Position numbers and translations under genes: made by a program
Shown here: positions 1-64,000 of the stretch, piece after piece
Numbering within the stretch: the stretch's first letter is position 1
How the letters are laid out: every line of letters begins with the position of its first letter
Notes under the pieces: model-generated
The model's database searches: none
What the model was told of the DNA's origin: nothing
Seen by the model: only the letters and a program-made list of their open reading frames with translations
From: an uncultured Hormoscilla sp.
Lineage (GTDB): Bacteria > Cyanobacteriota > Cyanobacteriia > Cyanobacteriales > Desertifilaceae
DNA: 64,000 nt
Reading direction: 5' to 3'
NCBI GenBank assembly: GCA_963921275.4
Contig: OZ001293.3
Span: 3,872,001-3,936,000, forward strand

Positions 1-453
1 CAGGAATTGCAGTTTTATCTCAAGCAAAAACTGCCCAATTTCATGCTCCCCAGCTTTTATGTCTGCCTGGAGGACCTGCCACTTACTCCTAATGGTAAAA
101 TCAATCGAGACGCTCTTCCTCCTCCAGACCCCAAGACTCAGTTGAAGGCGATCTATGTTGAACCCAAAACTGATACAGAAAAACGTATTGCAGCGATCTG
201 GCAAGAGTTGCTGTCAGTTGACAAAGTGGGAATTGATGATAATTTCTTTAATTTAGGAGGACATTCTCTCCTGGCCACCCAAATGATTTCTCGACTGCGA
301 GCAGCTTTTGAGATAGACTTGCCTCTGCGGACTGTGTTTGATCGCCCCACCGTCGCAGCATTGGCAAGCGTTATTACGGAACGCCTGCTGGCAGAAGCGG
401 AAAGCGATGCTTTAGAAAATATTCTGGCTGAAGTTGAGCAACTTGAGTTGTGA
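1..453 (+). CDS. NRPS, C-terminal end only (A-domain C-terminal subdomain + PCP); runs off the left edge
   Basis: LPLTPNGKINR (A10 motif), DNFFNLGGHSLLA (Ppant serine), short acidic C-terminal docking-like helix. Confidence 0.93.
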   Translation, partial: QELQFYLKQKLPNFMLPSFYVCLEDLPLTPNGKINRDALPPPDPKTQLKAIYVEPKTDTEKRIAAIWQELLSVDKVGIDDNFFNLGGHSLLATQMISRLRAAFEIDLPLRTVFDRPTVAALASVITERLLAEAESDALENILAEVEQLEL

Positions 454-490
454 ATTGAGATGGTGTGAGAAGATTTGGAGAAAAATTATC

Positions 491-2323
491 GTGAAGATAT
501 TAGGGATTTCAGCATATTATCACGACAGTGCCGCCGCTTTAGTATTTGATGGCGAGATCCAAGCAGCTGCGCAAGAAGAACGCTTTTCTCGTCAGAAACA
601 TGATGCGAGATTTCCCAAACAGGCGATCGCATTTTGCCTGCAAGCAGCTGAAGTTAAGCTGCAAGACTTAGATTTTATCGCCTTCTACGAAAAACCTTTA
701 ATCACCTTCGATCGCTTGCTGGAAACCTATCTTGCTTATGCGCCCAAAGGATTTCTTTCTTTTATCCCAGCGATGTCAGTTTGGTTGAAAGAAAAACTGT
801 ACTTGAAAGGTATATTAAAAAAAGAGTTGGCGAAATTGGGAGATTGTCAGCGATCGCAAGTTCCGCCTTTGCTGTTCTCAGAGCATCATCAATCTCATGC
901 TGCTTCGGCTTTTTTTCCGAGTCCCTTTGAGCGAGCAGCAGTTCTGTGTCTTGACGCTGTGGGGGAATGGGCGACAACTTCTTGCTGGTTGGGAGCGGGA
1001 AATCAACTGACGCCAGAATGGGAAATCAACTTTCCTCATTCTCTAGGAATGCTTTATTCCGCCTTCACCTACTACATCGGGTTTAAGGTTAACTCTGGAG
1101 AATATAAACTCATGGGACTGGCCCCCTATGGGGAACCCAAATATGTAGACTTAATCTTCGATAATCTGTTGGACCTCAAGGCTGATGGAACTTTTCAACT
1201 AAATATGGATTACTTTGATTACACTACAGGTCTGAAAATGACCAAGGAGAAGTTCCATCAGCTTTTTGGCGGTCTCCCTCGTCAACCAGAGAGTAAACTA
1301 ACTCAACGAGAGTGCGATATTGCTGCTTCCATTCAAAAAGTTACAGAAACAGTGGTGTTGCGTTTAGCCGAGAAAGTCCATCAAGATTCTGGTGAAGATT
1401 ATTTATGTTTAGCAGGTGGTGTGGCCCTTAATTGCGTAGCCAATGGTAGAGTGTTGCGAGAAGGCCCTTTCCAGGATATTTGGATTCAACCAGCATCTGG
1501 CGATGCTGGTGGATCTATCGGCGCAGCTTTATCAGTTTGGCATCAGTACTGCTCCCAACCTCGTGTTGTTAATGGTGCCGATAAAATGCAAGGTGCTTAC
1601 CTAGGGCCGGAGTTTGAGGAAACGGAAATTGTCGATTATTTAGAACGGGTTGGTACTAGATACAATCGGTTAGCAGACGAGGAGCTTTTTTCTAGCGTGG
1701 CAGAACTTTTAGCTGCCGAAAATGTGGTAGGCTGGTTTCAAGGTCGGATGGAGTTTGGTCCTCGGGCCCTGGGGAACCGATCGATTATTGGCGACCCGCG
1801 CAGCCCCAAGATGCAGTCGGTGATGAATCTGAAAATTAAATATCGAGAATCATTCCGCCCTTTTGCGCCTTCAGTCCTAGCTGAACGTGTTTCTGATTAC
1901 TTTGAAATCGATCGCGCCAGTCCCTATATGTCCTTGGTAGCACCGGTGAAAGAATACTTGCATTTACCAACTTCTGCTGCACAACAAGAACTTTTTGGCA
2001 TTGACAAGTTGCAGGTACCGCGTTCGACTATTCCCGCTGTTACCCATGTAGATTATTCGGCTCGCATTCAAACGGTTCACAAAGAGACAAATCACCGTTA
2101 TTATCAGCTAATATCGCATTTTGAACGCCAAGCAGGAATAGCAGTTATAATAAATACTTCCTTTAATGTTAGAAGTGAACCGATCGTCTGTACGCCAGAA
2201 GATGCATACAATTGCTTTATGAACACGGAAATGGACTATCTGGTGTTAGGAAATTTGTTGTTGGCTAAGTCAGATCAGCCTCAAGATAATAAAGTTGGAA
2301 AAAAACAGTTTGAGTTGGATTGA
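491..2323 (+). CDS. NodU/CmcH-family O-carbamoyltransferase (SxtI-like)
   Basis: GTG start after GGAG; ILGISAYYHDSAAAL, EHHQSHAASAF, GEYKLMGLAPYG, AGGVALNCVANG, EFGPRALGNRS, KYRESFRPFAP, NTSFN. Confidence 0.95.
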   Translation: MKILGISAYYHDSAAALVFDGEIQAAAQEERFSRQKHDARFPKQAIAFCLQAAEVKLQDLDFIAFYEKPLITFDRLLETYLAYAPKGFLSFIPAMSVWLKEKLYLKGILKKELAKLGDCQRSQVPPLLFSEHHQSHAASAFFPSPFERAAVLCLDAVGEWATTSCWLGAGNQLTPEWEINFPHSLGMLYSAFTYYIGFKVNSGEYKLMGLAPYGEPKYVDLIFDNLLDLKADGTFQLNMDYFDYTTGLKMTKEKFHQLFGGLPRQPESKLTQRECDIAASIQKVTETVVLRLAEKVHQDSGEDYLCLAGGVALNCVANGRVLREGPFQDIWIQPASGDAGGSIGAALSVWHQYCSQPRVVNGADKMQGAYLGPEFEETEIVDYLERVGTRYNRLADEELFSSVAELLAAENVVGWFQGRMEFGPRALGNRSIIGDPRSPKMQSVMNLKIKYRESFRPFAPSVLAERVSDYFEIDRASPYMSLVAPVKEYLHLPTSAAQQELFGIDKLQVPRSTIPAVTHVDYSARIQTVHKETNHRYYQLISHFERQAGIAVIINTSFNVRSEPIVCTPEDAYNCFMNTEMDYLVLGNLLLAKSDQPQDNKVGKKQFELD

Positions 2324-2347
2324 AATAAGTAGGAAGGAACGGGTAAA

Positions 2348-2512
2348 ATGATAGAAACAGTCATGGAATTATTCAAGGATATGTCGGGATTTTTGAATGA
2401 GCGGAAGAAATATTGGCTAGTGCCACTGATAATAACTCTGATGTCAGTGGGTGGTCTCATAATTTTTGCTCAAGGATCCGCGATCGCGCCGTTTATCTAC
2501 ACTCTATTTTAA
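2348..2512 (+). CDS. 54-aa DUF5989/SxtK-like small membrane protein (not in the ORF track)
   Basis: Hand translation MIETVMELFKDMSGFLNERKKYWLVPLIITLMSVGGLIIFAQGSAIAPFIYTLF; the RKKYWLxP...APFIYTLF signature typically follows carbamoyltransferases. Confidence 0.9.
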   Translation: MIETVMELFKDMSGFLNERKKYWLVPLIITLMSVGGLIIFAQGSAIAPFIYTLF

Positions 2513-2519
2513 GAAAATC

Positions 2520-3707
2520 ATGAAAAATGTTGTCAAAATTATCATAGTCAATATTGCCATCACTTTGCTTTTGCTCTTCGCTGTGAATTTTGTGAGCGAG
2601 GCGGTCCTGCTTATTTATGGACTAGCGGAACAGTATGCGATCGCCAATCAGGTTGACGAACGAGCTAATTTGCCTAATTATGTGGATGATAGAGATACAG
2701 CTAAACTGCATTTTCAGGAATCAAACCAATTATTAACTCAGTTTGAACCCTTTATTGGTTGGTCGAGAAAACCGTTTCAGGGAAAGACAATTAATATAGA
2801 CGCAAAAGGCGATCGCATCCACAAAAATGAGCGCAAAGATGAGGCAAACGTCCAAGAGTTGGTTCCGTCCATACATTTTCTGGGCGGTTCAACAATGTGG
2901 GGAACTGGAGTGTCAGATGCAGAAACGATTCCAGCTTTATTTAATCAAATATCAGGGATTGCTACTTTTAATAAAGCTGAGATTAACTTCACATCTCGCC
3001 AGTCTCTGGAGAGATTGATAAACATTTTAACATTTGAAAAAGAAAGAATAAATGCAGTAATATTTTATGATGGTGTTAACGATATTCTGAATTTATGTAG
3101 AAGCGAAAATCAAGTAGGAGAATACGGATATGCGAGCCATATTAAAAACAAGATAAACAGGAATATTGATAAATCACCAGCAAATCAAATAGGGAAATAT
3201 CTAGACTTGAAATTATGGCGGGGAACGAGAAGTTTAATAGATTTAGTAATGAACCAACCAGCTAGAATGAATTATAACTGGTATCGGACAATGAATTGCG
3301 ACGATCGGCCCCTCAAAGCACGGCAAATAGCATCAGCACTGGTCGAGAATTGGGAAATAGGCCACGATCTAGCCAGTGCGCGAGGAATAAAATTTCTAGC
3401 AATACTTCAACCGGTTGCTTTTAGAGGAAACCCCAAACTAGATTATTTACATTTGGATTCAGGGGTGGATAATGAATTAAGGAAGCAATACCAAGCAGTT
3501 TATCCACTCGTTCAGGCTATGATGCGAGAACGAAACCGTGACTGGCTACTAGACTACACCGATTTATTCGATCGCGACGAGGACATTTATATAGATTTCT
3601 GTCATGTATCCAAAAATGGTAATCTGATTATTGCCCGGCAAATATATGCCGATGCTCTGCACCGGTGGAGAAAAGAACCCCAAGTATTAACCATCAACAA
3701 AGAATAA
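2520..3707 (+). CDS. Membrane-anchored SGNH/GDSL-like hydrolase/acyltransferase
   Basis: N-terminal TM helix; FLGGSTMWG (block I), YDGVND (block III), DFCHVS (block V); ATG at 2520 follows the DUF5989 stop. Confidence 0.8.
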   Translation: MKNVVKIIIVNIAITLLLLFAVNFVSEAVLLIYGLAEQYAIANQVDERANLPNYVDDRDTAKLHFQESNQLLTQFEPFIGWSRKPFQGKTINIDAKGDRIHKNERKDEANVQELVPSIHFLGGSTMWGTGVSDAETIPALFNQISGIATFNKAEINFTSRQSLERLINILTFEKERINAVIFYDGVNDILNLCRSENQVGEYGYASHIKNKINRNIDKSPANQIGKYLDLKLWRGTRSLIDLVMNQPARMNYNWYRTMNCDDRPLKARQIASALVENWEIGHDLASARGIKFLAILQPVAFRGNPKLDYLHLDSGVDNELRKQYQAVYPLVQAMMRERNRDWLLDYTDLFDRDEDIYIDFCHVSKNGNLIIARQIYADALHRWRKEPQVLTINKE

Positions 3708-3717
3708 TTTACAGATT

Positions 3718-6700
3718 ATGAGCGACCTACAAAAACGTTTAGAAAAACTTTCTCCAGCTCAACGGGAACTGGTACTCAAAAAGCTGCAAGCACAAAAGCA
3801 AAACTTGAAGCCCCAAGCCAAAGTACCGGCGCGAGCGCCTGTTTCCAGAGACCAACCAATTCCGCTATCCTGGAATCAACAAAGACTGTGGTTTTTAGAG
3901 CAACTCGAAGGTAGCAGTTCTACATACAATATCCCGGCAGCAGTAGAGTTGGTGGGAGACCTCAACCTCACGGCCTTAGAGCAAGGGATCCAAGAAATTG
4001 TCCGACGCCATGAAGTCCTGCGGACAAATTTCACTTCTAAAGACGGACTCCCAGTGCAACAGATCGCCCCAGAGTTAAAGCTACACATAGCAGTTATCGA
4101 CCTCAAGTCAGATACCGAAGGGGATGAGGAAGTAAAGGAAAAAGCGATCGCCGAAGTGCAAAAGCCTTTCGATCTAGCAAAAGATCCCTTACTCCGGGTA
4201 ACTCTATTGCGGCGAGAGCCCTCCTCGCACGTCCTGTTGCTGACCATGCACCATATTATCTCTGATGGCTGGTCGATGGGGATATTAATTACAGAATTGT
4301 CACAGTTGTATCGGGCATTTTCGTTCCAAGCACCATCGCCCTTACCGGAACTACCATTTCAATATGCAGACTTTGCTGTATGGCAGCGGCAATGGTTGAG
4401 CGGAGAAACTTTAGAAACTCAACTAAATTACTGGAAAGAAACCCTCTCGGGGGCCCCGGAACTATTAGAATTACCGACAGACCTATCGCGTCCTCCCCTG
4501 CAGAAATTTCGCGGTAGCAGTATCAAATTTAACCTATCGGCAGAATTAACGAAAAAACTCCAAATTATAGCTGAAAAGTCCGAGGCCACCCTATTTATGA
4601 TTCTCTTCAGTGCTTTGGTGACTTTACTTTATCGCTATACCGCTCAAGAGGATATCTGTATCGGCACCCCGATCGCCAACCGGAACCGCGCCGAAACGGA
4701 ATCGCTAATTGGCTTTTTTATCAACACATTGGTATTGCGCGCGGACTTGACAGGAGATCCGACTTTTTCGGAGTTGATCGCGAGGGTGCGACAAAAGGCG
4801 ATCGATGCATACGATCGCCAGGACGTACCCTTCGAGCAAGTAGTAGAAGCTTTGCAACCCTCACGTTCTCTGAGCTACAGTCCCCTATTCCAGGTAATGT
4901 TTGCCTTGCAGAATGCACCGATGGGAGAATTAGAACTGCCCGGTCTGACTCTCAAACCCTTGGTCCAAGACAGCCTGACAGCCAAATTTGACCTGACAAT
5001 ATCCATGTGGGAAACAGACGCCGGACTGGCAGGATCCTGGGAATATAACAGTGACTTGTTCGATCGAGAGACGAGCGATCGCACCATCGGCCATTTCCAG
5101 ACATTGCTGGCCGGAATAGTAGCTAACCCCGACTGGCCTATAGGAGAATTACCTCTGCTGACTGCTGAGGAAAATCAACTATTCGAGTCGTGGAACAATA
5201 CTAAAACAAACTATCCGGCGGACAAATCTATTGGAGAACTATTTGAAAGGCAAGTCGAAAAGACCCCCGATGCCATAGCAGTAACCTACGGACGGGAACA
5301 ACTCACCTACAAACAGTTAAACTGCCGTGCTAACCAATTGGGACATTACCTGCAAGCTCGGGGTGTGGGCCCAGAAGTGCTAGTGGGTCTCTGCGTCGAT
5401 CGCTCCCTAGATGCGATCGTGGCCATGCTCGGCATTATCAAAGCTGGTGGCGCTTACGTGCCCATCGATCCAGACTATCCTCAAGACCGCATCGCCTATA
5501 TATTGTCAGATGCCCGAGTGCCAGTCTTGATTACTCAGTCTACGAGAAGAGCTAACTTGCCAGAACATCAGGCAGTTCTTGTCTGCTTAGATACAGACTG
5601 GCAAGAAATTAGCACCTGCAGCAGCGACAACATCAAAAGTGAAGTAAAACCCACTTCCTTAGCTTACCTGATCTATACATCTGGTTCTACAGGTAAGCCT
5701 AAAGGTGTAGCAGTGGTCCAGCAAGCCATCAGTCGTCTCGTGTTTGAGACCAACTACGTGCAGTTGCAGCCTACCGTGCCGGAAAAATCGGACTGCATGG
5801 CCCAAGCTTCTAATATCTCTTTTGATGCCGCCACTTTTGAAATTTGGGGAGCCTTGCTGCACGGAGCCAAACTCGTAGGCATTACTAAAGAAGTGCTGCT
5901 TTCACCTGAAGCATTGGCAAACCAGTTGCGCGAGCAAAAGATCGCGATTTTGTTTGTCACTACAGCCCTTTTCAATCAGTTGGTCAGTGTCGTGCCAGAT
6001 ATTTTCCAGCATCTGAGCACTCTCTTGTTCGGAGGTGAAGCGGTTGACCCATCCTGGGTAGCAACAGTCCTGGAAAAAGGACCGCCACGGCGACTGCTGC
6101 ACCTGTACGGACCAACGGAAAGCACGACATTCTCGACCTGGTATCTAGTAGAGTCAGTACCAGCAGGCGCAACCAACCTGCCCATTGGCAGTCCCATATC
6201 TAATACTACTATTTATGTCCTCGATCGCCATCTGCAACCCGTCCCCATTGGAGTCCCAGGAGAATTGTATATTGGCGGGGACGGTTTGGCTCGCGGTTAT
6301 CTGAACCGTCCGGAATTAACAGCCGCAAGATTTATCGATAACCCCTTTGGCAGTGGCCGTCTCTATAAAACAGGAGACTTGGTGCGTTACCTGCCAGATG
6401 GTAATATCGAATTTAAGGGTCGGATCGACAATCAAGTTAAGGTGCGCGGTTTCCGCATCGAACTGGGAGAAATTGAAGCCCTTTTGAGCAAGCACCCGCA
6501 AGTGCGAGAAGCAGTAGTCATAGTCCGGGAAGACCAACCGGGCAACAAGCGTCTGACAGGCTATGTACTCCCTTACTTAGAACCGCCAACTAGCAGTGCT
6601 TTGCGCGGCTTCCTGAAAGAAAGACTGCCCGAATATATGGTGCCAGCAGCTTTTGTGATTATGGAAGCCTTACCCTTAACCCCCAATGGCAAGGTGGAGC

Positions 6701-8463
6701 GCAAGGCGCTTCCAGCACCGGACGGACAAAGGGATGAAGACTCTGGTTTTGTCGCCCCCAGAACTCCTACAGAAGAAACATTGGCAGCTATCTGGAGCGA
6801 GATTTTGAGGGTTGAACGAGTAGGGGTTTGCGACAACTTCTTTGCCTTGGGTGGAGATTCGATCGTTAGCATTCAAATTATCGCTAGGGCCAATCAAGCG
6901 GGTTTGAAGTTGACACCCAAACAGCTATTCCAGTATCAGACGATCGCCGAATTGGCAGCAGTGGCCAGCACGACTGCCGCGAGACAAGCGACACAGGGTT
7001 TGGTGACGGGTTCGGCCCCCCTGACTCCCATTCAACATTGGTTTTTCCAGCAGGATTTACCCGCACCTCATCACTTCAATCAATCAGTCCTGTTGTCGGT
7101 GCCTCCAGACTTGCAGCCGCAGCTTTTAGAACAGGCTGTTCAAAAAATCTTAAGCCATCACGATGCCCTGCGATCGCGATTTATCGCCTCTGACACCGGT
7201 TGGCAGCAAGTTTATGCTACCCCAGACGAACAGATACCTTTCCAAGTCGCGGATCTGTCCGCTATTCCCCTCGCAGAACAGTCAGGACAGATGGAGGCGA
7301 TCGCGAATGAAATTCAAGCGAGTTTGCACCTGTCATCGGGACCGATAATGCGAGTGGTGCTGTTTCAGTTGGGGAGCGATCGGCCTGGTAGAATGCTAAT
7401 AGTCATCCATCACTTAGCAGTTGATGGCGTGTCCTGGCGCATTCTGCTAGAAGACTTGTCAACCGCTTACCAGCAGGAGGCCCTTCCGCCCAAAACTACC
7501 TCTTTCCAAGATTGGGCTAACCTGTTGACTGAATACGCGCGAACCGTTCCGGAAAAATCGGAAACAATCTCCAAAGAGTTAAACTACTGGCTAACCCAGT
7601 CGAGCACCAATATTGATTCGATCCCGGTGGACTATCCCGAGGGCAAGCAGGCCAACAGTTTTGGCTCCAGTCGCACGGTATCGGTATCATTAACGGAGGC
7701 AGAAACTCGGATCTTGCTGCAAGAAGTACCCAAGGCTTATAATACTCAGATTAATGACGTGCTGCTGACGGCATTAGTACTCAGCTTTGCCAAATGTACT
7801 GGCAGTAAATCATTGTTGGTGGACTTAGAAGGCCACGGCAGGGAAGAATTATTTGCCGATAGCGCCAGCGTAGACTTATCCCGGACTGTGGGTTGGTTTA
7901 CAACTTGTTTTCCGGTATCCTTGCAACTGGAGTCCGTTGACGATCTCTCTGATGCACTTAAATCGATCAAAGAGCAGCTGCGGAGCATACCTTCTAAAGG
8001 AATTGGTTATGGCCTCCTGCGCTATCTCAGTTCCGATGCGGCCACCCGCCAGACACTGGCAGATCAAACCCCATCTGAAATTAGTTTTAACTATTTAGGT
8101 CAATTTGCCGCTTCTAATGGGTTGCGATCGGGTACGATGGCATGGGGTATAGTGAGGGAAGCAACCGGCGAAAATCACAGTCCATTAGGTATTCGCGCTC
8201 ATCTACTGGATGTTAACGGATTAGTAGTTGCCGGACGGCTGCAAATGGATTATATTTACAGTGAAAACGTTCATCAACGAACAACTGTCGAACGCCTGGC
8301 TAAAACCTTTATAGAGACCTTAAAGTCCCTGAGCGACCACTGCACAGCACCGGAGGTGGGAGGCGATACCGCTTCAGACTTCTCGGCAGCAAGGTTAAAT
8401 CAACAACAGCTAGACAGTTTCCTGGCCAAAATCAAGAAACCCAAATCTGAGAAGAAAAAATAA
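3718..8463 (+). CDS. Single-module NRPS C(LCL)-A-PCP-E with C-terminal COM-donor tail; A code read by eye DAFFLGLTFK (Ile/aliphatic)
   Basis: HHIISDGWS; YTSGSTGKPKG; YKTGD; GGDSI PCP (typical before E domains); HHLAVDGVSW, EGHGRE, RTVGWFT (E domain); GGDTASDFSAARLNQQQLD tail. Confidence 0.95.
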   Translation: MSDLQKRLEKLSPAQRELVLKKLQAQKQNLKPQAKVPARAPVSRDQPIPLSWNQQRLWFLEQLEGSSSTYNIPAAVELVGDLNLTALEQGIQEIVRRHEVLRTNFTSKDGLPVQQIAPELKLHIAVIDLKSDTEGDEEVKEKAIAEVQKPFDLAKDPLLRVTLLRREPSSHVLLLTMHHIISDGWSMGILITELSQLYRAFSFQAPSPLPELPFQYADFAVWQRQWLSGETLETQLNYWKETLSGAPELLELPTDLSRPPLQKFRGSSIKFNLSAELTKKLQIIAEKSEATLFMILFSALVTLLYRYTAQEDICIGTPIANRNRAETESLIGFFINTLVLRADLTGDPTFSELIARVRQKAIDAYDRQDVPFEQVVEALQPSRSLSYSPLFQVMFALQNAPMGELELPGLTLKPLVQDSLTAKFDLTISMWETDAGLAGSWEYNSDLFDRETSDRTIGHFQTLLAGIVANPDWPIGELPLLTAEENQLFESWNNTKTNYPADKSIGELFERQVEKTPDAIAVTYGREQLTYKQLNCRANQLGHYLQARGVGPEVLVGLCVDRSLDAIVAMLGIIKAGGAYVPIDPDYPQDRIAYILSDARVPVLITQSTRRANLPEHQAVLVCLDTDWQEISTCSSDNIKSEVKPTSLAYLIYTSGSTGKPKGVAVVQQAISRLVFETNYVQLQPTVPEKSDCMAQASNISFDAATFEIWGALLHGAKLVGITKEVLLSPEALANQLREQKIAILFVTTALFNQLVSVVPDIFQHLSTLLFGGEAVDPSWVATVLEKGPPRRLLHLYGPTESTTFSTWYLVESVPAGATNLPIGSPISNTTIYVLDRHLQPVPIGVPGELYIGGDGLARGYLNRPELTAARFIDNPFGSGRLYKTGDLVRYLPDGNIEFKGRIDNQVKVRGFRIELGEIEALLSKHPQVREAVVIVREDQPGNKRLTGYVLPYLEPPTSSALRGFLKERLPEYMVPAAFVIMEALPLTPNGKVERKALPAPDGQRDEDSGFVAPRTPTEETLAAIWSEILRVERVGVCDNFFALGGDSIVSIQIIARANQAGLKLTPKQLFQYQTIAELAAVASTTAARQATQGLVTGSAPLTPIQHWFFQQDLPAPHHFNQSVLLSVPPDLQPQLLEQAVQKILSHHDALRSRFIASDTGWQQVYATPDEQIPFQVADLSAIPLAEQSGQMEAIANEIQASLHLSSGPIMRVVLFQLGSDRPGRMLIVIHHLAVDGVSWRILLEDLSTAYQQEALPPKTTSFQDWANLLTEYARTVPEKSETISKELNYWLTQSSTNIDSIPVDYPEGKQANSFGSSRTVSVSLTEAETRILLQEVPKAYNTQINDVLLTALVLSFAKCTGSKSLLVDLEGHGREELFADSASVDLSRTVGWFTTCFPVSLQLESVDDLSDALKSIKEQLRSIPSKGIGYGLLRYLSSDAATRQTLADQTPSEISFNYLGQFAASNGLRSGTMAWGIVREATGENHSPLGIRAHLLDVNGLVVAGRLQMDYIYSENVHQRTTVERLAKTFIETLKSLSDHCTAPEVGGDTASDFSAARLNQQQLDSFLAKIKKPKSEKKK

Positions 8464-8474
8464 CAGACAGGGAC

Positions 8475-8503
8475 TTGACAACGAGCTGAGAGATGGCTAT
8501 CAT
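8475..8503 (+). promoter_or_regulatory. Sigma70-type promoter TTGACA-N17-TATCAT; repeated at 8714 (TATCGT), 8953, 9192, 9431, 9670, 9909, 10148, 10387
   Basis: ttgaca acgagctgagagatggc tatcat: perfect -35, 17-nt spacer, 5/6 match at -10. Confidence 0.75.
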
Positions 8504-8516
8504 ATAGAAGTAGCTT

Positions 8517-10375
8517 GTGAATGAAGGGCGGCTGAACGGCTGGCTAAGACATGAGACCTTAAAGTACCCGATAGACCACTGCGCAGCACCGGAGGTGGGA
8601 GGCGATACCGCTTCAGACTTCTCGGCAGCAAGGTTAAATCAACAACAGCTAGACAGTTTCCTGGCCAAAATCAAGAAACCCAAATCTGAGAAGAAAAAAT
8701 GACAGACAGGGACTTGACAACGAGCTGAGAGATGGCTATCGTAGAGAAGTAGTTTGTGAATGAAGGGCGGCTGAACGGCTGGCTAAGACATGAGACCTTA
8801 AAGTACCCGATAGACCACTGCGCAGCACCGGAGGTGGGAGGCGATACCGCTTCAGACTTCTCGGCAGCAAGGTTAAATCAACAACAGCTAGACAGTTTCC
8901 TGGCCAAAATCAAGAAACCCAAATCTGAGAAGAAAAAATAACAGACAGGGACTTGACAACGAGCTGAGAGATGGCTATCATATAGAAGTAGCTTGTGAAT
9001 GAAGGGCGGCTGAACGGCTGGCTAAGACATGAGACCTTAAAGTACCCGATAGACCACTGCGCAGCACCGGAGGTGGGAGGCGATACCGCTTCAGACTTCT
9101 CGGCAGCAAGGTTAAATCAACAACAGCTAGACAGTTTCCTGGCCAAAATCAAGAAACCCAAATCTGAGAAGAAAAAATGACAGACAGGGACTTGACAACG
9201 AGCTGAGAGATGGCTATCATATAGAAGTAGCTTGTGAATGAAGGGCGGCTGAACGGCTGGCTAAGACATGAGACCTTAAAGTACCCGATAGACCACTGCG
9301 CAGCACCGGAGGTGGGAGGCGATACCGCTTCAGACTTCTCGGCAGCAAGGTTAAATCAACAACAGCTAGACAGTTTCCTGGCCAAAATCAAGAAACCCAA
9401 ATCTGAGAAGAAAAAATGACAGACAGGGACTTGACAACGAGCTGAGAGATGGCTATCATATAGAAGTAGCTTGTGAATGAAGGGCGGCTGAACGGCTGGC
9501 TAAGACATGAGACCTTAAAGTACCCGATAGACCACTGCGCAGCACCGGAGGTGGGAGGCGATACCGCTTCAGACTTCTCGGCAGCAAGGTTAAATCAACA
9601 ACAGCTAGACAGTTTCCTGGCCAAAATCAAGAAACCCAAATCTGAGAAGAAAAAATGACAGACAGGGACTTGACAACGAGCTGAGAGATGGCTATCATAT
9701 AGAAGTAGCTTGTGAATGAAGGGCGGCTGAACGGCTGGCTAAGACATGAGACCTTAAAGTACCCGATAGACCACTGCGCAGCACCGGAGGTGGGAGGCGA
9801 TACCGCTTCAGACTTCTCGGCAGCAAGGTTAAATCAACAACAGCTAGACAGTTTCCTGGCCAAAATCAAGAAACCCAAATCTGAGAAGAAAAAATGACAG
9901 ACAGGGACTTGACAACGAGCTGAGAGATGGCTATCATATAGAAGTAGCTTGTGAATGAAGGGCGGCTGAACGGCTGGCTAAGACATGAGACCTTAAAGTA
10001 CCCGATAGACCACTGCGCAGCACCGGAGGTGGGAGGCGATACCGCTTCAGACTTCTCGGCAGCAAGGTTAAATCAACAACAGCTAGACAGTTTCCTGGCC
10101 AAAATCAAGAAACCCAAATCTGAGAAGAAAAAATGACAGACAGGGACTTGACAACGAGCTGAGAGATGGCTATCATATAGAAGTAGCTTGTGAATGAAGG
10201 GCGGCTGAACGGCTGGCTAAGACATGAGACCTTAAAGTACCCGATAGACCACTGCGCAGCACCGGAGGTGGGAGGCGATACCGCTTCAGACTTCTCGGCA
10301 GCAAGGTTAAATCAACAACAGCTAGACAGTTTCCTGGCCAAAATCAAGAAACCCAAATCTGAGAAGAAAAAATAA
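8517..10375 (+). other. Eight identical 61-aa micro-ORFs ending in the NRPS COM-donor tail (translation uncertain)
   Basis: ORF track; GTG start ~14 nt after the -10 box with no SD; C-terminal ~40 aa match the 3718 NRPS terminus. Confidence 0.4.
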
Positions 10376-10819
10376 CAGACAGGGACTTGACAACGAGCTG
10401 AGAGATGGCTATCATATAGAAGTAGCTTGTGAATGAACGGCGGCTGAACGGCTGGCTAAGACATTCACCAGAGATATTAAAGTCCTCGATCGCTCAGAAA
10501 TGCGGTGACTGTGTCCATTGACAGGAAATGCACCTCATTTTTGCAAAAACACACTTGTTTGAAGGCTGGAACCCTTATTATATTCTTACCTGAGTTGCAG
10601 AAACCCGGTTTCTTATCTGTATGATTAGACAACTACTTTTGACCACACCCTCTTGATAATGACCTTAGAGGTTGCTATCATAGAGAAGTAAAGGCTGAGT
10701 AGGTGAGATGGGAGAAGTGATAACGGTGGGTGGCATAATAACCAGCCATGAATGATGGACAGAGAGACCCATAGAGTAACAGAATAAAGTTGAGAGAATT
10801 GAAAAAGGAGAGTACAATA

Positions 10820-13036
10820 ATGGACAATAAGTGGGAGCAATCGAATAAAGCATACAATATCGGTGACATAGTTGTATTTGAAGGTCGAAGATATAAGTGT
10901 ATCCAGGCTCATACAACTAACGGCGATTATAACTGGAATCCAGCAACTGCTCAAAGTTTGTGGGCACAGTATACGAGGCAATCAACTTCACAGGGGCAAT
11001 TAACTTCACAAGACATAGAAGAATTCAAGAAGAAATTCAACGAACGGAGGCAGTTCTATAAGATCCCAGGAGCAGCATTAGGGATTGTCCAAAATGGTCA
11101 AGCGATCGTGCAAGAAGGATTTGGTAAGCGAAATCTAGAATCTTCTTCAGCTGATGTGACAAAAGAAACGATTTTCGCCATAGGTTCAATGAGCAAGTCA
11201 TTGACAGCTTTGATGATCGGCACCCAAGTAGAGGCTGGTTTATATAATTGGGATACTCAAGTTAGTCAAATTAGTCCAGTGTACAAATTTAATCAATACA
11301 AGGAAATAACGGTAGCTGATTTATTGGGCATGCATTCCGGTCTAGAGGGGGCATTGAATTTTCAATATATCGATCTCGGGAAGAATCTGTTTGGTTATAA
11401 TGCCAGATACTGGAACGAACAAACGCCAATTTATCTGATAGAAAATCTCTCCTATTTGCCAGCTCCAAAAGGCAAAAAAGGGGAATATTTATACAATAAC
11501 GAATTATTTGCAAGCGGGGGTTATCTGACGCCGTTGAAAAACAAAAAGCCCACATCCCAATTATTGCAAGAATATAGGAAATTAATGCAGGATAAAGTAT
11601 TTAAGCCTATTGGTATGACAAGCACCAACATTACGGGGATGTTATCAAGTGTTAGCGATAACTATGCAATCAGCTACGGTCTGGACATGAGTGGGGGGGA
11701 AGCCAAAATTTTTAACAAAGGTGGGATCAGTATTAGCGATATTAATGGCGTGGCCCCAGCCGGTCAGGTGGTTACCAACGTTGAAGATATGAACCGTTAC
11801 CTGATTACCCTTTTGAAAGGCGGATGCAACCCCGAGGGCTCTCAAGTGATTAAGTCTGAAACTTTGCAGAAACTTTGGGATATACAAGGCAAGACCCTTA
11901 AAGACAATAGTAATAAGGAGGGGATTACGGGGAAGACAACCTACGGAATGGGTTGGTGGGTAGAAAAAATTTCCCGGAAATCTAATCCGAACGAAATCGT
12001 CACAGTCAAGCATCATGGCGGTTATTTACCATCTTGGTCCTGCATGCAGATGCTAGTTCCAGAGCAAAATGCTGGCATGGTGATTCTCACCAATAGTTGT
12101 TTTGGTCGGGAGTTTACGATGGAAATGAATCAAGAGCTGCTTAACTTGCTCTATAACTCAGATTTCAACAAAGACATTTTTATTGACAATCAAAAATATC
12201 ATGAAGGATTTCTGACAAAGTTAAAGGAGGCAATAGCCCAAAAAGTGTCAATAGCGGTACAAGACGAAAACAAAGTAGCAGAGGAAAAGAAAAAAGCTGA
12301 GAAGATTATAGGTAATTATGAAGGGGGGTGGAATTTAAATTATGATTCGGTAGATAAATGCTTGGTGCTGTATAAACAAGGCTGGATTGCTCGCTTGGCT
12401 CCTTCTAAAAATCCTGGCGATAAATATGTCTATTACATGGTAGCGTCGAACGATCACAGGGGAATGCACGTCACAAACAAAGAAGATATTTATGGAGCCG
12501 GTAAAATTTGGTTTACAAAAATTAAGGATATGAATAATATCGATCTGATGATGTATGGGGCAAAAGTTGGAGCAATCAAGAAATTGCCAGAGACGTCAAC
12601 AAAGAAGACAATATCTGAAATATTAGAATCGGAATATGACAAAGAGCGGTTTCAGCAGCTCAAAAATATATATTATCAAGAATGCGCAAAAAAACAATTG
12701 AGGGATATTATTGAGTTATTTTCAGATGACAAGAAATTACTGAATTTAAAACAGGAAAAAAAAGATGCGGTGAAAAAGAAGTTGGAGGAGGCGAAAAAAG
12801 AATTAGAGTCGGCCATTGGTAATATCACAGGGTCTTCACCAACAGAAGCAGCAGCAGCAGAGCAGCAGACGAACGAAAAAATCTCGATGATTATTTTAGA
12901 CGACGGTGACACCGAAATCACACCGGTGGAAGAAGTAACAATAATCTTAGATGATATTCCTGATAACAGCGAAAGTGACACCGAAATATCACTGGAAACA
13001 ACAATTGAGTTAATGAGAGAGATGCAAAGGGATTAA
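10820..13036 (+). CDS. Beta-lactamase/PBP-like serine hydrolase with N-terminal CBM5/12 (chitin-binding type) module and a coiled-coil/acidic C-terminal tail
   Basis: AAGGAG RBS; WEQSNKAYNIGDIVVFEGRRYKCIQAHT..WNP..SLW; GSMSK (SxxK), YNN (YxN), HHGG; no signal peptide. Confidence 0.88.
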   Translation: MDNKWEQSNKAYNIGDIVVFEGRRYKCIQAHTTNGDYNWNPATAQSLWAQYTRQSTSQGQLTSQDIEEFKKKFNERRQFYKIPGAALGIVQNGQAIVQEGFGKRNLESSSADVTKETIFAIGSMSKSLTALMIGTQVEAGLYNWDTQVSQISPVYKFNQYKEITVADLLGMHSGLEGALNFQYIDLGKNLFGYNARYWNEQTPIYLIENLSYLPAPKGKKGEYLYNNELFASGGYLTPLKNKKPTSQLLQEYRKLMQDKVFKPIGMTSTNITGMLSSVSDNYAISYGLDMSGGEAKIFNKGGISISDINGVAPAGQVVTNVEDMNRYLITLLKGGCNPEGSQVIKSETLQKLWDIQGKTLKDNSNKEGITGKTTYGMGWWVEKISRKSNPNEIVTVKHHGGYLPSWSCMQMLVPEQNAGMVILTNSCFGREFTMEMNQELLNLLYNSDFNKDIFIDNQKYHEGFLTKLKEAIAQKVSIAVQDENKVAEEKKKAEKIIGNYEGGWNLNYDSVDKCLVLYKQGWIARLAPSKNPGDKYVYYMVASNDHRGMHVTNKEDIYGAGKIWFTKIKDMNNIDLMMYGAKVGAIKKLPETSTKKTISEILESEYDKERFQQLKNIYYQECAKKQLRDIIELFSDDKKLLNLKQEKKDAVKKKLEEAKKELESAIGNITGSSPTEAAAAEQQTNEKISMIILDDGDTEITPVEEVTIILDDIPDNSESDTEISLETTIELMREMQRD

Positions 13037-13133
13037 AATTGGAAAAAGAGATCTTGTAGGACTGCCCAGATCCCATGTCAGTTGTCAATTGCTTTGTATA
13101 GACATTAATTATGGTCTCCTGCGCTATCTTAGT

Positions 13134-13247
13134 TAAGTAATAGGACAAAATTAATTGCATTAGCTTGCGGGAGCAGTTCCTGCGTTGCAAGGGTTTCCTG
13201 CGCTCCGGCACCCAGGCGATGTGTAATTAATTTTGTCTAACTACTTA
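13134..13247. mobile_element. MITE-like element with imperfect terminal inverted repeats
   Basis: taagtaataggacaaaattaattgca ... tgtaattaattttgtctaactactta; ends resemble the element at 18235-18365. Confidence 0.6.
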
Positions 13248-13302
13248 GCAGAAACTGAAGTCATGGCTCTTTGGAATGGTTTGTCTTTACTTTTTTAGTA
13301 TA

Positions 13303-14321
13303 ACCTAAGTTGCGACCTATTAAAAAAAATATGAATTACCCACTTAGACTTTACAGATATTTGGGATATTTCGTAGCTTTTGATACAAAATTATATTTTT
13401 TTTGTGCTAGACGGCGGGTTGGCTGTTTATAGGTTATAATGTACTAAAATAATAGTTAATTGCTGGGGGATGTAGATGATGGAAGATATGATTACAACAA
13501 TTTTTGTTCTTTGTGACGAGCTACTAAAAGCGTTAAATATAAAAGAAGATCCACAAGTAAAAATGAACAATGCCGAAGTGATGACAGTCGGATTAGTTGC
13601 TGCATATTTTTTCGGAGGACACCACGATCGCTCTTGTCAATTTATGGTCGAACACAAGTATATAAAAAATCTGTTAAGTAAAAGTAGGTTCAATCGTCGA
13701 TTACACAATATTGACGAACCAATTTGGATGTTTTTCTTCCAAGTTATAGCGTTATAGCTCAAACATTTAAAGAGCTCAATCCGGGTCAAGAATATATTCT
13801 TGATAGTTTCCGGTGCCAGTATGTGATAATATTAGGATTGATAGATGCCAAATTTATAACAAGGAAGAATATCGAGGGTATATTGCCAGTAAAAAACGTT
13901 ATTTTTATGGATTAAGAGTTCATATGTTGGTAAACAAAAATGGAAAGCCAATAGAATTTTATCTAGATCCTGGTAGTTATAATGATTTTAAAGTTTTACA
14001 ATCTTTTGGCTTTGACTTACCATCAAATTCAATAGTTTATGGAGATAAAGCTTATAATGATTATCAATTAGAGGATTTACTAAAAGAGTCGTCAAGTATA
14101 ATGTTAAAACCTTTGCGAAAAAAGAACTCAAAAAGAAAAGAATATTCTTGTTTTGAATATATACAAAAAGTAACAAGAAAACAAGTTGAAACCTGTTTTA
14201 GTCGAATCACCAATTTGTTTCCCAAGTCAATTCATGCTGTTACATCTAAGGGATTAGAGTTGAAAATAATTCTCTTTATCATAGCTTTTTGTATCCAATT
14301 TTTATAGGTCGCAACTTGAGT
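13303..14321 (+). mobile_element. IS982-family insertion sequence
   Basis: TIRs acctaagttgcgacctat / ataggtcgcaacttgagt; 7-bp target duplication TAGTATA (13296-13302, 14322-14328); AT-rich. Confidence 0.9.
13476..14307 (+). pseudogene. IS982 transposase with two frameshifts
   Basis: Pieces in three frames: LSKSRFNRR / YILDS / PVCDNIRI..GYIASKKRYFYGLRVH..YGDKAY..RKQVETCFS. Confidence 0.88.
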
Positions 14322-14384
14322 TAGTATAGAACCCGAAGAGCTTTTCTGTATGACTGGTGCTAAAAGCTACTTTCCAAACATCCT

Positions 14385-14823
14385 CTCAGAAGAAAAAATA
14401 CCAGACCCCGGACTTGACAACGAGGAATGGAGATGGCTATAGTAGAGAAGAAGCTTGTGAATGTTGGGCAGAGCAACGGCTGGCTAAGGCATTTACCTCC
14501 AGACATTAAAGTCCCCGATCGCTGCGCAGCACCGGAAGTGGGAGGATATCCTGCTTCAGACTTCTCCGCAGCAAGGTGAAATCAACAACAGCTAGACAGT
14601 TTCCGGCAAAAATCAAGAAAGCCAAATCTGAGAAGAAAAAATAACAGACAGGGACTTGACAACGAGCTGAGAGATGGCTATCGTAGAGAAGTAGCTTGTG
14701 AATGAAGGGCGGCTGAAGGGCTGGCTAAGACATTCACCAGAGACCGAGACGTCCCCGATCGCTGCACAGCACCGGAAGTGGGAGGCGATACCGCTTCAGA
14801 CTTCTCCGCAGCAAGGTGAAATC
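14385..14823 (+). repeat. About two diverged copies of the 239-bp unit, each retaining a promoter-like motif (14414 TTGACA-N18-TATAGT; 14656 TTGACA-N17-TATCGT)
   Basis: Shared blocks gacttgacaacgag, gcttgtgaatg, ggctggctaag, gcagcaccggaagtgggagg, gcttcagacttctc; a further remnant cagctagacagttt at ~15052. Confidence 0.9.
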
Positions 14824-14855
14824 TGACCAAAATTAAATAAATCAGAGGGGGAAAA

Positions 14856-15044
14856 ATGACAGAAGCAAATGGGAATTCACAACAAGCAGCAGAAAAGGAG
14901 GCTAAAGATGTTAGGAATAGGCGTCCTGCCGATCCCAGAATAATTTCGGTAAAGCGCTCAAATATTCCTAAAATCAGCGAACGGAAGATTAGAGTTTCAA
15001 AGGAAACAATGCGTTACTTAATTCGGAGCCTGCAATTGGATTAA
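14856..15044 (+). CDS. 62-aa basic protein whose C-terminal 25 aa match the hydrolase C-terminal tag
   Basis: GAGGGGG RBS; ends PKISERKIRVSKETMRYLIRSLQLD vs PKASERQIKVSKETTRYLLRNLQLD in 15096-16892, with several synonymous differences. Confidence 0.7.
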   Translation: MTEANGNSQQAAEKEAKDVRNRRPADPRIISVKRSNIPKISERKIRVSKETMRYLIRSLQLD

Positions 15045-15095
15045 ACCATAGCAGCTAGACAGTTTTCAGGGAAAAACAAGAGAGAGGTCACAATC

Positions 15096-16892
15096 ATGAC
15101 AGCAGCAAAAAAAACTTTATCATCACAACAAATCGAAGATTTCAAGAAGAAATTCAACGAACGGAGGCAGTTCTATCAGATCCCAGGAGCAGCATTAGGG
15201 ATTGTGCAAGATGGTCAGGTTACTGTGTCTGAAGGGTTTGGGGTGCGAGACTTGCAGACACAGACTCCCATGACAGCAAAAACGATTTTCAACATAGGTT
15301 CAATGAGTAAGTCATTGACAGCTTTGATGATCGGCACCCAAGTGGATGAGGGTTTATATGCCTGGGATACTCCAGTGAGTGAAATTAGCTCGCAGTACCG
15401 CTTTCCCTCTGTACTCGCTTACGAACCAACGGTGACAGATTTAATGGGAATGGCTTCTGGTATAGATGGTGCGCTCAACCCTTATGCCATAATTCCCGAT
15501 CCCAACGATCCTAGTACTGCGATTATAGGTGCTAATGGAACACTTTGGAATGACCAAACGGCAATCTATACTATCAAAAACATCCAATTTTTGCCATGCG
15601 ATCCAGCCGATAAAGGGAAACATATCTACAACAATGAGTTGTATGCAAGCGCTAGTTATCTGACGCCGTTGAAAGAAAACAGGCCAACATCCCAATTGCT
15701 GCAAGCTTATAAGCAATTAATGCACGAGAAAGTATTTGATACCATTGGCATGGCAGATACCGCAATGTCTGGTACTTTGTCAAGTGTTAGCGACGACTAT
15801 GCCATCAGCTACGGCCTAGACATGAGTGACGGACAAGCAAAAACTTTTGATAAAGGTGCAGTCAGTATTAACTATATCAATGGTGTGGGCCCAGCCGGTC
15901 AGGTGGTTTCCAACGTTGAAGATATGAACCGTTACCTGATCACCATTTTGAATAACGGAGTCAACCCCGATGGCGTCGCAGTGATTAATGCTGACACTCT
16001 ACAGCAACTTTGGAATATAGAAGGCAAGGAAACTAAAACAAATCGTTATGATGCGGGGATTACGGGGACGATAACCTACGGAATGGGTTGGTGGGTAGAA
16101 GACATTCCCCGGAAATCTAATCCGGACGAAATAGTCACAGTCCGGCATCATGGCGGTTTCTTACCATCTTGGGCCTGCATGCAGATGCTAGTTCCAGAGC
16201 AAAATGTGGGCATGGTGATTCTCACCAATGGTTCTTTTGGTCGGGAGTTTACGATGGAAATGAATCAAGAGTTGCTTAACTTGCTCTATGACTCAGATCT
16301 AGACAACTTCATTGACAATGAAGCCCTTTATACTAAGTTTGTGTCGGACTTAGAAACGACAATGCCAGAGAAAGTGTCTTCATATACGGTCGTTTACGAA
16401 GACGTAGAGATGCTCCTCGGTAATTATGAAGGGCTATGGACTTTAGAGGTGGATGGAGATAATCGCTTGGTCTTGTTTAAGAACGGCTGGATTTATCACT
16501 TGTATCCTTCTCGAGAAGATCCCTTATTTATCTATTACATAGGAGCATCGAACAATCACAGGGGCATGAGGGTAAGAGAATCAAGCGATCCCGACATAGA
16601 TCCGCTTGAAGGAGCAAAAATTTGGTTTGTTGAAGACGAGCAAGAGGTCATTAACATGATTGGACCTCAAATTGGAGGGGTCAAGAAATTGCCTAATCTA
16701 TTAGAATCCGATGAGTTAAATAGATTAATCCTCAGTATCTTAGGTGATAAATCCTTTCCCCCCGCTCCCCCCGCCCCCGCTCCCCCCGCTCCCCCCGCTC
16801 CCCGTATGAGAGCTCCTAAAGCCAGCGAACGTCAGATCAAAGTCTCGAAGGAAACGACACGTTACTTACTGCGGAACCTGCAATTGGATTAA
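15096..16892 (+). CDS. Beta-lactamase/PBP-like serine hydrolase with Pro-rich linker and C-terminal tag
   Basis: GSMSK, YNN, HHGG; GNYEG C-terminal beta domain; PPAPPAPAPPAPPAP linker; no signal peptide. Confidence 0.9.
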   Translation: MTAAKKTLSSQQIEDFKKKFNERRQFYQIPGAALGIVQDGQVTVSEGFGVRDLQTQTPMTAKTIFNIGSMSKSLTALMIGTQVDEGLYAWDTPVSEISSQYRFPSVLAYEPTVTDLMGMASGIDGALNPYAIIPDPNDPSTAIIGANGTLWNDQTAIYTIKNIQFLPCDPADKGKHIYNNELYASASYLTPLKENRPTSQLLQAYKQLMHEKVFDTIGMADTAMSGTLSSVSDDYAISYGLDMSDGQAKTFDKGAVSINYINGVGPAGQVVSNVEDMNRYLITILNNGVNPDGVAVINADTLQQLWNIEGKETKTNRYDAGITGTITYGMGWWVEDIPRKSNPDEIVTVRHHGGFLPSWACMQMLVPEQNVGMVILTNGSFGREFTMEMNQELLNLLYDSDLDNFIDNEALYTKFVSDLETTMPEKVSSYTVVYEDVEMLLGNYEGLWTLEVDGDNRLVLFKNGWIYHLYPSREDPLFIYYIGASNNHRGMRVRESSDPDIDPLEGAKIWFVEDEQEVINMIGPQIGGVKKLPNLLESDELNRLILSILGDKSFPPAPPAPAPPAPPAPRMRAPKASERQIKVSKETTRYLLRNLQLD

Positions 16893-17010
16893 AACTGGAT
16901 TTGCATCAAAGACTATACTCTCTAGCTTTGTTAAGTAAGTAGTCAAAAGGGATGGAATGAAACCAGGTTTCTTGTCCAAACCAGGTTTCTAGTACAGCCT
17001 TGCTGTAGTA

Positions 17011-18195
17011 ATGATACCATTAGAAGATCAGAAGATGCTTTTCATTATACCGACATTGACGATTGGTTTAGTTGTTGTTTCAGCAATAGCGCTGCTATAT
17101 CTTTCTTACCCTTACTTATATATCTCACTATTTTGGTTACTCTATTTGATTTTCTTAACTTTAATCAGTAACAAGTCTTGGAACAAAGCCATATGGTTTA
17201 ATTTAAGTTTTATTATTTTTATATTTGGCTTAATTGAGATTTATTCTACTTTGTCTCTGAACGGCTGGATAGAAGGCTTGAAATTTGAAGGTAGCTATAC
17301 ACGAGATTATTTTACTGCTGACGATATCCTTGGTTATGCACCCAATAAAGCAATAGCCGTAAATTCAAAACTATCTATAAGAGGAAAGCCAATTTATGAT
17401 GTTACTTATACAATAAACGATCGAGGATTGCGGGTTTCTCCACCAGGCGATCGGGATCGATGTATATTATTTTTTGGCGACTCTTTCACCTTTGGGCAGG
17501 GGCTAGAGGACAATGAGACTTTGCCTTATCTTGTCGGTGAATTGTCAAAAGCCCAAGTATATAATTTTGGTTTTCACGGCTATGGGCCACATCAAATGCT
17601 TGCCGCTATAGAACAAGGGATGTTAGACAAAATTGTCGATTGTCAGCCAAGTTTAATTATCTATGAAGCATTTATAGGTGATATTTACAGATCGGCTGGT
17701 CGTGCCCCTTGGGATAGACATGGCCCCAAATATGCGATCGCGGCAAATGGAGGTGTAAAATATCAGGGTCACTTTGACGACAACTTCACTAAGAGTAAAG
17801 CAATAGCATTAATCAAGGAACAAGTAGAAAAGTCTTATTTTTACAAAAAGTTTTTTAAGTATAAAGCTTTAATTGATGAAGAGGATATAAAATTATTTAT
17901 CGAAATTATTAATGCTTCCTATAATCAATTAAGAGAAAAATACCCCAATGCTGATTTTCAGGTATTGTTTTGGGATAATTATCCAGAAAACCAGTTATAT
18001 CAACAAGTGATAGCAGGTTTAAGAGCAAAAAGTTTTCAGCTAGATTTAATTAGTCAAATACTACCAAACTTTTGGGATAATCAATCAAGATACCAGATCC
18101 CTGACGAACAACACCCTAATCCCCTGGCCAATCAATATATTGCAGAATACGTGGTCTCCGAAATTATGAATATGTCAGTAGTCAGTAGTCAGTAG
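17011..18195 (+). CDS. Membrane-bound SGNH/GDSL hydrolase family protein
   Basis: N-terminal TM helices; FFGDSFTFGQG, NFGFHGYG, DEQHPN. Confidence 0.85.
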   Translation: MIPLEDQKMLFIIPTLTIGLVVVSAIALLYLSYPYLYISLFWLLYLIFLTLISNKSWNKAIWFNLSFIIFIFGLIEIYSTLSLNGWIEGLKFEGSYTRDYFTADDILGYAPNKAIAVNSKLSIRGKPIYDVTYTINDRGLRVSPPGDRDRCILFFGDSFTFGQGLEDNETLPYLVGELSKAQVYNFGFHGYGPHQMLAAIEQGMLDKIVDCQPSLIIYEAFIGDIYRSAGRAPWDRHGPKYAIAANGGVKYQGHFDDNFTKSKAIALIKEQVEKSYFYKKFFKYKALIDEEDIKLFIEIINASYNQLREKYPNADFQVLFWDNYPENQLYQQVIAGLRAKSFQLDLISQILPNFWDNQSRYQIPDEQHPNPLANQYIAEYVVSEIMNMSVVSSQ

Positions 18196-18445
18196 TCAGT
18201 TGTGGGTAGTCATTTGTGGGTAGTCAGTTGTGGGTAAGCAGGTGGGTGCAAATAAACTGGCCTCTGTTAAGAAATGTAAAATCTCTGAATCTTTTTCTGG
18301 AAGAGGCTTTCAGCCAAGTAAACAAATATTTACTGCCGTTGAGTTTACTTATGCACACCTACTTAGTCAATTGTGGGTAGTCATTTGTGGGTAGTCAGTT
18401 GTAGGTAGTCAGTTGTGGGTAGTCAGTTGTGGGTAGTCAGTTGTG
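18174..18445 (+). repeat. Short tandem repeat (GTCAGTA / GTAGTCAGTTGTGG-type units)
   Basis: Direct reading; interrupted by the MITE at 18235-18365. Confidence 0.85.
18235..18365. mobile_element. MITE inserted at TA inside the short tandem repeat
   Basis: taagcaggtgggtgcaaataaac ... gtttacttatgcacacctactta; the repeat resumes after it. Confidence 0.7.
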
Positions 18446-18896
18446 AATTTTGAATTTTCAGCGCCATCCCCTTGAGAGGCAATTTTGTCTACGAGCAAAA
18501 ATGCTTATTTACAACCCCTATTCCGCACGACAAGTTGTAACATGCTAAGGAATATGTAATTTATCCTACATTCAGCACGATAAAATGTAAGTGACAAAGT
18601 TGACATGCTTCCATTTAAAGATAATAACCCACATATTACACTACAATTGTCACATAAATAATACGTGATTGTGGGTGGTTTGGCATTCGTAAGACACCAA
18701 GTAATAAGTAAATTATGGGTGGTTTGGCAATTTTAACGTATAAATATTTATACGAAGGTCAGGTTTAGCGTTCGCGGACAGTACCAAGTAGTTGTAATCA
18801 TCGCATTTGAAATATTATAATACGAAGGCGGATAATAATGGTTAATATTTTTTTAAGATCGTGAAGGCTACTTGAGTGATATAATAAGAAAGGAAA

Positions 18897-18985
18897 TAAG
18901 CTGTCGCGCATTGAAATTGCATAGGTCGAAAAGCTGAGACCCAAGTTAAAAATGGCTTTCCTCATTGAGAATTGAGAATTGCTTA
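18897..18985 (+). repeat. Dispersed ~90-100-bp element; other copies at 28671-28767, 31154-31250, 33637-33733 and inverted at 40438-40532
   Basis: taagctgtcg(c/t)gcatt..aattgcatag ... gaattgctta. Confidence 0.75.
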
Positions 18986-19016
18986 GCAGATATGACTGAG
19001 GAATTGAGGAGAAAGG

Positions 19017-22000
19017 ATGAATGATATTGAAGACATTTACGAATTAAGCCCTATGCAGCAGGGGATTCTGTTCCACAGTCTTTACGAACAGAGTGATGGC
19101 ATGTATTTCCATATGCTAGCTTGGACTTTGGAAGGCCCGTTGAATGTAGATGCTTTCAAGCAAGCGTGGCATCAAGTTGTGGCTAGACACGCGGTGTTGC
19201 GGACTTCTTTCCACTGGCAAGAGTTGGAAAAACCCCTACAGGTGGTTCATTCTACGATCGAGTTGCCTTGGCTAAATATATCCTGGCAGGGAAAGACTGA
19301 GTTAGAAGAGAAGCGATCTGCCTTTATAAAGGCAGATCGCAGCCAAGGTTTTGAACTGGATGAAGCCCCCTTGATGCGCTGTGCTTTGATAGAGTTAGGC
19401 TCCGATCGCTACGAATTTGTCTGGAGTCTGCATCATCTGTTGCTTGATGGTTGGAGTATGGCGATCGTCCTGAAGGAAGTGTTTGAGTTATATGAGGCGA
19501 TCGCAGTGGGGAAAGATTTATATTTACCGCCCCCGCTCCCCTTCCGAGAGTATATCACTTGGTTGCAAGAGCAAGACTTGTCCCAGGCGAAAGCATACTG
19601 GCAACAAACCCTCCAGGGCTTTAAGATGCCTACTGTCATGCCTGGCATTCAGGGGCCAAAAAATCATCAAACCCATTACCAGGAGCAACATTTTAATTTA
19701 GCCGCAAGTACTACCAAGGCGTTACAGTCTTTAGCTCGCGCAAATGGTTTGACATTAAGTACAATTTTACAGGGTGCCTGGGCCCTACTGCTAAGTTGCT
19801 ACAGTGGGGAGTCAGATGTTGTCTTTGGAGTTACGGTTTCCGGTCGCCCGCCTTCTTTATCGAGAGTAGAATCGATGGTGGGGGTGTCGATCAATACATT
19901 ACCAATGCGCGTGCAACTGCCTGATTTGTCGTTTCCGACAGCAGGGGAACTATGGCCTTGGTTGAGAAAGTTGCAGGCCCAGCAGGTAGAACAGCAACAA
20001 TACTCCTTTATGCCTCTGGTGGAAATTCAAACTCTGAGTGAAGTACCCCAAGGTATGTTTGAGAGTATTGTGATTTTTCAGAACTATCCGATAGATCCTG
20101 TCAGCACCAGGCAGGGAGACTTGCAAATAGGTCAAATTAAAGGGACTGGACATACTAATTATCCCCTGACAGTCATGGCCAGTCCAGGTGCGGAATTGTC
20201 AGTACGGATAAAGTATGATGGCACTCGCTTTCACCTCAAGACCATAAGCTCGATCGCCAGAGACTTACAATTGGTATTAGAGGCGATCGCGACTAATCGA
20301 GAGCCCCAAATTGCTTCATTAATCACCAAGTTGCATAAATTGGGCAAACCGCTTAAACTGCAACAGCTGGAAGTGGCGTTGATGTCTGCTCCTGAAGTAG
20401 AAGATTGTTACATATTAGAACGAGAAAACACCATAGTTGCTTATGTAGTATTATCATCTGCATTGACGGAGCCAGAAAAACTCAATAATCATTTGCAAGC
20501 TCAACTCTATACTTACCAAGCACCAGATGTATATGTAAAAATATCGGCTTTACCCCTGACAGATACAGGAGAAATTGACGAAGTGGCCCTGGGGCGAATA
20601 CCGGTCTTGGATGAGGAGTTGGCACAACGCTGGGAAAAACAACTGCAAGAACTGCCAGAAATTGAGCGCGTAGCGGTGGTCGTTCGACCTGAAACTAAGA
20701 GTTTACCACCCTTACATTTATCTGACTTACTACCCCAAGTAGGGTGGGCACCGCCCACCAACGGCACCGCCCACCAACAGGCGGTTTCCGGTGATGACAT
20801 CACGCCAGTCCCAGAAAGCCAAGTGGCGATCGCCAAGGCCCGATCGCGGGAAATGGCCATCAGTCACGGAGGACCGCTAGAATATCGACAAGATTGGCCG
20901 CGTACCCTTGCAGAACTATTGCCAGTGGCGGCCCTCAAAAGCAGTCAGAAGATCCTATACATACAGCGGGATGGTACGGAGTTATGGCAATCCTATGGGG
21001 ATTTACTTCAAAAGGCCCAAAGCATAAATGGGGGTTTGAAAGCACTAGGTCTCCAGCCCCAAGATAAGGTAATACTGCAACTTAAACATCCCCAAGATTT
21101 TATTCCGGCATTTTGGGGCTGCATTCTGGGAGGGTTTGTACCGGTACCCCTGGGTGTAGCCCCTACTTATAGCCAAGTCAATAATGCGGTGCAGAAATTG
21201 CAGAATGCCTGGCAGATGCTAGAAAAGCCGTTCGTCTTGGCAAGCGCAGAACTGGTGCAGGCGATCGCTTCTTTGTCAGAACTTCTGGGTTTAGAGAATT
21301 TGCAAGTAGAAAGCTGCGATCGCCTGGGAGAGTACGACCCAGAACCGAATTATCATCTGAGTCAGCCAGAGGATTTAGCAATATTACTTCTAACGTCTGG
21401 AAGTACGGGCATGCCAAAGGGAGTTATGCTGAGTCATCGGAATATCTTAAGTAGCGTTGCGGCCACCTCGGAAGTCAGCCAATTGACCCGAGAAGATATA
21501 TCACTCAATTGGCTTCCCCTAGACCATCCCGGGCCTCTGATTCGCTGCTGTATCCGCTGCGTATTCCTCGCTTGCCAACAAATACACGCACCCACAGATC
21601 TGGTTTTACAAGATCCGCTAATCTGGTTTGATTGGTTGGAACGCTATGGGGTGACGAGTACTTGGAGTCCTAATTTTGCCTTTACCCTCGTTAACGATCA
21701 AGCCGCTGAAATTAAACAGCGGAGGTGGAATTTGTCTGCTGTCAGGTCTTTGTTGAATACTGCCGAACCCATTGTGCCCCAAACTGCACAAAGATTTTGG
21801 GAATTATTTGCCGGGCATCAGTTAGCTGCCCGGGCCATGCATTCTTCTTGGGGCATGGCAGAAACTGCTTCCGGGGTGACTTTTTCCGATCAGTTTTTGC
21901 AGGTCAACCCGACCCAGACTTCTTTTGCCGAATTAGGACTTCCCATCCCCGGGGTTTCTTTGCGCATCGTTAATGGGGAAAATGAAGTGATAGAATGCGG

Positions 22001-25000
22001 GGCGATCGGCTATTTACAAGTCAAGGGGGAAACGGTCACGCGGGGTTATTATCACAACGAGGAACTCAATCGGGAAGTCTTTACTACAGATGGCTGGTTT
22101 GCTACAGGGGATATCGGATTTATACAGGAGGGACGCTTAACGATTACGGGACGGGAAAAAGATGTGATTATTATTAATGGAGTTAATTATTACAGTCACG
22201 AAATTGAAGCGGCGATCGAAAAACTGCCAGAGATTGAACTGTCATACACGGCAGCGGTATCTGTAGAAGGAGATAAGTTGGCGGTCTTTTTCTCGACTCC
22301 ATGCAAGGATAGCCAGTTGCGGAACAAATTAGCAGAGATTCAGCAGCAAGTGGTCAGTCAAATTGGCATTAAACCCGATTATTTACTTCCCGTACAGAAG
22401 ACAGTCATTCCCAAAACTTCCATTGGCAAAATTCAGCGATCGCAACTCAGTCAGGCTTTTGCAGCTGGGGAATTCAAGGAGATTCTCAAACAAGTAGATA
22501 TCCTGTTAGAAAATGCTAACACCCTTCCCGACTGGTTTTACCGCCAAGTATGGCAAGCAAAACAAGTGCGCCGATTGCAGGAATTGTCAGCAGGACTAAC
22601 ATTAATATTTGTCGATTCATTAGGCTTGGGGGATTATATCGGCGAGCGACTGCTAGAGGAAAAGCAAGAGATTATTAAAGTATCGGTAGGGTCGGAATTT
22701 GTTCAAGTAAGTGCCGATCGCTACAGGCTCGACCCCCAAAAAGCAGAACATTATCAACAGTTGCTAGAAACTATAGCAGCTGCAAAGATTTATCTGATTC
22801 TACATTTGTGGAATTACACCGAGGATCGGGGGAAAATTTCCAGTCTGGCAGAATTAGAAAAAGCTCAAAATACCGGAGTTTACAGTTTACTATTCCTCGT
22901 CCAAGCCTTGGCCAAGGTGCAAGGCGATCGAGATGAAGTCCAGTTGCTATGGATTTCCAGTCATAGCCAGTCCGTAGAAGCAACTGAGGAGATCGCATGG
23001 GAAAAATCCTCAGTTATGGGATTGCTGAAAACGGTACCTCAAGAAATGCCCATGTGGAACTGTCGTCATGTCGATTTAGCTGTCGATCTAGCTGTCGAGG
23101 GAGTGGAAGTAAACGGGGATAATATTCTGGCGGAGATGCAGGATCCAACGGGAGAACCAGAAGTAGCCTATCGCCACGGACAGCGTTTAGTTATCCGTCT
23201 GGAACGAGTCAAATGGTCGGGCAAATTAGGCCAAGCAATACCTTTTCAGAAAGGCGGTAGCTATCTGATTACTGGCGGACTGGGAGGCATAGGGGTAGAA
23301 ATTGCTAAATACCTGCTGGAACATTATCAAGCCAGGTTACTATTGGTGGGTAGAACCCCCCTACAGACAGAGAAACTAGCAGCTATAGAGCAATTACAGC
23401 AGCTGGGTGGGACTGTAATTTATGAAACAGTCGATATCTGCGATCGCCCGAGGATGTCAGCCATCATATCGGACTGGGGCGAGTTAGATGGGATCGTTCA
23501 CTTAGCAGGTGTAGCCCATGACAGTTTGCTAGTAGAAGAAATCCACTCAGGATTTGCCACCGCCTTGCAAGGGAAGGTGTATGGCACCTGGGTACTGCAC
23601 CAATTGATTAAAGATCGCCCCGATTGTCTTTTTATCAACTTCTCTTCTGTCAACGGCTTTTTTGGCGGGACAACAGTAGGCGCTTATGCTGCGGCCAACA
23701 GTTTCCTGGATGCTTTTTCTGACTATCAAAGAAACCACAGTCAGTTACATAGCTATTGCTTTGCTTGGAGTATGTGGGACGAAACTGGCATGAGTCGCGG
23801 CTATCAAATGAAAGAACTCAGTCACGCACGCGGTTACTATCCCATTGGTAAGCAGCAAGGAATTAAATCTTTTTTGGCCGGCATGAGTTGGGGTCCGACA
23901 AGGTTGGCCATCGGTTTAGATGGCAGCAAGGCCAATATACAGCGCTATCTACCTGCATGTGACGGCTTAGAAAAATTAACAGCCTATTTTACTGGCACAG
24001 TACCCGCAAGTCTGCCGCAACCACCATCCGATCGCTACGGCACTCCTACCCCCTGGGAGTTAACGCCAGTACCGGAAATGCCCCTTACCGATAGCGGTGA
24101 AATAGATTTGCACAAGCTAGCAGGAAAAATTACATCCCTTAAAACAGGCGATCGGGTAGGGCCCCGGAACGAGATCGAACTTGAAATTGCACAGATCTGG
24201 CAAGAAGTGCTGGCAATCGATCATATAGGCATTTATGATAACTTCTTCCAATTGGGAGGACATTCGCTGCGTGTACTCCAAGTCATCTATCGCTTGCAGA
24301 ACTTTTTTGCTGTAGACTTACCCTTGCAAAGCCTCTTTAATACTCCTACTATTGCCAGTTTAGCCGCAGCAATTGCACGGCAGCATCCCCAGCAAGCCAA
24401 CTCTAGCCTAGTTCCCATTCAGCCAAAGGGGAAGCGATCGCCCTTTTTCTGCGTCCATCCCGTGGGTGGTAATGTGCTGTGCTATGCCAGTCTAGCCCGC
24501 CATCTGGGAGAAGAACAGCCATTTTATGGACTGCAATCACTAGGTCTGAATGGAGAAGAAGAACCCCTGACCAGTCTGGAAGACATGGCAACCCATTATA
24601 TTCAGGCCATTCAGACTATGCAGCCCTCCGGTCCCTATTATATAGGCGGCTGGTCTTTAGGAGGAGCGATCGCTTTTGAAATGGCCCAACAGTTGTCAGC
24701 ATCAGGAGAAGAAATAGGGTTGCTAGCATTGCTGGACAGCTACACGCCTCAAGTAATCGCTCGGGTCAACGACCAACGTAAGGGCCTATTGTCGCAAATG
24801 TTAAATGTAGCGCTTGATGATGCCACCTTAGCTTCCTACTACTTCGCCCAAGACCTGGGTAGTCTTTTAGGAAAAGAGCTGCAAATATCAGTGGAGCAGC
24901 TACAGCAACTAGATCTAGATGCACAGTTGACATATATCTTGGAGCAGGCTAAGATAGAGAAAGTTATACCACCCGAGCTAGGACTAAGGCAAATTCGTCG

Positions 25001-25229
25001 CCTGTTCCAGGTATTCCAGGCCAACATCCAAGCGCGGCTTCACTATCGCCCCCAACCATATGCGGGTCGGATAGTCCTGTTTCTTGCTAGCGAACAAACG
25101 GTGGAGGACGATCGAGGTTGGGACAGTCTGGCAATAGGAGGGATAGAGAAACACTTGATTAATGGAGGACATTACCAGCTGATCGAAAGTCGGATTCTGG
25201 GAGAGAAACTCAAGGTTTATCTAGCCTAA
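19017..25229 (+). CDS. Terminal NRPS/depsipeptide module: C(DCL)-pseudo-Asub-A(alpha-keto acid type)-KR-PCP-TE
   Basis: IEDIYELSPMQQG (DCL/COM-acceptor start), HHLLLDGWS; TSGSTGMPKG, NWLPLDH, WGMAET; ITGGLGGIG and YAAAN (KR); GGHSL; GWSLGG (TE). Confidence 0.92.
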   Translation: MNDIEDIYELSPMQQGILFHSLYEQSDGMYFHMLAWTLEGPLNVDAFKQAWHQVVARHAVLRTSFHWQELEKPLQVVHSTIELPWLNISWQGKTELEEKRSAFIKADRSQGFELDEAPLMRCALIELGSDRYEFVWSLHHLLLDGWSMAIVLKEVFELYEAIAVGKDLYLPPPLPFREYITWLQEQDLSQAKAYWQQTLQGFKMPTVMPGIQGPKNHQTHYQEQHFNLAASTTKALQSLARANGLTLSTILQGAWALLLSCYSGESDVVFGVTVSGRPPSLSRVESMVGVSINTLPMRVQLPDLSFPTAGELWPWLRKLQAQQVEQQQYSFMPLVEIQTLSEVPQGMFESIVIFQNYPIDPVSTRQGDLQIGQIKGTGHTNYPLTVMASPGAELSVRIKYDGTRFHLKTISSIARDLQLVLEAIATNREPQIASLITKLHKLGKPLKLQQLEVALMSAPEVEDCYILERENTIVAYVVLSSALTEPEKLNNHLQAQLYTYQAPDVYVKISALPLTDTGEIDEVALGRIPVLDEELAQRWEKQLQELPEIERVAVVVRPETKSLPPLHLSDLLPQVGWAPPTNGTAHQQAVSGDDITPVPESQVAIAKARSREMAISHGGPLEYRQDWPRTLAELLPVAALKSSQKILYIQRDGTELWQSYGDLLQKAQSINGGLKALGLQPQDKVILQLKHPQDFIPAFWGCILGGFVPVPLGVAPTYSQVNNAVQKLQNAWQMLEKPFVLASAELVQAIASLSELLGLENLQVESCDRLGEYDPEPNYHLSQPEDLAILLLTSGSTGMPKGVMLSHRNILSSVAATSEVSQLTREDISLNWLPLDHPGPLIRCCIRCVFLACQQIHAPTDLVLQDPLIWFDWLERYGVTSTWSPNFAFTLVNDQAAEIKQRRWNLSAVRSLLNTAEPIVPQTAQRFWELFAGHQLAARAMHSSWGMAETASGVTFSDQFLQVNPTQTSFAELGLPIPGVSLRIVNGENEVIECGAIGYLQVKGETVTRGYYHNEELNREVFTTDGWFATGDIGFIQEGRLTITGREKDVIIINGVNYYSHEIEAAIEKLPEIELSYTAAVSVEGDKLAVFFSTPCKDSQLRNKLAEIQQQVVSQIGIKPDYLLPVQKTVIPKTSIGKIQRSQLSQAFAAGEFKEILKQVDILLENANTLPDWFYRQVWQAKQVRRLQELSAGLTLIFVDSLGLGDYIGERLLEEKQEIIKVSVGSEFVQVSADRYRLDPQKAEHYQQLLETIAAAKIYLILHLWNYTEDRGKISSLAELEKAQNTGVYSLLFLVQALAKVQGDRDEVQLLWISSHSQSVEATEEIAWEKSSVMGLLKTVPQEMPMWNCRHVDLAVDLAVEGVEVNGDNILAEMQDPTGEPEVAYRHGQRLVIRLERVKWSGKLGQAIPFQKGGSYLITGGLGGIGVEIAKYLLEHYQARLLLVGRTPLQTEKLAAIEQLQQLGGTVIYETVDICDRPRMSAIISDWGELDGIVHLAGVAHDSLLVEEIHSGFATALQGKVYGTWVLHQLIKDRPDCLFINFSSVNGFFGGTTVGAYAAANSFLDAFSDYQRNHSQLHSYCFAWSMWDETGMSRGYQMKELSHARGYYPIGKQQGIKSFLAGMSWGPTRLAIGLDGSKANIQRYLPACDGLEKLTAYFTGTVPASLPQPPSDRYGTPTPWELTPVPEMPLTDSGEIDLHKLAGKITSLKTGDRVGPRNEIELEIAQIWQEVLAIDHIGIYDNFFQLGGHSLRVLQVIYRLQNFFAVDLPLQSLFNTPTIASLAAAIARQHPQQANSSLVPIQPKGKRSPFFCVHPVGGNVLCYASLARHLGEEQPFYGLQSLGLNGEEEPLTSLEDMATHYIQAIQTMQPSGPYYIGGWSLGGAIAFEMAQQLSASGEEIGLLALLDSYTPQVIARVNDQRKGLLSQMLNVALDDATLASYYFAQDLGSLLGKELQISVEQLQQLDLDAQLTYILEQAKIEKVIPPELGLRQIRRLFQVFQANIQARLHYRPQPYAGRIVLFLASEQTVEDDRGWDSLAIGGIEKHLINGGHYQLIESRILGEKLKVYLA

Positions 25230-25406
25230 GAGGGTGTGGTCAAAAATAGTTGCACATGGGATACCCCCAAACCCCCCCCCTTTGGAAGGGGGGGGTTTGG
25301 GGGGATCCGACGACTGGGAGGGCCCATGTTAGATCGACGGGTTTTGACCACACCCAGCCTAAGATAGAATAAAAATAGACTAAAAATTTGAAAGGAGAGT
25401 AAAAAG

Positions 25407-26942
25407 ATGGCACGTGAATTGTCTCAGAGCGATTTAGCAACATTCAATCAAAAGGTTTTGGAGACTAAGGATAAATATAAAGTACCAGGGGCCTCGGTGA
25501 CCATCGTACAGAACAACAAATTAATCTTTGCCTCAGGGTATGGCGTGCGCAATATAGAGACGAAGGAACCGATGACCCCAGAAACAGTTTGTCCCCTAGG
25601 CTCAATGAGCAAGTCATTTACAGCGCTGATGAATGCTACCCAAGTAGACGAGGGACATTTTACCTGGGATACATTGGTGAAAGACATTAGCCCAATATAT
25701 GAGTTTCCCAATGCCTCATGCGCGGACCAGATCAAGGTGTATCATTTAATGAATATGTCCACTGGTATGGGCGAGCCCGCGAGTATTTACGACCATGTCG
25801 GTGAATATGAAGAGAATTACATTTACTGGAACGATCAGTCTCCAGCATACGTGATTAAATCATTGACAACTGCACCCATTAAGGGAGAACCGGGAACTGT
25901 ATTTTATTACAACAATGAGGTATATTCATGTGCGGGTTATTTAAGCCCGTTGCAGCAGGGCACAGACCCATCCAAAATGCTCTAAGCTTACAAGGATTTG
26001 ATGTACAAAAAGGTATTTAATCCTATTGGGATGACAAGCACCCACATCACACCAGACATCTCCAGCATCACCAAAAATTATGCCGTTAGTTACGGAGTAA
26101 AAGTCCAGAATAATACTATTGGGCCACTGGAAATGGGTTGCAATTCCATTAACAGCATTAATGGAATTGCTCCAGCTGGTCAGATTGTTTCCAATGTTAT
26201 GGACCTGAGTCTTTATGCCATGACGTTGTTAAATGATGGTGTTGTGCCCTCAAGCGGACATCGAGTAGTCAGTACGGAAAATTTGCAAGAACTTTGGAAA
26301 TCTCGCATTGACACGAAGGGCGGAATTCCAGGTCTTACCAATGATGTTCACTATGGCTTAGGCTGGGAAATCGATAAAGTCACTGACAAAAACCACAGCT
26401 TTGAAGTCTACTGTCATGGTGGGTTTCTGCCAGCCTGGTTATCGTGGATACAGGTAGTCCCAGATTCTAATGTCGGATTGGCCATCCTCACCAACAACTG
26501 GTCTGGCCGATATCTGGCAATGGAAATGGGACAAGAATTGCTCAAATTGGTTTACGGTGAAGACTTAAAATTCGATGTTGATGTTAACAAATATTACCAA
26601 AACACAATTCAAAAGTTAATAGCAGATCAGGGACCCCTGCCTTCTTCTTATCAGGTCGAACGAGATGATGTTGCCCCTATTATAGGTAACTATCATGGGG
26701 GCTGGACTGTGGAAGTTGACAAGAAGAATTACCTCGTGCTGTATAAAACTGGCTGGATTTATTATTTGTTTCCCACTCAAGCAGGCCCAGTTGTTAAAGG
26801 GAAAAATCAATTCGTCATCTGGGCATCCAATCACAACGGGTATTTGAAAGGGAAGGAAAACAAAGTTGACTTCTACATTGATTCTGTCTGGGGAGTCACC
26901 ATGACATCTGCGATGGGAGAAGTGAAACGCTGGGCGGCATAA
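25407..26942 (+). pseudogene. Beta-lactamase/PBP-like serine hydrolase broken by one in-frame TAA (25983-25985)
   Basis: ORFs 25407-25985 and 25998-26942 share a frame; ctc TAA gct aligns with ctg CAA gct in the 15096 paralog; GSMSK, YNN, HGG intact. Confidence 0.88.
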
Positions 26943-27028
26943 TAATCACTCATGATGGGCATCTCTTGACTTGATGTCTATCTTCGAGTGACAGCATGAA
27001 GTTGAGGGATTTGCATAAGGAGAGTAGA

Positions 27029-28573
27029 ATGACGGATAACCAGAATAATTTGGCTAACAACCAGAGTGGGTTAGATTACAACGCATTAGACGAGTTTGAG
27101 CAAAAATTTGAAGAAGAACGAATATATTACCAGGTTCCTGGTGCAGCATTAGCGATCGTGTATGGAAACGAATTAATTAAAGCTAGTGGCTATGGCGTGC
27201 GGGACATAAAAACACAGGAACCGGTGACCGCAGAAACAGTTTTCCCGATCGGTTCAATGAGCAAATCAATGACCAGCATCATGAATGCGACCCAAGTGGA
27301 GGCCGGGATATTTGGTTGGGACACATTGGTGAAGGACATTAGCCCGCAGTTTAAGTTTGCTAATCAGCAAACCACAGACAATCTCCAGGTGCAGCACGTA
27401 ATCGGGATGCGTGCTGGCATACAAGATCCGATCGGCCCTTACCACTATGCTAATAACAAATATTGGGAGGAACAGTCAGCACCGTATTTAGTCAAGTCCT
27501 TGGCCACGGCCCCTTTTCAGGCAATAACTGGAAAGGTATTTCACTACGGCAACGAATCTTATGCCAGCAGTGGTTACTTCTCTCCGTTGAAGCGGGGTTT
27601 AGAGGCATCGCAATTGCTGCAAGAATACAAGAATTTGATGCGTCAGAAGATATTTAAACCCATTGGGATGACAAAGACCAGCATTACACCAATTTGTTCA
27701 AGCATTAGTGACGACTATGTAACAAGCTACGGACTAGATACTAGCAATGGACGGGCAAGTATGATGGCACAAGCCCCCATCAGCATTAGCAATGTTAATG
27801 GCATCGCGCCAGCAGGTCAAGTAGTCTCAAATGCTATGGACTTGAGTCTTTATGCCCGGATGTTGTTAAACAATGGTGTGGCGATTAATGGCACGCAAAT
27901 CATCACCGCAGAAAGTCTGAACAAGATTTGGAGTGACACAATTGATGCCCCTGACTTCCCCGGTCTGACTAACACGACTAAATATGGTCTGGGTTGGGAG
28001 ATCCAAGAAGTTGAACTAACAAACCCAAACCGCAAAATTGAGGCGATCGCCCATGGGGGTCTTCTTCCGGCTTGGGTAACTTGGCTGATGGTAGTTCCAG
28101 ATCAACGTTTCGGATTGGTGGTCCTCACCAATAGTTGGTCTGGTTTCTACTTTATATTCGAGATGGCGCAGGAGTTTATGAAAGTGATTTACGGCAGCAG
28201 CAATATTGATGACTCGCAATTCATCAATTATCGTCAACAATACCAGGCATACGTCGAGGAATTGCCGAAAAAAATTCAGGAGAAAGTCTCATCATATAAA
28301 GTTCAACGGAACGAAGTAGAATCACTGTTGGGAAACTACGAAGGGGGCTGGAACGTAGAAGTAAACGAGTCAAATCAATTGGTTTTGTTTAAGTCAGGAT
28401 GGGTTCATTACCTGTTTCCTAGCAAAGCGGGTCAAAACCAATACATTATCGGGGCCAGCAACGACAATATATATCTAAACGAGAAACGACATGATGTCAG
28501 CTTCTCCATTGACCCCAATACATCAAAGATGACTATGCATTCAGCAATGGGCAACGTTGCCAAATTAGTCTAG
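27029..28573 (+). CDS. Beta-lactamase/PBP-like serine hydrolase, copy 1
   Basis: AAGGAG RBS before MTDNQ; GSMSK, YGN, HGG; no signal peptide. Confidence 0.9.
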   Translation: MTDNQNNLANNQSGLDYNALDEFEQKFEEERIYYQVPGAALAIVYGNELIKASGYGVRDIKTQEPVTAETVFPIGSMSKSMTSIMNATQVEAGIFGWDTLVKDISPQFKFANQQTTDNLQVQHVIGMRAGIQDPIGPYHYANNKYWEEQSAPYLVKSLATAPFQAITGKVFHYGNESYASSGYFSPLKRGLEASQLLQEYKNLMRQKIFKPIGMTKTSITPICSSISDDYVTSYGLDTSNGRASMMAQAPISISNVNGIAPAGQVVSNAMDLSLYARMLLNNGVAINGTQIITAESLNKIWSDTIDAPDFPGLTNTTKYGLGWEIQEVELTNPNRKIEAIAHGGLLPAWVTWLMVVPDQRFGLVVLTNSWSGFYFIFEMAQEFMKVIYGSSNIDDSQFINYRQQYQAYVEELPKKIQEKVSSYKVQRNEVESLLGNYEGGWNVEVNESNQLVLFKSGWVHYLFPSKAGQNQYIIGASNDNIYLNEKRHDVSFSIDPNTSKMTMHSAMGNVAKLV

Positions 28574-28601
28574 TTTGGTAATTAGACATAAGCCTTCTGA
28601 T

Positions 28602-28640
28602 GACCTCAGACCTCAGCCATTGACGCTGATGTCTGAGGTC
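28602..28640 (+). terminator. Stem-loop after the hydrolase (also at 31085 and 33568); possible terminator or stabiliser
   Basis: gacctcagacctcagc-cattgac-gctgatgtctgaggtc; no U tract. Confidence 0.45.
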
Positions 28641-28803
28641 TGATAGCTAAATAATGACAATTATCTGGCGTAAGCTGTCGTGCATTTAAATTGCATAGCT
28701 TCAGATCCTTGCTCTCTATGACTTTCCCAATGCAAGAATTTTGAATGAGAGAATTTTGAATTGCTTAGAGACTGGTGAGGGAAAAAATCAGGCGATCGAA
28801 GGC

Positions 28804-28832
28804 TTGACAGTATGATGATTGTTGGCTATAGT
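28804..28832 (+). promoter_or_regulatory. Sigma70-type promoter TTGACA-N17-TATAGT (also at 31287-31315 and 33770-33798)
   Basis: ttgaca gtatgatgattgttggc tatagt, ~40 nt upstream of the ATG at 28875/31358/33841. Confidence 0.72.
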
Positions 28833-28874
28833 ATTTTGTGACCTATAAATTTGGCCAGCTCTGTAAGTTCAAAT

Positions 28875-29330
28875 ATGATGAAGATCGAAAAGACAAGCTT
28901 ATTGCTAAGCATAGGATGTTGCATAATCATCATCTGCTTATATCTGACTAAAATTGTCCCAACGGTAGCCGCAGAGATGCCAAAGGATTTTAGTTCAAAT
29001 TTGTTTGAGACTAAGTCGCTAGTTAACACTTCTGGCAACACCTATCTAATGGACAAGCATGCTTGGACAATATTTGCTCAAATCAATCAGAAAGCACCTA
29101 GACAATGTCCAGGGACAAATAATAGTATTTGGGAAACTTGGGCCGATAACGGGGAGACCTTTCTACGGGAAAAACCAACATGGGCTGGACTGTGGAAGTT
29201 GACAAGAAGAATTACCTCGTGCTGTATAAAACTGGCTGGATTTATTATTTGTTTCCCACTCAAGCAGGCCCAGTTGTTAAAGGGAAAAATCAATTCGTCA
29301 TCTGGGCATCCAATCACAACGGGTATTTGA
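28875..29330 (+). pseudogene. Junction chimera: 5' ~100 codons of the 33841 gene fused out of frame to the hydrolase 3' fragment (second copy 31358-31813)
   Basis: Identical to the 33841 gene up to ...REKPTW, then diverges at the repeat junction. Confidence 0.85.
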
Positions 29331-29511
29331 AAGGAAAGGAAAACAAAGTTGACTTCTACATTGATTCTGTCTGGGGAGTCACCATGACATCTGCGATGGG
29401 AGAAGTGAAACGCTGGGCGGCATAATAATCACTCATGATGGGCATCTCTTGACTTGATGTCTATCTTCGAGTGACAGCATGAAGTTGAGGGATTTGCATA
29501 AGGAGAGTAGA

Positions 29512-31056
29512 ATGACGGATAACCAGAATAATTTGGCTAACAACCAGAGTGGGTTAGATTACAACGCATTAGACGAGTTTGAGCAAAAATTTGAAGAAGA
29601 ACGAATATATTACCAGGTTCCTGGTGCAGCATTAGCGATCGTGTATGGAAACGAATTAATTAAAGCTAGTGGCTATGGCGTGCGGGACATAAAAACACAG
29701 GAACCGGTGACCGCAGAAACAGTTTTCCCGATCGGTTCAATGAGCAAATCAATGACCAGCATCATGAATGCGACCCAAGTGGAGGCCGGGATATTTGGTT
29801 GGGACACATTGGTGAAGGACATTAGCCCGCAGTTTAAGTTTGCTAATCAGCAAACCACAGACAATCTCCAGGTGCAGCACGTAATCGGGATGCGTGCTGG
29901 CATACAAGATCCGATCGGCCCTTACCACTATGCTAATAACAAATATTGGGAGGAACAGTCAGCACCGTATTTAGTCAAGTCCTTGGCCACGGCCCCTTTT
30001 CAGGCAATAACTGGAAAGGTATTTCACTACGGCAACGAATCTTATGCCAGCAGTGGTTACTTCTCTCCGTTGAAGCGGGGTTTAGAGGCATCGCAATTGC
30101 TGCAAGAATACAAGAATTTGATGCGTCAGAAGATATTTAAACCCATTGGGATGACAAAGACCAGCATTACACCAATTTGTTCAAGCATTAGTGACGACTA
30201 TGTAACAAGCTACGGACTAGATACTAGCAATGGACGGGCAAGTATGATGGCACAAGCCCCCATCAGCATTAGCAATGTTAATGGCATCGCGCCAGCAGGT
30301 CAAGTAGTCTCAAATGCTATGGACTTGAGTCTTTATGCCCGGATGTTGTTAAACAATGGTGTGGCGATTAATGGCACGCAAATCATCACCGCAGAAAGTC
30401 TGAACAAGATTTGGAGTGACACAATTGATGCCCCTGACTTCCCCGGTCTGACTAATACGACTAAATATGGTCTGGGTTGGGAGATCCAAGAAGTTGAACT
30501 AACAAACCCAAACCGCAAAATTGAGGCGATCGCCCATGGGGGTCTTCTTCCGGCTTGGGTAACTTGGCTGATGGTAGTTCCAGATCAACGTTTCGGATTG
30601 GTGGTCCTCACCAATAGTTGGTCTGGTTTCTACTTTATATTCGAGATGGCGCAGGAGTTTATGAAAGTGATTTACGGCAGCAGCAATATTGATGACTCGC
30701 AATTCATCAATTATCGTCAACAATACCAGGCATACGTCGAGGAATTGCCGAAAAAAATTCAGGAGAAAGTCTCATCATATAAAGTTCAACGGAACGAAGT
30801 AGAATCACTGTTGGGAAACTACGAAGGGGGCTGGAACGTAGAAGTAAACGAGTCAAATCAATTGGTTTTGTTTAAGTCAGGATGGGTTCATTACCTGTTT
30901 CCTAGCAAAGCGGGTCAAAACCAATACATTATCGGGGCCAGCAACGACAATATATATCTAAACGAGAAACGACATGATGTCAGCTTCTCCATTGACCCCA
31001 ATACATCAAAGATGACTATGCATTCAGCAATGGGCAACGTTGCCAAATTAGTCTAG
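29512..31056 (+). CDS. Beta-lactamase/PBP-like serine hydrolase, copy 2
   Basis: Protein identical to copy 1. Confidence 0.9.
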   Translation: MTDNQNNLANNQSGLDYNALDEFEQKFEEERIYYQVPGAALAIVYGNELIKASGYGVRDIKTQEPVTAETVFPIGSMSKSMTSIMNATQVEAGIFGWDTLVKDISPQFKFANQQTTDNLQVQHVIGMRAGIQDPIGPYHYANNKYWEEQSAPYLVKSLATAPFQAITGKVFHYGNESYASSGYFSPLKRGLEASQLLQEYKNLMRQKIFKPIGMTKTSITPICSSISDDYVTSYGLDTSNGRASMMAQAPISISNVNGIAPAGQVVSNAMDLSLYARMLLNNGVAINGTQIITAESLNKIWSDTIDAPDFPGLTNTTKYGLGWEIQEVELTNPNRKIEAIAHGGLLPAWVTWLMVVPDQRFGLVVLTNSWSGFYFIFEMAQEFMKVIYGSSNIDDSQFINYRQQYQAYVEELPKKIQEKVSSYKVQRNEVESLLGNYEGGWNVEVNESNQLVLFKSGWVHYLFPSKAGQNQYIIGASNDNIYLNEKRHDVSFSIDPNTSKMTMHSAMGNVAKLV

Positions 31057-31994
31057 TTTGGTAATTAGACATAAGCCTTCTGATGACCTCAGACCTCAGC
31101 CATTGACGCTGATGTCTGAGGTCTGATAGCTAAATAATGACAATTATCTGGCGTAAGCTGTCGTGCATTTAAATTGCATAGCTTCAGATCCTTGCTCTCT
31201 ATGACTTTCCCAATGCAAGAATTTTGAATGAGAGAATTTTGAATTGCTTAGAGACTGGTGAGGGAAAAAATCAGGCGATCGAAGGCTTGACAGTATGATG
31301 ATTGTTGGCTATAGTATTTTGTGACCTATAAATTTGGCCAGCTCTGTAAGTTCAAATATGATGAAGATCGAAAAGACAAGCTTATTGCTAAGCATAGGAT
31401 GTTGCATAATCATCATCTGCTTATATCTGACTAAAATTGTCCCAACGGTAGCCGCAGAGATGCCAAAGGATTTTAGTTCAAATTTGTTTGAGACTAAGTC
31501 GCTAGTTAACACTTCTGGCAACACCTATCTAATGGACAAGCATGCTTGGACAATATTTGCTCAAATCAATCAGAAAGCACCTAGACAATGTCCAGGGACA
31601 AATAATAGTATTTGGGAAACTTGGGCCGATAACGGGGAGACCTTTCTACGGGAAAAACCAACATGGGCTGGACTGTGGAAGTTGACAAGAAGAATTACCT
31701 CGTGCTGTATAAAACTGGCTGGATTTATTATTTGTTTCCCACTCAAGCAGGCCCAGTTGTTAAAGGGAAAAATCAATTCGTCATCTGGGCATCCAATCAC
31801 AACGGGTATTTGAAAGGAAAGGAAAACAAAGTTGACTTCTACATTGATTCTGTCTGGGGAGTCACCATGACATCTGCGATGGGAGAAGTGAAACGCTGGG
31901 CGGCATAATAATCACTCATGATGGGCATCTCTTGACTTGATGTCTATCTTCGAGTGACAGCATGAAGTTGAGGGATTTGCATAAGGAGAGTAGA

Positions 31995-33539
31995 ATGACG
32001 GATAACCAGAATAATTTGGCTAACAACCAGAGTGGGTTAGATTACAACGCATTAGACGAGTTTGAGCAAAAATTTGAAGAAGAACGAATATATTACCAGG
32101 TTCCTGGTGCAGCATTAGCGATCGTGTATGGAAACGAATTAATTAAAGCTAGTGGCTATGGCGTGCGGGACATAAAAACACAGGAACCGGTGACCGCAGA
32201 AACAGTTTTCCCGATCGGTTCAATGAGCAAATCAATGACCAGCATCATGAATGCGACCCAAGTGGAGGCCGGGATATTTGGTTGGGACACATTGGTGAAG
32301 GACATTAGCCCGCAGTTTAAGTTTGCTAATCAGCAAACCACAGACAATCTCCAGGTGCAGCACGTAATCGGGATGCGTGCTGGCATACAAGATCCGATCG
32401 GCCCTTACCACTATGCTAATAACAAATATTGGGAGGAACAGTCAGCACCGTATTTAGTCAAGTCCTTGGCCACGGCCCCTTTTCAGGCAATAACTGGAAA
32501 GGTATTTCACTACGGCAACGAATCTTATGCCAGCAGTGGTTACTTCTCTCCGTTGAAGCGGGGTTTAGAGGCATCGCAATTGCTGCAAGAATACAAGAAT
32601 TTGATGCGTCAGAAGATATTTAAACCCATTGGGATGACAAAGACCAGCATTACACCAATTTGTTCAAGCATTAGTGACGACTATGTAACAAGCTACGGAC
32701 TAGATACTAGCAATGGACGGGCAAGTATGATGGCACAAGCCCCCATCAGCATTAGCAATGTTAATGGCATCGCGCCAGCAGGTCAAGTAGTCTCAAATGC
32801 TATGGACTTGAGTCTTTATGCCCGGATGTTGTTAAACAATGGTGTGGCGATTAATGGCACGCAAATCATCACCGCAGAAAGTCTGAACAAGATTTGGAGT
32901 GACACAATTGATGCCCCTGACTTCCCCGGTCTGACTAATACGACTAAATATGGTCTGGGTTGGGAGATCCAAGAAGTTGAACTAACAAACCCAAACCGCA
33001 AAATTGAGGCGATCGCCCATGGGGGTCTTCTTCCGGCTTGGGTAACTTGGCTGATGGTAGTTCCAGATCAACGTTTCGGATTGGTGGTCCTCACCAATAG
33101 TTGGTCTGGTTTCTACTTTATATTCGAGATGGCGCAGGAGTTTATGAAAGTGATTTACGGCAGCAGCAATATTGATGACTCGCAATTCATCAATTATCGT
33201 CAACAATACCAGGCATACGTCGAGGAATTGCCGAAAAAAATTCAGGAGAAAGTCTCATCATATAAAGTTCAACGGAACGAAGTAGAATCACTGTTGGGAA
33301 ACTACGAAGGGGGCTGGAACGTAGAAGTAAACGAGTCAAATCAATTGGTTTTGTTTAAGTCAGGATGGGTTCATTACCTGTTTCCTAGCAAAGCGGGTCA
33401 AAACCAATACATTATCGGGGCCAGCAACGACAATATATATCTAAACGAGAAACGACATGATGTCAGCTTCTCCATTGACCCCAATACATCAAAGATGACT
33501 ATGCATTCAGCAATGGGCAACGTTGCCAAATTAGTCTAG
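31995..33539 (+). CDS. Beta-lactamase/PBP-like serine hydrolase, copy 3
   Basis: Protein identical to copy 1. Confidence 0.9.
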   Translation: MTDNQNNLANNQSGLDYNALDEFEQKFEEERIYYQVPGAALAIVYGNELIKASGYGVRDIKTQEPVTAETVFPIGSMSKSMTSIMNATQVEAGIFGWDTLVKDISPQFKFANQQTTDNLQVQHVIGMRAGIQDPIGPYHYANNKYWEEQSAPYLVKSLATAPFQAITGKVFHYGNESYASSGYFSPLKRGLEASQLLQEYKNLMRQKIFKPIGMTKTSITPICSSISDDYVTSYGLDTSNGRASMMAQAPISISNVNGIAPAGQVVSNAMDLSLYARMLLNNGVAINGTQIITAESLNKIWSDTIDAPDFPGLTNTTKYGLGWEIQEVELTNPNRKIEAIAHGGLLPAWVTWLMVVPDQRFGLVVLTNSWSGFYFIFEMAQEFMKVIYGSSNIDDSQFINYRQQYQAYVEELPKKIQEKVSSYKVQRNEVESLLGNYEGGWNVEVNESNQLVLFKSGWVHYLFPSKAGQNQYIIGASNDNIYLNEKRHDVSFSIDPNTSKMTMHSAMGNVAKLV

Positions 33540-33840
33540 TTTGGTAATTAGACATAAGCCTTCTGATGACCTCAGACCTCAGCCATTGACGCTGATGTCT
33601 GAGGTCTGATAGCTAAATAATGACAATTATCTGGCGTAAGCTGTCGTGCATTTAAATTGCATAGCTTCAGATCCTTGCTCTCTATGACTTTCCCAATGCA
33701 AGAATTTTGAATGAGAGAATTTTGAATTGCTTAGAGACTGGTGAGGGAAAAAATCAGGCGATCGAAGGCTTGACAGTATGATGATTGTTGGCTATAGTAT
33801 TTTGTGACCTATAAATTTGGCCAGCTCTGTAAGTTCAAAT

Positions 33841-35010
33841 ATGATGAAGATCGAAAAGACAAGCTTATTGCTAAGCATAGGATGTTGCATAATCATCATC
33901 TGCTTATATCTGACTAAAATTGTCCCAACGGTAGCCGCAGAGATGCCAAAGGATTTTAGTTCAAATTTGTTTGAGACTAAGTCGCTAGTTAACACTTCTG
34001 GCAACACCTATCTAATGGACAAGCATGCTTGGACAATATTTGCTCAAATCAATCAGAAAGCACCTAGACAATGTCCAGGGACAAATAATAGTATTTGGGA
34101 AACTTGGGCCGATAACGGGGAGACCTTTCTACGGGAAAAACCAACATGGCCGGAAGTCTGTGGGACTGCCGAGGCCCCGCGCCGGAAGATACTTAGAGAG
34201 CGCAGCATCAACTTATTTCTGGAAGCAGAAGAAAAACAGACAATTCTCGGAGCAGAATTGATTGATTCTTCCGAAGAAAAAGCCGAAGAAGTCCGCCGCA
34301 ACCGCGCCACCTTTGACTATATAGTCAATAATGACCTCTGGAATAGGGAGGGTTTAATCAAAGCCTATGCTAGTGATGAAAAAATTGAGTTTCCTGCTAA
34401 GGCGATTGAAGTCAAAGCTGATTGGGTGCCAATTCGCGAATCAGAAAAGCCTAATTATCACTGGAATTACACCCAAGATGGAACTCTGGTTGGCATGCGG
34501 GCCATGCACGTGATCTCCAAAGAGTTGCCAAACTGGTTCTGGGCGAGCTTTGAATGGGTTGACAACCTAGGACGCTGCGATGACATCGGCTGTGTGGATA
34601 ACTTTGGGGTAACTCCCCATGTCGTCCAACCAAACGATACGACAAATCTCAAATATCCTCCGGGGCAATTAACCCCAGAACTGGAGCAATTATTTGCTGC
34701 TTACGGACTAACAGGAGAATGGGGCGAGCAATTTAAGAACTACCGCCTGAAGGGAACTCAAATCAACTTTATTGATGTGACAGGAAGCCCAATACTGTTG
34801 GGGAATTCAATCACAGAACAGGGGTCGGTCTTGGGCTCTTCATGTATAACTTGCCACGCCCAGGCAAGGATTGATGCGGACGGTCGCACAACACGAGTTT
34901 TGGAGTTAGTTGGAGCCCCTGTGCCGGAAATGTTCGAACAATTAAAGGCAACGGGTTTTGTTTGGTCAATCCCATTGTGTGTAAACTATCCTTGGGCTTG
35001 TAAAAGCTGA
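33841..35010 (+). CDS. Exported protein with one C-terminal CxxCH (putative c-type heme protein)
   Basis: Hydrophobic N-terminus ending ..VAA-E; WFWASFEW; LLGNSITE..SSCITCH; extra Cys pairs. Confidence 0.65.
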   Translation: MMKIEKTSLLLSIGCCIIIICLYLTKIVPTVAAEMPKDFSSNLFETKSLVNTSGNTYLMDKHAWTIFAQINQKAPRQCPGTNNSIWETWADNGETFLREKPTWPEVCGTAEAPRRKILRERSINLFLEAEEKQTILGAELIDSSEEKAEEVRRNRATFDYIVNNDLWNREGLIKAYASDEKIEFPAKAIEVKADWVPIRESEKPNYHWNYTQDGTLVGMRAMHVISKELPNWFWASFEWVDNLGRCDDIGCVDNFGVTPHVVQPNDTTNLKYPPGQLTPELEQLFAAYGLTGEWGEQFKNYRLKGTQINFIDVTGSPILLGNSITEQGSVLGSSCITCHAQARIDADGRTTRVLELVGAPVPEMFEQLKATGFVWSIPLCVNYPWACKS

Positions 35011-35156
35011 TCGATAATACTGAAATCCTGTTTGTGTTTGGCCTTCACCTATTCACTACAGGTAGGGTAAGATGGGTACTGCCCATCTTACCTTGAGAGC
35101 CTCTGGGTAAGTCCCAATTCAGATCGTATAATTTTCCAGAACAAGTTCCCCTACTG

Positions 35157-36107
35157 ATGACCAAACTGATTATCCAAATTCCCTGCTACAACGAAGAAGA
35201 ATCCCTAGGAATAGCCCTGCAAGCACTGCCGCGTCAGTTAGATGGAGTCGATACTGTCGAATGGTTGGTAATTAATGATGGCAGCCGCGATCGCACAGTA
35301 GAAGTAGCAAAATACTACGAAGTTGACCATATCGTCAACTTACCCCAAAACCAAGGTCTAGCCAAAGCTTTTATGGCCGGGCTAGAAGCATCCGTGGAAG
35401 CAGGGGCGGATATTATCGTCAATACAGATGCAGACAATCAATACTGTGCTGCTGACATTCCCAAATTAATTCAGCCAATTGTTCGGAAACAAGCAGAAAT
35501 AGTAGTAGGTGCCCGAGATGTGCAAACAAACCCAGAATTTTCTCCCGTCAAAAAGCTACTGCAAAAACTGGGAAGTTGGGTAGTACGTCTTGCTTCGAAA
35601 ACCGCTATTCCCGACGCCCCTAGCGGTTTTCGAGCCTTCAGTCGGAAAGCTGCTATGCAACTCAATGTTTTTAATAGTTATACCTATACCCTGGAGACAA
35701 TTATCCAAGCCGGGCAAAAAGGAATAGCAATTACTTCCGTACCAATTAAAACTAATCCGGCCTTACGGCCATCCCGTCTAGTACGGAGCAATTGGAATTA
35801 TATGGTGCGATCGTTTTTGACGATTCTCCGCATCTTCATGCTGTACAAGCCCCTGCGCTTCTTTTTGCTATTCGGAAATATTTCCTTCGGGGCCGGGATT
35901 ATTTTAGGAAGTCGCTGGCTGATATATTTCCTTATGGGTAGCGAAAGAACTCACATTCCTAGCTTAATTCTGGCGGCTATCTTGATTTTAATTGGCTTCC
36001 AATTGTGTATATTTGGTCTCGTTGCTGATTTGATGGCAGCTAACCGCAAACTGTTGGAAGAAATTCAACTCCGCATGCGATCGAATGATGCCAAGACTGA
36101 TGGCTGA
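35157..36107 (+). CDS. Glycosyltransferase family 2 (DPM1-like, two C-terminal TMs)
   Basis: IPCYNEE, INDGSRDRT, NTDADNQY, DAPSGFRAFSR. Confidence 0.92.
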   Translation: MTKLIIQIPCYNEEESLGIALQALPRQLDGVDTVEWLVINDGSRDRTVEVAKYYEVDHIVNLPQNQGLAKAFMAGLEASVEAGADIIVNTDADNQYCAADIPKLIQPIVRKQAEIVVGARDVQTNPEFSPVKKLLQKLGSWVVRLASKTAIPDAPSGFRAFSRKAAMQLNVFNSYTYTLETIIQAGQKGIAITSVPIKTNPALRPSRLVRSNWNYMVRSFLTILRIFMLYKPLRFFLLFGNISFGAGIILGSRWLIYFLMGSERTHIPSLILAAILILIGFQLCIFGLVADLMAANRKLLEEIQLRMRSNDAKTDG

Positions 36108-36170
36108 ACACCTCAGGCGATCCGCCCGCCCTACTGACCGCAAAATCAAGTAAATAGGATCGACAAAAAC

Positions 36171-37139
36171 ATGAAGAAGATTATCTCTTTAATTGTGAGT
36201 CTATTAATTTTAGCAGCAATCTACTGGAAAATAGACTTGCAGAAATTAATAGAGGTTTTTAAGAATTGTCAGGGCGAATGGATGGTAGTTAGTCTAGGCA
36301 TGGTCGTGCCGTTAACAATGTTGACTGCCTGGCGACTGCAACAACTAATGCCAAGTGGGCAGAGATTGGGATTTGGCGAGGCCAATCGCTTAATTCTCGC
36401 AGCTAGCGTCTTAAATATGCTATTACCCTCAAAAATGGGGGATATTGCCAAGGCCTATTTTATGAAGCAGCGAGGACATTTAGATGGTTCTCTATCTTTA
36501 TCTTTAGTTGTTTTTGAGAAAGCTTGCGATTTATTATCCTTGCTACTCTGGTGTGCATTTGGCTTAATACTTTATCCAGCTAAAGATTGGTTATTTTGGC
36601 TAATGACTAGCAGCGTGGTTTTCGGACTGGTGCCAGGTATCTTATTACTGAGTTCGGAAAAAATATCTCTGACCTTTTTTCAAATAGGGAAAAAGATTGC
36701 CCCAGATAAAATCACTTCAAAACTGGAAAGTTTGCAGACATCTTGGCTGGAAATGCAAAATTATTTCTGGAGCAACAAAGCCCAGTTAGCTAAGATAACT
36801 ATTGTTTCTATCTGGATCTGGTTTCTACATCTGTTACAAATTTGGCTATTTATCCTAGCACTGGGGGCCTGGACGCCCTTTTTGGCAAATCTAGCCCTTT
36901 CACCCCTAGCAATTCTAGCAGGTTTACTGCCTTTAACCTTTGCGGGAATTGGCACTCGCGACGCTGCTTTGATCGCCTTTTATCAGCCCTATTTCAATGC
37001 CCCTACAGCTGCGGCCTTAGCCCTACTTTGTACTTCACGCTATCTGTTACCTGCCATTGGCGGTTTGCCTTTTCTGGGACAATATCTAGTTAAAGATTCT
37101 CAAGAGACTGAAATTTCCCAATTCCCAATTCACAACTGA
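36171..37139 (+). CDS. Lysylphosphatidylglycerol-synthase TM / UPF0104 flippase-like membrane protein
   Basis: Multi-TM; AWRLQQL, NMLLPSKMGD, LPLTFAGIGTRD. Confidence 0.85.
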   Translation: MKKIISLIVSLLILAAIYWKIDLQKLIEVFKNCQGEWMVVSLGMVVPLTMLTAWRLQQLMPSGQRLGFGEANRLILAASVLNMLLPSKMGDIAKAYFMKQRGHLDGSLSLSLVVFEKACDLLSLLLWCAFGLILYPAKDWLFWLMTSSVVFGLVPGILLLSSEKISLTFFQIGKKIAPDKITSKLESLQTSWLEMQNYFWSNKAQLAKITIVSIWIWFLHLLQIWLFILALGAWTPFLANLALSPLAILAGLLPLTFAGIGTRDAALIAFYQPYFNAPTAAALALLCTSRYLLPAIGGLPFLGQYLVKDSQETEISQFPIHN

Positions 37140-37153
37140 CAGGCTCTCGTGTC

Positions 37154-37312
37154 GGGTGCATCTCAATACAAGACATTCGTAGGTTGGGTTTCCTCTATGC
37201 GCACTGCGTAGAGGAAACCCAACAGGCGCAACGCTAACAACATCTCTTTGTTGGGTTTCGTGCCTCAACCCAACCTACGAAATTAATATTTTTGCTTCTA
37301 TGAGATGCACCC
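37154..37312. mobile_element. 159-bp MITE carrying REP-like hairpins
   Basis: 12-bp TIR GGGTGCATCTCA/TGAGATGCACCC; 8-bp direct repeat CTCGTGTC on both sides; internal gtaggttgggtttc...cccaac palindromes. Confidence 0.85.
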
Positions 37313-37357
37313 CTCGTGTCGCCCGCCCTGCGAACACCTCCAGGCGATCCGCCCGCC

Positions 37358-39037
37358 CTACGAACCGACCACCTCTAATGTTGATGTCCATCGAATGTAA
37401 TTACAGCCCTCTATTTCTTGACGTATCCATTCATGGGCTTGGACAAAAGAAGATCTAATTAGCAAACCTTTACCATTATCTTCAAAACTAGGGGGCAAAA
37501 GCACGCGAACGCGCAAAGGGATGCTCGTATGAAAATCTTGATGCTGTAAAATTGCATCTTGTAAACCACCATAAAAATCTGCATGGGTAACGATCGCTCT
37601 TCCAGGTAAATCTAAGGCCGCGAGCGGCTCTGGTAGATACCAGACATCGGTTTGCTCGTTAAAATCTTGGAGTAATTCTGCGCGCACCCGACGCAAGTCT
37701 TGAGAAGCTAACCAAGGGTTATAGATTTGACTGGAAGCAACTGTATAATTGATAGGCGATTCAATTGCCTTACCCATCATAAAGACACTACTATAAACCA
37801 GAGGAAGAGCAAGATAAAGGATGGCAGCAATAGATAAAGATACTTTGAGTAAATAATTGTGAGAATTTTTCTGCCACAGTTCGCCACCTGACTGTAGAAC
37901 TACAGGTAAAATAGCAAGACTGGCTGAGATGATATGGCGTGTCTCGTAACTAACAGTTGCACCCACCGACCAAATAGCAAAGAGAGCCGCAACGCTGGTA
38001 AAAAATACAATTTTAGCTAATAAACTAGCTTCTGATAAGGTTTGAGGACTTAAAATTAACCATAACAATAATACCCCTCCTGGAAGGCCAATTAAACTTA
38101 TCCAGAGGGGATTAAAAACAAGCCCCTGTTGGTAATTAAGGAGCAGAGCTTTCCAAAATGATTCAGCATCAGCTATAGCTAGGGCAGGATTAGCTATAGC
38201 ATAAATCGTGGTTTGCCATTTGAAGCTAATTATTTTCGCTGTAGCAGTAAGCAAATTTGCCGTTCCTCCTAGATTTTGGTTGAGGAAGTTGAGAGTTAAC
38301 AAAGGAATAGCGAAAAATAAGCAGACCAATCCATAAGCTATTAATTTCCTAATTTTTTGCTGCTGGGAATTGTTATTAGTAATACTTTTGAATCCCAGAT
38401 AAATTAACGCTCCTAATAAAACAAACATAATTGAGTATTTTAAGATATATACCCAACCCATAATTAAGCCAACGAGAGGGGAAATAACTAAAAATTTTAC
38501 CCAACCTTTGATGGCAGCGCTCTCACGATTCCAATATCGATTGAGTTGATAAGTCATCAAAAGTAACCAAGGGGCAGAAGCATAAACTAGGACTTCCGCA
38601 GAATACTGGAATACAGCATGACTACTATAGCGCAGACTGGGGATAGTCAGAGCCAGAATTAAGCCAATCCAAATCGGAAACTCGAACAGGGAAAACCAAC
38701 AGATCCAACCCAGAGAACCTACAATTAAGCCGGCGATCGCGATTATGCGTATGCTAATGCCCGCTGATATTCCCCCTGCCATGAGGGGATAGGCTAGCAA
38801 ATTAGTTCCTGGAGGCCACCAAGTAATCCAGATAGCCTCGTTAACAGCAAGGTCATCATAACTGGGTCTGACTAAATGATTAAAGGAAGGGGAGTCAGAG
38901 GCGATAAACTGTTGTAACGCCTTCATTTGCCACGCAGAATCGCTATAAAGACTCTGAGGATTCTTCAGGGCCACTAAGATTATTAATAAACTAGAAATTA
39001 AGGCGATCGTCAGAAGGATTGGCGTGATTTTTTTCAT
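37358..39037 (-). CDS. Polytopic membrane protein (possibly GT-C-type glycosyltransferase)
   Basis: Many TM segments; YSDS and WWPPG motifs in the first loop; lies beside the GT2/flippase genes. Confidence 0.6.
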   Translation of the reverse strand: MKKITPILLTIALISSLLIILVALKNPQSLYSDSAWQMKALQQFIASDSPSFNHLVRPSYDDLAVNEAIWITWWPPGTNLLAYPLMAGGISAGISIRIIAIAGLIVGSLGWICWFSLFEFPIWIGLILALTIPSLRYSSHAVFQYSAEVLVYASAPWLLLMTYQLNRYWNRESAAIKGWVKFLVISPLVGLIMGWVYILKYSIMFVLLGALIYLGFKSITNNNSQQQKIRKLIAYGLVCLFFAIPLLTLNFLNQNLGGTANLLTATAKIISFKWQTTIYAIANPALAIADAESFWKALLLNYQQGLVFNPLWISLIGLPGGVLLLWLILSPQTLSEASLLAKIVFFTSVAALFAIWSVGATVSYETRHIISASLAILPVVLQSGGELWQKNSHNYLLKVSLSIAAILYLALPLVYSSVFMMGKAIESPINYTVASSQIYNPWLASQDLRRVRAELLQDFNEQTDVWYLPEPLAALDLPGRAIVTHADFYGGLQDAILQHQDFHTSIPLRVRVLLPPSFEDNGKGLLIRSSFVQAHEWIRQEIEGCNYIRWTSTLEVVGS

Positions 39038-39150
39038 ATCTTTAACATCCTTAAGCATGGAGCAATGAGCTGGCTCCAATGGAAAAAATTGTCAATCGGC
39101 AGATATTAGTATACTATAGATTGACAGTTGTCAACCTATACCAACAAAAA

Positions 39151-40440
39151 ATGAGAGTCTTCATCCTCATCTGGTTTGGTCAGCTCATCTCCCTGATCGG
39201 TTCGGGTCTTACTAGCTTTGCTTTGGGGGTACGAGTCTATCAGAACACCGGATCTGTCACCCAGTTCGCTCTGATTACGCTTTGCACGACTCTACCGCTG
39301 GTAATCGTTTCTCCTATAGCCGGTACACTAGTTGACCGCTGGAGCCGACGGTGGACAATGATTATTAGCGATTCTGGTAGCGGTATATGTACCCTGGCGA
39401 TCGCCGTTTTGCTCGCCACCGGTACTCTGGAAGTTTGGCATATATACATTATTGCAGCGATCAATTCCTTATTGAGCGCCTTCCAATGGCCAGCTTATAC
39501 CGCCGCCACCACCCTGCTAGTTCCCAAAGAAGAGTTGGGTCGCGCCAGTGGGATGGTCCAGTCAGGAGAAAGCATCGCTCAAATCCTCTCACCGGCGATC
39601 GCTGGCGTGCTTCTAGTCACAATCGGGTTGCGGGGTATTATTCTACTCGACTTTATCACTTTCGGTTTCGCCCTATCAACCTTACTTTGCATCCGTTTTC
39701 CGGAGATAGAGAGCAAAGCTGAAAAAATAACAACCTCAAATAACCTGTGGGAAGAATTACTCTATGGTGTAACTTATCTTACCACGAGACCTGGCTTAGT
39801 GGGAATACTGGGTTTTTTCGCAATTATCAACTTATTTACAGCACTGATAATTATCTTAGTGCCTCCTTTAATACTGTCTTTATTCTCTCCTGTAGTGCTG
39901 GGTACGATCGAGTCCATTGGCGGCATAGGTATGCTTGCTGGCAGCTCGTTAATGATTATTTGGAAAGGTCCAGAAAACCGCATCAAGACTGTGTTTGGCA
40001 TCCCGATACTCATGGCTTTCTCGACTATCGTTATGGGATTACACAGTTCCATCCTCGTTCTATCTATTGGGAGTTTTTTATTCTTATTTGGTTCTCCAGT
40101 TATCCGTGCTTGTCTCCAAGTCATCTGGCAAATCAAAATTGCACCTGACGTTCAAGGAAGAGTTTTTTCTCTTAAACGAATGGTAGTCCGATCGTGCGTA
40201 CCCTTAGCTGCTGTCGTGGCCGGACCGTTAAATGACTATATTTTTGAACCGCTGATGGCTGCTGATGGTCCTTTAGCAGCAAGTCTGGGACAAATCATTG
40301 GCGTAGGAACGGGTCGCGGTATCGATCTGATGTTGGTCGTTCTAGGCGTTTTAATCATATTAACAACTTTTTTCGCCTACCTCTATGCTCCTCTGCGGTT
40401 AGTGGAAAGTCAACTACCTGATGCTACTATCGGGACTTAG
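39151..40440 (+). CDS. MFS exporter (DHA3/macrolide-efflux-like)
   Basis: WFGQLISLIGSGLTSFALG, GTLVDRWSRR, DVQGRVF. Confidence 0.92.
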   Translation: MRVFILIWFGQLISLIGSGLTSFALGVRVYQNTGSVTQFALITLCTTLPLVIVSPIAGTLVDRWSRRWTMIISDSGSGICTLAIAVLLATGTLEVWHIYIIAAINSLLSAFQWPAYTAATTLLVPKEELGRASGMVQSGESIAQILSPAIAGVLLVTIGLRGIILLDFITFGFALSTLLCIRFPEIESKAEKITTSNNLWEELLYGVTYLTTRPGLVGILGFFAIINLFTALIIILVPPLILSLFSPVVLGTIESIGGIGMLAGSSLMIIWKGPENRIKTVFGIPILMAFSTIVMGLHSSILVLSIGSFLFLFGSPVIRACLQVIWQIKIAPDVQGRVFSLKRMVVRSCVPLAAVVAGPLNDYIFEPLMAADGPLAASLGQIIGVGTGRGIDLMLVVLGVLIILTTFFAYLYAPLRLVESQLPDATIGT

Positions 40441-40640
40441 GCAATTCAAAATTCAAAATTCAAAATGGGGAAAGCTATTTTGAACTTGGGTTTCAGCTTT
40501 TAGACCTATGCAAATTCAATGCGCGACAGCTTTGAGAATTGGGAATTGTCAATTGAGAATGGAAAATTGATAATTATTGTCGGAATATTTGTCCGCTTTA
40601 CCATGTCCTGTATTCAGTAACTAATGAAGAGGGTTGAAGT

Positions 40641-43600
40641 ATGATTGCGATAGATGGCTTTACTGCGATCGCAAAGATATATGAAAGTGCCAACTCTCTA
40701 GTCTATCGGGGACTGCGAGAGTCGGATAAGCAAGCTGCAATCGCGTAGCGTGCGCGCAGCGCAATCCTGAAGGTGCTCAAGCAAGACTATCCCACGGAAC
40801 TAACCAGGTACAAGCAGGAATATGAAATTACCCGCAATCTCAATCTGGACGGAGTTGTCAAAGCCTATGATTTATCCTCATATCAGAACACCCTGGTAAT
40901 GATCTTGGAGTATTTTGGCGGTGAATCCTTAAAAATCTGGATGGAAGAGGACAAGTTTACCCTGTCAGAATTTCTGGAAATAGCCATGGCCACAACTGAG
41001 AGTCTAGGGGGAGTTCATGTTGCTAATATTATCCACAAAGATATTAACCCAGCTAATATCGTTCTCAGCCGGACAGGGGGGTACTAAAACTCATCGACTT
41101 TGGCATCTCCACTCAATTAACTCGGGAAAACTCGACCCTGAAAAATCCTCAGGTCCTAGAAGGAACCTTAGCTTATATCTCTCCGGAACAAACGGGAAGA
41201 ATGAACCGGGCCCTGGACTATCGCACGGATTTTTACTCCCTGGGGGTGACTTTTTACGAACTGCTGACCGGTAAACTGCCGTTTGAGACTCGGGAGGCGA
41301 TCGAATTAGTCCACTGTCACATTGCCAAGCAACCTCCGACTCCCTAGGAAGTCAAAGAAGAAATTCCCAAAGCCCTATCGGATCTAGTGATGAAATCCGT
41401 GCCTGCCCGAAAAATGCGGAAGACCGCTATCAAAGTGCTTGGGGGATAAAAGCTGACTTGGCAGAATGCCTGGCCCAATTGCAGAATTTGGGTACTATAT
41501 CAGAGTTTACCTTGGGAGATCGAGATATTTCCGACAAGTTCGCTATTCCCCAGAAACTCTACGGACGGGAGGCGGAAATTGAAACATTATTGACAGCATT
41601 CGATCGCGTATCAGGACTTGGGGGAGTAGAACTGATGCTAGTGGCCGGATATTCAGGCATCGGCAAGTCGGCATTGGTTAAGGAAGTTCACAAACCGATT
41701 ACGGAAAAACGAGGCTATTTCATCTCTGGTAAATTCGACCAGTTTCAGCGCAATATTCCCTACTCTGCGGTTGTCGCAGCCTTCAGTAACTTGATGGGAC
41801 AACTGCTAACGGAAACGGCAGACTCACTGCAGCAATGGCAAGCAAAGCTGTTGGCGGCGGTGGGAGTTAACGGTCAGGTGATTATTGATGTGATCCCGGA
41901 AGTGGAATTGATTATTGGTCCCCAGCCTGACCTGCGCGAATTGGGACCAACGGAATCCCAAAATCGCTTCAATCTGGTGTTTCAAAACTTTATTCGCGTT
42001 TTTTGTGCCCAGTCCCATCCGTTAGTCATATTTCTGGATGACTTGCAGTGGGCGGACTCGGCAACCCTGAAGTTAATTGAACTGGTGATGACGGATAGCA
42101 AGACAGAATACCTGTTCTTGATTAGGGCCTATCGAGATAATGAGGTCAGCCCCACTCATCCTTTGATGCTAATGGTTTCCAAACTGCGGGAGGTGGATGC
42201 AATTGTCAAGCAGATTACTCTAGATCCTTTAGCGAGCATATTTGCCAACTGCTGGCCGAGACCCTGTCTAGTGACAGCACTGCCGTGGCCCCCTTGGCAG
42301 AACTGGTGGTTCGCAAAACCTTGGGCAATCCTTTCTTTGTGAATGAATTCCTCAAAACCCTTTATGCAGAACAGGCGATCGCCTTCGATCTGGCTGACTG
42401 TAATTGGCAATGGGATGTCCGGCAAATTGAGGCCATGGAAATCACGGACAATGTAGTAGATTTGCTGATTGGCAAGCTCAAGAAACAGCCAGCTAGGACT
42501 CAAGAGGTTTTGCGTCTAGCTGCTTGTGTGGGGGCTGCTTTTGATTTAAGGACTCTCTCGATCGTTAGCGAAAAAACCCCAGAGGTAATTTCCCCTGACC
42601 TGAAGAGGGCCATGCAGTCGGGATTAATTCTGCCGGCATCGGAGTTAGATGCTCAACTGTTAATTCATAATTATCGCTTCCTGCACGATCGCGTCCAACA
42701 AGCGGCTTATGCCTTGAATGATGCCGCTAACCAAAAAGCCGTTCACTTGCAAATCGGTCGCCTGTTGCTAGAGAATCTCGATGACCAACAAGGTCAGGAA
42801 AGATTCTTTGAGATCGTCGATCATCTCAATCTCGGTCTGGAGTTAGTAACCGATCCAGAAGAACGAAAGCGAATCGCTCAACTCAATCTCATGGCTGGTC
42901 AGAAAGCCAAGGCAGCAACTGCTTATGGGGCAGCAGTCAAGTATTTAATGTGGGGCGAGGACTTTTGAATCAGCAGAGTTGGCAGAACTTGTACGACCTC
43001 ACCTTATCTTTGCATTCGGAAGCAGCAGCAGCAGCGAAGCCTGTACCTCAGGGGTAACTTCCAGCAGATGGAACAGTTAGCAGCGATCGTGCTACAACGG
43101 GCCAGAACGATTCTAGACAAAGTCAAAATCTATGAAATTCAGATTCAAGCCTATGTAGGACAAAATCAACTCCTCAAAGCGGTCAATACTGCCCTACCGA
43201 TTCTGGATTTGTTAGGTGTCAGCTTTCCCGAAAACCCGTCCCAGTCCGATTTGCAATTGGACTAGAGGAAACCCGATCGCTTTTGGGCAACAAGACAATT
43301 AAAGACTTGAGCGAACTTCCCGAAATGACCGATCCCTACAAGCTAGCAGCAATGCGGATATTGTCGAGAATCTGGGGTTCTGCCTATATGGCCCTTCCCG
43401 CCTTGATACCCCTAACTGTATTGCAAATAATGAATTTATCAGTGACATCAGGCAATACTTCTATCTCAGCTTTTGGCTATGCTTGCTATGGATTGATTCT
43501 CGTCGAGGTTGTCAGATATCTTCAAGCTGGTTATAAATTTGGGCAACTGGGTGTTACTGTTTTGTCTCGGTTCTATGATCGAGAAGTAGAATCAAAAACC

Positions 43601-44740
43601 TTGGAAGTATTTAATGCTTTTGTCAGGCATTGGAAAGATCATGTCAAGGAAACGCTCCCACCTTTAATGCAAGGCTATCAAAGCGGACTAGATACGGGTG
43701 ATTTAGAATTTGTTGCCTATTGCGGCTATGTCTACTGCTACTATTCTTACTCCATCGGCAAGCAACTGTCAAGTCTGGAAAAAAGAATTGCGACCCATGT
43801 TGATTTGCTGGGTCAAATTAAGCAAGAAACAGTTCGCAATTATTCCCGAATGCTTCATCAAGCTACCTTAAACTTGATGGGCAACCCTGACCAGGGAGTT
43901 AATTGGTGAGGCTTATAACGAAAGGGAGATGCTGCCGATACATCAGCAAGCTAATGATGGATCGGCCATCGCATTTGCACACATTCACAAACTCTTCCTC
44001 TGCTATTTATTTGCACAGTACGATCGCGCCCTAGCCAATGCTGACATTGCCGAAAAAAATTTAGCAAAGGTTACGGGATTGGTCTTGATAGTCATTTTCA
44101 ACTTTTATGATTCTCTATCCAGGATAGCAGTCTGTGCATCATCGGCCATCCCATATTCTTTACAGGATGTCCTGCTCGATCGCATAGCAGGTAATCAGGA
44201 AAAAATGCAGCATTGGGCCGCTCACGCTCCCATGAATCATTTGCACAAATATCATCTAGTAGAAGCGGAGCGACATCGCTTGGTGGGAAAAAAGATGGAG
44301 GCCATGGAGATGTACGATCGCGCTATTGCCGGAGCTAAAGAAAATGAATACTTGCATGAAGAAGCCCTCGCCAACGAACTAGCAGCAAAATTATACCTCG
44401 ACTGGGGCAAGGAGAAAATCGCCCGGGTTTATATGCAGGAAGCTCATTACTGCTATACCCGTTGCAACAGCAAAAGTCAAGCATCTGGAAGAAAGCTATC
44501 CGCAGTTATTGAGCGCAGCAAAGGCAAGAAACCTCACGACTGCTACCACCATAACCAGCACAGCAGGAATAAGCACTGGCGATCGCCTAGACCTGACTAC
44601 CATCCTCCAAGCTTCCCAAACCATTTCTAGCGAAATTCAGCTCGATCGACTGCTAGAGAAGCTGATGAAACTCGTCCTGGCCAACGCCGGGGCGCAAAAC
44701 GGTTGCTTAATATTACTAGAGGGGGAACAACTGCTCGTGA
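40641..44740 (+). pseudogene. Degraded Ser/Thr kinase-AAA ATPase-GAF sensor protein
   Basis: [62 protein letters not shown] spread over many frames with stops and frameshifts. Confidence 0.9.
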
Positions 44741-44996
44741 GGTCAGACGTTGATCCTCACGAGCTCTCCCAGTCGCTGGATACTTTTGAGCCGCACCCAT
44801 CACTTGACGGGACAAAATGTCGATGTCTAAAGGGCAGTACGATCGCTCCGGCGGAGTTTGCAGCCTGGTGCGCGCAGCGCATGTAGTGCGCCCTTTAGAC
44901 ATCTCAGCCGACTCCGGGCTTTCTCCCTAAATAGCGTTGGCTGAAAAGGTCGCAGCCTGCGCTCACCCCCCTTAACGATAGAGATATTTTATTCTG

Positions 44997-45257
44997 GAAT
45001 GACTTCCTCACTCCCTGGAGTGAGGAAGTCATTCCCTGGAGAACTCAGTCATTCCCAGGACTAACTGTTCATTTCCTAGAGTAACTTCCTCATTCCACCG
45101 AGTACGAGAGTCATTCGGTGGCGGAACAAGGTTTAGCTTTGACTTGAAACAAGATTACCAAAAGGAAGCTGAGTAACTCCTTGGCCGGAGCGGGAGTCTC
45201 CAAGGCCGGAGTAAGCGCCTCCAAGGCCGAAGTAAGCACCTCCAAGGCCGGAGTAAA
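44997..45257. repeat. Two short arrays of degenerate ~21-bp tandem repeats
   Basis: gaatgacttcctcactccctg/gagtgaggaagtcattccctg...; ggccggagtaagcgcctccaa x3-4. Confidence 0.65.
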
Positions 45258-45512
45258 ATCGGAGGTGTGGTCTTGCGCCCGTTGGTAAGATGATCCCCCC
45301 AGCCCCCCTTAAAAAAGGCTTACAAAGGTAGGTTTTTTACTTTCGCCAGATCCTTCCCTCAAACAAACCGAAATGTAAAAAACCTACTCCTGTGAGCTTA
45401 AAAAGGGGGGGGCAAGCTGCTCCCCCCCGCGCTGGGGGGCTGGGGGGGATCGCCCGCTACCGGTGAGAGTCGAAAATTGCTCTACTAATGCAACAAATGC
45501 ATGACCGTACCC

Positions 45513-47179
<1,667 letters not shown>

Positions 47180-47302
47180 TTGGCTAGATAGAGGGATCTG
47201 GCCTCTAAAATCATTACTTGTTTATCACCACCTGAACAACTAACAACTGACAAATTATGGTGCATCTTCAAGAAGCCAAAAAGACTGTGAGGTCCAATAG
47301 CT

Positions 47303-50165
<2,863 letters not shown>

Positions 50166-50173
50166 GATCGCCT

Positions 50174-51517
50174 ATGTTTATTGAAGGCATGGAAGAAGAA
50201 GTAATATTAATTGTCGATGACACCCCCACTAATTTAGAGGTGTTGTTCGATTGTTTAGATGATGCAGGATTTGAAGTGGTGGTGGCGAAGGATGGCGAAA
50301 GTGCCCTGCAGAAGGTGGAAAAGGAGCCGCCGGATTTGATTTTGCTGGACGTGATGATGCCGGGAATAGACGGTTTTGAAACCTGCCGTCGGCTCAAGGC
50401 TAATCCCGACAGTAAGGACATTCCGGTAATTTTTATGACGGCTCTTTCGGACGCGGCCGATAAGATCGCGGGTCTTTCCCTCGGGGCGGTAGATTATATC
50501 ACTAAGCCCTTTCAGCAAGAGGAAGTGTTAGCCCGGGTGAAGGTTCACTTACAACTGCGAAAAGAAATCAAACAGCGGACTGCAGCTGAAGCCGAATTAG
50601 CGAAGCTCAACCAAAAGTTAGAGAAACGGGTGTCCGAACGGACGGCTCAACTAAAACAGACAATAGAGCAGTTGCAAGATGCTCAACTTCAGCAGCTAGT
50701 GCAGAAGGAAAAAATGTCTATTATCGGTCAGTTGGTGGCTACTGTAGCCCACGAAATCAATAACCCCTTGAGTTTCATCTCTGGCAATTTGACTCACGCT
50801 GAATTATATATTAAAGACTTGATTGCACATTTGCAACTTTACCAAGATAAGTTTCCGGCTCCGGGAGCAGAAATTGCCGACCATGCAGAAGATATTGACC
50901 TGGAGTTCCTGATGGAGGACTTGTGCCAACTGATCTCATCCATGAAGATGGGGACCGATCGCATTGTCCAAATTAGTGTTTCTTTGAGAAATTTCTCCCG
51001 CGCAGATACAGAAAATAAAGTAGCCGCAGACATTCACGAAGGCATAGATACCACGTTAATGATTTTAAAACCTCGACTGAAAGCTAGGAAAAAGATTCCC
51101 GAAATTGAGATTGTTAAAGAATATGGCGAGTTGCCCCTAGTAGAGTGCTACCCGGGACAACTAAATCAGGTGTTTATGAATATCCTGGCTAATGCGATCG
51201 ATGTATTTGATGAGGATATTATTGGGCGCGATGGGACTAAAATTAAGGCTAATCATGATATAATTACTATCTGCACAGAAGCAAATTCAGAGCATGTTAC
51301 TATTAGGATCAAAGATAATGGTCCGGGAATGTCATCAGAAGTGATACAGCAGATATTTGACTATTTATTCACTACTAAACCAGCGGACAAAGGGACGGGA
51401 TTGGGGTTGTCTATCTCCCGTAAAATTGTCGAGGAAAAACATGGGGGCAAGCTGACTGTGATTTCCGCACCGGGACAGGGGGCAGAATTCGCGATCGCCT
51501 TGCCTCTGAATTGTTAA
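50174..51517 (+). CDS. REC-HisKA-HATPase hybrid kinase/response regulator (start 50174 or 50189)
   Basis: ILIVDD, LILLDVMMPG, VAHEINNPL, NILANAID, DNGPGM, KGTGLGL. Confidence 0.92.
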   Translation: MFIEGMEEEVILIVDDTPTNLEVLFDCLDDAGFEVVVAKDGESALQKVEKEPPDLILLDVMMPGIDGFETCRRLKANPDSKDIPVIFMTALSDAADKIAGLSLGAVDYITKPFQQEEVLARVKVHLQLRKEIKQRTAAEAELAKLNQKLEKRVSERTAQLKQTIEQLQDAQLQQLVQKEKMSIIGQLVATVAHEINNPLSFISGNLTHAELYIKDLIAHLQLYQDKFPAPGAEIADHAEDIDLEFLMEDLCQLISSMKMGTDRIVQISVSLRNFSRADTENKVAADIHEGIDTTLMILKPRLKARKKIPEIEIVKEYGELPLVECYPGQLNQVFMNILANAIDVFDEDIIGRDGTKIKANHDIITICTEANSEHVTIRIKDNGPGMSSEVIQQIFDYLFTTKPADKGTGLGLSISRKIVEEKHGGKLTVISAPGQGAEFAIALPLNC

Positions 51518-51649
51518 TTGTTAGTTGTCAGTTGTTAGTTGTCAGCACCATCTCCTATTTACATATCTGGACATGTTTCCAAATTGTTAATTGTTAATTG
51601 TTGCCGATTCTCAATCCGTAATGAACAATTAGCAATTAGCAATGAACAA

Positions 51650-52829
51650 TTAGCCATTCGCAAAAGCATTTTGAAATCGTGACGCTTTGAACAGACTAAT
51701 GTCATGTTCGGTTTCGCCTTGGAGGGCTAAGTCAGCTAAGATGCTGCCCACGAGGGTAGTGAACTTGAAGCCATGTCCAGAAAAGCCAGCAGCAAAGATA
51801 ACTTGGGGATATTCCGGATGGCGTCCGCGTAGCGTGCGCGCAGCGCATTCGATCGCAAAATCTTTGTCCGGGGTCAGAGTATATAAACACCTGCGGGTGG
51901 ATAGCAGGGGACCATTAGCACCAGGGATATACTGGCGGGAGAAACCCCGCATGCGCTCAATCCAGTTATCATCGGGAGTATAGTCTACCTCCCTGGGATG
52001 ACTGACAGTTTCCCAGCCATAAAGAGTGGTAATTTTTACCCCAGAGTCCCGATCAGAGGGAATGCCATAGGGCATTTCTCCATAGTCTCCATTCATGTGG
52101 GCAATGAATACCGGAAAGCGTCCTGGTTGATAATCTTCTGGGTTGTCGGGCTGGAAAAAAGCTAGCTGACAGGGCATGATTTTCAAAGGCAACTCTATCC
52201 CCAATGGCGACAGCAACGTTTTTGCCCAACTACCTGCTGTAATTACTATTTTGTCTGCGGCATAAGTTTCGGTGGGAGTCTGCACTTCCACACTGTTACT
52301 GCCTACAGTAATCTTAGTTACTGTCCGATCCACAAGGGTGGCACCCCGCCCCTGGGCGAGGCGAGTATGAGCCAATACGCACTTTGAGGCAGCCAATAAT
52401 CCGGTATCCTGCTGATAGATTACCTCCATCCCCTCGTCGAACCGGAATTGGGGGAAACGCTGGCTGGCCTCTGGGGCCGTGAGGCGATCGAAGGCAATAC
52501 CCATTTCCTCCATACTAGCAGCTACCTTCTGAAAACTTGTCTCATCCGGTTGAGCAAAATCAATTCCTCCAGTCTTGACATATAGCCTTTCTCCCGCTTC
52601 TTCTTCAAGGGCAAACCAGAGGCGATCGGCAACTCGCATCAGATTAATGTAAATTGGATTATCGTAGGCATAGCGAATCACCCGGGAGACACCATAGGAA
52701 CTGCCATTTTGGTGATTGAGTTCAAACTGTTCTAGCAGCAGAACCCGCTGTCGGGCCTTGGATAGATAGTAAGCAGCAGCGCTACCTATCCCCCCTGCCC
52801 CCAAAACGATCGCGTCAAAGTGTTGCCAT
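51650..52829 (-). CDS. solA: N-methyltryptophan/monomeric sarcosine oxidase-like flavoprotein (SolA/MTOX family); apparent frameshift near the start and an 8-aa repeat insertion
   Basis: HFDAIVLGAGGIG, GSSYGVSRVIR, CLYTLTPD, GFSGHGFKF; ATG at 52829 is out of frame with FDAIV. Confidence 0.7.
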
Positions 52830-53041
52830 CAAGCTGTTACTCCTACTCTTATACTTACAATTATATCGGTAGGGTGGTCAGTGCCCACCATTGCGGTTGT
52901 TTTTCAGTTCGTAGGGTGGGCCATGCCCACTGTCATTGCGGTTGTTTTTCAATAGACCCAGGATAATAACAGATAATTTGATGCAACATATTCATAGCTT
53001 ATACCCTTGTAGCTGTAGGTTGGGTTTCGTGCCTCAACCCA

Positions 53042-53131
53042 ACCTACAGCTACAAATGGCAAGGACTAAAGTCCTTACTACAAACGACCTACAGCTACAA
53101 ATGGCAAGGACTAAAGTCCTTACTACAAACG
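53042..53131 (+). repeat. 2 x 45-bp tandem containing the AAGGACTAAAGTCCTTACTAC repeat
   Basis: Direct reading; same family at 48547, 56442, 57443. Confidence 0.8.
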
Positions 53132-53758
53132 GTCTTTACTACAAACTGAATTTGGGCGAGTGGTCTGGACTATATGTGAAAGAATGCCCAGGATAGATTC
53201 CAGATTCTCCAGATAATGTTCCCCTCGCTCAATATAAACATTACTTTCTCCTAATTGCAGGAATTTCCAAATACTGCCTGTAGTTACGCTACCATAAATA
53301 CAAGGAATCTCCCGATCGCGCATATAATTGAATATTTGCGCCCCTACCATTTCGGCAATACATTGAGGTAAGCCTGATTTGATATTATCATTTTTAGCTT
53401 CCACAATAGTTACCACTGGAGCATTAATGGATAAGAGTTCGGGAGAATGACTGATGAGAAAGTCACATCTGCCATTCAACCCCCGACTTTTATCCACGGT
53501 AAAGTCGGAACCAGAGAATATACTTATTTGACGCTGAAAACTCTTCCGCAGCTCCACGAGAATGGGAGCAACAATTAATTCCGAGCGGGCTTTTTCTGTG
53601 TCAACTCCCAAAGCTAGGGGAAGATTTTCTTCTAGGATATCTCTTAGCAAGGGGCTGGGATTTACAGGTTTTATGGCCTGAAAGAGTTCCATTTGCTCCT
53701 GAATAGTCAAGTTGAATTGACTTTTTAGTTCTTCTAGGGTGAATTCACTATAAGACAT
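53123..53758 (-). CDS. Conserved cyanobacterial hypothetical protein (PD-(D/E)xK-like)
   Basis: TEKARSELIVAPIL, GLNGRCDFL, IVEAK, QCIAEM, GSVTTGSIWKF. Confidence 0.75.
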   Translation of the reverse strand: MSYSEFTLEELKSQFNLTIQEQMELFQAIKPVNPSPLLRDILEENLPLALGVDTEKARSELIVAPILVELRKSFQRQISIFSGSDFTVDKSRGLNGRCDFLISHSPELLSINAPVVTIVEAKNDNIKSGLPQCIAEMVGAQIFNYMRDREIPCIYGSVTTGSIWKFLQLGESNVYIERGEHYLENLESILGILSHIVQTTRPNSVCSKDRL

Positions 53759-54001
53759 GATTGTTTCTCCTCTTATACCAAGATAACCAAATTAAACGCG
53801 AATGTCAAGGGGGCGATCGCATTTTATCGGAATATTGTAAATTAAGAAACCAGGTTTTTTGGAAAAACCTGGTTTCTGGGTTACTGGTAATAGGCCCGCA
53901 GCATGCATCTACAACTCCAGATGAGCGTTAAGATACAGAGTAGGTAATAGAACAGTGACCGGTCAAAAGATGCGATTGGACTTGACGCAAGTATGCTATA
54001 A

Positions 54002-54194
54002 ATTACATCTTGTACCTTTCCCGATAGCTCGCCGGAGGTTGCTTTCTATATAAGGCTTTTAGTCGGTTTTCAACCGACTTCAGCTATTAGCCAGGGGTTT
54101 GAACCCTCGCGATATCCTGGGAGCGCTACGATCACTACCCAGGATATCGCGAGGGCGGGCCATGAGGCTGATCGACAATGGTGCAAGATCTCAG
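54002..54194. mobile_element. MITE-like element with a long internal hairpin
   Basis: ttacatcttgtacc ... ggtgcaagatctcag, flanked by ctataa; cctcgcgatatcctggg...cccaggatatcgcgagg. Confidence 0.55.
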
Positions 54195-54229
54195 CTATAA
54201 AAGAAAAGAGACCGTATAAGACGCGACCT

Positions 54230-54625
54230 ATGACGCCTGTATCGACTCAATACCCCAACCGGACGATAAAACGGGCAGAACGAGCCATCAGCTGTTCGCC
54301 CTTTAACCTGTCTTTATTTGCGACAATGCAACTCAGGAGCGTTCCTCTCATTAGTATCGCTGGCTCAGAGGCGGTCCAACAGCAATGGACTAAGGGTCCC
54401 CTATCTGAGTTAGCAGCAGAAAATGCCCTGCTATGGCTGATCCAAGTAGGGATATTGCGGCGAGAGGTAGATGGTCAGGGAATCACAGATAGTTTTCGCC
54501 TCACTCCCTTGGGGCGTCAGTTGCTGGAAAAATGGCAGCAGCAATCACTACCTGAGATTCCAGATCCCTCTCTATGCGATCGCATCTCCAATGCTTGCAG
54601 TCGCTGGTTGCGACTGCCGATCTAA
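54230..54625 (+). CDS. Npun_F0494-like conserved protein (usual cobQ neighbour)
   Basis: LLWLIQVGILRREVDGQGITDSFRLTPLGRQ. Confidence 0.8.
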   Translation: MTPVSTQYPNRTIKRAERAISCSPFNLSLFATMQLRSVPLISIAGSEAVQQQWTKGPLSELAAENALLWLIQVGILRREVDGQGITDSFRLTPLGRQLLEKWQQQSLPEIPDPSLCDRISNACSRWLRLPI

Positions 54626-54648
54626 TTATCCCCGAAACTGGAAATCCT

Positions 54649-56115
54649 ATGAAAGCCATCATGGTTGTGGGTACAACTTCCCACGCGGGTAAATCACTTC
54701 TGACTGCGGCCATCTGTCGCATTCTCAGTCGCCAAGGTTGGCGGGTGACTCCTTTTAAGGGACAAAATATGGCCCTGAATTCCTATGTCACTGTTAATGG
54801 TAGGGAAATGGGTTATGCTCAAGCGGTGCAAGCTTGGGCTGCGGGCCTGAACCCCCGGGTGGAAATGAACCCGATCTTGCTTAAGCCCCAAGGTGATATG
54901 ACTTCCCAAGTGATTATTAAGGGCAAAGTGGTGGGTAAGACGGAGGCGGCCAACTATTATCGGGATTATTTTGACATGGGCTGGCAGGCGATCGTCCAAT
55001 CTCTGAAAGTATTAGCATCAGAGTTCGATCTAGTCGTCTGTGAAGGTGCTGGCAGTCCGGCGGAAATCAATCTCAAGCACCGAGATTTGACTAATATGCG
55101 GGTGGCGAAGCACTTAAATGCCTCTACCCTGCTGGTGGTTGATATCGATCGGGGCGGGGCCTTTGCCCATGTGGTCGGAACCTTGGAGTTGCTGGAACCG
55201 GAGGAGCGTGCTTTAATTAAAGGTGTGGCGATCAACAAGTTCCGAGGACAGAAATCTCTCCTGGATCCGGGGATTGAGTGGCTGGAAGAACGCACGGGGA
55301 TACCTGTGGTAGCTGTGATTCCTTGGCTAGAAAATGCATTTCCCGCCGAAGATTCCTTGAGTCTCTTGGAAAGGCGATCGGGCCAGCAGACTGGGGAAAT
55401 CAACATAGCGGTCATCCGGACACCCCGGATATCTAACTTTACCGATTTTGACCCCCTAGACTCGGAACCCAGAGTTAATTTAAAATACGTCGGCCCGAAG
55501 GGCGATCTAGGCTATCCAGATGCAGTGATTATTCCTGGTTCTAAAACAACGATTAGCGATCTACTCTACCTGCAAAAAACTGGCATGGCAGAGAAAATTA
55601 AAGACTATGTTGCCGGGGGTGGTACAATTCTGGGCATCTGCGGCGGTTTTCAAATGCTAGGCAAATACATAGCCGATCCAGAGGGTATGGAGGGAATAGA
55701 AGGACGATTCAAAGCGCTGGAATTGTTACCAGTCAGAACCGTGATTGCCGGACAGAAAATCGCCCGTCAGCGAGAGGTCACTGCTAATTTTCCCCTTGCT
55801 GGTTTACCTATAGCTGGCTATGAAATCCATCACGGTCATACCAAGCTGTTAGAAAATACTGGAGTTGAACCCCTGTTCGACGATCCTAACTTAGGCTTAG
55901 TTAATGAGGAACAGTCAGTTTGGGGCACTTATCTCCACGGTATTTTCGATAATGGTCCCTGGCGTCGCGCCTGGCTGAACCGCTTGCGCCTGCAACGGGG
56001 TCTGCTTTCTTTACCCACTGGCATTCCTAATTACCGAGAACAGCGAGAACTTACTTTGAACCTACTCGCAGATCGGATTGAATCTTATTTAGATTTAAGA
56101 CCAGTTTTGAGTTAG
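54649..56115 (+). CDS. cobQ: Cobyric acid synthase
   Basis: MKAIMVVGTTSHAGKS, PFKGQNMALNS, EGAGSPAEINL, ISNFTDFDPL, GICGGFQMLG, GTYLHG. Confidence 0.96.
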   Translation: MKAIMVVGTTSHAGKSLLTAAICRILSRQGWRVTPFKGQNMALNSYVTVNGREMGYAQAVQAWAAGLNPRVEMNPILLKPQGDMTSQVIIKGKVVGKTEAANYYRDYFDMGWQAIVQSLKVLASEFDLVVCEGAGSPAEINLKHRDLTNMRVAKHLNASTLLVVDIDRGGAFAHVVGTLELLEPEERALIKGVAINKFRGQKSLLDPGIEWLEERTGIPVVAVIPWLENAFPAEDSLSLLERRSGQQTGEINIAVIRTPRISNFTDFDPLDSEPRVNLKYVGPKGDLGYPDAVIIPGSKTTISDLLYLQKTGMAEKIKDYVAGGGTILGICGGFQMLGKYIADPEGMEGIEGRFKALELLPVRTVIAGQKIARQREVTANFPLAGLPIAGYEIHHGHTKLLENTGVEPLFDDPNLGLVNEEQSVWGTYLHGIFDNGPWRRAWLNRLRLQRGLLSLPTGIPNYREQRELTLNLLADRIESYLDLRPVLS

Positions 56116-56118
56116 TTA

Positions 56119-56376
56119 ATGGCGAAGGAAAAAGGACAAATAATGAAGATTAAATTTTTGCCAGATGATGTGGAGGTGGAAGCAACTCCTGGCGAACCGA
56201 TGTTAGAAGTGGCCGAGCGGGCGGTTGTTACTATTCATACAGGTTGTTTGATGGGTTCCTGTCACGCCTGCGAGGTAGAGGTTGATGGCGAACTGACTAT
56301 CTGTGCCTGCATTACGGCGGTTCCTCCAGGCAAGTCCCAGATGACGATTAATTTGTTTGTTGACCCGCTCTGGTAA
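56119..56376 (+). CDS. 2Fe-2S ferredoxin-like protein
   Basis: GCLMGSCHAC...CAC. Confidence 0.88.
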   Translation: MAKEKGQIMKIKFLPDDVEVEATPGEPMLEVAERAVVTIHTGCLMGSCHACEVEVDGELTICACITAVPPGKSQMTINLFVDPLW

Positions 56377-56606
56377 TACAATATAAGCATGTTAAGATGA
56401 TTTTAGCCCCTGAAAAACCCTGTTTATGGGTATTAGATGGGGCAAACACTAAAGTGTTTACTACGAACGGAACGGGCGGACAGTTGTCAACAGCAGAAGT
56501 TGCCAAGCGATCTCTAGTATAATCTAAGGGAAAAATATAGTGGACTATCTTCTGGGCGACTTTGCAGGTAAAGAATTCCCTGTAGAAGTAGAAAAGTTGA
56601 ATATAA

Positions 56607-56897
56607 TTGAGCAGCATACTGCACTGGAAAGCGATGCTTGCTAGATTGAAAACTGCCATTACAGAGGGACGTAATATTTCCGGTGCCGACGCAAGCTTTT
56701 ATTTTCACGAACTAAAAGAAGCCGAACTAATGCAGACCGGTCTTGACTACGAAGAAGCCCATGTTAGAGCATTGGCAGAATATAATGTCTCGCCTTATAG
56801 TGTTTATCATCCTGAAGTAATTGAGGCTTTTCCTGATGAGTTCAACAACAATTGGCATAATGCCTGGAGAATTAACCAGTCAAACCATCACGCTTAA
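56607..56897 (+). pseudogene. C-terminal fragment with an HELxE...AH motif (toxin-domain-like)
   Basis: YFHELKEAELMQTGLDYEEAH; no convincing start. Confidence 0.35.
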
Positions 56898-57420
56898 TCT
56901 TAGTTATCACCGCAAGATGCGCGTTTGGTTGGGAGAATTACCACCTCTGGAATATCCGGTGGTAGACTCTGTAGAACGCACCCTAAAAGCTAGAAAATCA
57001 CAGATCGATAACCGCCAATATGCTGCTGTTGAGATGTTTATACCTAAAGGCGGACGCGCTATTTACGGACTACTCGGTGCGCAGTTTCAACCAGAACTTT
57101 CCCAGGAAATTTTAGTTAAAGTCGCTGTTTCTGGAACTGCTACACAACAGCAAGACTGGTTGCTGGCTAGCCGCCTCGATCGCACGTACATGGGTTTACC
57201 TTCTGAATATTGTCACAGCGTACTTTCTGGAGCCTTAAGTGCAGCAGAAATTCTCGGTTCTGGACTATTGCATATTAACTGCGCTGCTCACGGTGAAGTT
57301 TGCTCTTCCCCCAGAATATTTAACCAGCTTGCTAGCACGGTGGTCAAGCTTCTGGCTTCTAACATTCAGTCAGTGCTGGACTCGGAAATTACTGCTATTG
57401 TAGAGGCTAATTTCTTATAG
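56821..57420 (+). CDS. Hypothetical protein (start uncertain)
   Basis: ~190-codon ORF overlapping the end of the upstream fragment. Confidence 0.5.
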   Translation: MRLFLMSSTTIGIMPGELTSQTITLNLSYHRKMRVWLGELPPLEYPVVDSVERTLKARKSQIDNRQYAAVEMFIPKGGRAIYGLLGAQFQPELSQEILVKVAVSGTATQQQDWLLASRLDRTYMGLPSEYCHSVLSGALSAAEILGSGLLHINCAAHGEVCSSPRIFNQLASTVVKLLASNIQSVLDSEITAIVEANFL

Positions 57421-57483
57421 GGAAAGAAAGGACTAACTGCAAGCAAACACTAAAGTGTTTACTACGAACGGGGTAACTCTTGC

Positions 57484-58782
57484 TTACTCTACTACTACGG
57501 CGATCGTGTATCTTTGGGCCGTCCCAGATTTATTTACTACTGTGATGTAGTAGTCCTCCGATGAGGGCAAGGTGCCCCTCCATGCACTTCCATCAGCTTC
57601 AAATATCCTATTCCCTGATGCTGTTTTTATCCTTAATACTACCGGATAATCCGGCGGTGAACTGACATTAATCGACATTAACTGACCCGCAGCTGCATTC
57701 AAGACGTAGTGACTTTCCTCAAGCGATGCTAATGTTCCCCACCGAAGCGCGGCCCGACCCCCCGCCCGAAACTCGATCTTTTCTGCTGAGGGTAAAGATG
57801 GCGAGATAACTGCGATCGCCCCATCCGGTTCCGACTCCTCTTGTCGCGCGATCGCCCCTTGATCTAGGCAACTCTTCAGATCGGCACCTCTGGCACAAGC
57901 ATGTTCTGCCATCGCCGTCGCCACCCCATTAAATATCGGGGCCGCCCACTGACGACCAGCTGCCACCGAACCCGCCCGATCGGCAATATCGATCGCCTTG
58001 GCCACCTCAATCATCGCGATCTGGGGACCGTACTCTGCGGCACGCTCAATCAGCGGATGCCAAGCTAGAGGAGAACCTTCCCGATCGCTTTTTCCACCTC
58101 GCACTCTCGGCCCAATATTGGTCAGACCTTGCTGTCGATAGAAGGGACCTATGTGAGATTGAATCCGATTTTCCCACTCAAAATCCCGTCGATGCAGTCC
58201 CGTTACTAGCATCTGCGGTCCGGGACGGGGGTTCGCCGCACTGGCAATGTGAGCGTCAGCGGTGAGAATCACTGTTTGCACGTTACGATTGCCCTTATGT
58301 ACCCCTGCAATAAAATGCTCCAGGGCCTGGAATCCTGCCAGATTTTCCCCATACATTTGAATCGTCGGCGTTAACACGTAAAACCCCAAGGCTTCCAAAC
58401 GCCGCTTCATCTCCTGTGTGGTAATTGTATTCCACAACCTACCAATATGAGCACCATCCACACTGGCCCCAGCTTGCAGTTTGTTAGTAGTGTACTGCAC
58501 GGGCAAGATGGCGATCGGTTTATCCGTATCGATCCGGATGGGCGCTACATCAGCGTGAGTCCAATTTCTCCCCGTGTAATTGTATCTCACCTGATAAATT
58601 CCCTGCCCCCCCTCATATTGGTAAAAACGACCATCATTGACAATGGAGACCGAGGCCAGTTCGACTCCTGTCTGGGCAGAGGCAAGGTAGGAGTCTGGGA
58701 ACTGATTCTCCAATGCCCCCGCTGAGGTGGAGACTCCGAGGTAAGCTATAGTGGCAACTGCCAAAGCAATTTTCTTGTTCAT
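57484..58782 (-). CDS. Secreted protein with a C-terminal PPC-like beta domain
   Basis: Signal peptide MNKKIALAVATIAYLGVSTSAGA; C-terminal YVLNAAAGQLMSINV...WRGTLPSSEDYYITV. Confidence 0.7.
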   Translation of the reverse strand: MNKKIALAVATIAYLGVSTSAGALENQFPDSYLASAQTGVELASVSIVNDGRFYQYEGGQGIYQVRYNYTGRNWTHADVAPIRIDTDKPIAILPVQYTTNKLQAGASVDGAHIGRLWNTITTQEMKRRLEALGFYVLTPTIQMYGENLAGFQALEHFIAGVHKGNRNVQTVILTADAHIASAANPRPGPQMLVTGLHRRDFEWENRIQSHIGPFYRQQGLTNIGPRVRGGKSDREGSPLAWHPLIERAAEYGPQIAMIEVAKAIDIADRAGSVAAGRQWAAPIFNGVATAMAEHACARGADLKSCLDQGAIARQEESEPDGAIAVISPSLPSAEKIEFRAGGRAALRWGTLASLEESHYVLNAAAGQLMSINVSSPPDYPVVLRIKTASGNRIFEADGSAWRGTLPSSEDYYITVVNKSGTAQRYTIAVVVE

Positions 58783-58959
58783 GAGCTCATCTTCTGATAT
58801 TCTGGTTCTTGTTTTAACGATCAACCAAATTCTCACTCAGGATAAATTTACAATATCTTGAGACTGTATTCTACATCGTCTTACGGCTGCTCCTGCATGC
58901 GTTATATCTGTAGAAGTCCCGAGGGGCAATCTAGTTCCGCCTTTACCCCTAAATCCGGA

Positions 58960-58992
58960 TTTCATCCTAATTTCATTATCTCTTGCTATCAT
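58960..58992 (+). promoter_or_regulatory. CopR-type box TTTCAT-N5-TTTCAT followed 10 nt later by -10 TATCAT
   Basis: tttcat cctaa tttcat tatctcttgc tatcat. Confidence 0.7.
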
Positions 58993-59027
58993 TCTGCTTA
59001 AGTCGATACACTGTATATGTTCAATTC

Positions 59028-59408
59028 ATGAATTGGCACAGAGTTAGCAAAATCATCTTTCCTCTGGCTGTGGTCTATCAGTTGTTGCTACAAGCTCAAC
59101 CCTCGATCGCTCACAGCGGACATCAACATGAGCCAGAGCAAAAATCAGTCGGACAACCGCCATCTGAAACGATCCCAGTTGCACCGGAACAACCTCAAAT
59201 TCTCCCTAGTCCCCCTGTTATAGTTGCACCGGTCTCAGAAGTTAACCATCAAATTCAACTGCTCTCCTCTCCGCACTCGCTAAGGCGCTCGTGCTTCGGG
59301 ATGCGCTTAAGTTGGCTACTACAGCCAGGAGAATTGCTATTTTTGCTATTGGTAACTGGCCCATTTGGGCTTTTTTACCTCAAGCACATGCTCTACAAGC
59401 GTGAATAA
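59028..59408 (+). CDS. Small exported/membrane protein with a His-rich motif (putative metal binding)
   Basis: Signal peptide then AHSGHQHEP; C-terminal TM. Confidence 0.6.
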   Translation: MNWHRVSKIIFPLAVVYQLLLQAQPSIAHSGHQHEPEQKSVGQPPSETIPVAPEQPQILPSPPVIVAPVSEVNHQIQLLSSPHSLRRSCFGMRLSWLLQPGELLFLLLVTGPFGLFYLKHMLYKRE

Positions 59409-59439
59409 TTGAATCTCAAACTGAAAGATTAAATTAATC

Positions 59440-59727
59440 ATGATTCCTATTAACAGAACCCAGCTTCGTCAACTCCACTTCAAGTTGGCACCAATTATCA
59501 TTTTGCCAGTGCTACTCACAGTCTTCACAGGTTCATTGTTTCAGGTTGCTGTCCTGACTGGCAAGGGAAATGATTTTCTCTGGCTGTTAGAGTTACACAA
59601 AGGAAAATTTGGTCGGATTAACTTAGAGATGATTTATCCTTTTCTCAACGCCTTTGGTCTGCTGGCGATCGCCACAACCGGAATTACCATGTGGTTGCAG
59701 ACTCGCCATCGCAGAATCGGTTCTTAG
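59440..59727 (+). CDS. PepSY-TM-like two-helix membrane protein
   Basis: RQLHFKLAP..TG, LLELHKG, TGITMW. Confidence 0.7.
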   Translation: MIPINRTQLRQLHFKLAPIIILPVLLTVFTGSLFQVAVLTGKGNDFLWLLELHKGKFGRINLEMIYPFLNAFGLLAIATTGITMWLQTRHRRIGS

Positions 59728-59748
59728 AACTTATTTTATTTCAAATCC

Positions 59749-59979
59749 TTACTGCTTTGCCTTCGTTTTACTGAACAAAAACCACCATAATTCGCCGCAA
59801 ATTAATGCCAAACCTCCCAGGGTAACTCCTACTTTTAGGGGTAAAGGTTGCTCAACTCGGGTAAATTTACTGCTGGGTTTCCCTGACTGTTCTGGGGTTT
59901 CGGCAATAGACCTAGGGGCCAGGGCCAGCCCCAATATCAGACCGAGAGAGTAACTGATAATTTTGGGCTTGCTTAACAT
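59749..59979 (-). pseudogene. Probable N-terminal part of a cupredoxin-domain protein (domain missing)
   Basis: EQPLPLKVGVTLGGLALICGELWWFLFSK, as seen in cupredoxin proteins next to Cu-ATPases, then an immediate stop. Confidence 0.55.
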
Positions 59980-59993
59980 TATTATACCTCCTC

Positions 59994-62261
59994 CTAAACA
60001 TGAATTTGGGGCTGAAATTTGCGCAAGCGCAGGGCATTCGTGACCACAGAAACGGAGCTAAATGCCATCGCCGCACCGGCAATAACTGGGTTGAGCAGCC
60101 AGCCAAAGAAGGGGTAAAGAATTCCCGCTGCTATGGGAATGCCACAAACATTGTAAATATAGGCAAAGAAGAGATTTTGACGGATATTTTTCATGGTAGC
60201 ATGGCTCAGTTGGATGGCAGCGATAATGCTGCGTAAGTCCCCAGAAATTAAGGTAATGTCGCTAGCCGCGATCGCTACATCGGTGCCCGTACCAATGGCA
60301 ATGCCCACATCCGCTTGTGCTAAGGCCGGGGCATCGTTAATGCCATCCCCTACCATGGCAACAATTTTACCTTCTGCTTGTAGGGCTTTTATTTGTGCTG
60401 CTTTTTGGTCCGGACGCACTTGGGCAATGACTCTGGTAATCCCCACTTCTCGCCCGATCGCCTCAGCAGTTTGGCGATTATCTCCGGTCAGCATCACCAC
60501 CTCTAATTTCATCCGCTTTAATGCTTTAACTGCTTCGGTAGAGGAGGGTTTGAGGGCATCTGCTATTTCGACTAATCCGGCAATTTCCTTGTCTACAGCG
60601 ATCCAAGCTGTTGTCTTGGCCTGGGCCTCCCAATCTTCACCCATTGATGCTAAAGATTTAGTATCTATTGACAAGTCATCCATCCAACGTTGGGTGCCAA
60701 TTTGCACCAGGCTATCGCCCACTATTCCTCGCACTCCCATCCCGGGAATGGCGGCAAAGTTCTGTACTTTCGGAAGGGGCCCGGTGACGCCCTGCGATCG
60801 GGCATATTGCACTACCGCTGCTGCTAGGGGATGTTCGGAATTTTGTTCGACTGCTGCGGCTAAACTCAGCAGTTTAATTTCATTGCTATCTGCCGTGCCT
60901 TTGACAGTAACGTAGTTGGTGACGCTGGGTTTCCCTTCCGTGATAGTACCGGTTTTATCGAGCACGATCGCCTGAATTTTATGAGCTAGTTCCAAACAAG
61001 AGGCATCCTTAATTAAAATCCCATTTTCGGCCCCTTTGCCAGTCCCCACCATTATAGAAGTGGGGGTGGCTAAACCCAGGGCGCAGGGACAGGCGATAAT
61101 CAAGACGCTGACCGTGGAGATCGTGGCCAGGGTGAAGTTACCCGTGACATTAAACCAGATGACGAAGGTGGCAATGGCGATCGCCATCACAGCGGGCACG
61201 AACCAGGCCGTTATCCGATCGGCCAACTGCTGAATGGGTGCTTTAGAACCTTGGGCCTCTCGTACCAACTTCACGATCTGGGCCAAGACTGTATCCTTAC
61301 CCACCCGGGAGGCCCGTAACTGAAAACTTCCCGTCTTATTAATCGTCCCCCCGATCGCCTCATCTCCGGGCTGTTTGGTGACCGGTATGGGTTCTCCGGT
61401 CACCATGGATTCATCTACCTGAGAAGCACCAACAATCACCTTACCGTCAACGGGAAATTTTTCCCCAGGACGGACGACAACTATATCTCCAACCACTACT
61501 TCCTGAATGGGAATCTCTACAGACTCTCCATTGCGCATCACCCGTGCAGTTTTTGCTTGCAACCCCATCAGTTTGCGGATCGCTTCCGAAGTTTGTCCCT
61601 TAGCGCGACTTTCCAGCAACCGCCCGAGGAGAATCAGGGTAATAATTACCACCGCCGCTTCGTAGTATACTTCCGGTTGCAAACCCCGATCCAGAAATAA
61701 ACTCACCGAAAACGTAGCCAACAGGGAATACAAATAAGCTGCGCCCGTTCCCAAGGCCACTAAGGTATTCATATCCGCTGTGCGACGTTTGCAAGCTTTC
61801 CAGGCGCCGACAAAAAAGCCTTTGCCACACCAAACCATAACAGGTATGCTCAAGAGTAGCTGTACCCAGGCATTGTGCATCCATGTGGGAATAAACGACA
61901 AATGAAGTCCGGTCATTGCTGGCAAAGAGCCCACCACTAGCAGCACGCTGATAATACCTCCCCAGAGCACTTTGCGGGTTAACTCTTTTTGTTCCCCCTG
62001 CTGCGCCCTCTTCTCAGCATCTTGTGCAACTCCGTCCATTTCCTGTAGGGGAAAGGCGCTATAACCCGCCTCTGTTACCGCCTGGCCGATCGTTTCTAGG
62101 TTGGTTTCCTGGGGATTATACTTAACCGTAGCTTGGGACATGGCGAAGTTGACATGACATTCCCTGACGCCCCGAACCCCTTGGATCGCCCCTTCGATGG
62201 TAGCCGCACAAGCGGCACAACCCATGCCTTTTAACTGGAGATTTGCTGTTTCCATTGTCAT
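59994..62261 (-). CDS. pacS: Cu(+)-translocating P1B-1 ATPase (PacS/CopA type)
   Basis: GMGCAAC metal-binding domain, [33 protein letters not shown]. Confidence 0.93.
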
Positions 62262-62287
62262 GACAGTTTACAAAACACTTTAATTTC

Positions 62288-62320
62288 AAGCTACGACATA
62301 AAAATGAAATTAGAATGAAA
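62288..62320 (-). promoter_or_regulatory. CopR-type box TTTCAT-N5-TTTCAT with -10 TAGCTT upstream of the Cu-ATPase
   Basis: Minus strand reads tttcat tctaa tttcat ttttatgtcg tagctt; same 10-nt spacing as 58960. Confidence 0.7.
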
Positions 62321-62592
62321 TTCGACCATCGGACGTTCCCCCGTAGCGATCGCCTAGCAAGCTGCCGGTCCTGCTCCCGCCGGTAGCCGTTCTTGCCGTG
62401 ACCCCCGATCGCGTAGGACCGGTAGCCTGTCTGTGCGCGCTGCGCAATCGCCCGACACCCGCTCTTACTATGCTATCATATCTGGTATGAGATTGGGGCG
62501 ATCGCCCGATAGTCTCAGCTACCGGGACACAAATCAGTAAAGGTACATTCCGGTCAGTTAAAACCCAATACTATTGCCTACTTTTCATAGGA

Positions 62593-62627
62593 AAAAGCCC
62601 TGTTTCTCTGAGAAACAGGGCTTTTTT
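62593..62627. terminator. Perfect hairpin flanked by A/T tracts (possible bidirectional terminator)
   Basis: aaaaagccctgtttctc t gagaaacagggcttttt. Confidence 0.55.
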
Positions 62628-62849
62628 CCAATTATATAATCTATCGCAATTTTTCGGCGCCAAAATTTATTTTACGCGCTAGCCAACCGGCTATAAATAG
62701 AGTGCCCAATTTTTGCTAGCAATCACCGGCGATTTTCGGTTATGATTAGCCCCCCAAAGAGGGCCGTCCGGTTTACAGCATAAAGTCGAGAGTGATGGTC
62801 ATCGTCAGTTTATTCGTAGCACGGTTCCGGTTAACTATCGGACGCTGGC

Positions 62850-63230
62850 AAGATCGACACCCACTTTCGGGCCTTTAATAAACCGATGGAAATGGCGGCG
62901 ACTCGGGATAAAATTGCCTTCGGCATCGCTTATCATATTTGGGACTTACGGAATGTTCCGGTTGTGGCAGGAAAACTGGAACCAGCAGGGAAACACGAAG
63001 CCTGTTACTTGCCCCGGAATATTTATATTATCGGAGATATCGATATTCACGAAATGGCATGGGCCGGAAAGGAACTTTGGTTTGTGAATACTAAGTTTTC
63101 CTGTCTCTGTACTTGGGGCCATCCTAACAGTTTTGTCCCCTGCTGGCGACCGCCATTTATTAGCGCATACGACTTGATGGACCGCTGTCATCTAAATGGG
63201 TTATGCTTGCAAGATGATAAACCTAAATAT
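62850..63230 (+). pseudogene. TIGR03032-like gene fragment truncated by IS630
   Basis: THFRAFNKPM, GDIDIHEMAW, FVNTKFSCLCT, WRPPFIS, DRCHLNGL. Confidence 0.75.
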
Positions 63231-63950
63231 AGCATTTATCATAAAGATGAGGTACAATAGTGAGGTCAGCGGTAGCCATCCTCTAAAACCAGGAAGCCCT
63301 ACTCAGTCGATTTCCGCCAGAAAATCATAGAAACTTATGAAAATGAGGCAATAGCACAAAGACAACTAGCGAAAAGATTTCGGGTAGCATTCAGTTTCGT
63401 TATCAAAATCTTAAAGTAGCACCGGGAAACCGGTAACTTGTCACCAGGAAAAAGTAGCGGTCGTCCCGCTCGAGGAAGTGCAACAGGAAAAGCTGAAAAT
63501 TTGGGGAGAAAAAAATAATGATTGGACCTGAGAAGAATATCAATCGGAATTAGAAAAGCAGACGGGAGTACAAGTCAGCCGTTCCACAATAGACAGGATG
63601 ACTAAGCGGTTTGACCAGAAAAAAAAGTCATTACATCCGACCGAAAAGGGAAGCTCCTGAGTGCAACCGTTGAGGTTGGACTATTGGAAGGAGATAGAAG
63701 GGATAGAGCCCTTAGACCTCATATTCCTGGATGAAGGAGGCTCCCGCCTGGCTCTAACACGGATGTATGCCCGCATGTGGTCTAAAAGCCTATGGAAGTA
63801 AAGGAGCGTAAGCGCGGAAAAATGTTTCAATAGTTGGGGCAGTGAGTCTCAATGGGATAGTGAGTTCATTTAATATTTTAGGGGCTTACGATCGCTTGAC
63901 ATTATTAGCATTTGTGATTCGCCGTTCCCAAACTGTGGAAAAAAGCCTGG
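63230..63950 (+). mobile_element. Degraded IS630-family element
   Basis: Begins at TA|TAGCA; KPYSVDFRQKIIE..QRQLAKRFRV, FLDEGG, KNVSIVGAVSLNG with stops and frameshifts. Confidence 0.8.
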
Positions 63951-64000
63951 GATGTCTCTTTTGTAGTGCGAATAGCGCGTCCCCTCTGGGGGACAGTTGT

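Follow-up and report, generated by a model that had tools for sequence, protein, structure and literature searches.

Amplified, probably cytoplasmic PBP-like S12 hydrolases in a hybrid PKS/NRPS cluster of an uncultured Hormoscilla

Gene content of the locus

The window analysed is a stretch of 64,000 nt from an uncultured Hormoscilla sp. (GCA_963921275.4, contig OZ001293.3, 3,872,001-3,936,000, forward strand). A Pfam search of the window confirmed the initial annotation in that a hybrid PKS/NRPS cluster holds six PF00144 genes with SxxK, YxN and HxG motifs, two of them between a C-A-T-E synthetase (NRPS1) and its partner C-A-KR-T-TE (NRPS2) and four 3' of the TE (Table 1). PKS modules lie upstream in the assembly line, and a domain search found no ABC or membrane-fusion export genes in the window. 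Regarding the neighbouring genes, the 413-aa membrane-anchored protein shares 66-69% identity with its counterparts in three orthologous loci (L013, L014 and L015), no counterpart of the GDSL/SGNH-like protein was seen in orthologous loci, and the 397-aa membrane-protein gene recurs in truncated form from 28851 and from 31334.

Table 1. Features of the cluster, with positions in the window
Feature	Position	Strand	Basis or remark
NRPS_C 3' end (C-A-T), upstream synthetase, start outside window	1..453	+	specificity code read by hand
Carbamoyltransferase	434..2323	+	Carbam_trans_N E 9.3e-121, Carbam_trans_C E 5.9e-75
Membrane-anchored protein, 413 aa, without Pfam family	2466..3707	+	kept 5' of NRPS1 in orthologous clusters
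NRPS1, C-A-T-E, COM-donor-like C-terminus	3718..8463	+	domain search and motifs
Nine tandem 239-bp units	8314..10464	+	repeat analysis; unit 1 is the genuine NRPS1 end
PBP1, inter-NRPS paralogue, long type	10790/10820..13036	+	PF00144 E 9.2e-37, CBM_5_12 E 1.3e-13
Insertion sequence, fragmented DDE transposase	13301..14324	+	~100 near-identical genomic copies
About two diverged 239-bp unit copies, 5' of PBP2	14384..14823	+	91.6% to unit 9
62-aa tail-only ORF	14856..15044	+	PBP start (MTE...) joined to linker and tail ...VSKETMRYLIRSLQLD
PBP2, inter-NRPS paralogue, short type	15096..16892	+	PF00144 E 3.7e-45
Membrane-anchored GDSL/SGNH-like protein	17011..18195	+	sequence search and hydropathy
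NRPS2, C-A-KR-T-TE, COM-acceptor-like N-terminus	19017..25229	+	domain search
PBP3, post-TE paralogue A', one TAA at 25983-25985	25407..26942	+	PF00144 E 7.8e-30 and 4.2e-13
Three tandem copies of 2,483-bp unit	26699..34149	+	repeat analysis, junction contigs
PBP4 copy 1, post-TE paralogue A	26996/27029..28573	+	PF00144 E 9.3e-45
PBP4 copies 2 and 3	29479/29512..31056; 31962/31995..33539	+	PF00144 E 9.3e-45 each
Membrane-anchored 397-aa protein, CxxCH motif	33817..35010	+	kept 3' in all orthologous clusters
MFS transporter, likely cluster end	39079..40440	+	domain search, comparison with orthologous clusters

In NRPS1, the C-A-T module is followed by a second condensation-type domain bearing PIQxWF, HHxxxDG, EGHGRE, GWFT and FNYLG, which we take to be the motifs of an E domain, suggesting that this synthetase ends in T-E and would epimerise its residue, giving a donor with a C-terminal D-residue. 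The specificity codes, read by hand, are DAFFLGVTFK for NRPS_C, presumably an Ile code, and DAFFLGLTFK for NRPS1. The termini of NRPS1 and NRPS2 are matching COM-like ends (donor-like versus acceptor-like), and the terminal TE of NRPS2 carries GWSLG and appears intact, so that an extra release step is unnecessary. The T-E end of NRPS1 thus agrees with the SurE-type arrangement, but there is no missing cis TE to replace, and release of the SurE type, one of the roles considered earlier, is not required, because the assembly line has a TE of its own in NRPS2.

The hydrolases, their tail and their distribution

Judged by domain score and by the SxxK, YxN and HxG motifs, the hydrolases are PF00144 / MEROPS S12 serine hydrolases. 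All intact genes reach 104.6-155 bits against Pfam Beta-lactamase (cut-off 27), and the C-terminal half of the pseudogene PBP3 reaches 49.6 bits, its two parts (25407-25985 and 25998-26942) being one frame interrupted by a single TAA; unlike it, the PBP3 orthologues are intact. The residues S87, K90, Y184, N186, H353 and G355 are invariant in an alignment of 23 sequences, every intact paralogue retains all catalytic residues, and the three PBP4 copies encode identical proteins.

The lack of a signal peptide or transmembrane anchor, noticed at the outset, was borne out by hydropathy: no hydrophobic N-terminus or transmembrane segment was found in the four protein types, whose highest 19-residue Kyte-Doolittle mean is 0.90-1.37, compared to maxima of 2.46-2.78 in three adjoining membrane proteins. 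As an export signal is absent, the hydrolases are probably cytoplasmic. A signal-peptide-like hydrophobic N-terminus occurs in 38 of the 40 nearest outgroup proteins and in none of the clade, and these sequences are best read as a clade that stems from secreted ancestors and has lost the signal peptide.

The AF2 model (pLDDT 86.7) pairs a PBP domain with a beta-barrel at the C-terminus (residues 446-523), and structural searching shows this modelled fold, a PBP domain with a lipocalin-like barrel, to be that of Pab87, IS11, Lip3 and SurE; the model of full-length PBP2 is poor (pLDDT 56.1). The matches extend over the full length for 6ksu, 2qmi and 7spn, with Z-scores of 39.0 for Pab87, 38.2 for IS11, 36.6 for the Lip3 DL-peptidase (405 residues aligned, the C-terminal part among them) and 34.1-34.8 for SurE, values that fail to tell apart peptidases, esterases and cyclases. 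By sequence, 2qmi (Pab87) is matched with E 3.1e-13 versus 2e-4 for 6ksu (SurE). The fold shared with SurE, as first suggested, is therefore recovered, and Pab87 and IS11 appear nearer than SurE or ClbP by both sequence and structure.

In the inter-NRPS paralogues, a flexible linker leads to a conserved tail at the C-terminus (...ETTRYLxxNxQLD). PBP1 is built of an N-terminal CBM_5_12, the PBP domain, the barrel, an acidic/coiled linker of ~200 aa and the tail ...ISLETTIELMREMQRD, and in PBP2 the linker is rich in Pro/Ala and leads to the tail ...VSKETTRYLLRNLQLD. Besides PBP1, a non-orthologous paralogue in MAG82 bears a CBM_5_12, a domain typically found on extracellular proteins. The tail is present in 13 of 13 inter-NRPS clade members and in none of 14 post-TE members, and it occurs three times in the genome, always within this locus. 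In addition, the 62-aa tail-only ORF is conserved in MAG82 (dN/dS 0.37 over 59 codons), the frame having stayed open in both lineages despite a dS of 0.64. The tail looks like a docking peptide and is a putative tether to the assembly line.

The clade is rare: out of 1.84 billion representatives, just four clusters at 50% identity belong to it; these score 747-826 bits, and the next best 448 bits. Of 401 cyanobacterial genomes sampled, 3 contain it; it was not found in 40 relatives searched and is restricted to this locus within the window's own genome. In six other genomes, members follow the orthologue of NRPS1, that of NRPS2 or both, adjoining orthologous synthetases in eight of nine loci, the ninth being a 4.7-kb contig that holds merely a 3' remnant of NRPS1. 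The homologues are hence not unlinked to NRPS loci, and the proposed tie between hydrolases and NRPS pathway is upheld. The inter-NRPS gene begins 9 nt past the NRPS1 stop in Microcoleus and is the copy retained in the smallest clusters; the clusters of Microcoleus F6_B6 and F4-D5 have no post-TE paralogue. According to the tree, the inter-NRPS duplications are lineage-specific, and in Tolypothrix and Microcoleus F10-A1, too, the 3' end of the E domain is part of the duplicated unit. Taken together, a rare, cluster-bound clade without an export signal and the recent multiplication of some members in this strain point to an undescribed intracellular processing of D-amino-acid peptides in the producer.

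Two tandem amplifications

Both amplifications, 239 bp x 9 and 2,483 bp x 3, are real. The first has a period of 239, 9.0 copies and 99% matches; units 4-8 are identical, and units 1, 2, 3 and 9 differ at 6, 3, 1 and 2 places, respectively. Each unit joins the terminal 150 nt of NRPS1 to a spacer of 89 nt bearing TTGACA-17-TATCAT (TATCGT in unit 2), a promoter-like element that by consensus match alone is a putative promoter; hexamers are much weaker in the orthologous spacer of the nearest relative. What had been described as nine tandem promoters 5' of the first hydrolase is thus indeed a nine-unit array, but one of NRPS1 3' ends with promoter-like spacers. Diverged unit copies near PBP2 form an internal repeat (14384-14583 versus 14627-14823), and leftovers of older duplications and deletions are seen at the locus. 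The array may have grown by unequal crossing-over between the genuine NRPS1 3' end and an older remnant of it, which would multiply the promoter-like spacer 5' of PBP1.

Regarding the second, the triplication of a hydrolase gene reported initially is genuine, as its junction (29182/29183) is bridged by contigs from four sequencing runs of three studies. Within each unit, PBP4 is flanked by the 3' end of PBP3 and by the first third of the 397-aa gene. The copies are near-identical rather than strictly identical, because copy 1 departs at two bases from copies 2 and 3, which match each other exactly. The junction shows a CATGG microhomology, and a duplication could have formed at these 5 nt and later added a third copy, thereby tripling the PBP4 dose beside its dead paralogue PBP3. 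Arrays are absent at two orthologous loci (L015 and L010), and both amplifications are best read as recent, strain-specific tandem duplications. Selection for dosage is plausible, and the copy numbers may affect expression; no RNA run was among the listed sequencing runs that contain the stretch.

Possible roles and comparison with known enzymes

The reading that we tentatively prefer, though at somewhat less than an even chance for all its parts jointly, is that of a pathway-dedicated cytoplasmic S12 branch acting on the D-allo-Ile carbonyl, with some members tethered, and recently amplified. As in other S12 enzymes, the catalytic serine would become acylated by the carbonyl of a D-residue, in this case the D-allo-Ile predicted to be made by NRPS1; we infer both this D-specificity and the substrates. 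The inter-NRPS paralogues, tethered to the assembly line through the flexible linker and the conserved C-terminal peptide, would accept the peptidyl-D-allo-Ile thioester where NRPS1 meets NRPS2, so that a shorter product is let go or a stalled line cleared. Meanwhile, the tail-less post-TE paralogues would attack the released depsipeptide, in which the same D-allo-Ile carbonyl is expected to form an ester with the hydroxy acid that NRPS2 adds. Several observations do not sit well with this reading: the CBM_5_12 of PBP1 and of the MAG82 paralogue, the matching COM-like ends and the TE of NRPS2, the distant sequence match to SurE, the dead paralogue and the insertion sequence, and the weaker promoter-like hexamers in the nearest relative.

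A rather unlikely account is self-protection, in which all paralogues would work in the cytoplasm as D-stereospecific peptidases or esterases and break down finished product that accumulates there or re-enters, with the amplification raising their dose. S12 D-stereospecific peptidases in NRPS clusters (TriF/BogQ type) confer resistance, and the hydrolase genes likewise lie in an NRPS cluster whose predicted product holds D-residues; moreover, a tandem amplification that is maintained typically marks a dose-limited enzyme, and some clusters, those of the two Microcoleus strains, do without post-TE paralogues. Lip3 and Lip7 also cleave lipopeptides at D-L bonds (PMC12903863). However, destroying the product in the cytoplasm next to its synthetase would be a futile cycle, tail and linker are left without a role, and the near translational coupling of the inter-NRPS gene to NRPS1 in Microcoleus, together with its retention in the smallest clusters, argues against it.

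Slightly less probable still is that the amplifications are functionless, recombination in a region full of repeats and insertion sequences having produced them, with neutral or slightly deleterious effect, while the cluster decays in this strain. The PBP3 nonsense codon and the ~100-copy insertion sequence between PBP1 and PBP2 mean that decay fits as well as selection, and the two truncated 397-aa genes yielded by the triplication, the older duplication and deletion remnants and the array-free loci L015 and L010 agree with it. Against it, the junction recurs in runs from three studies, time has sufficed for copy 1 to differ at two bases, and the intact paralogues have kept all catalytic residues.

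It is improbable, to a further degree, that the tethered enzyme, the tail-only protein, the tail-less paralogues and the copy number together set the flux at a branch point. In that case, a cytoplasmic PBP-like enzyme docked by its C-terminal peptide where the two synthetases meet would intercept the D-aminoacyl thioester in mid-line and choose between short product and elongation, the 62-aa protein would vie for the same docking site and tune the branch, the tail-less paralogues would handle the released depsipeptide, and enzyme copy number would adjust the strain's flux.

Quite doubtful are SurE-type cyclases, by which the inter-NRPS paralogues would free a peptide from NRPS1 by cyclising it head to tail, giving a short cyclic and a long product. 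These are stand-alone proteins with a PBP domain and lipocalin-like barrel, and their genes lie directly 3' of a synthetase ending in T-E, as described for PBP-type TEs (PMC11735501); nevertheless, the line runs on into NRPS2 with its cis TE, the SurE match is weak, the upstream PKS modules may deny a free N-terminal amine, and all five characterised enzymes in that review come from other bacteria. Least probable of all is signal-less export (e.g. by a C-terminal signal), with the proteins acting outside as ClbP-like maturases or resistance peptidases, since the CBM_5_12 domains, the very C-terminus, conserved in tailed paralogues and preceded by acidic or low-complexity sequence, and the adjoining conserved membrane proteins are set against a window without ABC or membrane-fusion export genes, post-TE paralogues with neither tail nor signal and a clade that specifically shed the signal peptide of its relatives.

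PBP-like enzymes acting on non-ribosomal peptides (SurE-type, ClbP, D-peptidases) are wanted as biocatalysts and genome-mining markers. If the preferred action on the D-allo-Ile thioester or ester is true, the clade would offer a new means to branch, edit or disarm an assembly-line product and a source of new D-selective catalysts, and the recent amplifications are a natural experiment on enzyme dose within a biosynthetic cluster.

Compared to known systems, the PBP-type thioesterases (SurE, PenA, Ulm16, FlkO, WolJ) are likewise encoded beside a synthetase ending in T-E, so that the thioester carries a D-residue, and SurE requires a C-terminal D-residue (PMC11735501). Here, in contrast, the assembly line continues through one more module, which brings a TE of its own, SurE is only marginally similar (E 2e-4) and not the nearest structure, and the hydrolases are cyanobacterial, with several paralogues per cluster and a tail behind a long linker; none of the five characterised PBP-type TEs in the review is cyanobacterial (PMC11735501). 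Pab87 (CubicO, PDB 2qmi; a self-compartmentalising octamer), the best match by sequence and structure, is an S12 enzyme sharing the two-domain PBP and lipocalin build and the absent export signal, and breaks down D-amino-acid peptides (PMC2651629); yet it is catabolic and archaeal, encoded beside peptide-uptake genes and only 19-21% identical. ClbP-type prodrug peptidases share the S12 fold and the NRPS/PKS cluster location, and ClbP cleaves at a D-residue. It resides in the periplasm, however, and three transmembrane helices form its C-terminal part (PMC9889268). The hydrolases have neither signal peptide nor transmembrane segment and so differ from the ClbP-type topology, and their D-residue would come from the penultimate module, not the first. 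The TriF/BogQ type, Lip3 and Lip7 are S12 enzymes too, cutting non-ribosomal peptides at D-residues, but they work either in other organisms or outside the cytoplasm of the producer. The SxxK, YxN and HxG motifs are retained here, whereas Lip3 uses a Ser-Lys-Lys-Tyr tetrad (PMC12903863). What sets the clade apart is that it is probably cytoplasmic, multi-copy, placed between two synthetases of a TE-equipped line and, in part, endowed with a docking-like peptide.

Distribution and fold of the hydrolase family

The six hydrolase genes listed by the initial annotation are all present and match PF00144 far above the cut-off, with the SxxK, YxN and HxG residues invariant in an alignment of 23 sequences. 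PBP1 and PBP2 lie between the synthetases NRPS1 (C-A-T-E) and NRPS2 (C-A-KR-T-TE), and the other four follow the TE domain of NRPS2, being PBP3 (paralogue A') and PBP4 (paralogue A, in three tandem copies). PBP3 was said to be nonsense-broken, and it is indeed a single frame interrupted by one TAA, at a position occupied by Gln in the intact orthologues. The lack of an export signal or anchor could be confirmed as well, as no hydrolase has a hydrophobic N-terminus or TM-like segment, while three neighbouring proteins do have one.

When 1.84 billion representatives were searched with a profile, each paralogue type was represented by a single protein; these four score 747-826 bits and the next one 448 bits. 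The named members of this clade come only from Microcoleus, Tolypothrix and one cyanobacterial MAG. A search of 40 relatives of this genome did not find the clade, and a phylum-wide sample of 401 genomes yielded it in 3, from three different families, which indicates a patchy distribution. As 38 of the 40 next-best proteins have a signal-peptide-like N-terminus, the clade looks like a formerly secreted hydrolase taken into the cytoplasm.

Regarding synteny, nine loci with 14 genes could be compared from six other genomes with DNA context, and every clade copy follows an NRPS1 or NRPS2 orthologue, except on a 4.7-kb contig carrying two copies and an NRPS1 remnant. A gene for a 397-aa protein lies downstream in all six loci whose DNA extends past the last hydrolase or NRPS2 gene of the cluster (L007, L008, L009, L012, L013 and L015, from five of the six genomes). 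The tree separates an inter-NRPS clade (13 rows, support 99/99) from a post-TE clade (14 rows, 96/88), the latter consisting of the two old paralogues A and A'. The inter-NRPS duplications are lineage-specific: one is common to the window and its nearest relative, MAG82 (locus L015), one belongs to Tolypothrix and one to Microcoleus F10-A1, the last two again with an E-domain 3' remnant in the duplicated piece. Three Microcoleus genomes retain the inter-NRPS copy only. A CBM_5_12 domain stands at the N-terminus of PBP1; in MAG82 it is found on another, non-orthologous inter-NRPS paralogue, and the Microcoleus and Tolypothrix copies are devoid of it, so that it seems to have moved between paralogues via recombination of similar 5' regions.

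In the PBP4 model (pLDDT 86.7), a helix links the PBP domain to a beta-barrel at the C-terminus. Its structural matches are Pab87 (Z 39.0), IS11 esterase (38.2), Lip3 DL-peptidase (36.6), SurE (34.8) and R61 DD-peptidase (34.3). ClbP, which is not among the best 50 VIA-align entries, ranks 19-47 in Foldseek (E about 5e-18 to 1.2e-17); the structural ranking does not separate functions. Pab87 is described as a cage protease specific for D-peptides (PMC2651629) and the SurE-type enzymes as stand-alone cyclases requiring a C-terminal D-residue (PMC11735501).

Cluster layout and predicted product

The host chromosome has 6.88 Mb and 47% G+C, compared to only 17.6% in contig C3 (31,420 bp) of the seven-contig assembly. 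The genes belong to a hybrid PKS/NRPS cluster, whose downstream half falls in the window and whose 5' end lies ~25 kb upstream of it. It starts there with genes for C-A-MT-T, KS-AT-KR-DH and ER-ACP proteins, a stand-alone C domain carrying a docking domain of the TubC type, a CmlA-like hydroxylase and two more synthetases. The window opens with the last part of a C-A-T synthetase gene, after which come genes for a carbamoyltransferase, a membrane protein of 413 aa and NRPS1. Two PF00144 genes, NRPS2 and four more PF00144 genes follow; next are the gene for the membrane protein of 397 aa, a GT2 and LPG-synthase-like pair, a gene on the opposite strand for a 573-aa protein, and an MFS transporter. 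A group II intron reverse transcriptase/maturase gene is found ~39 kb upstream of the window start.

Coordinates of the features discussed
Feature	Sequence	Position
Downstream half of the cluster	window	1-40440
413-aa protein	window	2466-3707
NRPS1	window	3718-8463
89-nt spacer copy before PBP1	window	10653
CBM_5_12 of PBP1	window	10820-10990
IS	window	13301-14324
89-nt spacer copies before PBP2	window	14414, 14656
62-aa ORF	window	14856-15044
394-aa protein	window	17011-18195
7- and 14-nt repeat arrays	window	18174-18445
NRPS2	window	19017-25229
PBP3	window	25407
TAA in PBP3	window	25983-25985
~37-nt element	window	28728-28766
Triplication junction	window	29182/29183
397-aa protein	window	33817-35010
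108-bp repeat (MAG82)	L015	5882-6103
Break in NRPS1 tblastn match (MAG82)	L015	5874 to 6055
CBM_5_12 (MAG82)	L015	9839-10000
Group II intron gene	L016	664-2001
Carbamoyltransferase fragments (Microcoleus)	G041:C3; G045:C25	229462-230182; 49781-50498

NRPS1 contains the motifs of an E domain and has a COM-donor-like helix at its C-terminus, which is matched by the N-terminus of NRPS2 (...IEDIYELSPMQ...), whose TE carries GWSLG. Read by hand, the specificity codes of the final two amino-acid modules, DAFFLGVTFK and DAFFLGLTFK, are Ile-like. Considering these codes, D-allo-Ile should be the residue passed on by NRPS1, and the domain order of NRPS2 suggests that this synthetase would link it as an ester to a reduced 2-keto acid.

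Other cluster members show features of their own. The 413-aa protein, kept in orthologous clusters, shares a GDSL/SGNH-like block (BLASTP E 4e-06) with a 394-aa protein found in the window only, both being membrane-anchored, and arrays of 7- and 14-nt repeats (GTCAGTA; TAGTCAGTTGTGGG) separate the latter GDSL-like gene from NRPS2. The 397-aa protein carries a membrane segment at its N-terminus and contains the CxxCH motif CITCH. No Pfam or NCBIfam family matches it, all matches in the NCBIfam search being far under their cut-offs, and the Atlas clusters nearest to it are unnamed apart from one with the automatic name 'cytochrome c family'. Near the Microcoleus clusters the carbamoyltransferase occurs only as stop-containing fragments, and intact 670-aa copies are on other contigs. 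The 108-bp unit of MAG82 (2.1 copies) lies at a break in the tblastn match to NRPS1 and may be an insertion in this orthologue or a MAG assembly problem.

Tandem amplifications around the hydrolase genes

The array preceding PBP1 is real, with 9.0 copies of a 239-bp unit at 99% matches in the assembled sequence; its five inner units are identical and the four outer ones differ at 1-6 places. The first 150 nt of the unit are coding sequence from the 3' end of NRPS1 (...ETLK...SDFSAARLNQQQLDSFLAKIKKPKSEKKK and the stop codon), unit 1 being the true gene end, and the other 89 nt open with ATGACAGAC, overlapping the NRPS1 stop codon. The arrangement in Microcoleus is alike, as the hydrolase gene (MTD...) starts 9 nt past the NRPS1 stop. 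Since the 3' end of the 89-nt part repeats the E-domain sequence immediately upstream of the unit, the array has evidently been built by unequal crossing-over between the NRPS1 end and its older remnant. Further copies of the 89-nt spacer lie directly before PBP1 and PBP2. As for the 'nine tandem promoters' proposed for this region, the hexamer pattern stands (TTGACA-17-TATCAT in each unit, with TATCGT in unit 2), and by this consensus match the units are putative promoters; the orthologous spacer of MAG82 aligns but reads CTAGAC ... TACGAT. The RNA fold of the 239-nt unit is no better than that of shuffles (z -0.88), and Rfam gave no matches in window 1-41000.

The triplication of PBP4 is likewise real, with a 2,483-bp unit in which copy 1 differs from copies 2 and 3 at two bases, one of them a silent change in PBP4. 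At its junction, the 5' third of the 397-aa gene is joined to the 3' end of the PBP3 pseudogene through the microhomology CATGG. The triplication yields three PBP4 copies, a single full 397-aa gene and two truncated copies of the latter. Contigs of 474 nt (run X1), 420 nt (X5) and 273 nt (X6) and a 58-nt unitig (X3) bridge this junction; these four sequencing runs represent three studies, and X1 and X3 may be source data of the genome assembly. Among the runs listed for window 26500-29700, none was an RNA run. Depth was rejected as a copy-number measure: the X3 values of 90.9 for the junction unitig, 137.3 for the unit and ~38.5 for unrelated contigs would fit two junctions per three units, but the values in X1 (83.3, 119.4 and ~59) do not fit, and contig depth does not equal copy number. 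A dispersed ~37-nt element (...AGAATTTTGAATGAGAGAATTTTGAAT...), at which many sequencing-run contigs end or branch, is present in each copy of the unit; the best 8 of its 30 blastn-short matches are these three copies and five elsewhere on the chromosome.

Both amplifications look specific to this strain, because neither L015 nor L010, the orthologous loci in which tandem repeats were looked for, has them. Given its start inside the dead PBP3, the triplication may make up for this lost gene. It could equally be neutral, as the region also holds scars of older rearrangements and an IS with about 100 genomic copies. This IS has its DDE transposase in pieces, and the best 25 of its 101 blastn matches, the element itself included, are all chromosomal with at least 98% identity, indicating a genome rich in it.

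The C-terminal tail and a possible role at the synthetases

The inter-NRPS members all end in (I/V)S-x-E-T-T-x-x-(L/I)-x-x-x-x-Q-L-D, but the window's PBP1 ends MQRD, and the tail follows a stretch of 50-200 residues that is Pro/Ala-rich, acidic or coiled-coil-like; none of the aligned post-TE members has it. Such a conserved end, set off by a flexible linker, resembles a docking peptide. The pattern occurs three times in the whole genome, in PBP1, PBP2 and a 62-aa ORF, where the start of a hydrolase gene is fused to the linker and tail. This ORF is also present at the equivalent position in MAG82 (dS 0.64, dN/dS 0.37, no stop), a small sample that offers a lead towards its conservation. No tblastn match at E < 0.1 was obtained between the tail and the COM-donor end of NRPS1. 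The carbamoyltransferase end ...QFELD was dismissed as a docking motif, as ...EFELD is the usual end of that family (4 of 6 homologues among the matches listed), including copies outside the cluster. The full-length PBP2 model (mean pLDDT 56.1, 12-row alignment) shows after the coil only a helix at 585-595, and as a prediction it is uninformative on the putative tail-binding site.

Genomic linkage, near-coupling to NRPS1 and a lost export signal argue for pathway enzymes acting where the synthetases are, as do the tail and a build like that of SurE and Pab87. In S12 enzymes, the serine is acylated by the carbonyl of a D-residue. Such a carbonyl would occur twice in this pathway, in the NRPS1 thioester and in the ester of the product to the hydroxy acid, so that the tethered paralogues would serve the thioester and the free ones the product. 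The former would thereby release a shorter product or clear a stalled line, and the latter would open or trim the product. We favour this division of labour but regard it as short of probable, since the assembly line requires no additional release step, and the CBM_5_12 domain carried by PBP1, and in MAG82 by a paralogue that is not its orthologue, is unusual for proteins lacking an export signal and hints that they may function extracellularly.

S12 enzymes encoded in biosynthetic clusters are already known. In the main texts of the open-access literature searched, we found no report of a cyanobacterial NRPS-linked PBP-like enzyme, nor 'PBP-type thioesterase' together with 'cyanobacteria' in open-access text. 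Features not found in that literature are the probable cytoplasmic location, the mid-line position, the paralogue sets, the tail and the cyanobacterial clade itself.

What the first reader, a model, noticed from the sequence alone, without database searches (positions are those of the whole stretch)
8314..10464. Nine-fold tandem array of near-consensus promoters upstream of the CBM-hydrolase gene
Seen: each 239-bp unit contains TTGACA-17 nt-TATCAT (one has TATCGT), all facing the 10820 gene, with no obvious terminator inside the unit. A few SNPs between units (TAA in units 1, 3, 9; TGA elsewhere) argue against a pure copy artefact. Inference: a copy-number-tunable expression amplifier that can expand or contract by recombination.
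Basis: partly seen in the sequence, partly recalled or inferred. Interest (0 to 1): 0.75.

Follow-up and report, generated by a model that had tools for sequence, protein, structure and literature searches.

The report
Tandem-amplified gene end plus promoter
A cyanobacterium has recently copied, nine times head to tail, a 239-base piece made of the tail of a peptide-synthetase gene plus the promoter-like spacer behind it. This stacks nine look-alike promoters in front of a hydrolase gene, but nothing yet shows that the stack is used or selected.

Summary
In detail: 9.0 copies of a 239-bp unit at 8314-10464. Eight units carry TTGACA-17-TATCAT and unit 2 carries TATCGT. TAA stands in units 1, 3 and 9, and there is no terminator-like site.

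Unit positions 1-150 are the last 150 nt, stop included, of the NRPS gene 3718-8463. Only 89 nt are intergenic.

The orthologous gene cluster of another cyanobacterial genome (L014) has this intergenic element once, with weaker hexamers (8 of 12). No array turned up in 4 same-genus genomes, 400 same-order genomes or a 400-genome phylum draw.

Edge units are diverged and units 4-8 are identical. This fits an old duplication followed by recent expansion through unequal crossing-over.

Short-read contigs give the unit, and its head-to-tail junction, about 7-14 times the flank depth in three samples. The array is therefore not an assembly artefact.

Near-consensus sites of this kind are about 5-fold enriched in this genome and lie mostly outside long ORFs, so the motifs are probably real promoters. 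A paralogous promoter already sits at 10653-10681.

Best reading: a lineage-specific segmental amplification that multiplies a promoter by accident. A selected, tunable amplifier stays possible (about 0.2), and no RNA data exist. Interest is moderate.

The parts
3718..8463 (+). NRPS gene (1581 aa; condensation, adenylation, carrier, second condensation-superfamily domain). Its last 150 nt form positions 1-150 of array unit 1.
   Evidence: ORF list. Pfam hits to Condensation (2 stretches), AMP-binding and PP-binding. NCBIfam TIGR01720 at residues 1410-1567.
8314..10464 (+). Tandem array, 9.0 x 239 bp. Each unit = NRPS tail coding (positions 1-147) + stop (148-150) + 11-nt spacer + -35 (162-167) + 17-nt spacer + -10 (185-190) + 49 nt that include a relic of NRPS coding sequence.
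8475..8503 (+). Promoter-like site of unit 1 (TTGACA-17-TATCAT). The same site recurs every 239 bp: 8714-8742 (TATCGT), 8953-8981, 9192-9220, 9431-9459, 9670-9698, 9909-9937, 10148-10176, 10387-10415.
8517..8702 (+). 61-codon GTG-start ORF that repeats the NRPS tail. Eight such ORFs, one per junction. Judged non-coding.
   Evidence: The frame is not kept in the locus-2 copies (read by eye).
10465..10500 (+). Diverged partial tenth unit, the old edge of the array.
10653..10681 (+). Proximal paralogous promoter-like site: TTGATA-17-TATCAT with TG before the -10. It shares GCTATCATAGAGAAGTA with the units.
10820..13036 (+). Downstream gene: CBM5/12 + beta-lactamase-family (serine hydrolase) protein, 738 aa, with SMSK, YNN and HGG motifs present.
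14384..14823 (+). Second, degenerate array of about 1.9 units (81-91% identical to the consensus unit). It lies behind an IS element and before the next beta-lactamase-family paralog.
15096..16892 (+). Second beta-lactamase-family paralog, 77.5% DNA identity to gene 10820 over 1221 nt.

Best explanation
The array is a recent, lineage-specific tandem amplification of a 239-bp segment. The segment spans the last 150 nt of an NRPS gene (stop included) and the intergenic element that follows this gene in the ancestral NRPS/beta-lactamase-family operon. Inferred history: an old tandem duplication joined the intergenic element to NRPS coding sequence about 30 nt upstream of the present unit start, perhaps at a short GAACG-type microhomology. 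Much later, unequal crossing-over or replication slippage between the copies expanded and homogenised the array to nine units. The edge units stayed diverged. Every unit carries the gene's own end and stop, so changes in copy number never damage the NRPS gene. As a by-product, the intergenic element's sigma-70-type promoter now stands nine times in the same direction, 0.4-2.3 kb upstream of the hydrolase gene, and that gene also keeps a proximal paralogous promoter. The promoters are probably active. With no terminator-like site and no Rho, their transcripts would run into the hydrolase gene, so expression is probably raised and would vary with copy number. Shown: the anatomy, the single-copy orthologue, multi-copy depth, and the genome-wide behaviour of the motif class. 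Inferred: the order of events, promoter activity, read-through, and any effect on expression. Nothing shows selection for the array.
For: Anatomy: unit positions 1-150 equal the 3' end of ORF 3718-8463. Orthologue: L014 carries the same cluster (NRPS 80-82% DNA identity, then two beta-lactamase-family genes, then the next NRPS at 81.6%) with the element once, between the NRPS stop and the next gene. A more distant relative (L011) has the NRPS stop 9 nt from the ATG of a beta-lactamase-family gene, and the unit's AAAAAATGACAGAC matches that start. Two stages: the last ~35 nt of each unit align to NRPS coding sequence upstream of the unit. Of the 5 differences between unit 1 and units 2-9 in positions 14-31, 3 are derived in the units and 2 in the gene copy, judged against L014. 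Units 4-8 are identical. Reality: unit or junction contigs over flank contigs give 23.8 and 22 over 2.6-2.9 (X1), 597 over 72.8 (X2), 203.7 over 30.2 (X3) and 450.9 over 31.5 (X4). Lineage-specific: 0 of 4 same-genus and 0 of 13 same-family genomes match. 6 of 400 other same-order genomes match, each once and only in coding positions 25-155. The non-coding 120 nt gives only 19-32-nt chance-level hits in 9 of 400 genomes of the phylum draw. Promoter class: 224 sites of at least 11 of 12 with a 17-nt spacer, against 44.5 expected from composition. 43 of 210 non-array sites lie in ORFs of 200 aa or more, which cover 50% of the chromosome. A same-direction ORF start lies within 200 nt for 50 of 210, against 27 of 210 in the reversed control. 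204 of the 210 are distinct. Read-through: 0 terminator-like sites and no Rho RNA-binding domain in a 96.7%-complete genome. Background process: 13 chromosomal arrays with period at least 60, at least 3 copies and at least 97% identity, plus a 3.0 x 2483-bp array 16 kb away.
Against: No RNA run holds the locus, so no promoter is shown to fire. The orthologous element in L014 has poor hexamers (TAGACG/TACGAT, 8 of 12), so the element need not be a promoter by descent. The depth ratios come from k-mer contigs of one study, which is probably the source of the assembly. The tool warns that depth is not copy number, and no contig spans the array. The proposed microhomology is short and the founding junction has since diverged, so the origin is an inference. 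The locus-2 unit is 91.2% identical to the array consensus while the genes behind the two arrays are 77.5% identical. This could mean constraint on the unit, which would favour a function, and not only gene conversion. Of the 13 high-identity arrays only this one carries promoter-like sites, which a purely neutral view does not predict, though it does not forbid it either.
Confidence: 0.55

Rival explanations
1. Selected, copy-number-tunable expression amplifier. The array is kept because more promoter copies give more hydrolase, and recombination lets the population tune the level.
For: Nine co-directional near-consensus promoters with no terminator-like site and no Rho. Synthetic clusters of core promoters raise transcription stepwise up to five copies (PMC3293061, abstract read). 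The same cluster has also amplified the hydrolase genes themselves: a 3.0 x 2483-bp array with 12 mismatches in 4985 compared positions, and at least six beta-lactamase-family ORFs. Depth ratios differ between samples, about 6.7x, 8-9x and 14x. Units at the two loci are more alike (91.2%) than the genes behind them (77.5%). This is the only one of 13 high-identity arrays with promoter-like sites.
Against: 63% of each unit is a passenger gene end. There is no array in any other genome searched, and the orthologue has a single copy. Near-identity of the units means too little time has passed to see selection. The gene already has a proximal promoter. The synthetic series saturated at five copies. 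No expression data exist.
Confidence: 0.2
2. Inert satellite. The hexamers do not work as promoters in this context, and the array is neutral junk DNA inside an operon that is transcribed through from the NRPS promoter.
For: The orthologous element scores only 8 of 12. Relatives have the hydrolase gene directly behind the NRPS gene, which suggests co-transcription. About 45 of 224 sites of this class are expected by chance. Twelve other high-identity arrays in the genome carry no promoter.
Against: The match is 11 of 12 with the optimal 17-nt spacer. The motif class is about 5-fold enriched and lies mostly outside long ORFs. The same element sits in a classical promoter position about 140 nt before the gene start.
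Confidence: 0.15
3. Array of small RNA genes of the NsiR1 type: each unit makes its own short RNA.
For: Each unit has its own promoter-like site. Cyanobacteria are known to carry such an array (PMC4030482, passage read).
Against: 0 terminator-like sites. The unit RNA folds no better than shuffles (z = -1.45; 14 of 200 shuffles fold as well). There is no Rfam match apart from one chance-level hit (E = 0.92) outside the array. The unit is mostly protein-coding sequence by descent, and there is no conservation elsewhere.
Confidence: 0.03
4. Array of small protein genes. The 61-codon ORFs (8517-8702 and seven more) would make free copies of the NRPS C-terminal tail, for example decoys of a docking segment.
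For: Eight intact 61-codon ORFs in frame with the tail. The only polymorphism at the stop codon is stop-to-stop, TAA/TGA.
Against: The start is GTG with no visible Shine-Dalgarno sequence (by eye). There is no Pfam hit. The frame is broken in the locus-2 copies (by eye). The ORF exists only because of the junction.
Confidence: 0.03
5. Assembly artefact: one or two true units inflated by the assembler.
For: Units 4-8 are identical. No contig spans the array.
Against: The unit and its head-to-tail junction have about 7-14 times the flank depth in 4 runs from 3 samples. Unit-specific SNPs exist.
Confidence: 0.03

Closest known systems
Tandem duplication followed by unequal-crossover amplification (gene duplication-amplification; microhomology-mediated tandem duplication)
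   Same: Head-to-tail direct repeats. The founding junction joins sequences that are not adjacent in the single-copy relative. Central units are identical and edge units diverged. The state is single-copy in the orthologous cluster. Depth ratios differ between samples.
   Different: What is amplified is not a gene but a gene's 3' end plus a promoter-like spacer. The microhomology at the founding junction can only be guessed. The two papers on microhomology-mediated tandem duplication (PMC13167724; bioRxiv 10.64898/2026.02.28.708716) were seen only as search listing and abstract start. The general model is from my own knowledge.
NsiR1 tandem array of heterocystous cyanobacteria
   Same: A cyanobacterial tandem array in which every repeat bears its own promoter (12 copies in Anabaena PCC 7120; PMC4030482, passage read).
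   Different: NsiR1 units each make a 60-nt RNA and are conserved across heterocystous genomes. Here there is no terminator, no significant fold, no conservation, and the unit is a gene fragment.
Synthetic tandem repetitive promoter clusters (MCPtac) in E. coli
   Same: Several identical core promoters in tandem facing one gene. Output rose stepwise with copy number (PMC3293061, abstract read).
   Different: Those were engineered, closely spaced, and saturated at five copies. Here the array is natural, the spacing is 239 bp, there are nine copies, and the effect is unmeasured.
Promoter tandem repeats TR34/TR46 of Aspergillus fumigatus cyp51A (recalled, from no call)
   Same: A natural tandem duplication of a promoter segment that raises expression of the gene behind it, with alleles of different repeat number.
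   Different: It is eukaryotic, the duplicated piece is a transcription-factor binding region of 34-46 bp, and there are 2-4 copies.

Membership tests
Tandem segmental amplification by unequal crossing-over | Head-to-tail direct repeats of one unit without spacers | tested here: met
   9.0 copies, period 239, 0% indels.
Tandem segmental amplification by unequal crossing-over | Single-copy state at the orthologous position in a relative | tested here: met
   L014 has the NRPS tail and the element once, in a syntenic cluster.
Tandem segmental amplification by unequal crossing-over | Homogenised centre with diverged edge units | tested here: met
   Units 4-8 are identical. Unit 1 has 6 differences, unit 9 has 2, and the partial tenth unit is diverged.
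Tandem segmental amplification by unequal crossing-over | Copy number varies between isolates or samples | tested here: inconclusive
   Depth ratios are about 8-9x (X1, X2; one sample), 6.7x (X3) and 14x (X4). They come from k-mer contigs of one study, and the tool warns that depth is not copy number.
Microhomology-mediated tandem duplication (origin) | Short identical stretch at both breakpoints of the founding duplication | tested here: inconclusive
   GAACGG lies in the element (L014 and the units) and GAACGC in the NRPS gene near the junction. The junction is old and diverged.
Sigma-70 (group 1) type promoter | -35 and -10 hexamers close to TTGACA/TATAAT at 16-18 nt spacing | tested here: met
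   11 of 12 with a 17-nt spacer in 8 units, 10 of 12 in unit 2. The class is about 5-fold enriched genome-wide.
Sigma-70 (group 1) type promoter | Mapped transcription start behind the -10 | not testable with these tools
   No RNA run holds the stretch.
NsiR1-type tandem small-RNA array | Each unit ends in an intrinsic terminator and yields a short RNA | tested here: not met
   0 terminator-like sites in 8000-11000. Fold z = -1.45.
NsiR1-type tandem small-RNA array | Array conserved across related genomes | tested here: not met
   0 of 13 same-family genomes match. None of 400 other same-order genomes has more than one match, and those matches cover the coding part only.
Tandem promoter cluster acting as expression amplifier | Co-directional promoters with no terminator between them and the gene | tested here: met
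   No Rho.
Tandem promoter cluster acting as expression amplifier | Output rises with the number of promoter copies | not testable with these tools
   Needs reporter fusions or RNA from clones with different copy numbers.

The most novel reading that the evidence does not exclude
A natural, recombination-tunable promoter stack. In a cyanobacterial peptide gene cluster that is also amplifying its hydrolase genes, a promoter-bearing 239-bp unit expands and contracts (about 7 to about 14 copies between samples) and so sets the dose of a cluster-linked serine hydrolase. This would be a promoter-level counterpart of gene amplification, made harmless to the upstream NRPS gene because every unit carries that gene's own end and stop.
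Probability: 0.2. Interest if true: 0.65.

Novelty: new member of a known kind. Interest (0 to 1): 0.4.

Why it matters
If the stacked promoters fire, this is a rare natural case of expression raised by amplifying a promoter instead of the gene, in a form that recombination can dial up or down. It could be tested directly with 1-9-unit reporter fusions. Function aside, the locus is a clean worked example of how a tandem array is born from a gene end plus spacer and then homogenised: the single-copy ancestor-like state survives in another genome. It also warns annotators that promoter arrays read from sequence may be duplicated gene ends.

Tried and rejected
RNA evidence: no RNA holder was listed for 6500-12500, so nothing can be said on expression.

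Rfam at E <= 1 over 7500-11500 gave only one chance-level hit (E = 0.92), outside the array.

Two pattern scans of metagenome contigs, one for the conserved core of the element and one for the tail/start junction, gave 0 matches each.

Earlier notes of this scan: nothing near this place, nothing by sequence, and nothing relevant by words.

A genome-wide dispersed element is ruled out. The 17-nt core with up to 2 mismatches occurs 17 times in the genome: 12 at this locus (9 array units, the proximal site and 2 at locus 2), all but one exact, and 5 elsewhere with 1-2 mismatches. The 49-nt promoter block occurs only in the array and at locus 2.

Silent cassettes for swapping the NRPS tail are ruled out, because units 2-9 all encode the same tail.

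The small-RNA, small-protein and assembly-artefact readings are treated under the rivals.

Literature searches for natural bacterial promoter amplification gave no bacterial case. These were two searches of the held library only, so this is not proof that none is in print.

No supplementary files were consulted.
Full report
OBSERVATION. Tandem Repeats Finder reports a single array at 8314-10464: period 239, 9.0 copies, 99% matches, no indels. I cut the nine units and compared each with the consensus.
- Units 4-8 are identical.
- Unit 1 differs at 6 positions (14, 17, 20, 21, 31, 149).
- Unit 2 differs at 3 (189, 192, 201).
- Unit 3 differs at 1 (149).
- Unit 9 differs at 2 (149, 213).

Position 149 gives TAA in units 1, 3 and 9 and TGA in the rest. 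The consensus scan finds TTGACA-17-TATCAT in eight units and TTGACA-17-TATCGT in unit 2, all on the + strand. It finds 16 promoter-like sites in 8000-11000 against 3.2 +/- 1.9 in shuffles. It finds no terminator-like site, where shuffles give 3.0 +/- 2.0.

WHAT THE UNIT IS. The array does not begin in intergenic DNA. ORF 3718-8463 is an NRPS module with condensation, adenylation, carrier and a second condensation-superfamily domain (Pfam; TIGR01720 at residues 1410-1567). That this last domain is of the epimerisation type is my recollection.

The gene's last 150 nt, stop included, are positions 1-150 of unit 1, and every later unit repeats them. The TAA/TGA polymorphism is the NRPS stop codon itself.

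Only 89 nt per unit are non-coding:
- an 11-nt spacer;
- the -35 at unit positions 162-167;
- a 17-nt spacer;
- the -10 at positions 185-190;
- 49 further nt, the last ~35 of which align to NRPS coding sequence lying just upstream of the unit start (QRTTVERLAKT).

Each junction therefore creates a 61-codon GTG-start ORF that repeats the NRPS tail (8517-8702 and seven more).

SURROUNDINGS. The genome is a cyanobacterium. It has 16 phycobilisome-family matches, and GCGATCGC occurs 4738 times against about 106 expected.

The window is an NRPS cluster containing a carrier domain, a carbamoyltransferase, this NRPS and a second NRPS with KR and TE at 19017-25229. It also holds at least six beta-lactamase-family ORFs: 10820, 15096, a split pair at 25407/25998, and three at 26996, 29479 and 31962.

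The gene behind the array (10820-13036) carries a CBM5/12 module and a beta-lactamase-fold domain with SMSK, YNN and HGG motifs. It scores far below the cut-offs of true class C beta-lactamases. Its closest solved relatives are distant PBP-like proteins (E about 1e-10).

Between array and gene lie 355 nt. They include a paralogous promoter-like site at 10653-10681 (TTGATA-17-TATCAT, with TG before the -10) that shares GCTATCATAGAGAAGTA with the units.

A second, degenerate array of about 1.9 units (81-91% identity) lies at 14384-14823. It sits behind an IS element and before the next paralog. The element occurs nowhere else in the genome.

RELATIVES. The orthologous cluster in another cyanobacterial genome (L014) matches as follows:
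- NRPS gene: 80-82% DNA identity.
- Two hydrolase genes: 71-77%.
- Next NRPS: 81.6%.

There the element stands once, between the NRPS stop and the next gene. It aligns without gaps to the unit's promoter block, but its hexamers are TAGACG and TACGAT, 8 of 12.

A more distant relative (L011) has the simplest layout. The NRPS stop lies 9 nt before the ATG of a beta-lactamase-family gene, and the unit's AAAAAATGACAGAC is homologous to that start.

The array itself was not found elsewhere:
- 0 of 4 same-genus and 0 of 13 same-family genomes match.
- 6 of 400 other same-order genomes match, each once and only over coding positions 25-155.
- The 120 non-coding nt give only 19-32-nt hits at E 0.0015-0.008 in 9 of 400 genomes drawn from the phylum.
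- Two metagenome pattern scans found nothing.

HISTORY (inferred). The relic of upstream NRPS coding sequence at the end of every unit, and also in the locus-2 copies, shows that the first duplication was old. Of the five differences between unit 1 and units 2-9 in positions 14-31, three are derived in the units and two in the gene copy, judged against L014. Both lineages therefore had time to change.

The near-identity of units 2-9 and the diverged edges (unit 1, unit 9, the partial tenth unit at 10465-10500) are what unequal crossing-over produces. A short GAACG(G/C) shared by the element and the gene near the founding junction fits a microhomology origin, but the junction is too diverged to prove it.

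The locus-2 unit is 91.2% identical to the array consensus, while the genes behind the two arrays are 77.5% identical. This means either gene conversion between the arrays or constraint on the unit. I cannot tell which.

IS THE ARRAY REAL? Four runs from three samples of one study hold the locus. They are probably the source of the assembly, so they are not independent. In their k-mer contigs the flanks have depth 2.6-2.9 (X1), 72.8 (X2), 30.2 (X3) and 31.5 (X4).

| Run | Contig | Depth | Ratio to flank |
|---|---|---|---|
| X1 | 181-nt unit-internal | 23.8 | about 8-9x |
| X1 | 118-nt head-to-tail junction | 22 | about 8x |
| X2 | 181-nt unit-internal | 597 | about 8-9x |
| X3 | 118-nt head-to-tail junction | 203.7 | about 6.7x |
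| X4 | 194-nt junction-spanning | 450.9 | about 14x |

The tool warns that contig depth is not copy number, and no contig spans the array. Even so, a one- or two-unit locus is excluded. The spread between samples hints at variable copy number.

ARE THE MOTIFS PROMOTERS? No RNA run exists, so I asked how this class of site behaves in the genome.
- Sites with at least 11 of 12 matches and a 17-nt spacer number 224, against 44.5 expected from base composition; 8 of the 224 are in the array.
- Of the 210 non-array sites on the chromosome, 204 are distinct sequences.
- Only 43 of the 210 lie inside ORFs of 200 aa or more, although such ORFs cover 50% of the chromosome.
- 50 of the 210 have a same-direction ORF start within 200 nt, against 27 of 210 for the reversed control.

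Most such sites in this organism are therefore more than chance, and I put the odds that the unit's site binds polymerase at about 0.6. Against this, the orthologous element is a poor match.

WOULD THEY DRIVE THE GENE? Nothing terminator-like lies between them and 10820. The genome lacks a Rho RNA-binding domain, while the control rings in 9 of 14 known genomes. Long untranslated leaders would therefore not be cut short in that way. The unit RNA has no unusual fold (z = -1.45) and matches no Rfam family.

In E. coli, engineered clusters of core promoters raised transcription stepwise up to five copies (PMC3293061, abstract). A rise is thus plausible, but saturation or occlusion is too, and the gene already has its proximal promoter.

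BACKGROUND. The genome makes such arrays. Thirteen chromosomal arrays have period at least 60, at least 3 copies and at least 97% identity. This one is the largest, and it is the only one with promoter-like sites. Sixteen kb downstream a 2483-bp unit holding a hydrolase paralog stands 3.0 times, with 12 mismatches in 4985 compared positions. The cluster is either recombination-prone or under selection for hydrolase dosage. The data do not separate the two.

COMPARISON AND VERDICT. In kind, this is a tandem segmental amplification. Its oddity is the cargo: a gene end plus a promoter. This makes copy-number change harmless to the NRPS gene and multiplies a promoter.

It works unlike the NsiR1 array (12 promoter-bearing copies of a 60-nt RNA gene; PMC4030482, passage), because it has no terminators, no significant fold and no conservation. 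It resembles synthetic promoter stacks in layout only.

My odds:
- 0.55: recent amplification that incidentally multiplies a probably active promoter.
- 0.2: selected, tunable amplifier.
- 0.15: inert satellite.
- 0.03 each: small-RNA array, small-protein array, assembly artefact.

I rate it a new member of a known kind, with moderate interest.

Noticed in passing
window 26693-34160: A second tandem array: 3.0 copies of a 2483-bp unit with 12 mismatches in 4985 compared positions. Each copy carries a 525-aa beta-lactamase-family gene and a 159-aa ORF, preceded by TTGACA-17-TATAGT (seen by eye at about 28806; this 29-mer occurs 3 times in the genome).
   Followed up: partly
window 10820-33539: Expansion of beta-lactamase-family paralogs inside an NRPS cluster: 10820, 15096, the split pair 25407/25998, and 26996, 29479, 31962. 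The orthologous cluster in L014 has two. Their role is open: D-peptidase, off-loading or self-protection are guesses from recall.
   Followed up: partly
window 13297-14330: An IS element with about 25-nt terminal inverted repeats and a DDE transposase split into two ORFs (13476-13757, 13813-14307). It is inserted between the first hydrolase gene and the degenerate second array.
   Followed up: partly
window 14856-15096: A 62-aa ORF that joins the start of a hydrolase paralog to the conserved C-terminal end of one (a deletion relic). It is followed by another relic of the NRPS tail directly before the start of gene 15096.
   Followed up: partly
window 10704-10760: The leader of gene 10820 contains a relic of the 3' end of a hydrolase paralog, 72% identical to the sequence before 26996, 29479 and 31962.
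   Followed up: partly
window 10640-10653 and 25230-25350: The motif TTTTGACCACACCC and its inverted copy flank a G/C-run palindrome behind the second NRPS. One copy abuts the proximal promoter. This may be a small mobile element.
   Followed up: no
G000 contigs C3, C4, C5, C7: C3 (31 kb) has 17.6% G+C against 47% for the chromosome. C4 (10 kb) is wholly a 64-bp satellite. C5 and C7 are arrays of a 1378-bp unit (18, 8 and 8 copies).
   Followed up: no
G000:C1:2121603-2121919: A 78-bp unit repeated 4.1 times that looks like the reverse strand of a tRNA gene (by eye).
   Followed up: no
window 18150-18471: Two blocks of a 14-bp repeat (TAGTCAGTTGTGGG) between the GDSL-like gene and the second NRPS.
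   Followed up: no

Follow-up and report, generated by a model that had tools for sequence, protein, structure and literature searches.

Two hydrolases, and a 62-amino acid (aa) mini-protein encoded between them, end in the same 25-aa C-terminal peptide (hereafter, the tag) in a stretch of cyanobacterial DNA. Structure models predict that this tag binds the enzymes that carry it. We tentatively favor the explanation that the tag is a tethered strand-helix tail gating the cleft of its own enzyme, with the mini-protein being a free copy of that tail. The stretch (the window) comprises 64,000 nucleotides from an uncultured Hormoscilla sp. (assembly GCA_963921275.4, contig OZ001293.3, positions 3,872,001-3,936,000), and the whole analysis was computational.

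Tagged hydrolases lie within an NRPS cluster

The tagged hydrolase genes are located between both NRPS genes of a cyanobacterial cluster, the first (NRPS1) encoding C-A-T-E and the second (NRPS2) C-A-KR-T-TE. The last domain of NRPS1, which matches six of six E-domain core motifs (regular-expression test), is what we take to be an epimerization domain. Tagged genes always lie between or adjoin NRPS genes, and every hydrolase or mini-ORF unit follows a stretch left over from the NRPS1 3′ end. The region is rich in tandem duplications and contains an IS element.

The short tagged hydrolase (598 aa; 15096..16892, forward strand; Pfam PF00144, E = 3.7e-45) consists of an S12/beta-lactamase-fold domain, a lipocalin-like domain, a helix, a Pro/Ala linker, and a basic tag. 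Its AlphaFold2 model (pLDDT 84.3, pTM 0.87) has Pab87 (2qmi), IS11, Lip3 (9sn1), and SurE (6ksu) as its top Foldseek matches, Pab87 being the best (E = 1.1e-25). The fold of the tagged S12 subfamily is that of penicillin-binding proteins or class-C beta-lactamases, combined with a lipocalin-like domain. Catalytic motif residues S69, K72, Y178, N180, H352, G353, and G354 are invariant in all 25 aligned sequences.

The long tagged hydrolase (10790..13036, forward strand) has 748 aa if translated from TTG at 10790 or 738 aa from ATG at 10820, the latter form being database entry P0021. It begins with a CBM5/12 module, also found on homologue P0003, followed by the S12/beta-lactamase-fold domain, the lipocalin-like domain, a helical linker, and an acidic tag (PF00144, E = 9.2e-37; PF02839, E = 1.3e-13). 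No hydrophobic signal is visible by eye at the hydrolase N-terminus, and the enzymes look cytoplasmic.

The tag is conserved and restricted to one hydrolase subfamily

Together with their stop codons, the tags occupy 12959..13036 in the long hydrolase (PDNSESDTEISLETTIELMREMQRD, acidic), 14967..15044 in the mini-ORF (PKISERKIRVSKETMRYLIRSLQLD, basic), and 16815..16892 in the short hydrolase (PKASERQIKVSKETTRYLLRNLQLD, basic), all on the forward strand. Between the two basic copies, 19 of 25 residues are identical, as are 64 of 78 bases; they differ by five synonymous and six non-synonymous codon changes. DNA likeness between the mini-ORF and the 598-aa gene is confined to the tag (14966-15045 versus 16814-16893; 82.5% identity over 80 bases, E = 6e-16). 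A profile hidden Markov model (HMM) trained only on 13 basic tags from outside the window, and searched against 1932 window ORFs, recovered both the short-hydrolase tag (E = 4.5e-14) and the mini-ORF tag (E = 2.8e-13). Its third match was the acidic tag, covered over its full length and precisely at the C-terminus, although weakly (E = 0.47). We consider the acidic tag homologous because intermediate long-form tags occur in other genomes, its position is identical, and it has the same predicted strand-helix pattern.

Among 27 database homologues of the hydrolase, 20 end in the full tag and in one more a contig end interrupts it; the tag is missing from six, which are the more distantly related (31-43% identity or less). 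The window and six loci contain 15 tag-bearing ORFs, every one a hydrolase or a mini-ORF. We also searched a tag profile against 1,835,955,588 representative proteins (E ≤ 0.001). This returned six matches: one hydrolase, two hydrolase C-terminal fragments, and three mini-proteins. The tag is thus confined to this hydrolase subfamily and its mini-ORFs, which means that it does not act as a general signal for secretion or docking.

A preliminary description of the window had claimed three homologous C-termini forming an undescribed tag on a flexible tether, and its sequences were reproduced exactly. Neither Pfam nor NCBIfam has a match for the tag, which is a real conserved peptide module. The HMM search that it had called for shows that the tag recurs in other genomes, always on a hydrolase, a hydrolase fragment, or a mini-protein. 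The remaining window hydrolases lack the tag as described; this is true of a split paralogue gene (25407-25985 and 25998-26942) and of three identical 525-aa copies. The conserved tethered module, the free mini-protein, and the split by charge are supported, while the general signal, the pairing of tags with each other, and the argument from synonymous sites are not.

The tag is predicted to dock on the hydrolase

In AlphaFold2 monomer models of both enzymes, the tag forms a confident island (first block pLDDT 79-84) beyond a low-confidence linker, and the flexible tethers are real. The tether of the short form (residues 533-573; 16692..16814, forward strand) includes a Pro/Ala repeat (tandem repeat at 16757-16804), and its residues 551-570 have pLDDT 47-55. 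In the tag itself, pLDDT is 79 (571-580), 66 (581-590), and 53 (591-598), with a helix at 585-594. The long-form model (mean pLDDT 76) has a helical linker of ~120 residues (601-720, pLDDT 31-61), ending at 31-43 before tag blocks of 84, 76, and 60. The same bridge and helix pattern is seen at the tag in short- and long-form models. Tethers are of low complexity and differ in length and sequence among orthologues, and those of the long forms contain 100-190 residues predicted to be helical.

We modeled the mini-protein with the short hydrolase core (residues 1-556, without its own tag) in three runs, alongside three controls. The median ipSAE was 0.73 (runs 0.83, 0.67, and 0.73), against 0.00 for the best control. 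For this ipSAE mark, the calibration counts are 116 of 157 for solved complexes and 2 of 215 for mismatched pairs; the calibration holds here only roughly, since our own alignments were used. Runs had at least 66% of contacts in common, and partner pLDDT was at least 52 but only 53-56.

The modeled interface joins mini-protein residues 32-62 to catalytic-motif residues 68-69, 178, 180, and 352-357 and to lipocalin residues 475-525. Its lowest-error contacts pair hydrolase residues 510-514, 519-525, and 506 with mini-protein residues 37-55, placing an acidic beta-hairpin (EGAKIWFVEDEQEVINMIGPQ; codons 505-525; 16608..16670, forward strand) as the predicted receiver of the tag. Several receptor residues are specific to tagged proteins (R489, K508, and G523 in 18/18; W510 and Q525 in 16/18; P524 in 15/18; D319 in 14/18), and all of these differ in three untagged close paralogues. 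Conservation of the lipocalin domain among tagged proteins averages 0.72 at 25 interface positions, lower than the 0.80 at 70 non-interface positions. The models predict, rather than observe, that the conserved tag docks on its own enzyme or on a like subunit.

The charge of each tag complements that of its enzyme's hairpin. A hairpin charge of -2 to -5 accompanies a tag N-half charge of +2 to +4 in 12 of 13 short forms; in five long forms and P0018, the hairpin carries -2 to +1 and the tag N-half 0 to -4. The two charges are inversely correlated (Spearman rho -0.85, n = 18), a value that ignores kinship among mostly closely related short forms. On the core tree, charge shifted on at least three separate branches. 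Exceptions are P0003 (hairpin -3, tag 0) and the mini-protein of locus L001, whose tag N-half has a charge of -1 (counted manually). The trend of basic and acidic versions is therefore real; the earlier proposal that acidic tags pair with basic ones is not supported, as the charge matches the enzyme's own hairpin and the complex model docks the tag on the hydrolase.

The mini-protein may be a free tail or a relic

The mini-ORF (62 aa; 14856..15044, forward strand) begins with ATG after a purine-rich stretch and has a variable N-terminal part before its basic tag. Directly 5′ of it lie two diverged copies of a 239-bp unit (14384..14823, forward strand), comprising an NRPS1 3′ end and a promoter-like site (TTGACA-18-TATAGT at 14414; TTGACA-17-TATCGT at 14656), with 84-85% blastn identity to an array at 8290-10490. 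The window mini-protein matched only itself in a word-indexed search of 34-109-aa proteins. Tagged mini-ORFs nevertheless recur in two other genomes, in keeping with the stand-alone protein first described: L001 has a 59-aa orthologue (identical to P0031), and analogous ORFs occur in L006 (two) and as P0030.

The mini-protein would have originated from a hydrolase gene minus its catalytic part, giving an enzyme-free copy of the tail. With a charge of +3 matching the acidic hairpin, it could inhibit or compete in trans at the short hydrolase; this role is weakened because an untethered peptide is a poor competitor of a tethered one. It is also possible, although we lean the other way, that the ORF is a non-functional remnant of a duplicated hydrolase gene. 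Mini-ORFs retain hydrolase-like first residues as well as the tag (MTDNQ.TPS.SAES in L006 versus the hydrolase N-terminus MTDSTTTPSKSALS), the tandem duplications and IS element of the region suit such an origin, the start position of one L006 copy (12034-12210) reads ATT, L003 and L004 lack mini-ORFs, and dN/dS between the window and L001 copies is ~0.5 on only 59 codons. Against this, all five instances are open, four with ATG; the window and L001 copies remain open and collinear at an N-part pS of 0.45, with one in-frame three-codon indel; and the window copy is preceded by the promoter-like site and purine-rich stretch. A relic would be compatible with the tail-gate explanation of the tag.

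Alternative explanations for the tag

Synonymous-site conservation of the tag exceeds the expectation for a purely peptide-level function, and a gating tail does not explain it. Of 10 orthologue pairs, 9 have a lower pS in the tag (0.10-0.33) than in the rest of the gene (0.17-0.65); tag dN/dS is ~0.6-2.4. Synonymous differences between the two window copies, formerly read as a sign of selection on the peptide, are thus no evidence that selection acts on the peptide alone. In five short orthologues, 9 of 10 residue-invariant tag columns have identical codons, versus 126 of 283 columns elsewhere (Fisher p = 0.0067); all 10 aligned tags have an identical TGCAATTGGATTAA, and in several the conservation extends ~14 bases beyond the stop codon. 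Together with the NRPS1 remnant ahead of each unit, this might point to a nucleotide element at the gene 3′ end, be it a signal in RNA or DNA or a junction at which the duplicating gene unit recombines, with peptide likeness largely a by-product. We regard this as very unlikely. Neither the long forms (4/6 versus 90/206, p = 0.41) nor both forms together (3/4 versus 53/167, p = 0.10) give a significant codon test, and 17 of 561 25-codon windows reach the same third-position invariance. RNAalifold found no consensus structure (0 pairs) in the tag region, and no terminator-like site occurs at the tags. Furthermore, mini-ORFs keep their reading frame, stop position, and start codons, and charge covariation and the structure models favor a peptide function.

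Among peptide-level alternatives, the tail may enter the lipocalin hairpin of a neighboring subunit, building or stabilizing homo-oligomers, or be a constitutive, non-regulatory piece that completes the substrate pocket; in that case, the mini-protein would cap unoccupied sites or be a relic. In the complex model, the tag does bind in trans, the core having no tag of its own, the long-form tether helix could be a coiled coil, and charge matching suits homotypic trans docking as well as cis. Pab87, a CubicO relative and the best fold match of the short hydrolase, is described as an octamer (PMC2651629). We consider this reading unlikely, as monomer models are already confident for the tag in cis and low-complexity tethers of widely varying length are unusual for a structural element. 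Less likely still is recruitment of trans-acting hydrolases to a pathway protein such as an NRPS domain, with the mini-protein as adaptor or competitor. The location of tagged genes would fit, self-docking leaves room for a second partner, and NRPS subunits are described as docking by short C-terminal peptides on flexible tethers, via SLiMs with beta-hairpin docking domains or COM helices (PMC9113145). However, a TubC_N or beta-hairpin docking domain is not found at the NRPS1 N-terminus even with E as high as 5, NRPS2 opens with a condensation domain at residue 5, BLASTP aligns the NRPS1 tail with the tag at no E ≤ 100, and tag charge follows the hydrolase's own hairpin. We give hardly any credence to a C-terminal export or targeting signal, e.g., for type I secretion. 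The C-terminal position of the tag would fit such a signal, which would account for a chitin-binding-type module on an enzyme without an N-terminal signal, but no other protein type bears the tag among 1.84 billion representatives, the only transporters in the window and locus ORFs that were scanned are of the MFS type, with neither ABC exporters nor membrane-fusion proteins, and the models put the tag on the enzyme itself.

A possible tail gate for D-residue substrates

Under the tail-gate explanation that we tentatively favor, the tag would turn back and bind its own enzyme, or else a subunit of the same kind. The N-half of the tag (P-K/x...I-x-[IV]-S) would join the lipocalin-like hairpin 505-525 as a strand through a charge-matched contact, and its helix (ETTRYLxxN) would pack against residues 506, 524, and 525. 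The invariant end (Q-L-D-COOH) would continue toward the cleft (S69/K72, Y178/N180, and H352-G354); contact of QLD with S69, Y178, and H352 is suggested by elimination from the modeled contact list. The tail could thereby serve as an intrasteric gate that controls entry to the active site, working as a pseudo-substrate plug or else as a specificity lid. D-residues are the usual site of action of S12 enzymes, and NRPS1 presumably ends in an epimerization domain; thus, an all-L ribosomal tail could sit uncut in the cleft. PBP-type thioesterases are described as requiring a C-terminal D-residue (PMC11735501), and Lip3 and Lip7 as cleaving D-L bonds (PMC12903863). If, as we assume from the family, the tagged hydrolases share this D-specificity, a real D-residue substrate could displace the all-L tail.

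Distribution of the tag

The 25-aa C-terminal tag recurs in homologues and mini-ORFs of other cyanobacteria, as searches beyond this genome, called for in the preliminary description, established. Three C-termini in the window carry it, with sequences exactly as first described: an acidic version (12959-13036) on the long form, a 748-aa hydrolase (10790-13036; 738 aa from the ATG at 10820), and basic versions on a 62-aa mini-ORF (14856-15044; tag 14967-15044) and on the short form, a 598-aa hydrolase (15096-16892; tag 16815-16892). The two tagged enzymes are 57% identical. A search at E<=1e-20 with the 598-aa protein gave 27 homologues, drawn from Microcoleus, Tolypothrix, an uncultured cyanobacterium, and further sources. 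The full tag terminates 20 of them, a contig end interrupts it in one more, and the six without it are more distant. The consensus reads PKAxDxxIxISxETTRYLIxNMQLD-stop, with P, S, Q, and the final D invariant in all 15 DNA-derived tags. Forms of ~600 aa have basic tags and forms of ~725-750 aa have neutral to acidic ones, and the two adjoin on the same contigs.

The tag is, on sequence evidence, specific to this hydrolase family, because all six matches to its profile among 1.84 billion representatives are hydrolases (one), hydrolase C-terminal fragments (two), or mini-proteins (three). The idea of a general sorting or secretion signal did not survive this search: no unrelated cargo among these representatives carries the tag. 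A leave-out HMM of 13 basic tags, none from the window, recovers both basic tags of the window at E about 1e-13. The acidic tag reaches E 0.47 only, in an alignment that runs end to end at the C-terminus, and connects to the other tags via intermediate long-form tags. Across the window, tag DNA amounts to the three tags and chance near-matches. The carbamoyltransferase at 434-2323 ends in ...KKQFELD-stop, a superficial likeness to the tag's ...QLD end, and is unmatched by the tag HMM at E<=10.

The tag can still be called undescribed, as it was initially. No Pfam or NCBIfam model matched it: Pfam searches at E up to 5 with the mini-protein and the tagged C-termini gave only noise (AbrB_C E 0.23, PRIMA1 E 0.28), and NCBIfam gave 0 families for the mini-protein. 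Searches of the openly accessible literature found no description of a tail, autoinhibition, or docking element on PBP-type/S12 enzymes.

A scan of 185,579 species genomes yielded six loci with related genes (L001 to L006), which were compared with the window at the codon level. At L003 (Microcoleus, 3168-6435), a short tagged hydrolase and NRPS2 lie in another upstream context, comprising an ER-ACP protein whose C-terminus reads ...DREEIEI, an MFS transporter, and a C-domain protein that carries a TubC_N docking domain; NRPS1, the long form, and the mini-ORF were not seen within 10 kb on each side. The tag middle and 40 downstream bases of a Microcoleus long hydrolase (L005 4461-4550) are identical to those of Tolypothrix mini-ORF B (L006 16243-16373) and not to those of the Tolypothrix long form; therefore, recombination has exchanged tags between genes. 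Between L002 and L006, the pS of the rest of the gene is just 0.17, which hints that the cluster moved recently between orders.

Gene cluster and enzyme fold

The tagged ORFs are part of an NRPS gene cluster. ORF calls and Pfam identify the 3' end only of an A-T protein (1-453), the carbamoyltransferase, a 413-aa protein (2466-3707) that matches no Pfam family above threshold, NRPS1 (3718-8463; C-A-T and a second condensation-family domain), and NRPS2 (19017-25229; C-A-KR-T-TE). The three tagged ORFs lie between NRPS1 and a membrane GDSL-like protein (17011-18195). Four untagged hydrolase paralogues stand 3' of NRPS2 and are followed by a glycosyltransferase, an LPG-synthase-like membrane protein, and an MFS transporter.

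NRPS1 terminates in T-E, its last domain matching six of six epimerisation-domain core motifs (searched as regular expressions), and a thioesterase domain terminates NRPS2 (PF00975, E 6.3e-32). A COM donor helix is a TPSDF...LD..L tail that terminates an E domain. The C-terminus of NRPS1 (...TASDFSAARLNQQQLDSFLAKIKKPKSEKKK) and the N-terminus of NRPS2 (MNDIEDIYELSPMQQGILFH) presumably form a COM-type junction, which they resemble.

Several segments of the window are repeated. A 239-bp unit occurs nine times in tandem at 8290-10490 with 97-99% identity. It joins the final ~170 bases of NRPS1, which encode the COM-like tail, and the stop codon to a promoter-like site close to consensus; eight copies read TTGACA-17-TATCAT, and one has TATCGT instead. 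Each later copy makes a 61-aa GTG-started ORF terminating in the NRPS1 tail; the array could have arisen by genuine amplification or be an artefact of assembly. Two ORFs (13476-14307; 93 and 164 aa; PF13612, PF01609) make up an IS-type DDE transposase that sits between the long hydrolase and repeat copies 5' of the mini-ORF. Farther downstream, among response-regulator and histidine-kinase genes, a ~1.5-kb segment is duplicated at 45513-47179 and 48202-50413 (96-99% identical), each copy with a group II intron domain match (46758-46835 and 49992-50069; 46.6 bits).

Profile matches identify the tagged enzymes as members of the S12 / PF00144 fold (E 3.7e-45 for the 598-aa form and 9.2e-37 for the 748-aa form, both exceeding the gathering score). 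The catalytic motifs of the S12/class-C fold are SxxK, YxN, and H/K-x-G, and S69, K72, Y178, N180, H352, G353, and G354 show no variation across all 25 sequences aligned. In one source, the homologues carry the label "CubicO group peptidase". AlphaFold2 models of the 598-aa form (pLDDT 84.3, pTM 0.87) and the 748-aa form (pLDDT 76.0) were obtained, and the former has a beta-rich domain at about 440-532. Its Foldseek neighbours (Pab87, IS11 esterase, Lip3, SurE, and D-aminopeptidase) are all PBP-fold enzymes with an extra beta-rich domain. Assignment to the clinical class C resistance beta-lactamases was rejected, with 56 and 62 bits against an NCBIfam bla_class_C cut-off of 415; the tagged enzymes are superfamily relatives only.

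Both tagged enzymes reach past the end of the untagged paralogues (...KLV). Three of these paralogues, each 525 aa, lie in 2483-bp tandem copies at 26699-34149 that are 99.9% identical. The first two copies are followed by a 159-aa ORF whose start resembles that of the full 397-aa ORF (33817-35010) after the third. The remaining paralogue (25407-26942) is divided into ORFs of 192 and 314 aa, which represent the two halves of the beta-lactamase fold, and is thus probably a broken gene.

Origin of the mini-ORFs

Mini-ORFs carrying the tag recur and look like hydrolase genes without everything between about the first 15 codons and the tether. At L006, the starts of two tagged mini-ORFs (12034-12210 and 16090-16332) resemble that of the adjoining hydrolase (MTDNQ.TPS.SAES versus MTDSTTTPSKSALS), and it is this hydrolase-like start that suggests a gene minus its middle. 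The window's mini-ORF has a clear orthologue at L001 9911-10087 (59 aa, database protein P0031), and the profile search of representatives supplied a fifth instance (P0030). The mini-ORF is found in three of the five intervals up to NRPS2 that could be counted (present in the window, L001, and L006; absent from L003 and L004), contig ends having cut the interval at L002 and L005. DNA likeness between the window's mini-ORF and its 598-aa gene is confined to the tag (80 bases, 82.5%). Every hydrolase or mini-ORF has a remnant of the NRPS1 3' end 5' of it ("cagctagacagttt", equivalent to QLDSF in NRPS1), so the duplicating unit extends from the NRPS1 tail through the tag end.

The frame is open in all five instances, with an ATG in four. 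Comparison of the window with L001 (pS 0.45, dN/dS about 0.5) is suggestive of purifying selection on the mini-ORF, in a pair that has little power. Word-indexed searches with the 62-aa protein gave a self-match only ("near") and nothing at E<=10 ("longer"), the latter missing even the window's 598-aa protein. These searches carry little weight, since among 5.8 billion sequences a match of 25 aa is too short to be significant.

Predicted docking of the tag

The tag is predicted to dock on its own enzyme. In AlphaFold2 monomers, the short-form tag forms a pLDDT island (79/66/53) after a linker at 47, and the long-form tag forms one (84/76/60) after about 120 residues at 31-61. In both models, the second tag residue takes part in a beta-bridge and ETT...N is helical. 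When the core of the short form (residues 1-556) was modelled with the mini-protein, the median ipSAE was 0.73 versus 0.00 for the best of three controls; runs shared at least 66% of contacts, and the partner pLDDT was at least 52. This score was reached by 116 of the 157 complexes with solved structures and by 2 of the 215 mismatched pairs, a calibration that is only rough since custom alignments were used. The complex model thus supports, at the level of prediction, binding of the mini-protein tag to the short hydrolase core.

The lowest-error contacts follow a hairpin of the lipocalin-like domain (residues 505-525 of the short form): P38 and K39 of the mini-protein contact 511-514, I45 contacts 510 and 522, and residues 47-55 of the helix contact 506, 524, and 525. 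Also listed in the interface are G68, S69, Y178, N180, H352-P357, and the 140-148 loop. By elimination from this contact list, we infer that the tag's final residues would reach the catalytic cleft. Catalytic-motif residues in the predicted interface, together with the cis pLDDT islands, would place the tail, in prediction, at the active-site region of its own enzyme.

Hairpin and tag charges are anticorrelated. The net charge of the hairpin (counted on columns 508-522) falls as that of the first 11 tag residues rises (Spearman -0.85, n=18, uncorrected). In 12 of 13 short forms, the hairpin is -2 to -5 and the tag +2 to +4; in five long forms and homologue P0018, the hairpin is -2 to +1 and the tag 0 to -4. 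Two proteins depart from the rule: P0003, with a hairpin of -3 and a tag of 0, and the mini-protein of L001 (-1, hand count). On the catalytic-core tree, charge shifts map to three or more branches: that of P0014 within the short clade, that of P0016/P0017, and that of the window's long form and P0019. R489, K508, W510, G523, P524, Q525, and D319 are typical of tagged proteins and different in three untagged close paralogues. Average conservation in the lipocalin domain is lower at interface positions (0.72) than at the others (0.80). An early proposal that acidic tags pair with basic ones was set aside because tag charges match the enzyme's own hairpin instead.

Conservation of tag DNA

Synonymous sites in the tag are unusually conserved. 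In 9 of 10 orthologue pairs, pS is lower in the tag than in the rest of the gene (0.10-0.33 versus 0.17-0.65). At residue-invariant columns of short forms, codons are identical in 9 of 10 tag columns versus 126 of 283 elsewhere (p 0.0067); the same test on long forms is not significant (p 0.41). Third-position invariance as extreme as that of the tag occurs in 17 of 561 windows, each 25 codons long, and all 10 aligned tags share an identical TGCAATTGGATTAA. RNAalifold found no consensus pairs in 10 tag regions with 40 bases downstream, a promoter and terminator scan found nothing at the tags themselves, and Rfam at the gathering threshold gave two group II intron matches only, far from the tags. 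Given such conservation without RNA structure, terminator, or Rfam family, a nucleotide-level role may coexist with the peptide role.

The palindrome AAACCNGGTTT occurs five times in the window versus 0.07 expected (10601, 16960, 16978, 53847, and 53865) and also in L002 (11846), L004 (11827), L005 (4599), and L006 (11926, 12240, 15589, and 16381). Its cluster copies are intergenic, before or after hydrolase genes, and in four loci the palindrome follows the tags; it is possibly an operator site.

Discussion

In architecture and genomic setting, the tagged enzymes are similar to PBP-type thioesterases and D-L peptidases. Pab87 (2qmi) is the best match of the tagged enzyme both in fold (Foldseek E 1.1e-25; 543 aligned columns) and among PDB sequences (E 2.1e-12), and the CubicO/Pab87 arrangement of a PBP-fold domain followed by a lipocalin-like domain is also predicted for the tagged enzyme. 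However, identity is only 19%, and Pab87 is shorter (447 residues). Pab87 forms an octamer (cubic, with an internal chamber); the cyanobacterial enzymes were modelled as monomers. SurE (6ksu; Foldseek rank 13, E 1.0e-17) is likewise a stand-alone PBP-fold and lipocalin-like enzyme in an NRPS cluster. In the available text of PMC11735501, PBP-type thioesterases require a D-residue, and the likeness extends to an upstream synthetase whose terminal epimerisation domain supplies it; nevertheless, SurE is 14% identical to the tagged enzyme, and that text mentions no tail. Lip3 (9sn1), the rank 4 fold match by Foldseek, and Lip7 are beta-lactamase-fold serine peptidases that act on D-residue bonds of non-ribosomal peptides and have an extra beta-rich C-terminal domain shaping the substrate cavity, according to the portions of PMC12903863 at hand. 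Those portions describe them as secreted, with Sec signal peptides and a Ser-Lys-Lys-Tyr set, and describe no tethered tail; in the window's enzymes, by contrast, a signal peptide is not visible and the third motif has His (H352).

Off-loading by a trans-acting PBP-type thioesterase suits an assembly line that ends in T-E and has no thioesterase of its own. The tagged hydrolases do not fit this role: NRPS1 ends in T-E but would pass to NRPS2 via COM-like ends, and NRPS2 has a cis thioesterase domain, so no off-loading cyclase is needed. The tag could also be likened to NRPS docking elements (SLiM/beta-hairpin domains and COM helices), short tethered C-terminal peptides with charge-coded specificity in the available text of PMC9113145. 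Their receptor, however, is an N-terminal docking domain, whereas the predicted receptor of the tag is its own enzyme's lipocalin-like hairpin. TubC_N (PF18563) was found on none of the window's proteins at E<=0.001 and not on NRPS1 residues 1-61 at E<=5, and the TubC_N at L003 belongs to another protein, which has an upstream partner of its own. The COM-like tail of NRPS1 was likewise rejected as source or mimic of the tag, BLASTP against the tagged C-terminus giving no alignment at E<=100.

Intrasteric tails are enzyme-tethered peptides that fill their own enzyme's active-site region, and free copies can inhibit in trans. The tagged enzymes may follow this tethered-peptide principle, as the models predict. 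Here, the tail is C-terminal, has an invariant QLD-COOH end, and is predicted to add a strand to the second domain. No described example of an intrasteric tail on an S12/PBP-fold enzyme was found in the openly accessible literature. Tethered-peptide regulation is known; its application to a PBP-fold hydrolase would be the new part.

We propose that a tethered strand-helix tail docks on its own lipocalin-like hairpin and would overlie the catalytic cleft, where it may act as a gate or pseudo-substrate. Fold relatives act at D-residues (in the available text of PMC11735501 and PMC12903863) and NRPS1 is predicted to make a D-residue; therefore, an all-L tail could stay uncut in the cleft until a real substrate displaced it. 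The free mini-protein carries a charge of +3, complementary to the acidic hairpin of the short enzyme next to it, and could work in trans. In its fullest form, which we consider rather unlikely to hold throughout, the proposal is a hydrolase subfamily kept latent by a tethered all-L pseudo-substrate tail plugging a D-specific site. Free tail copies in the same genomes would then be mini-protein inhibitors, in an enzyme/inhibitor pair that arose when a hydrolase gene lost its enzyme part, and the synonymously constrained tail DNA would double as a nucleotide signal of a tandemly duplicating unit. The functional evidence for the tag is entirely computational.

PBP-fold hydrolases of NRPS clusters, among them off-loading cyclases, D-peptidases, and pro-drug peptidases, are sought as biocatalysts and set the timing of natural-product activity. 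Should the models be wrong, a family-specific C-terminal motif of modest interest remains. If they are right, an active-site-gating tail would be a previously undescribed control layer for the PBP fold, and expressing such enzymes for use would mean removing or respecting the tail. The tail would also be a ready-made peptide ligand for the cleft, and the mini-protein would be a rare natural inhibitor derived from an enzyme's own tail.
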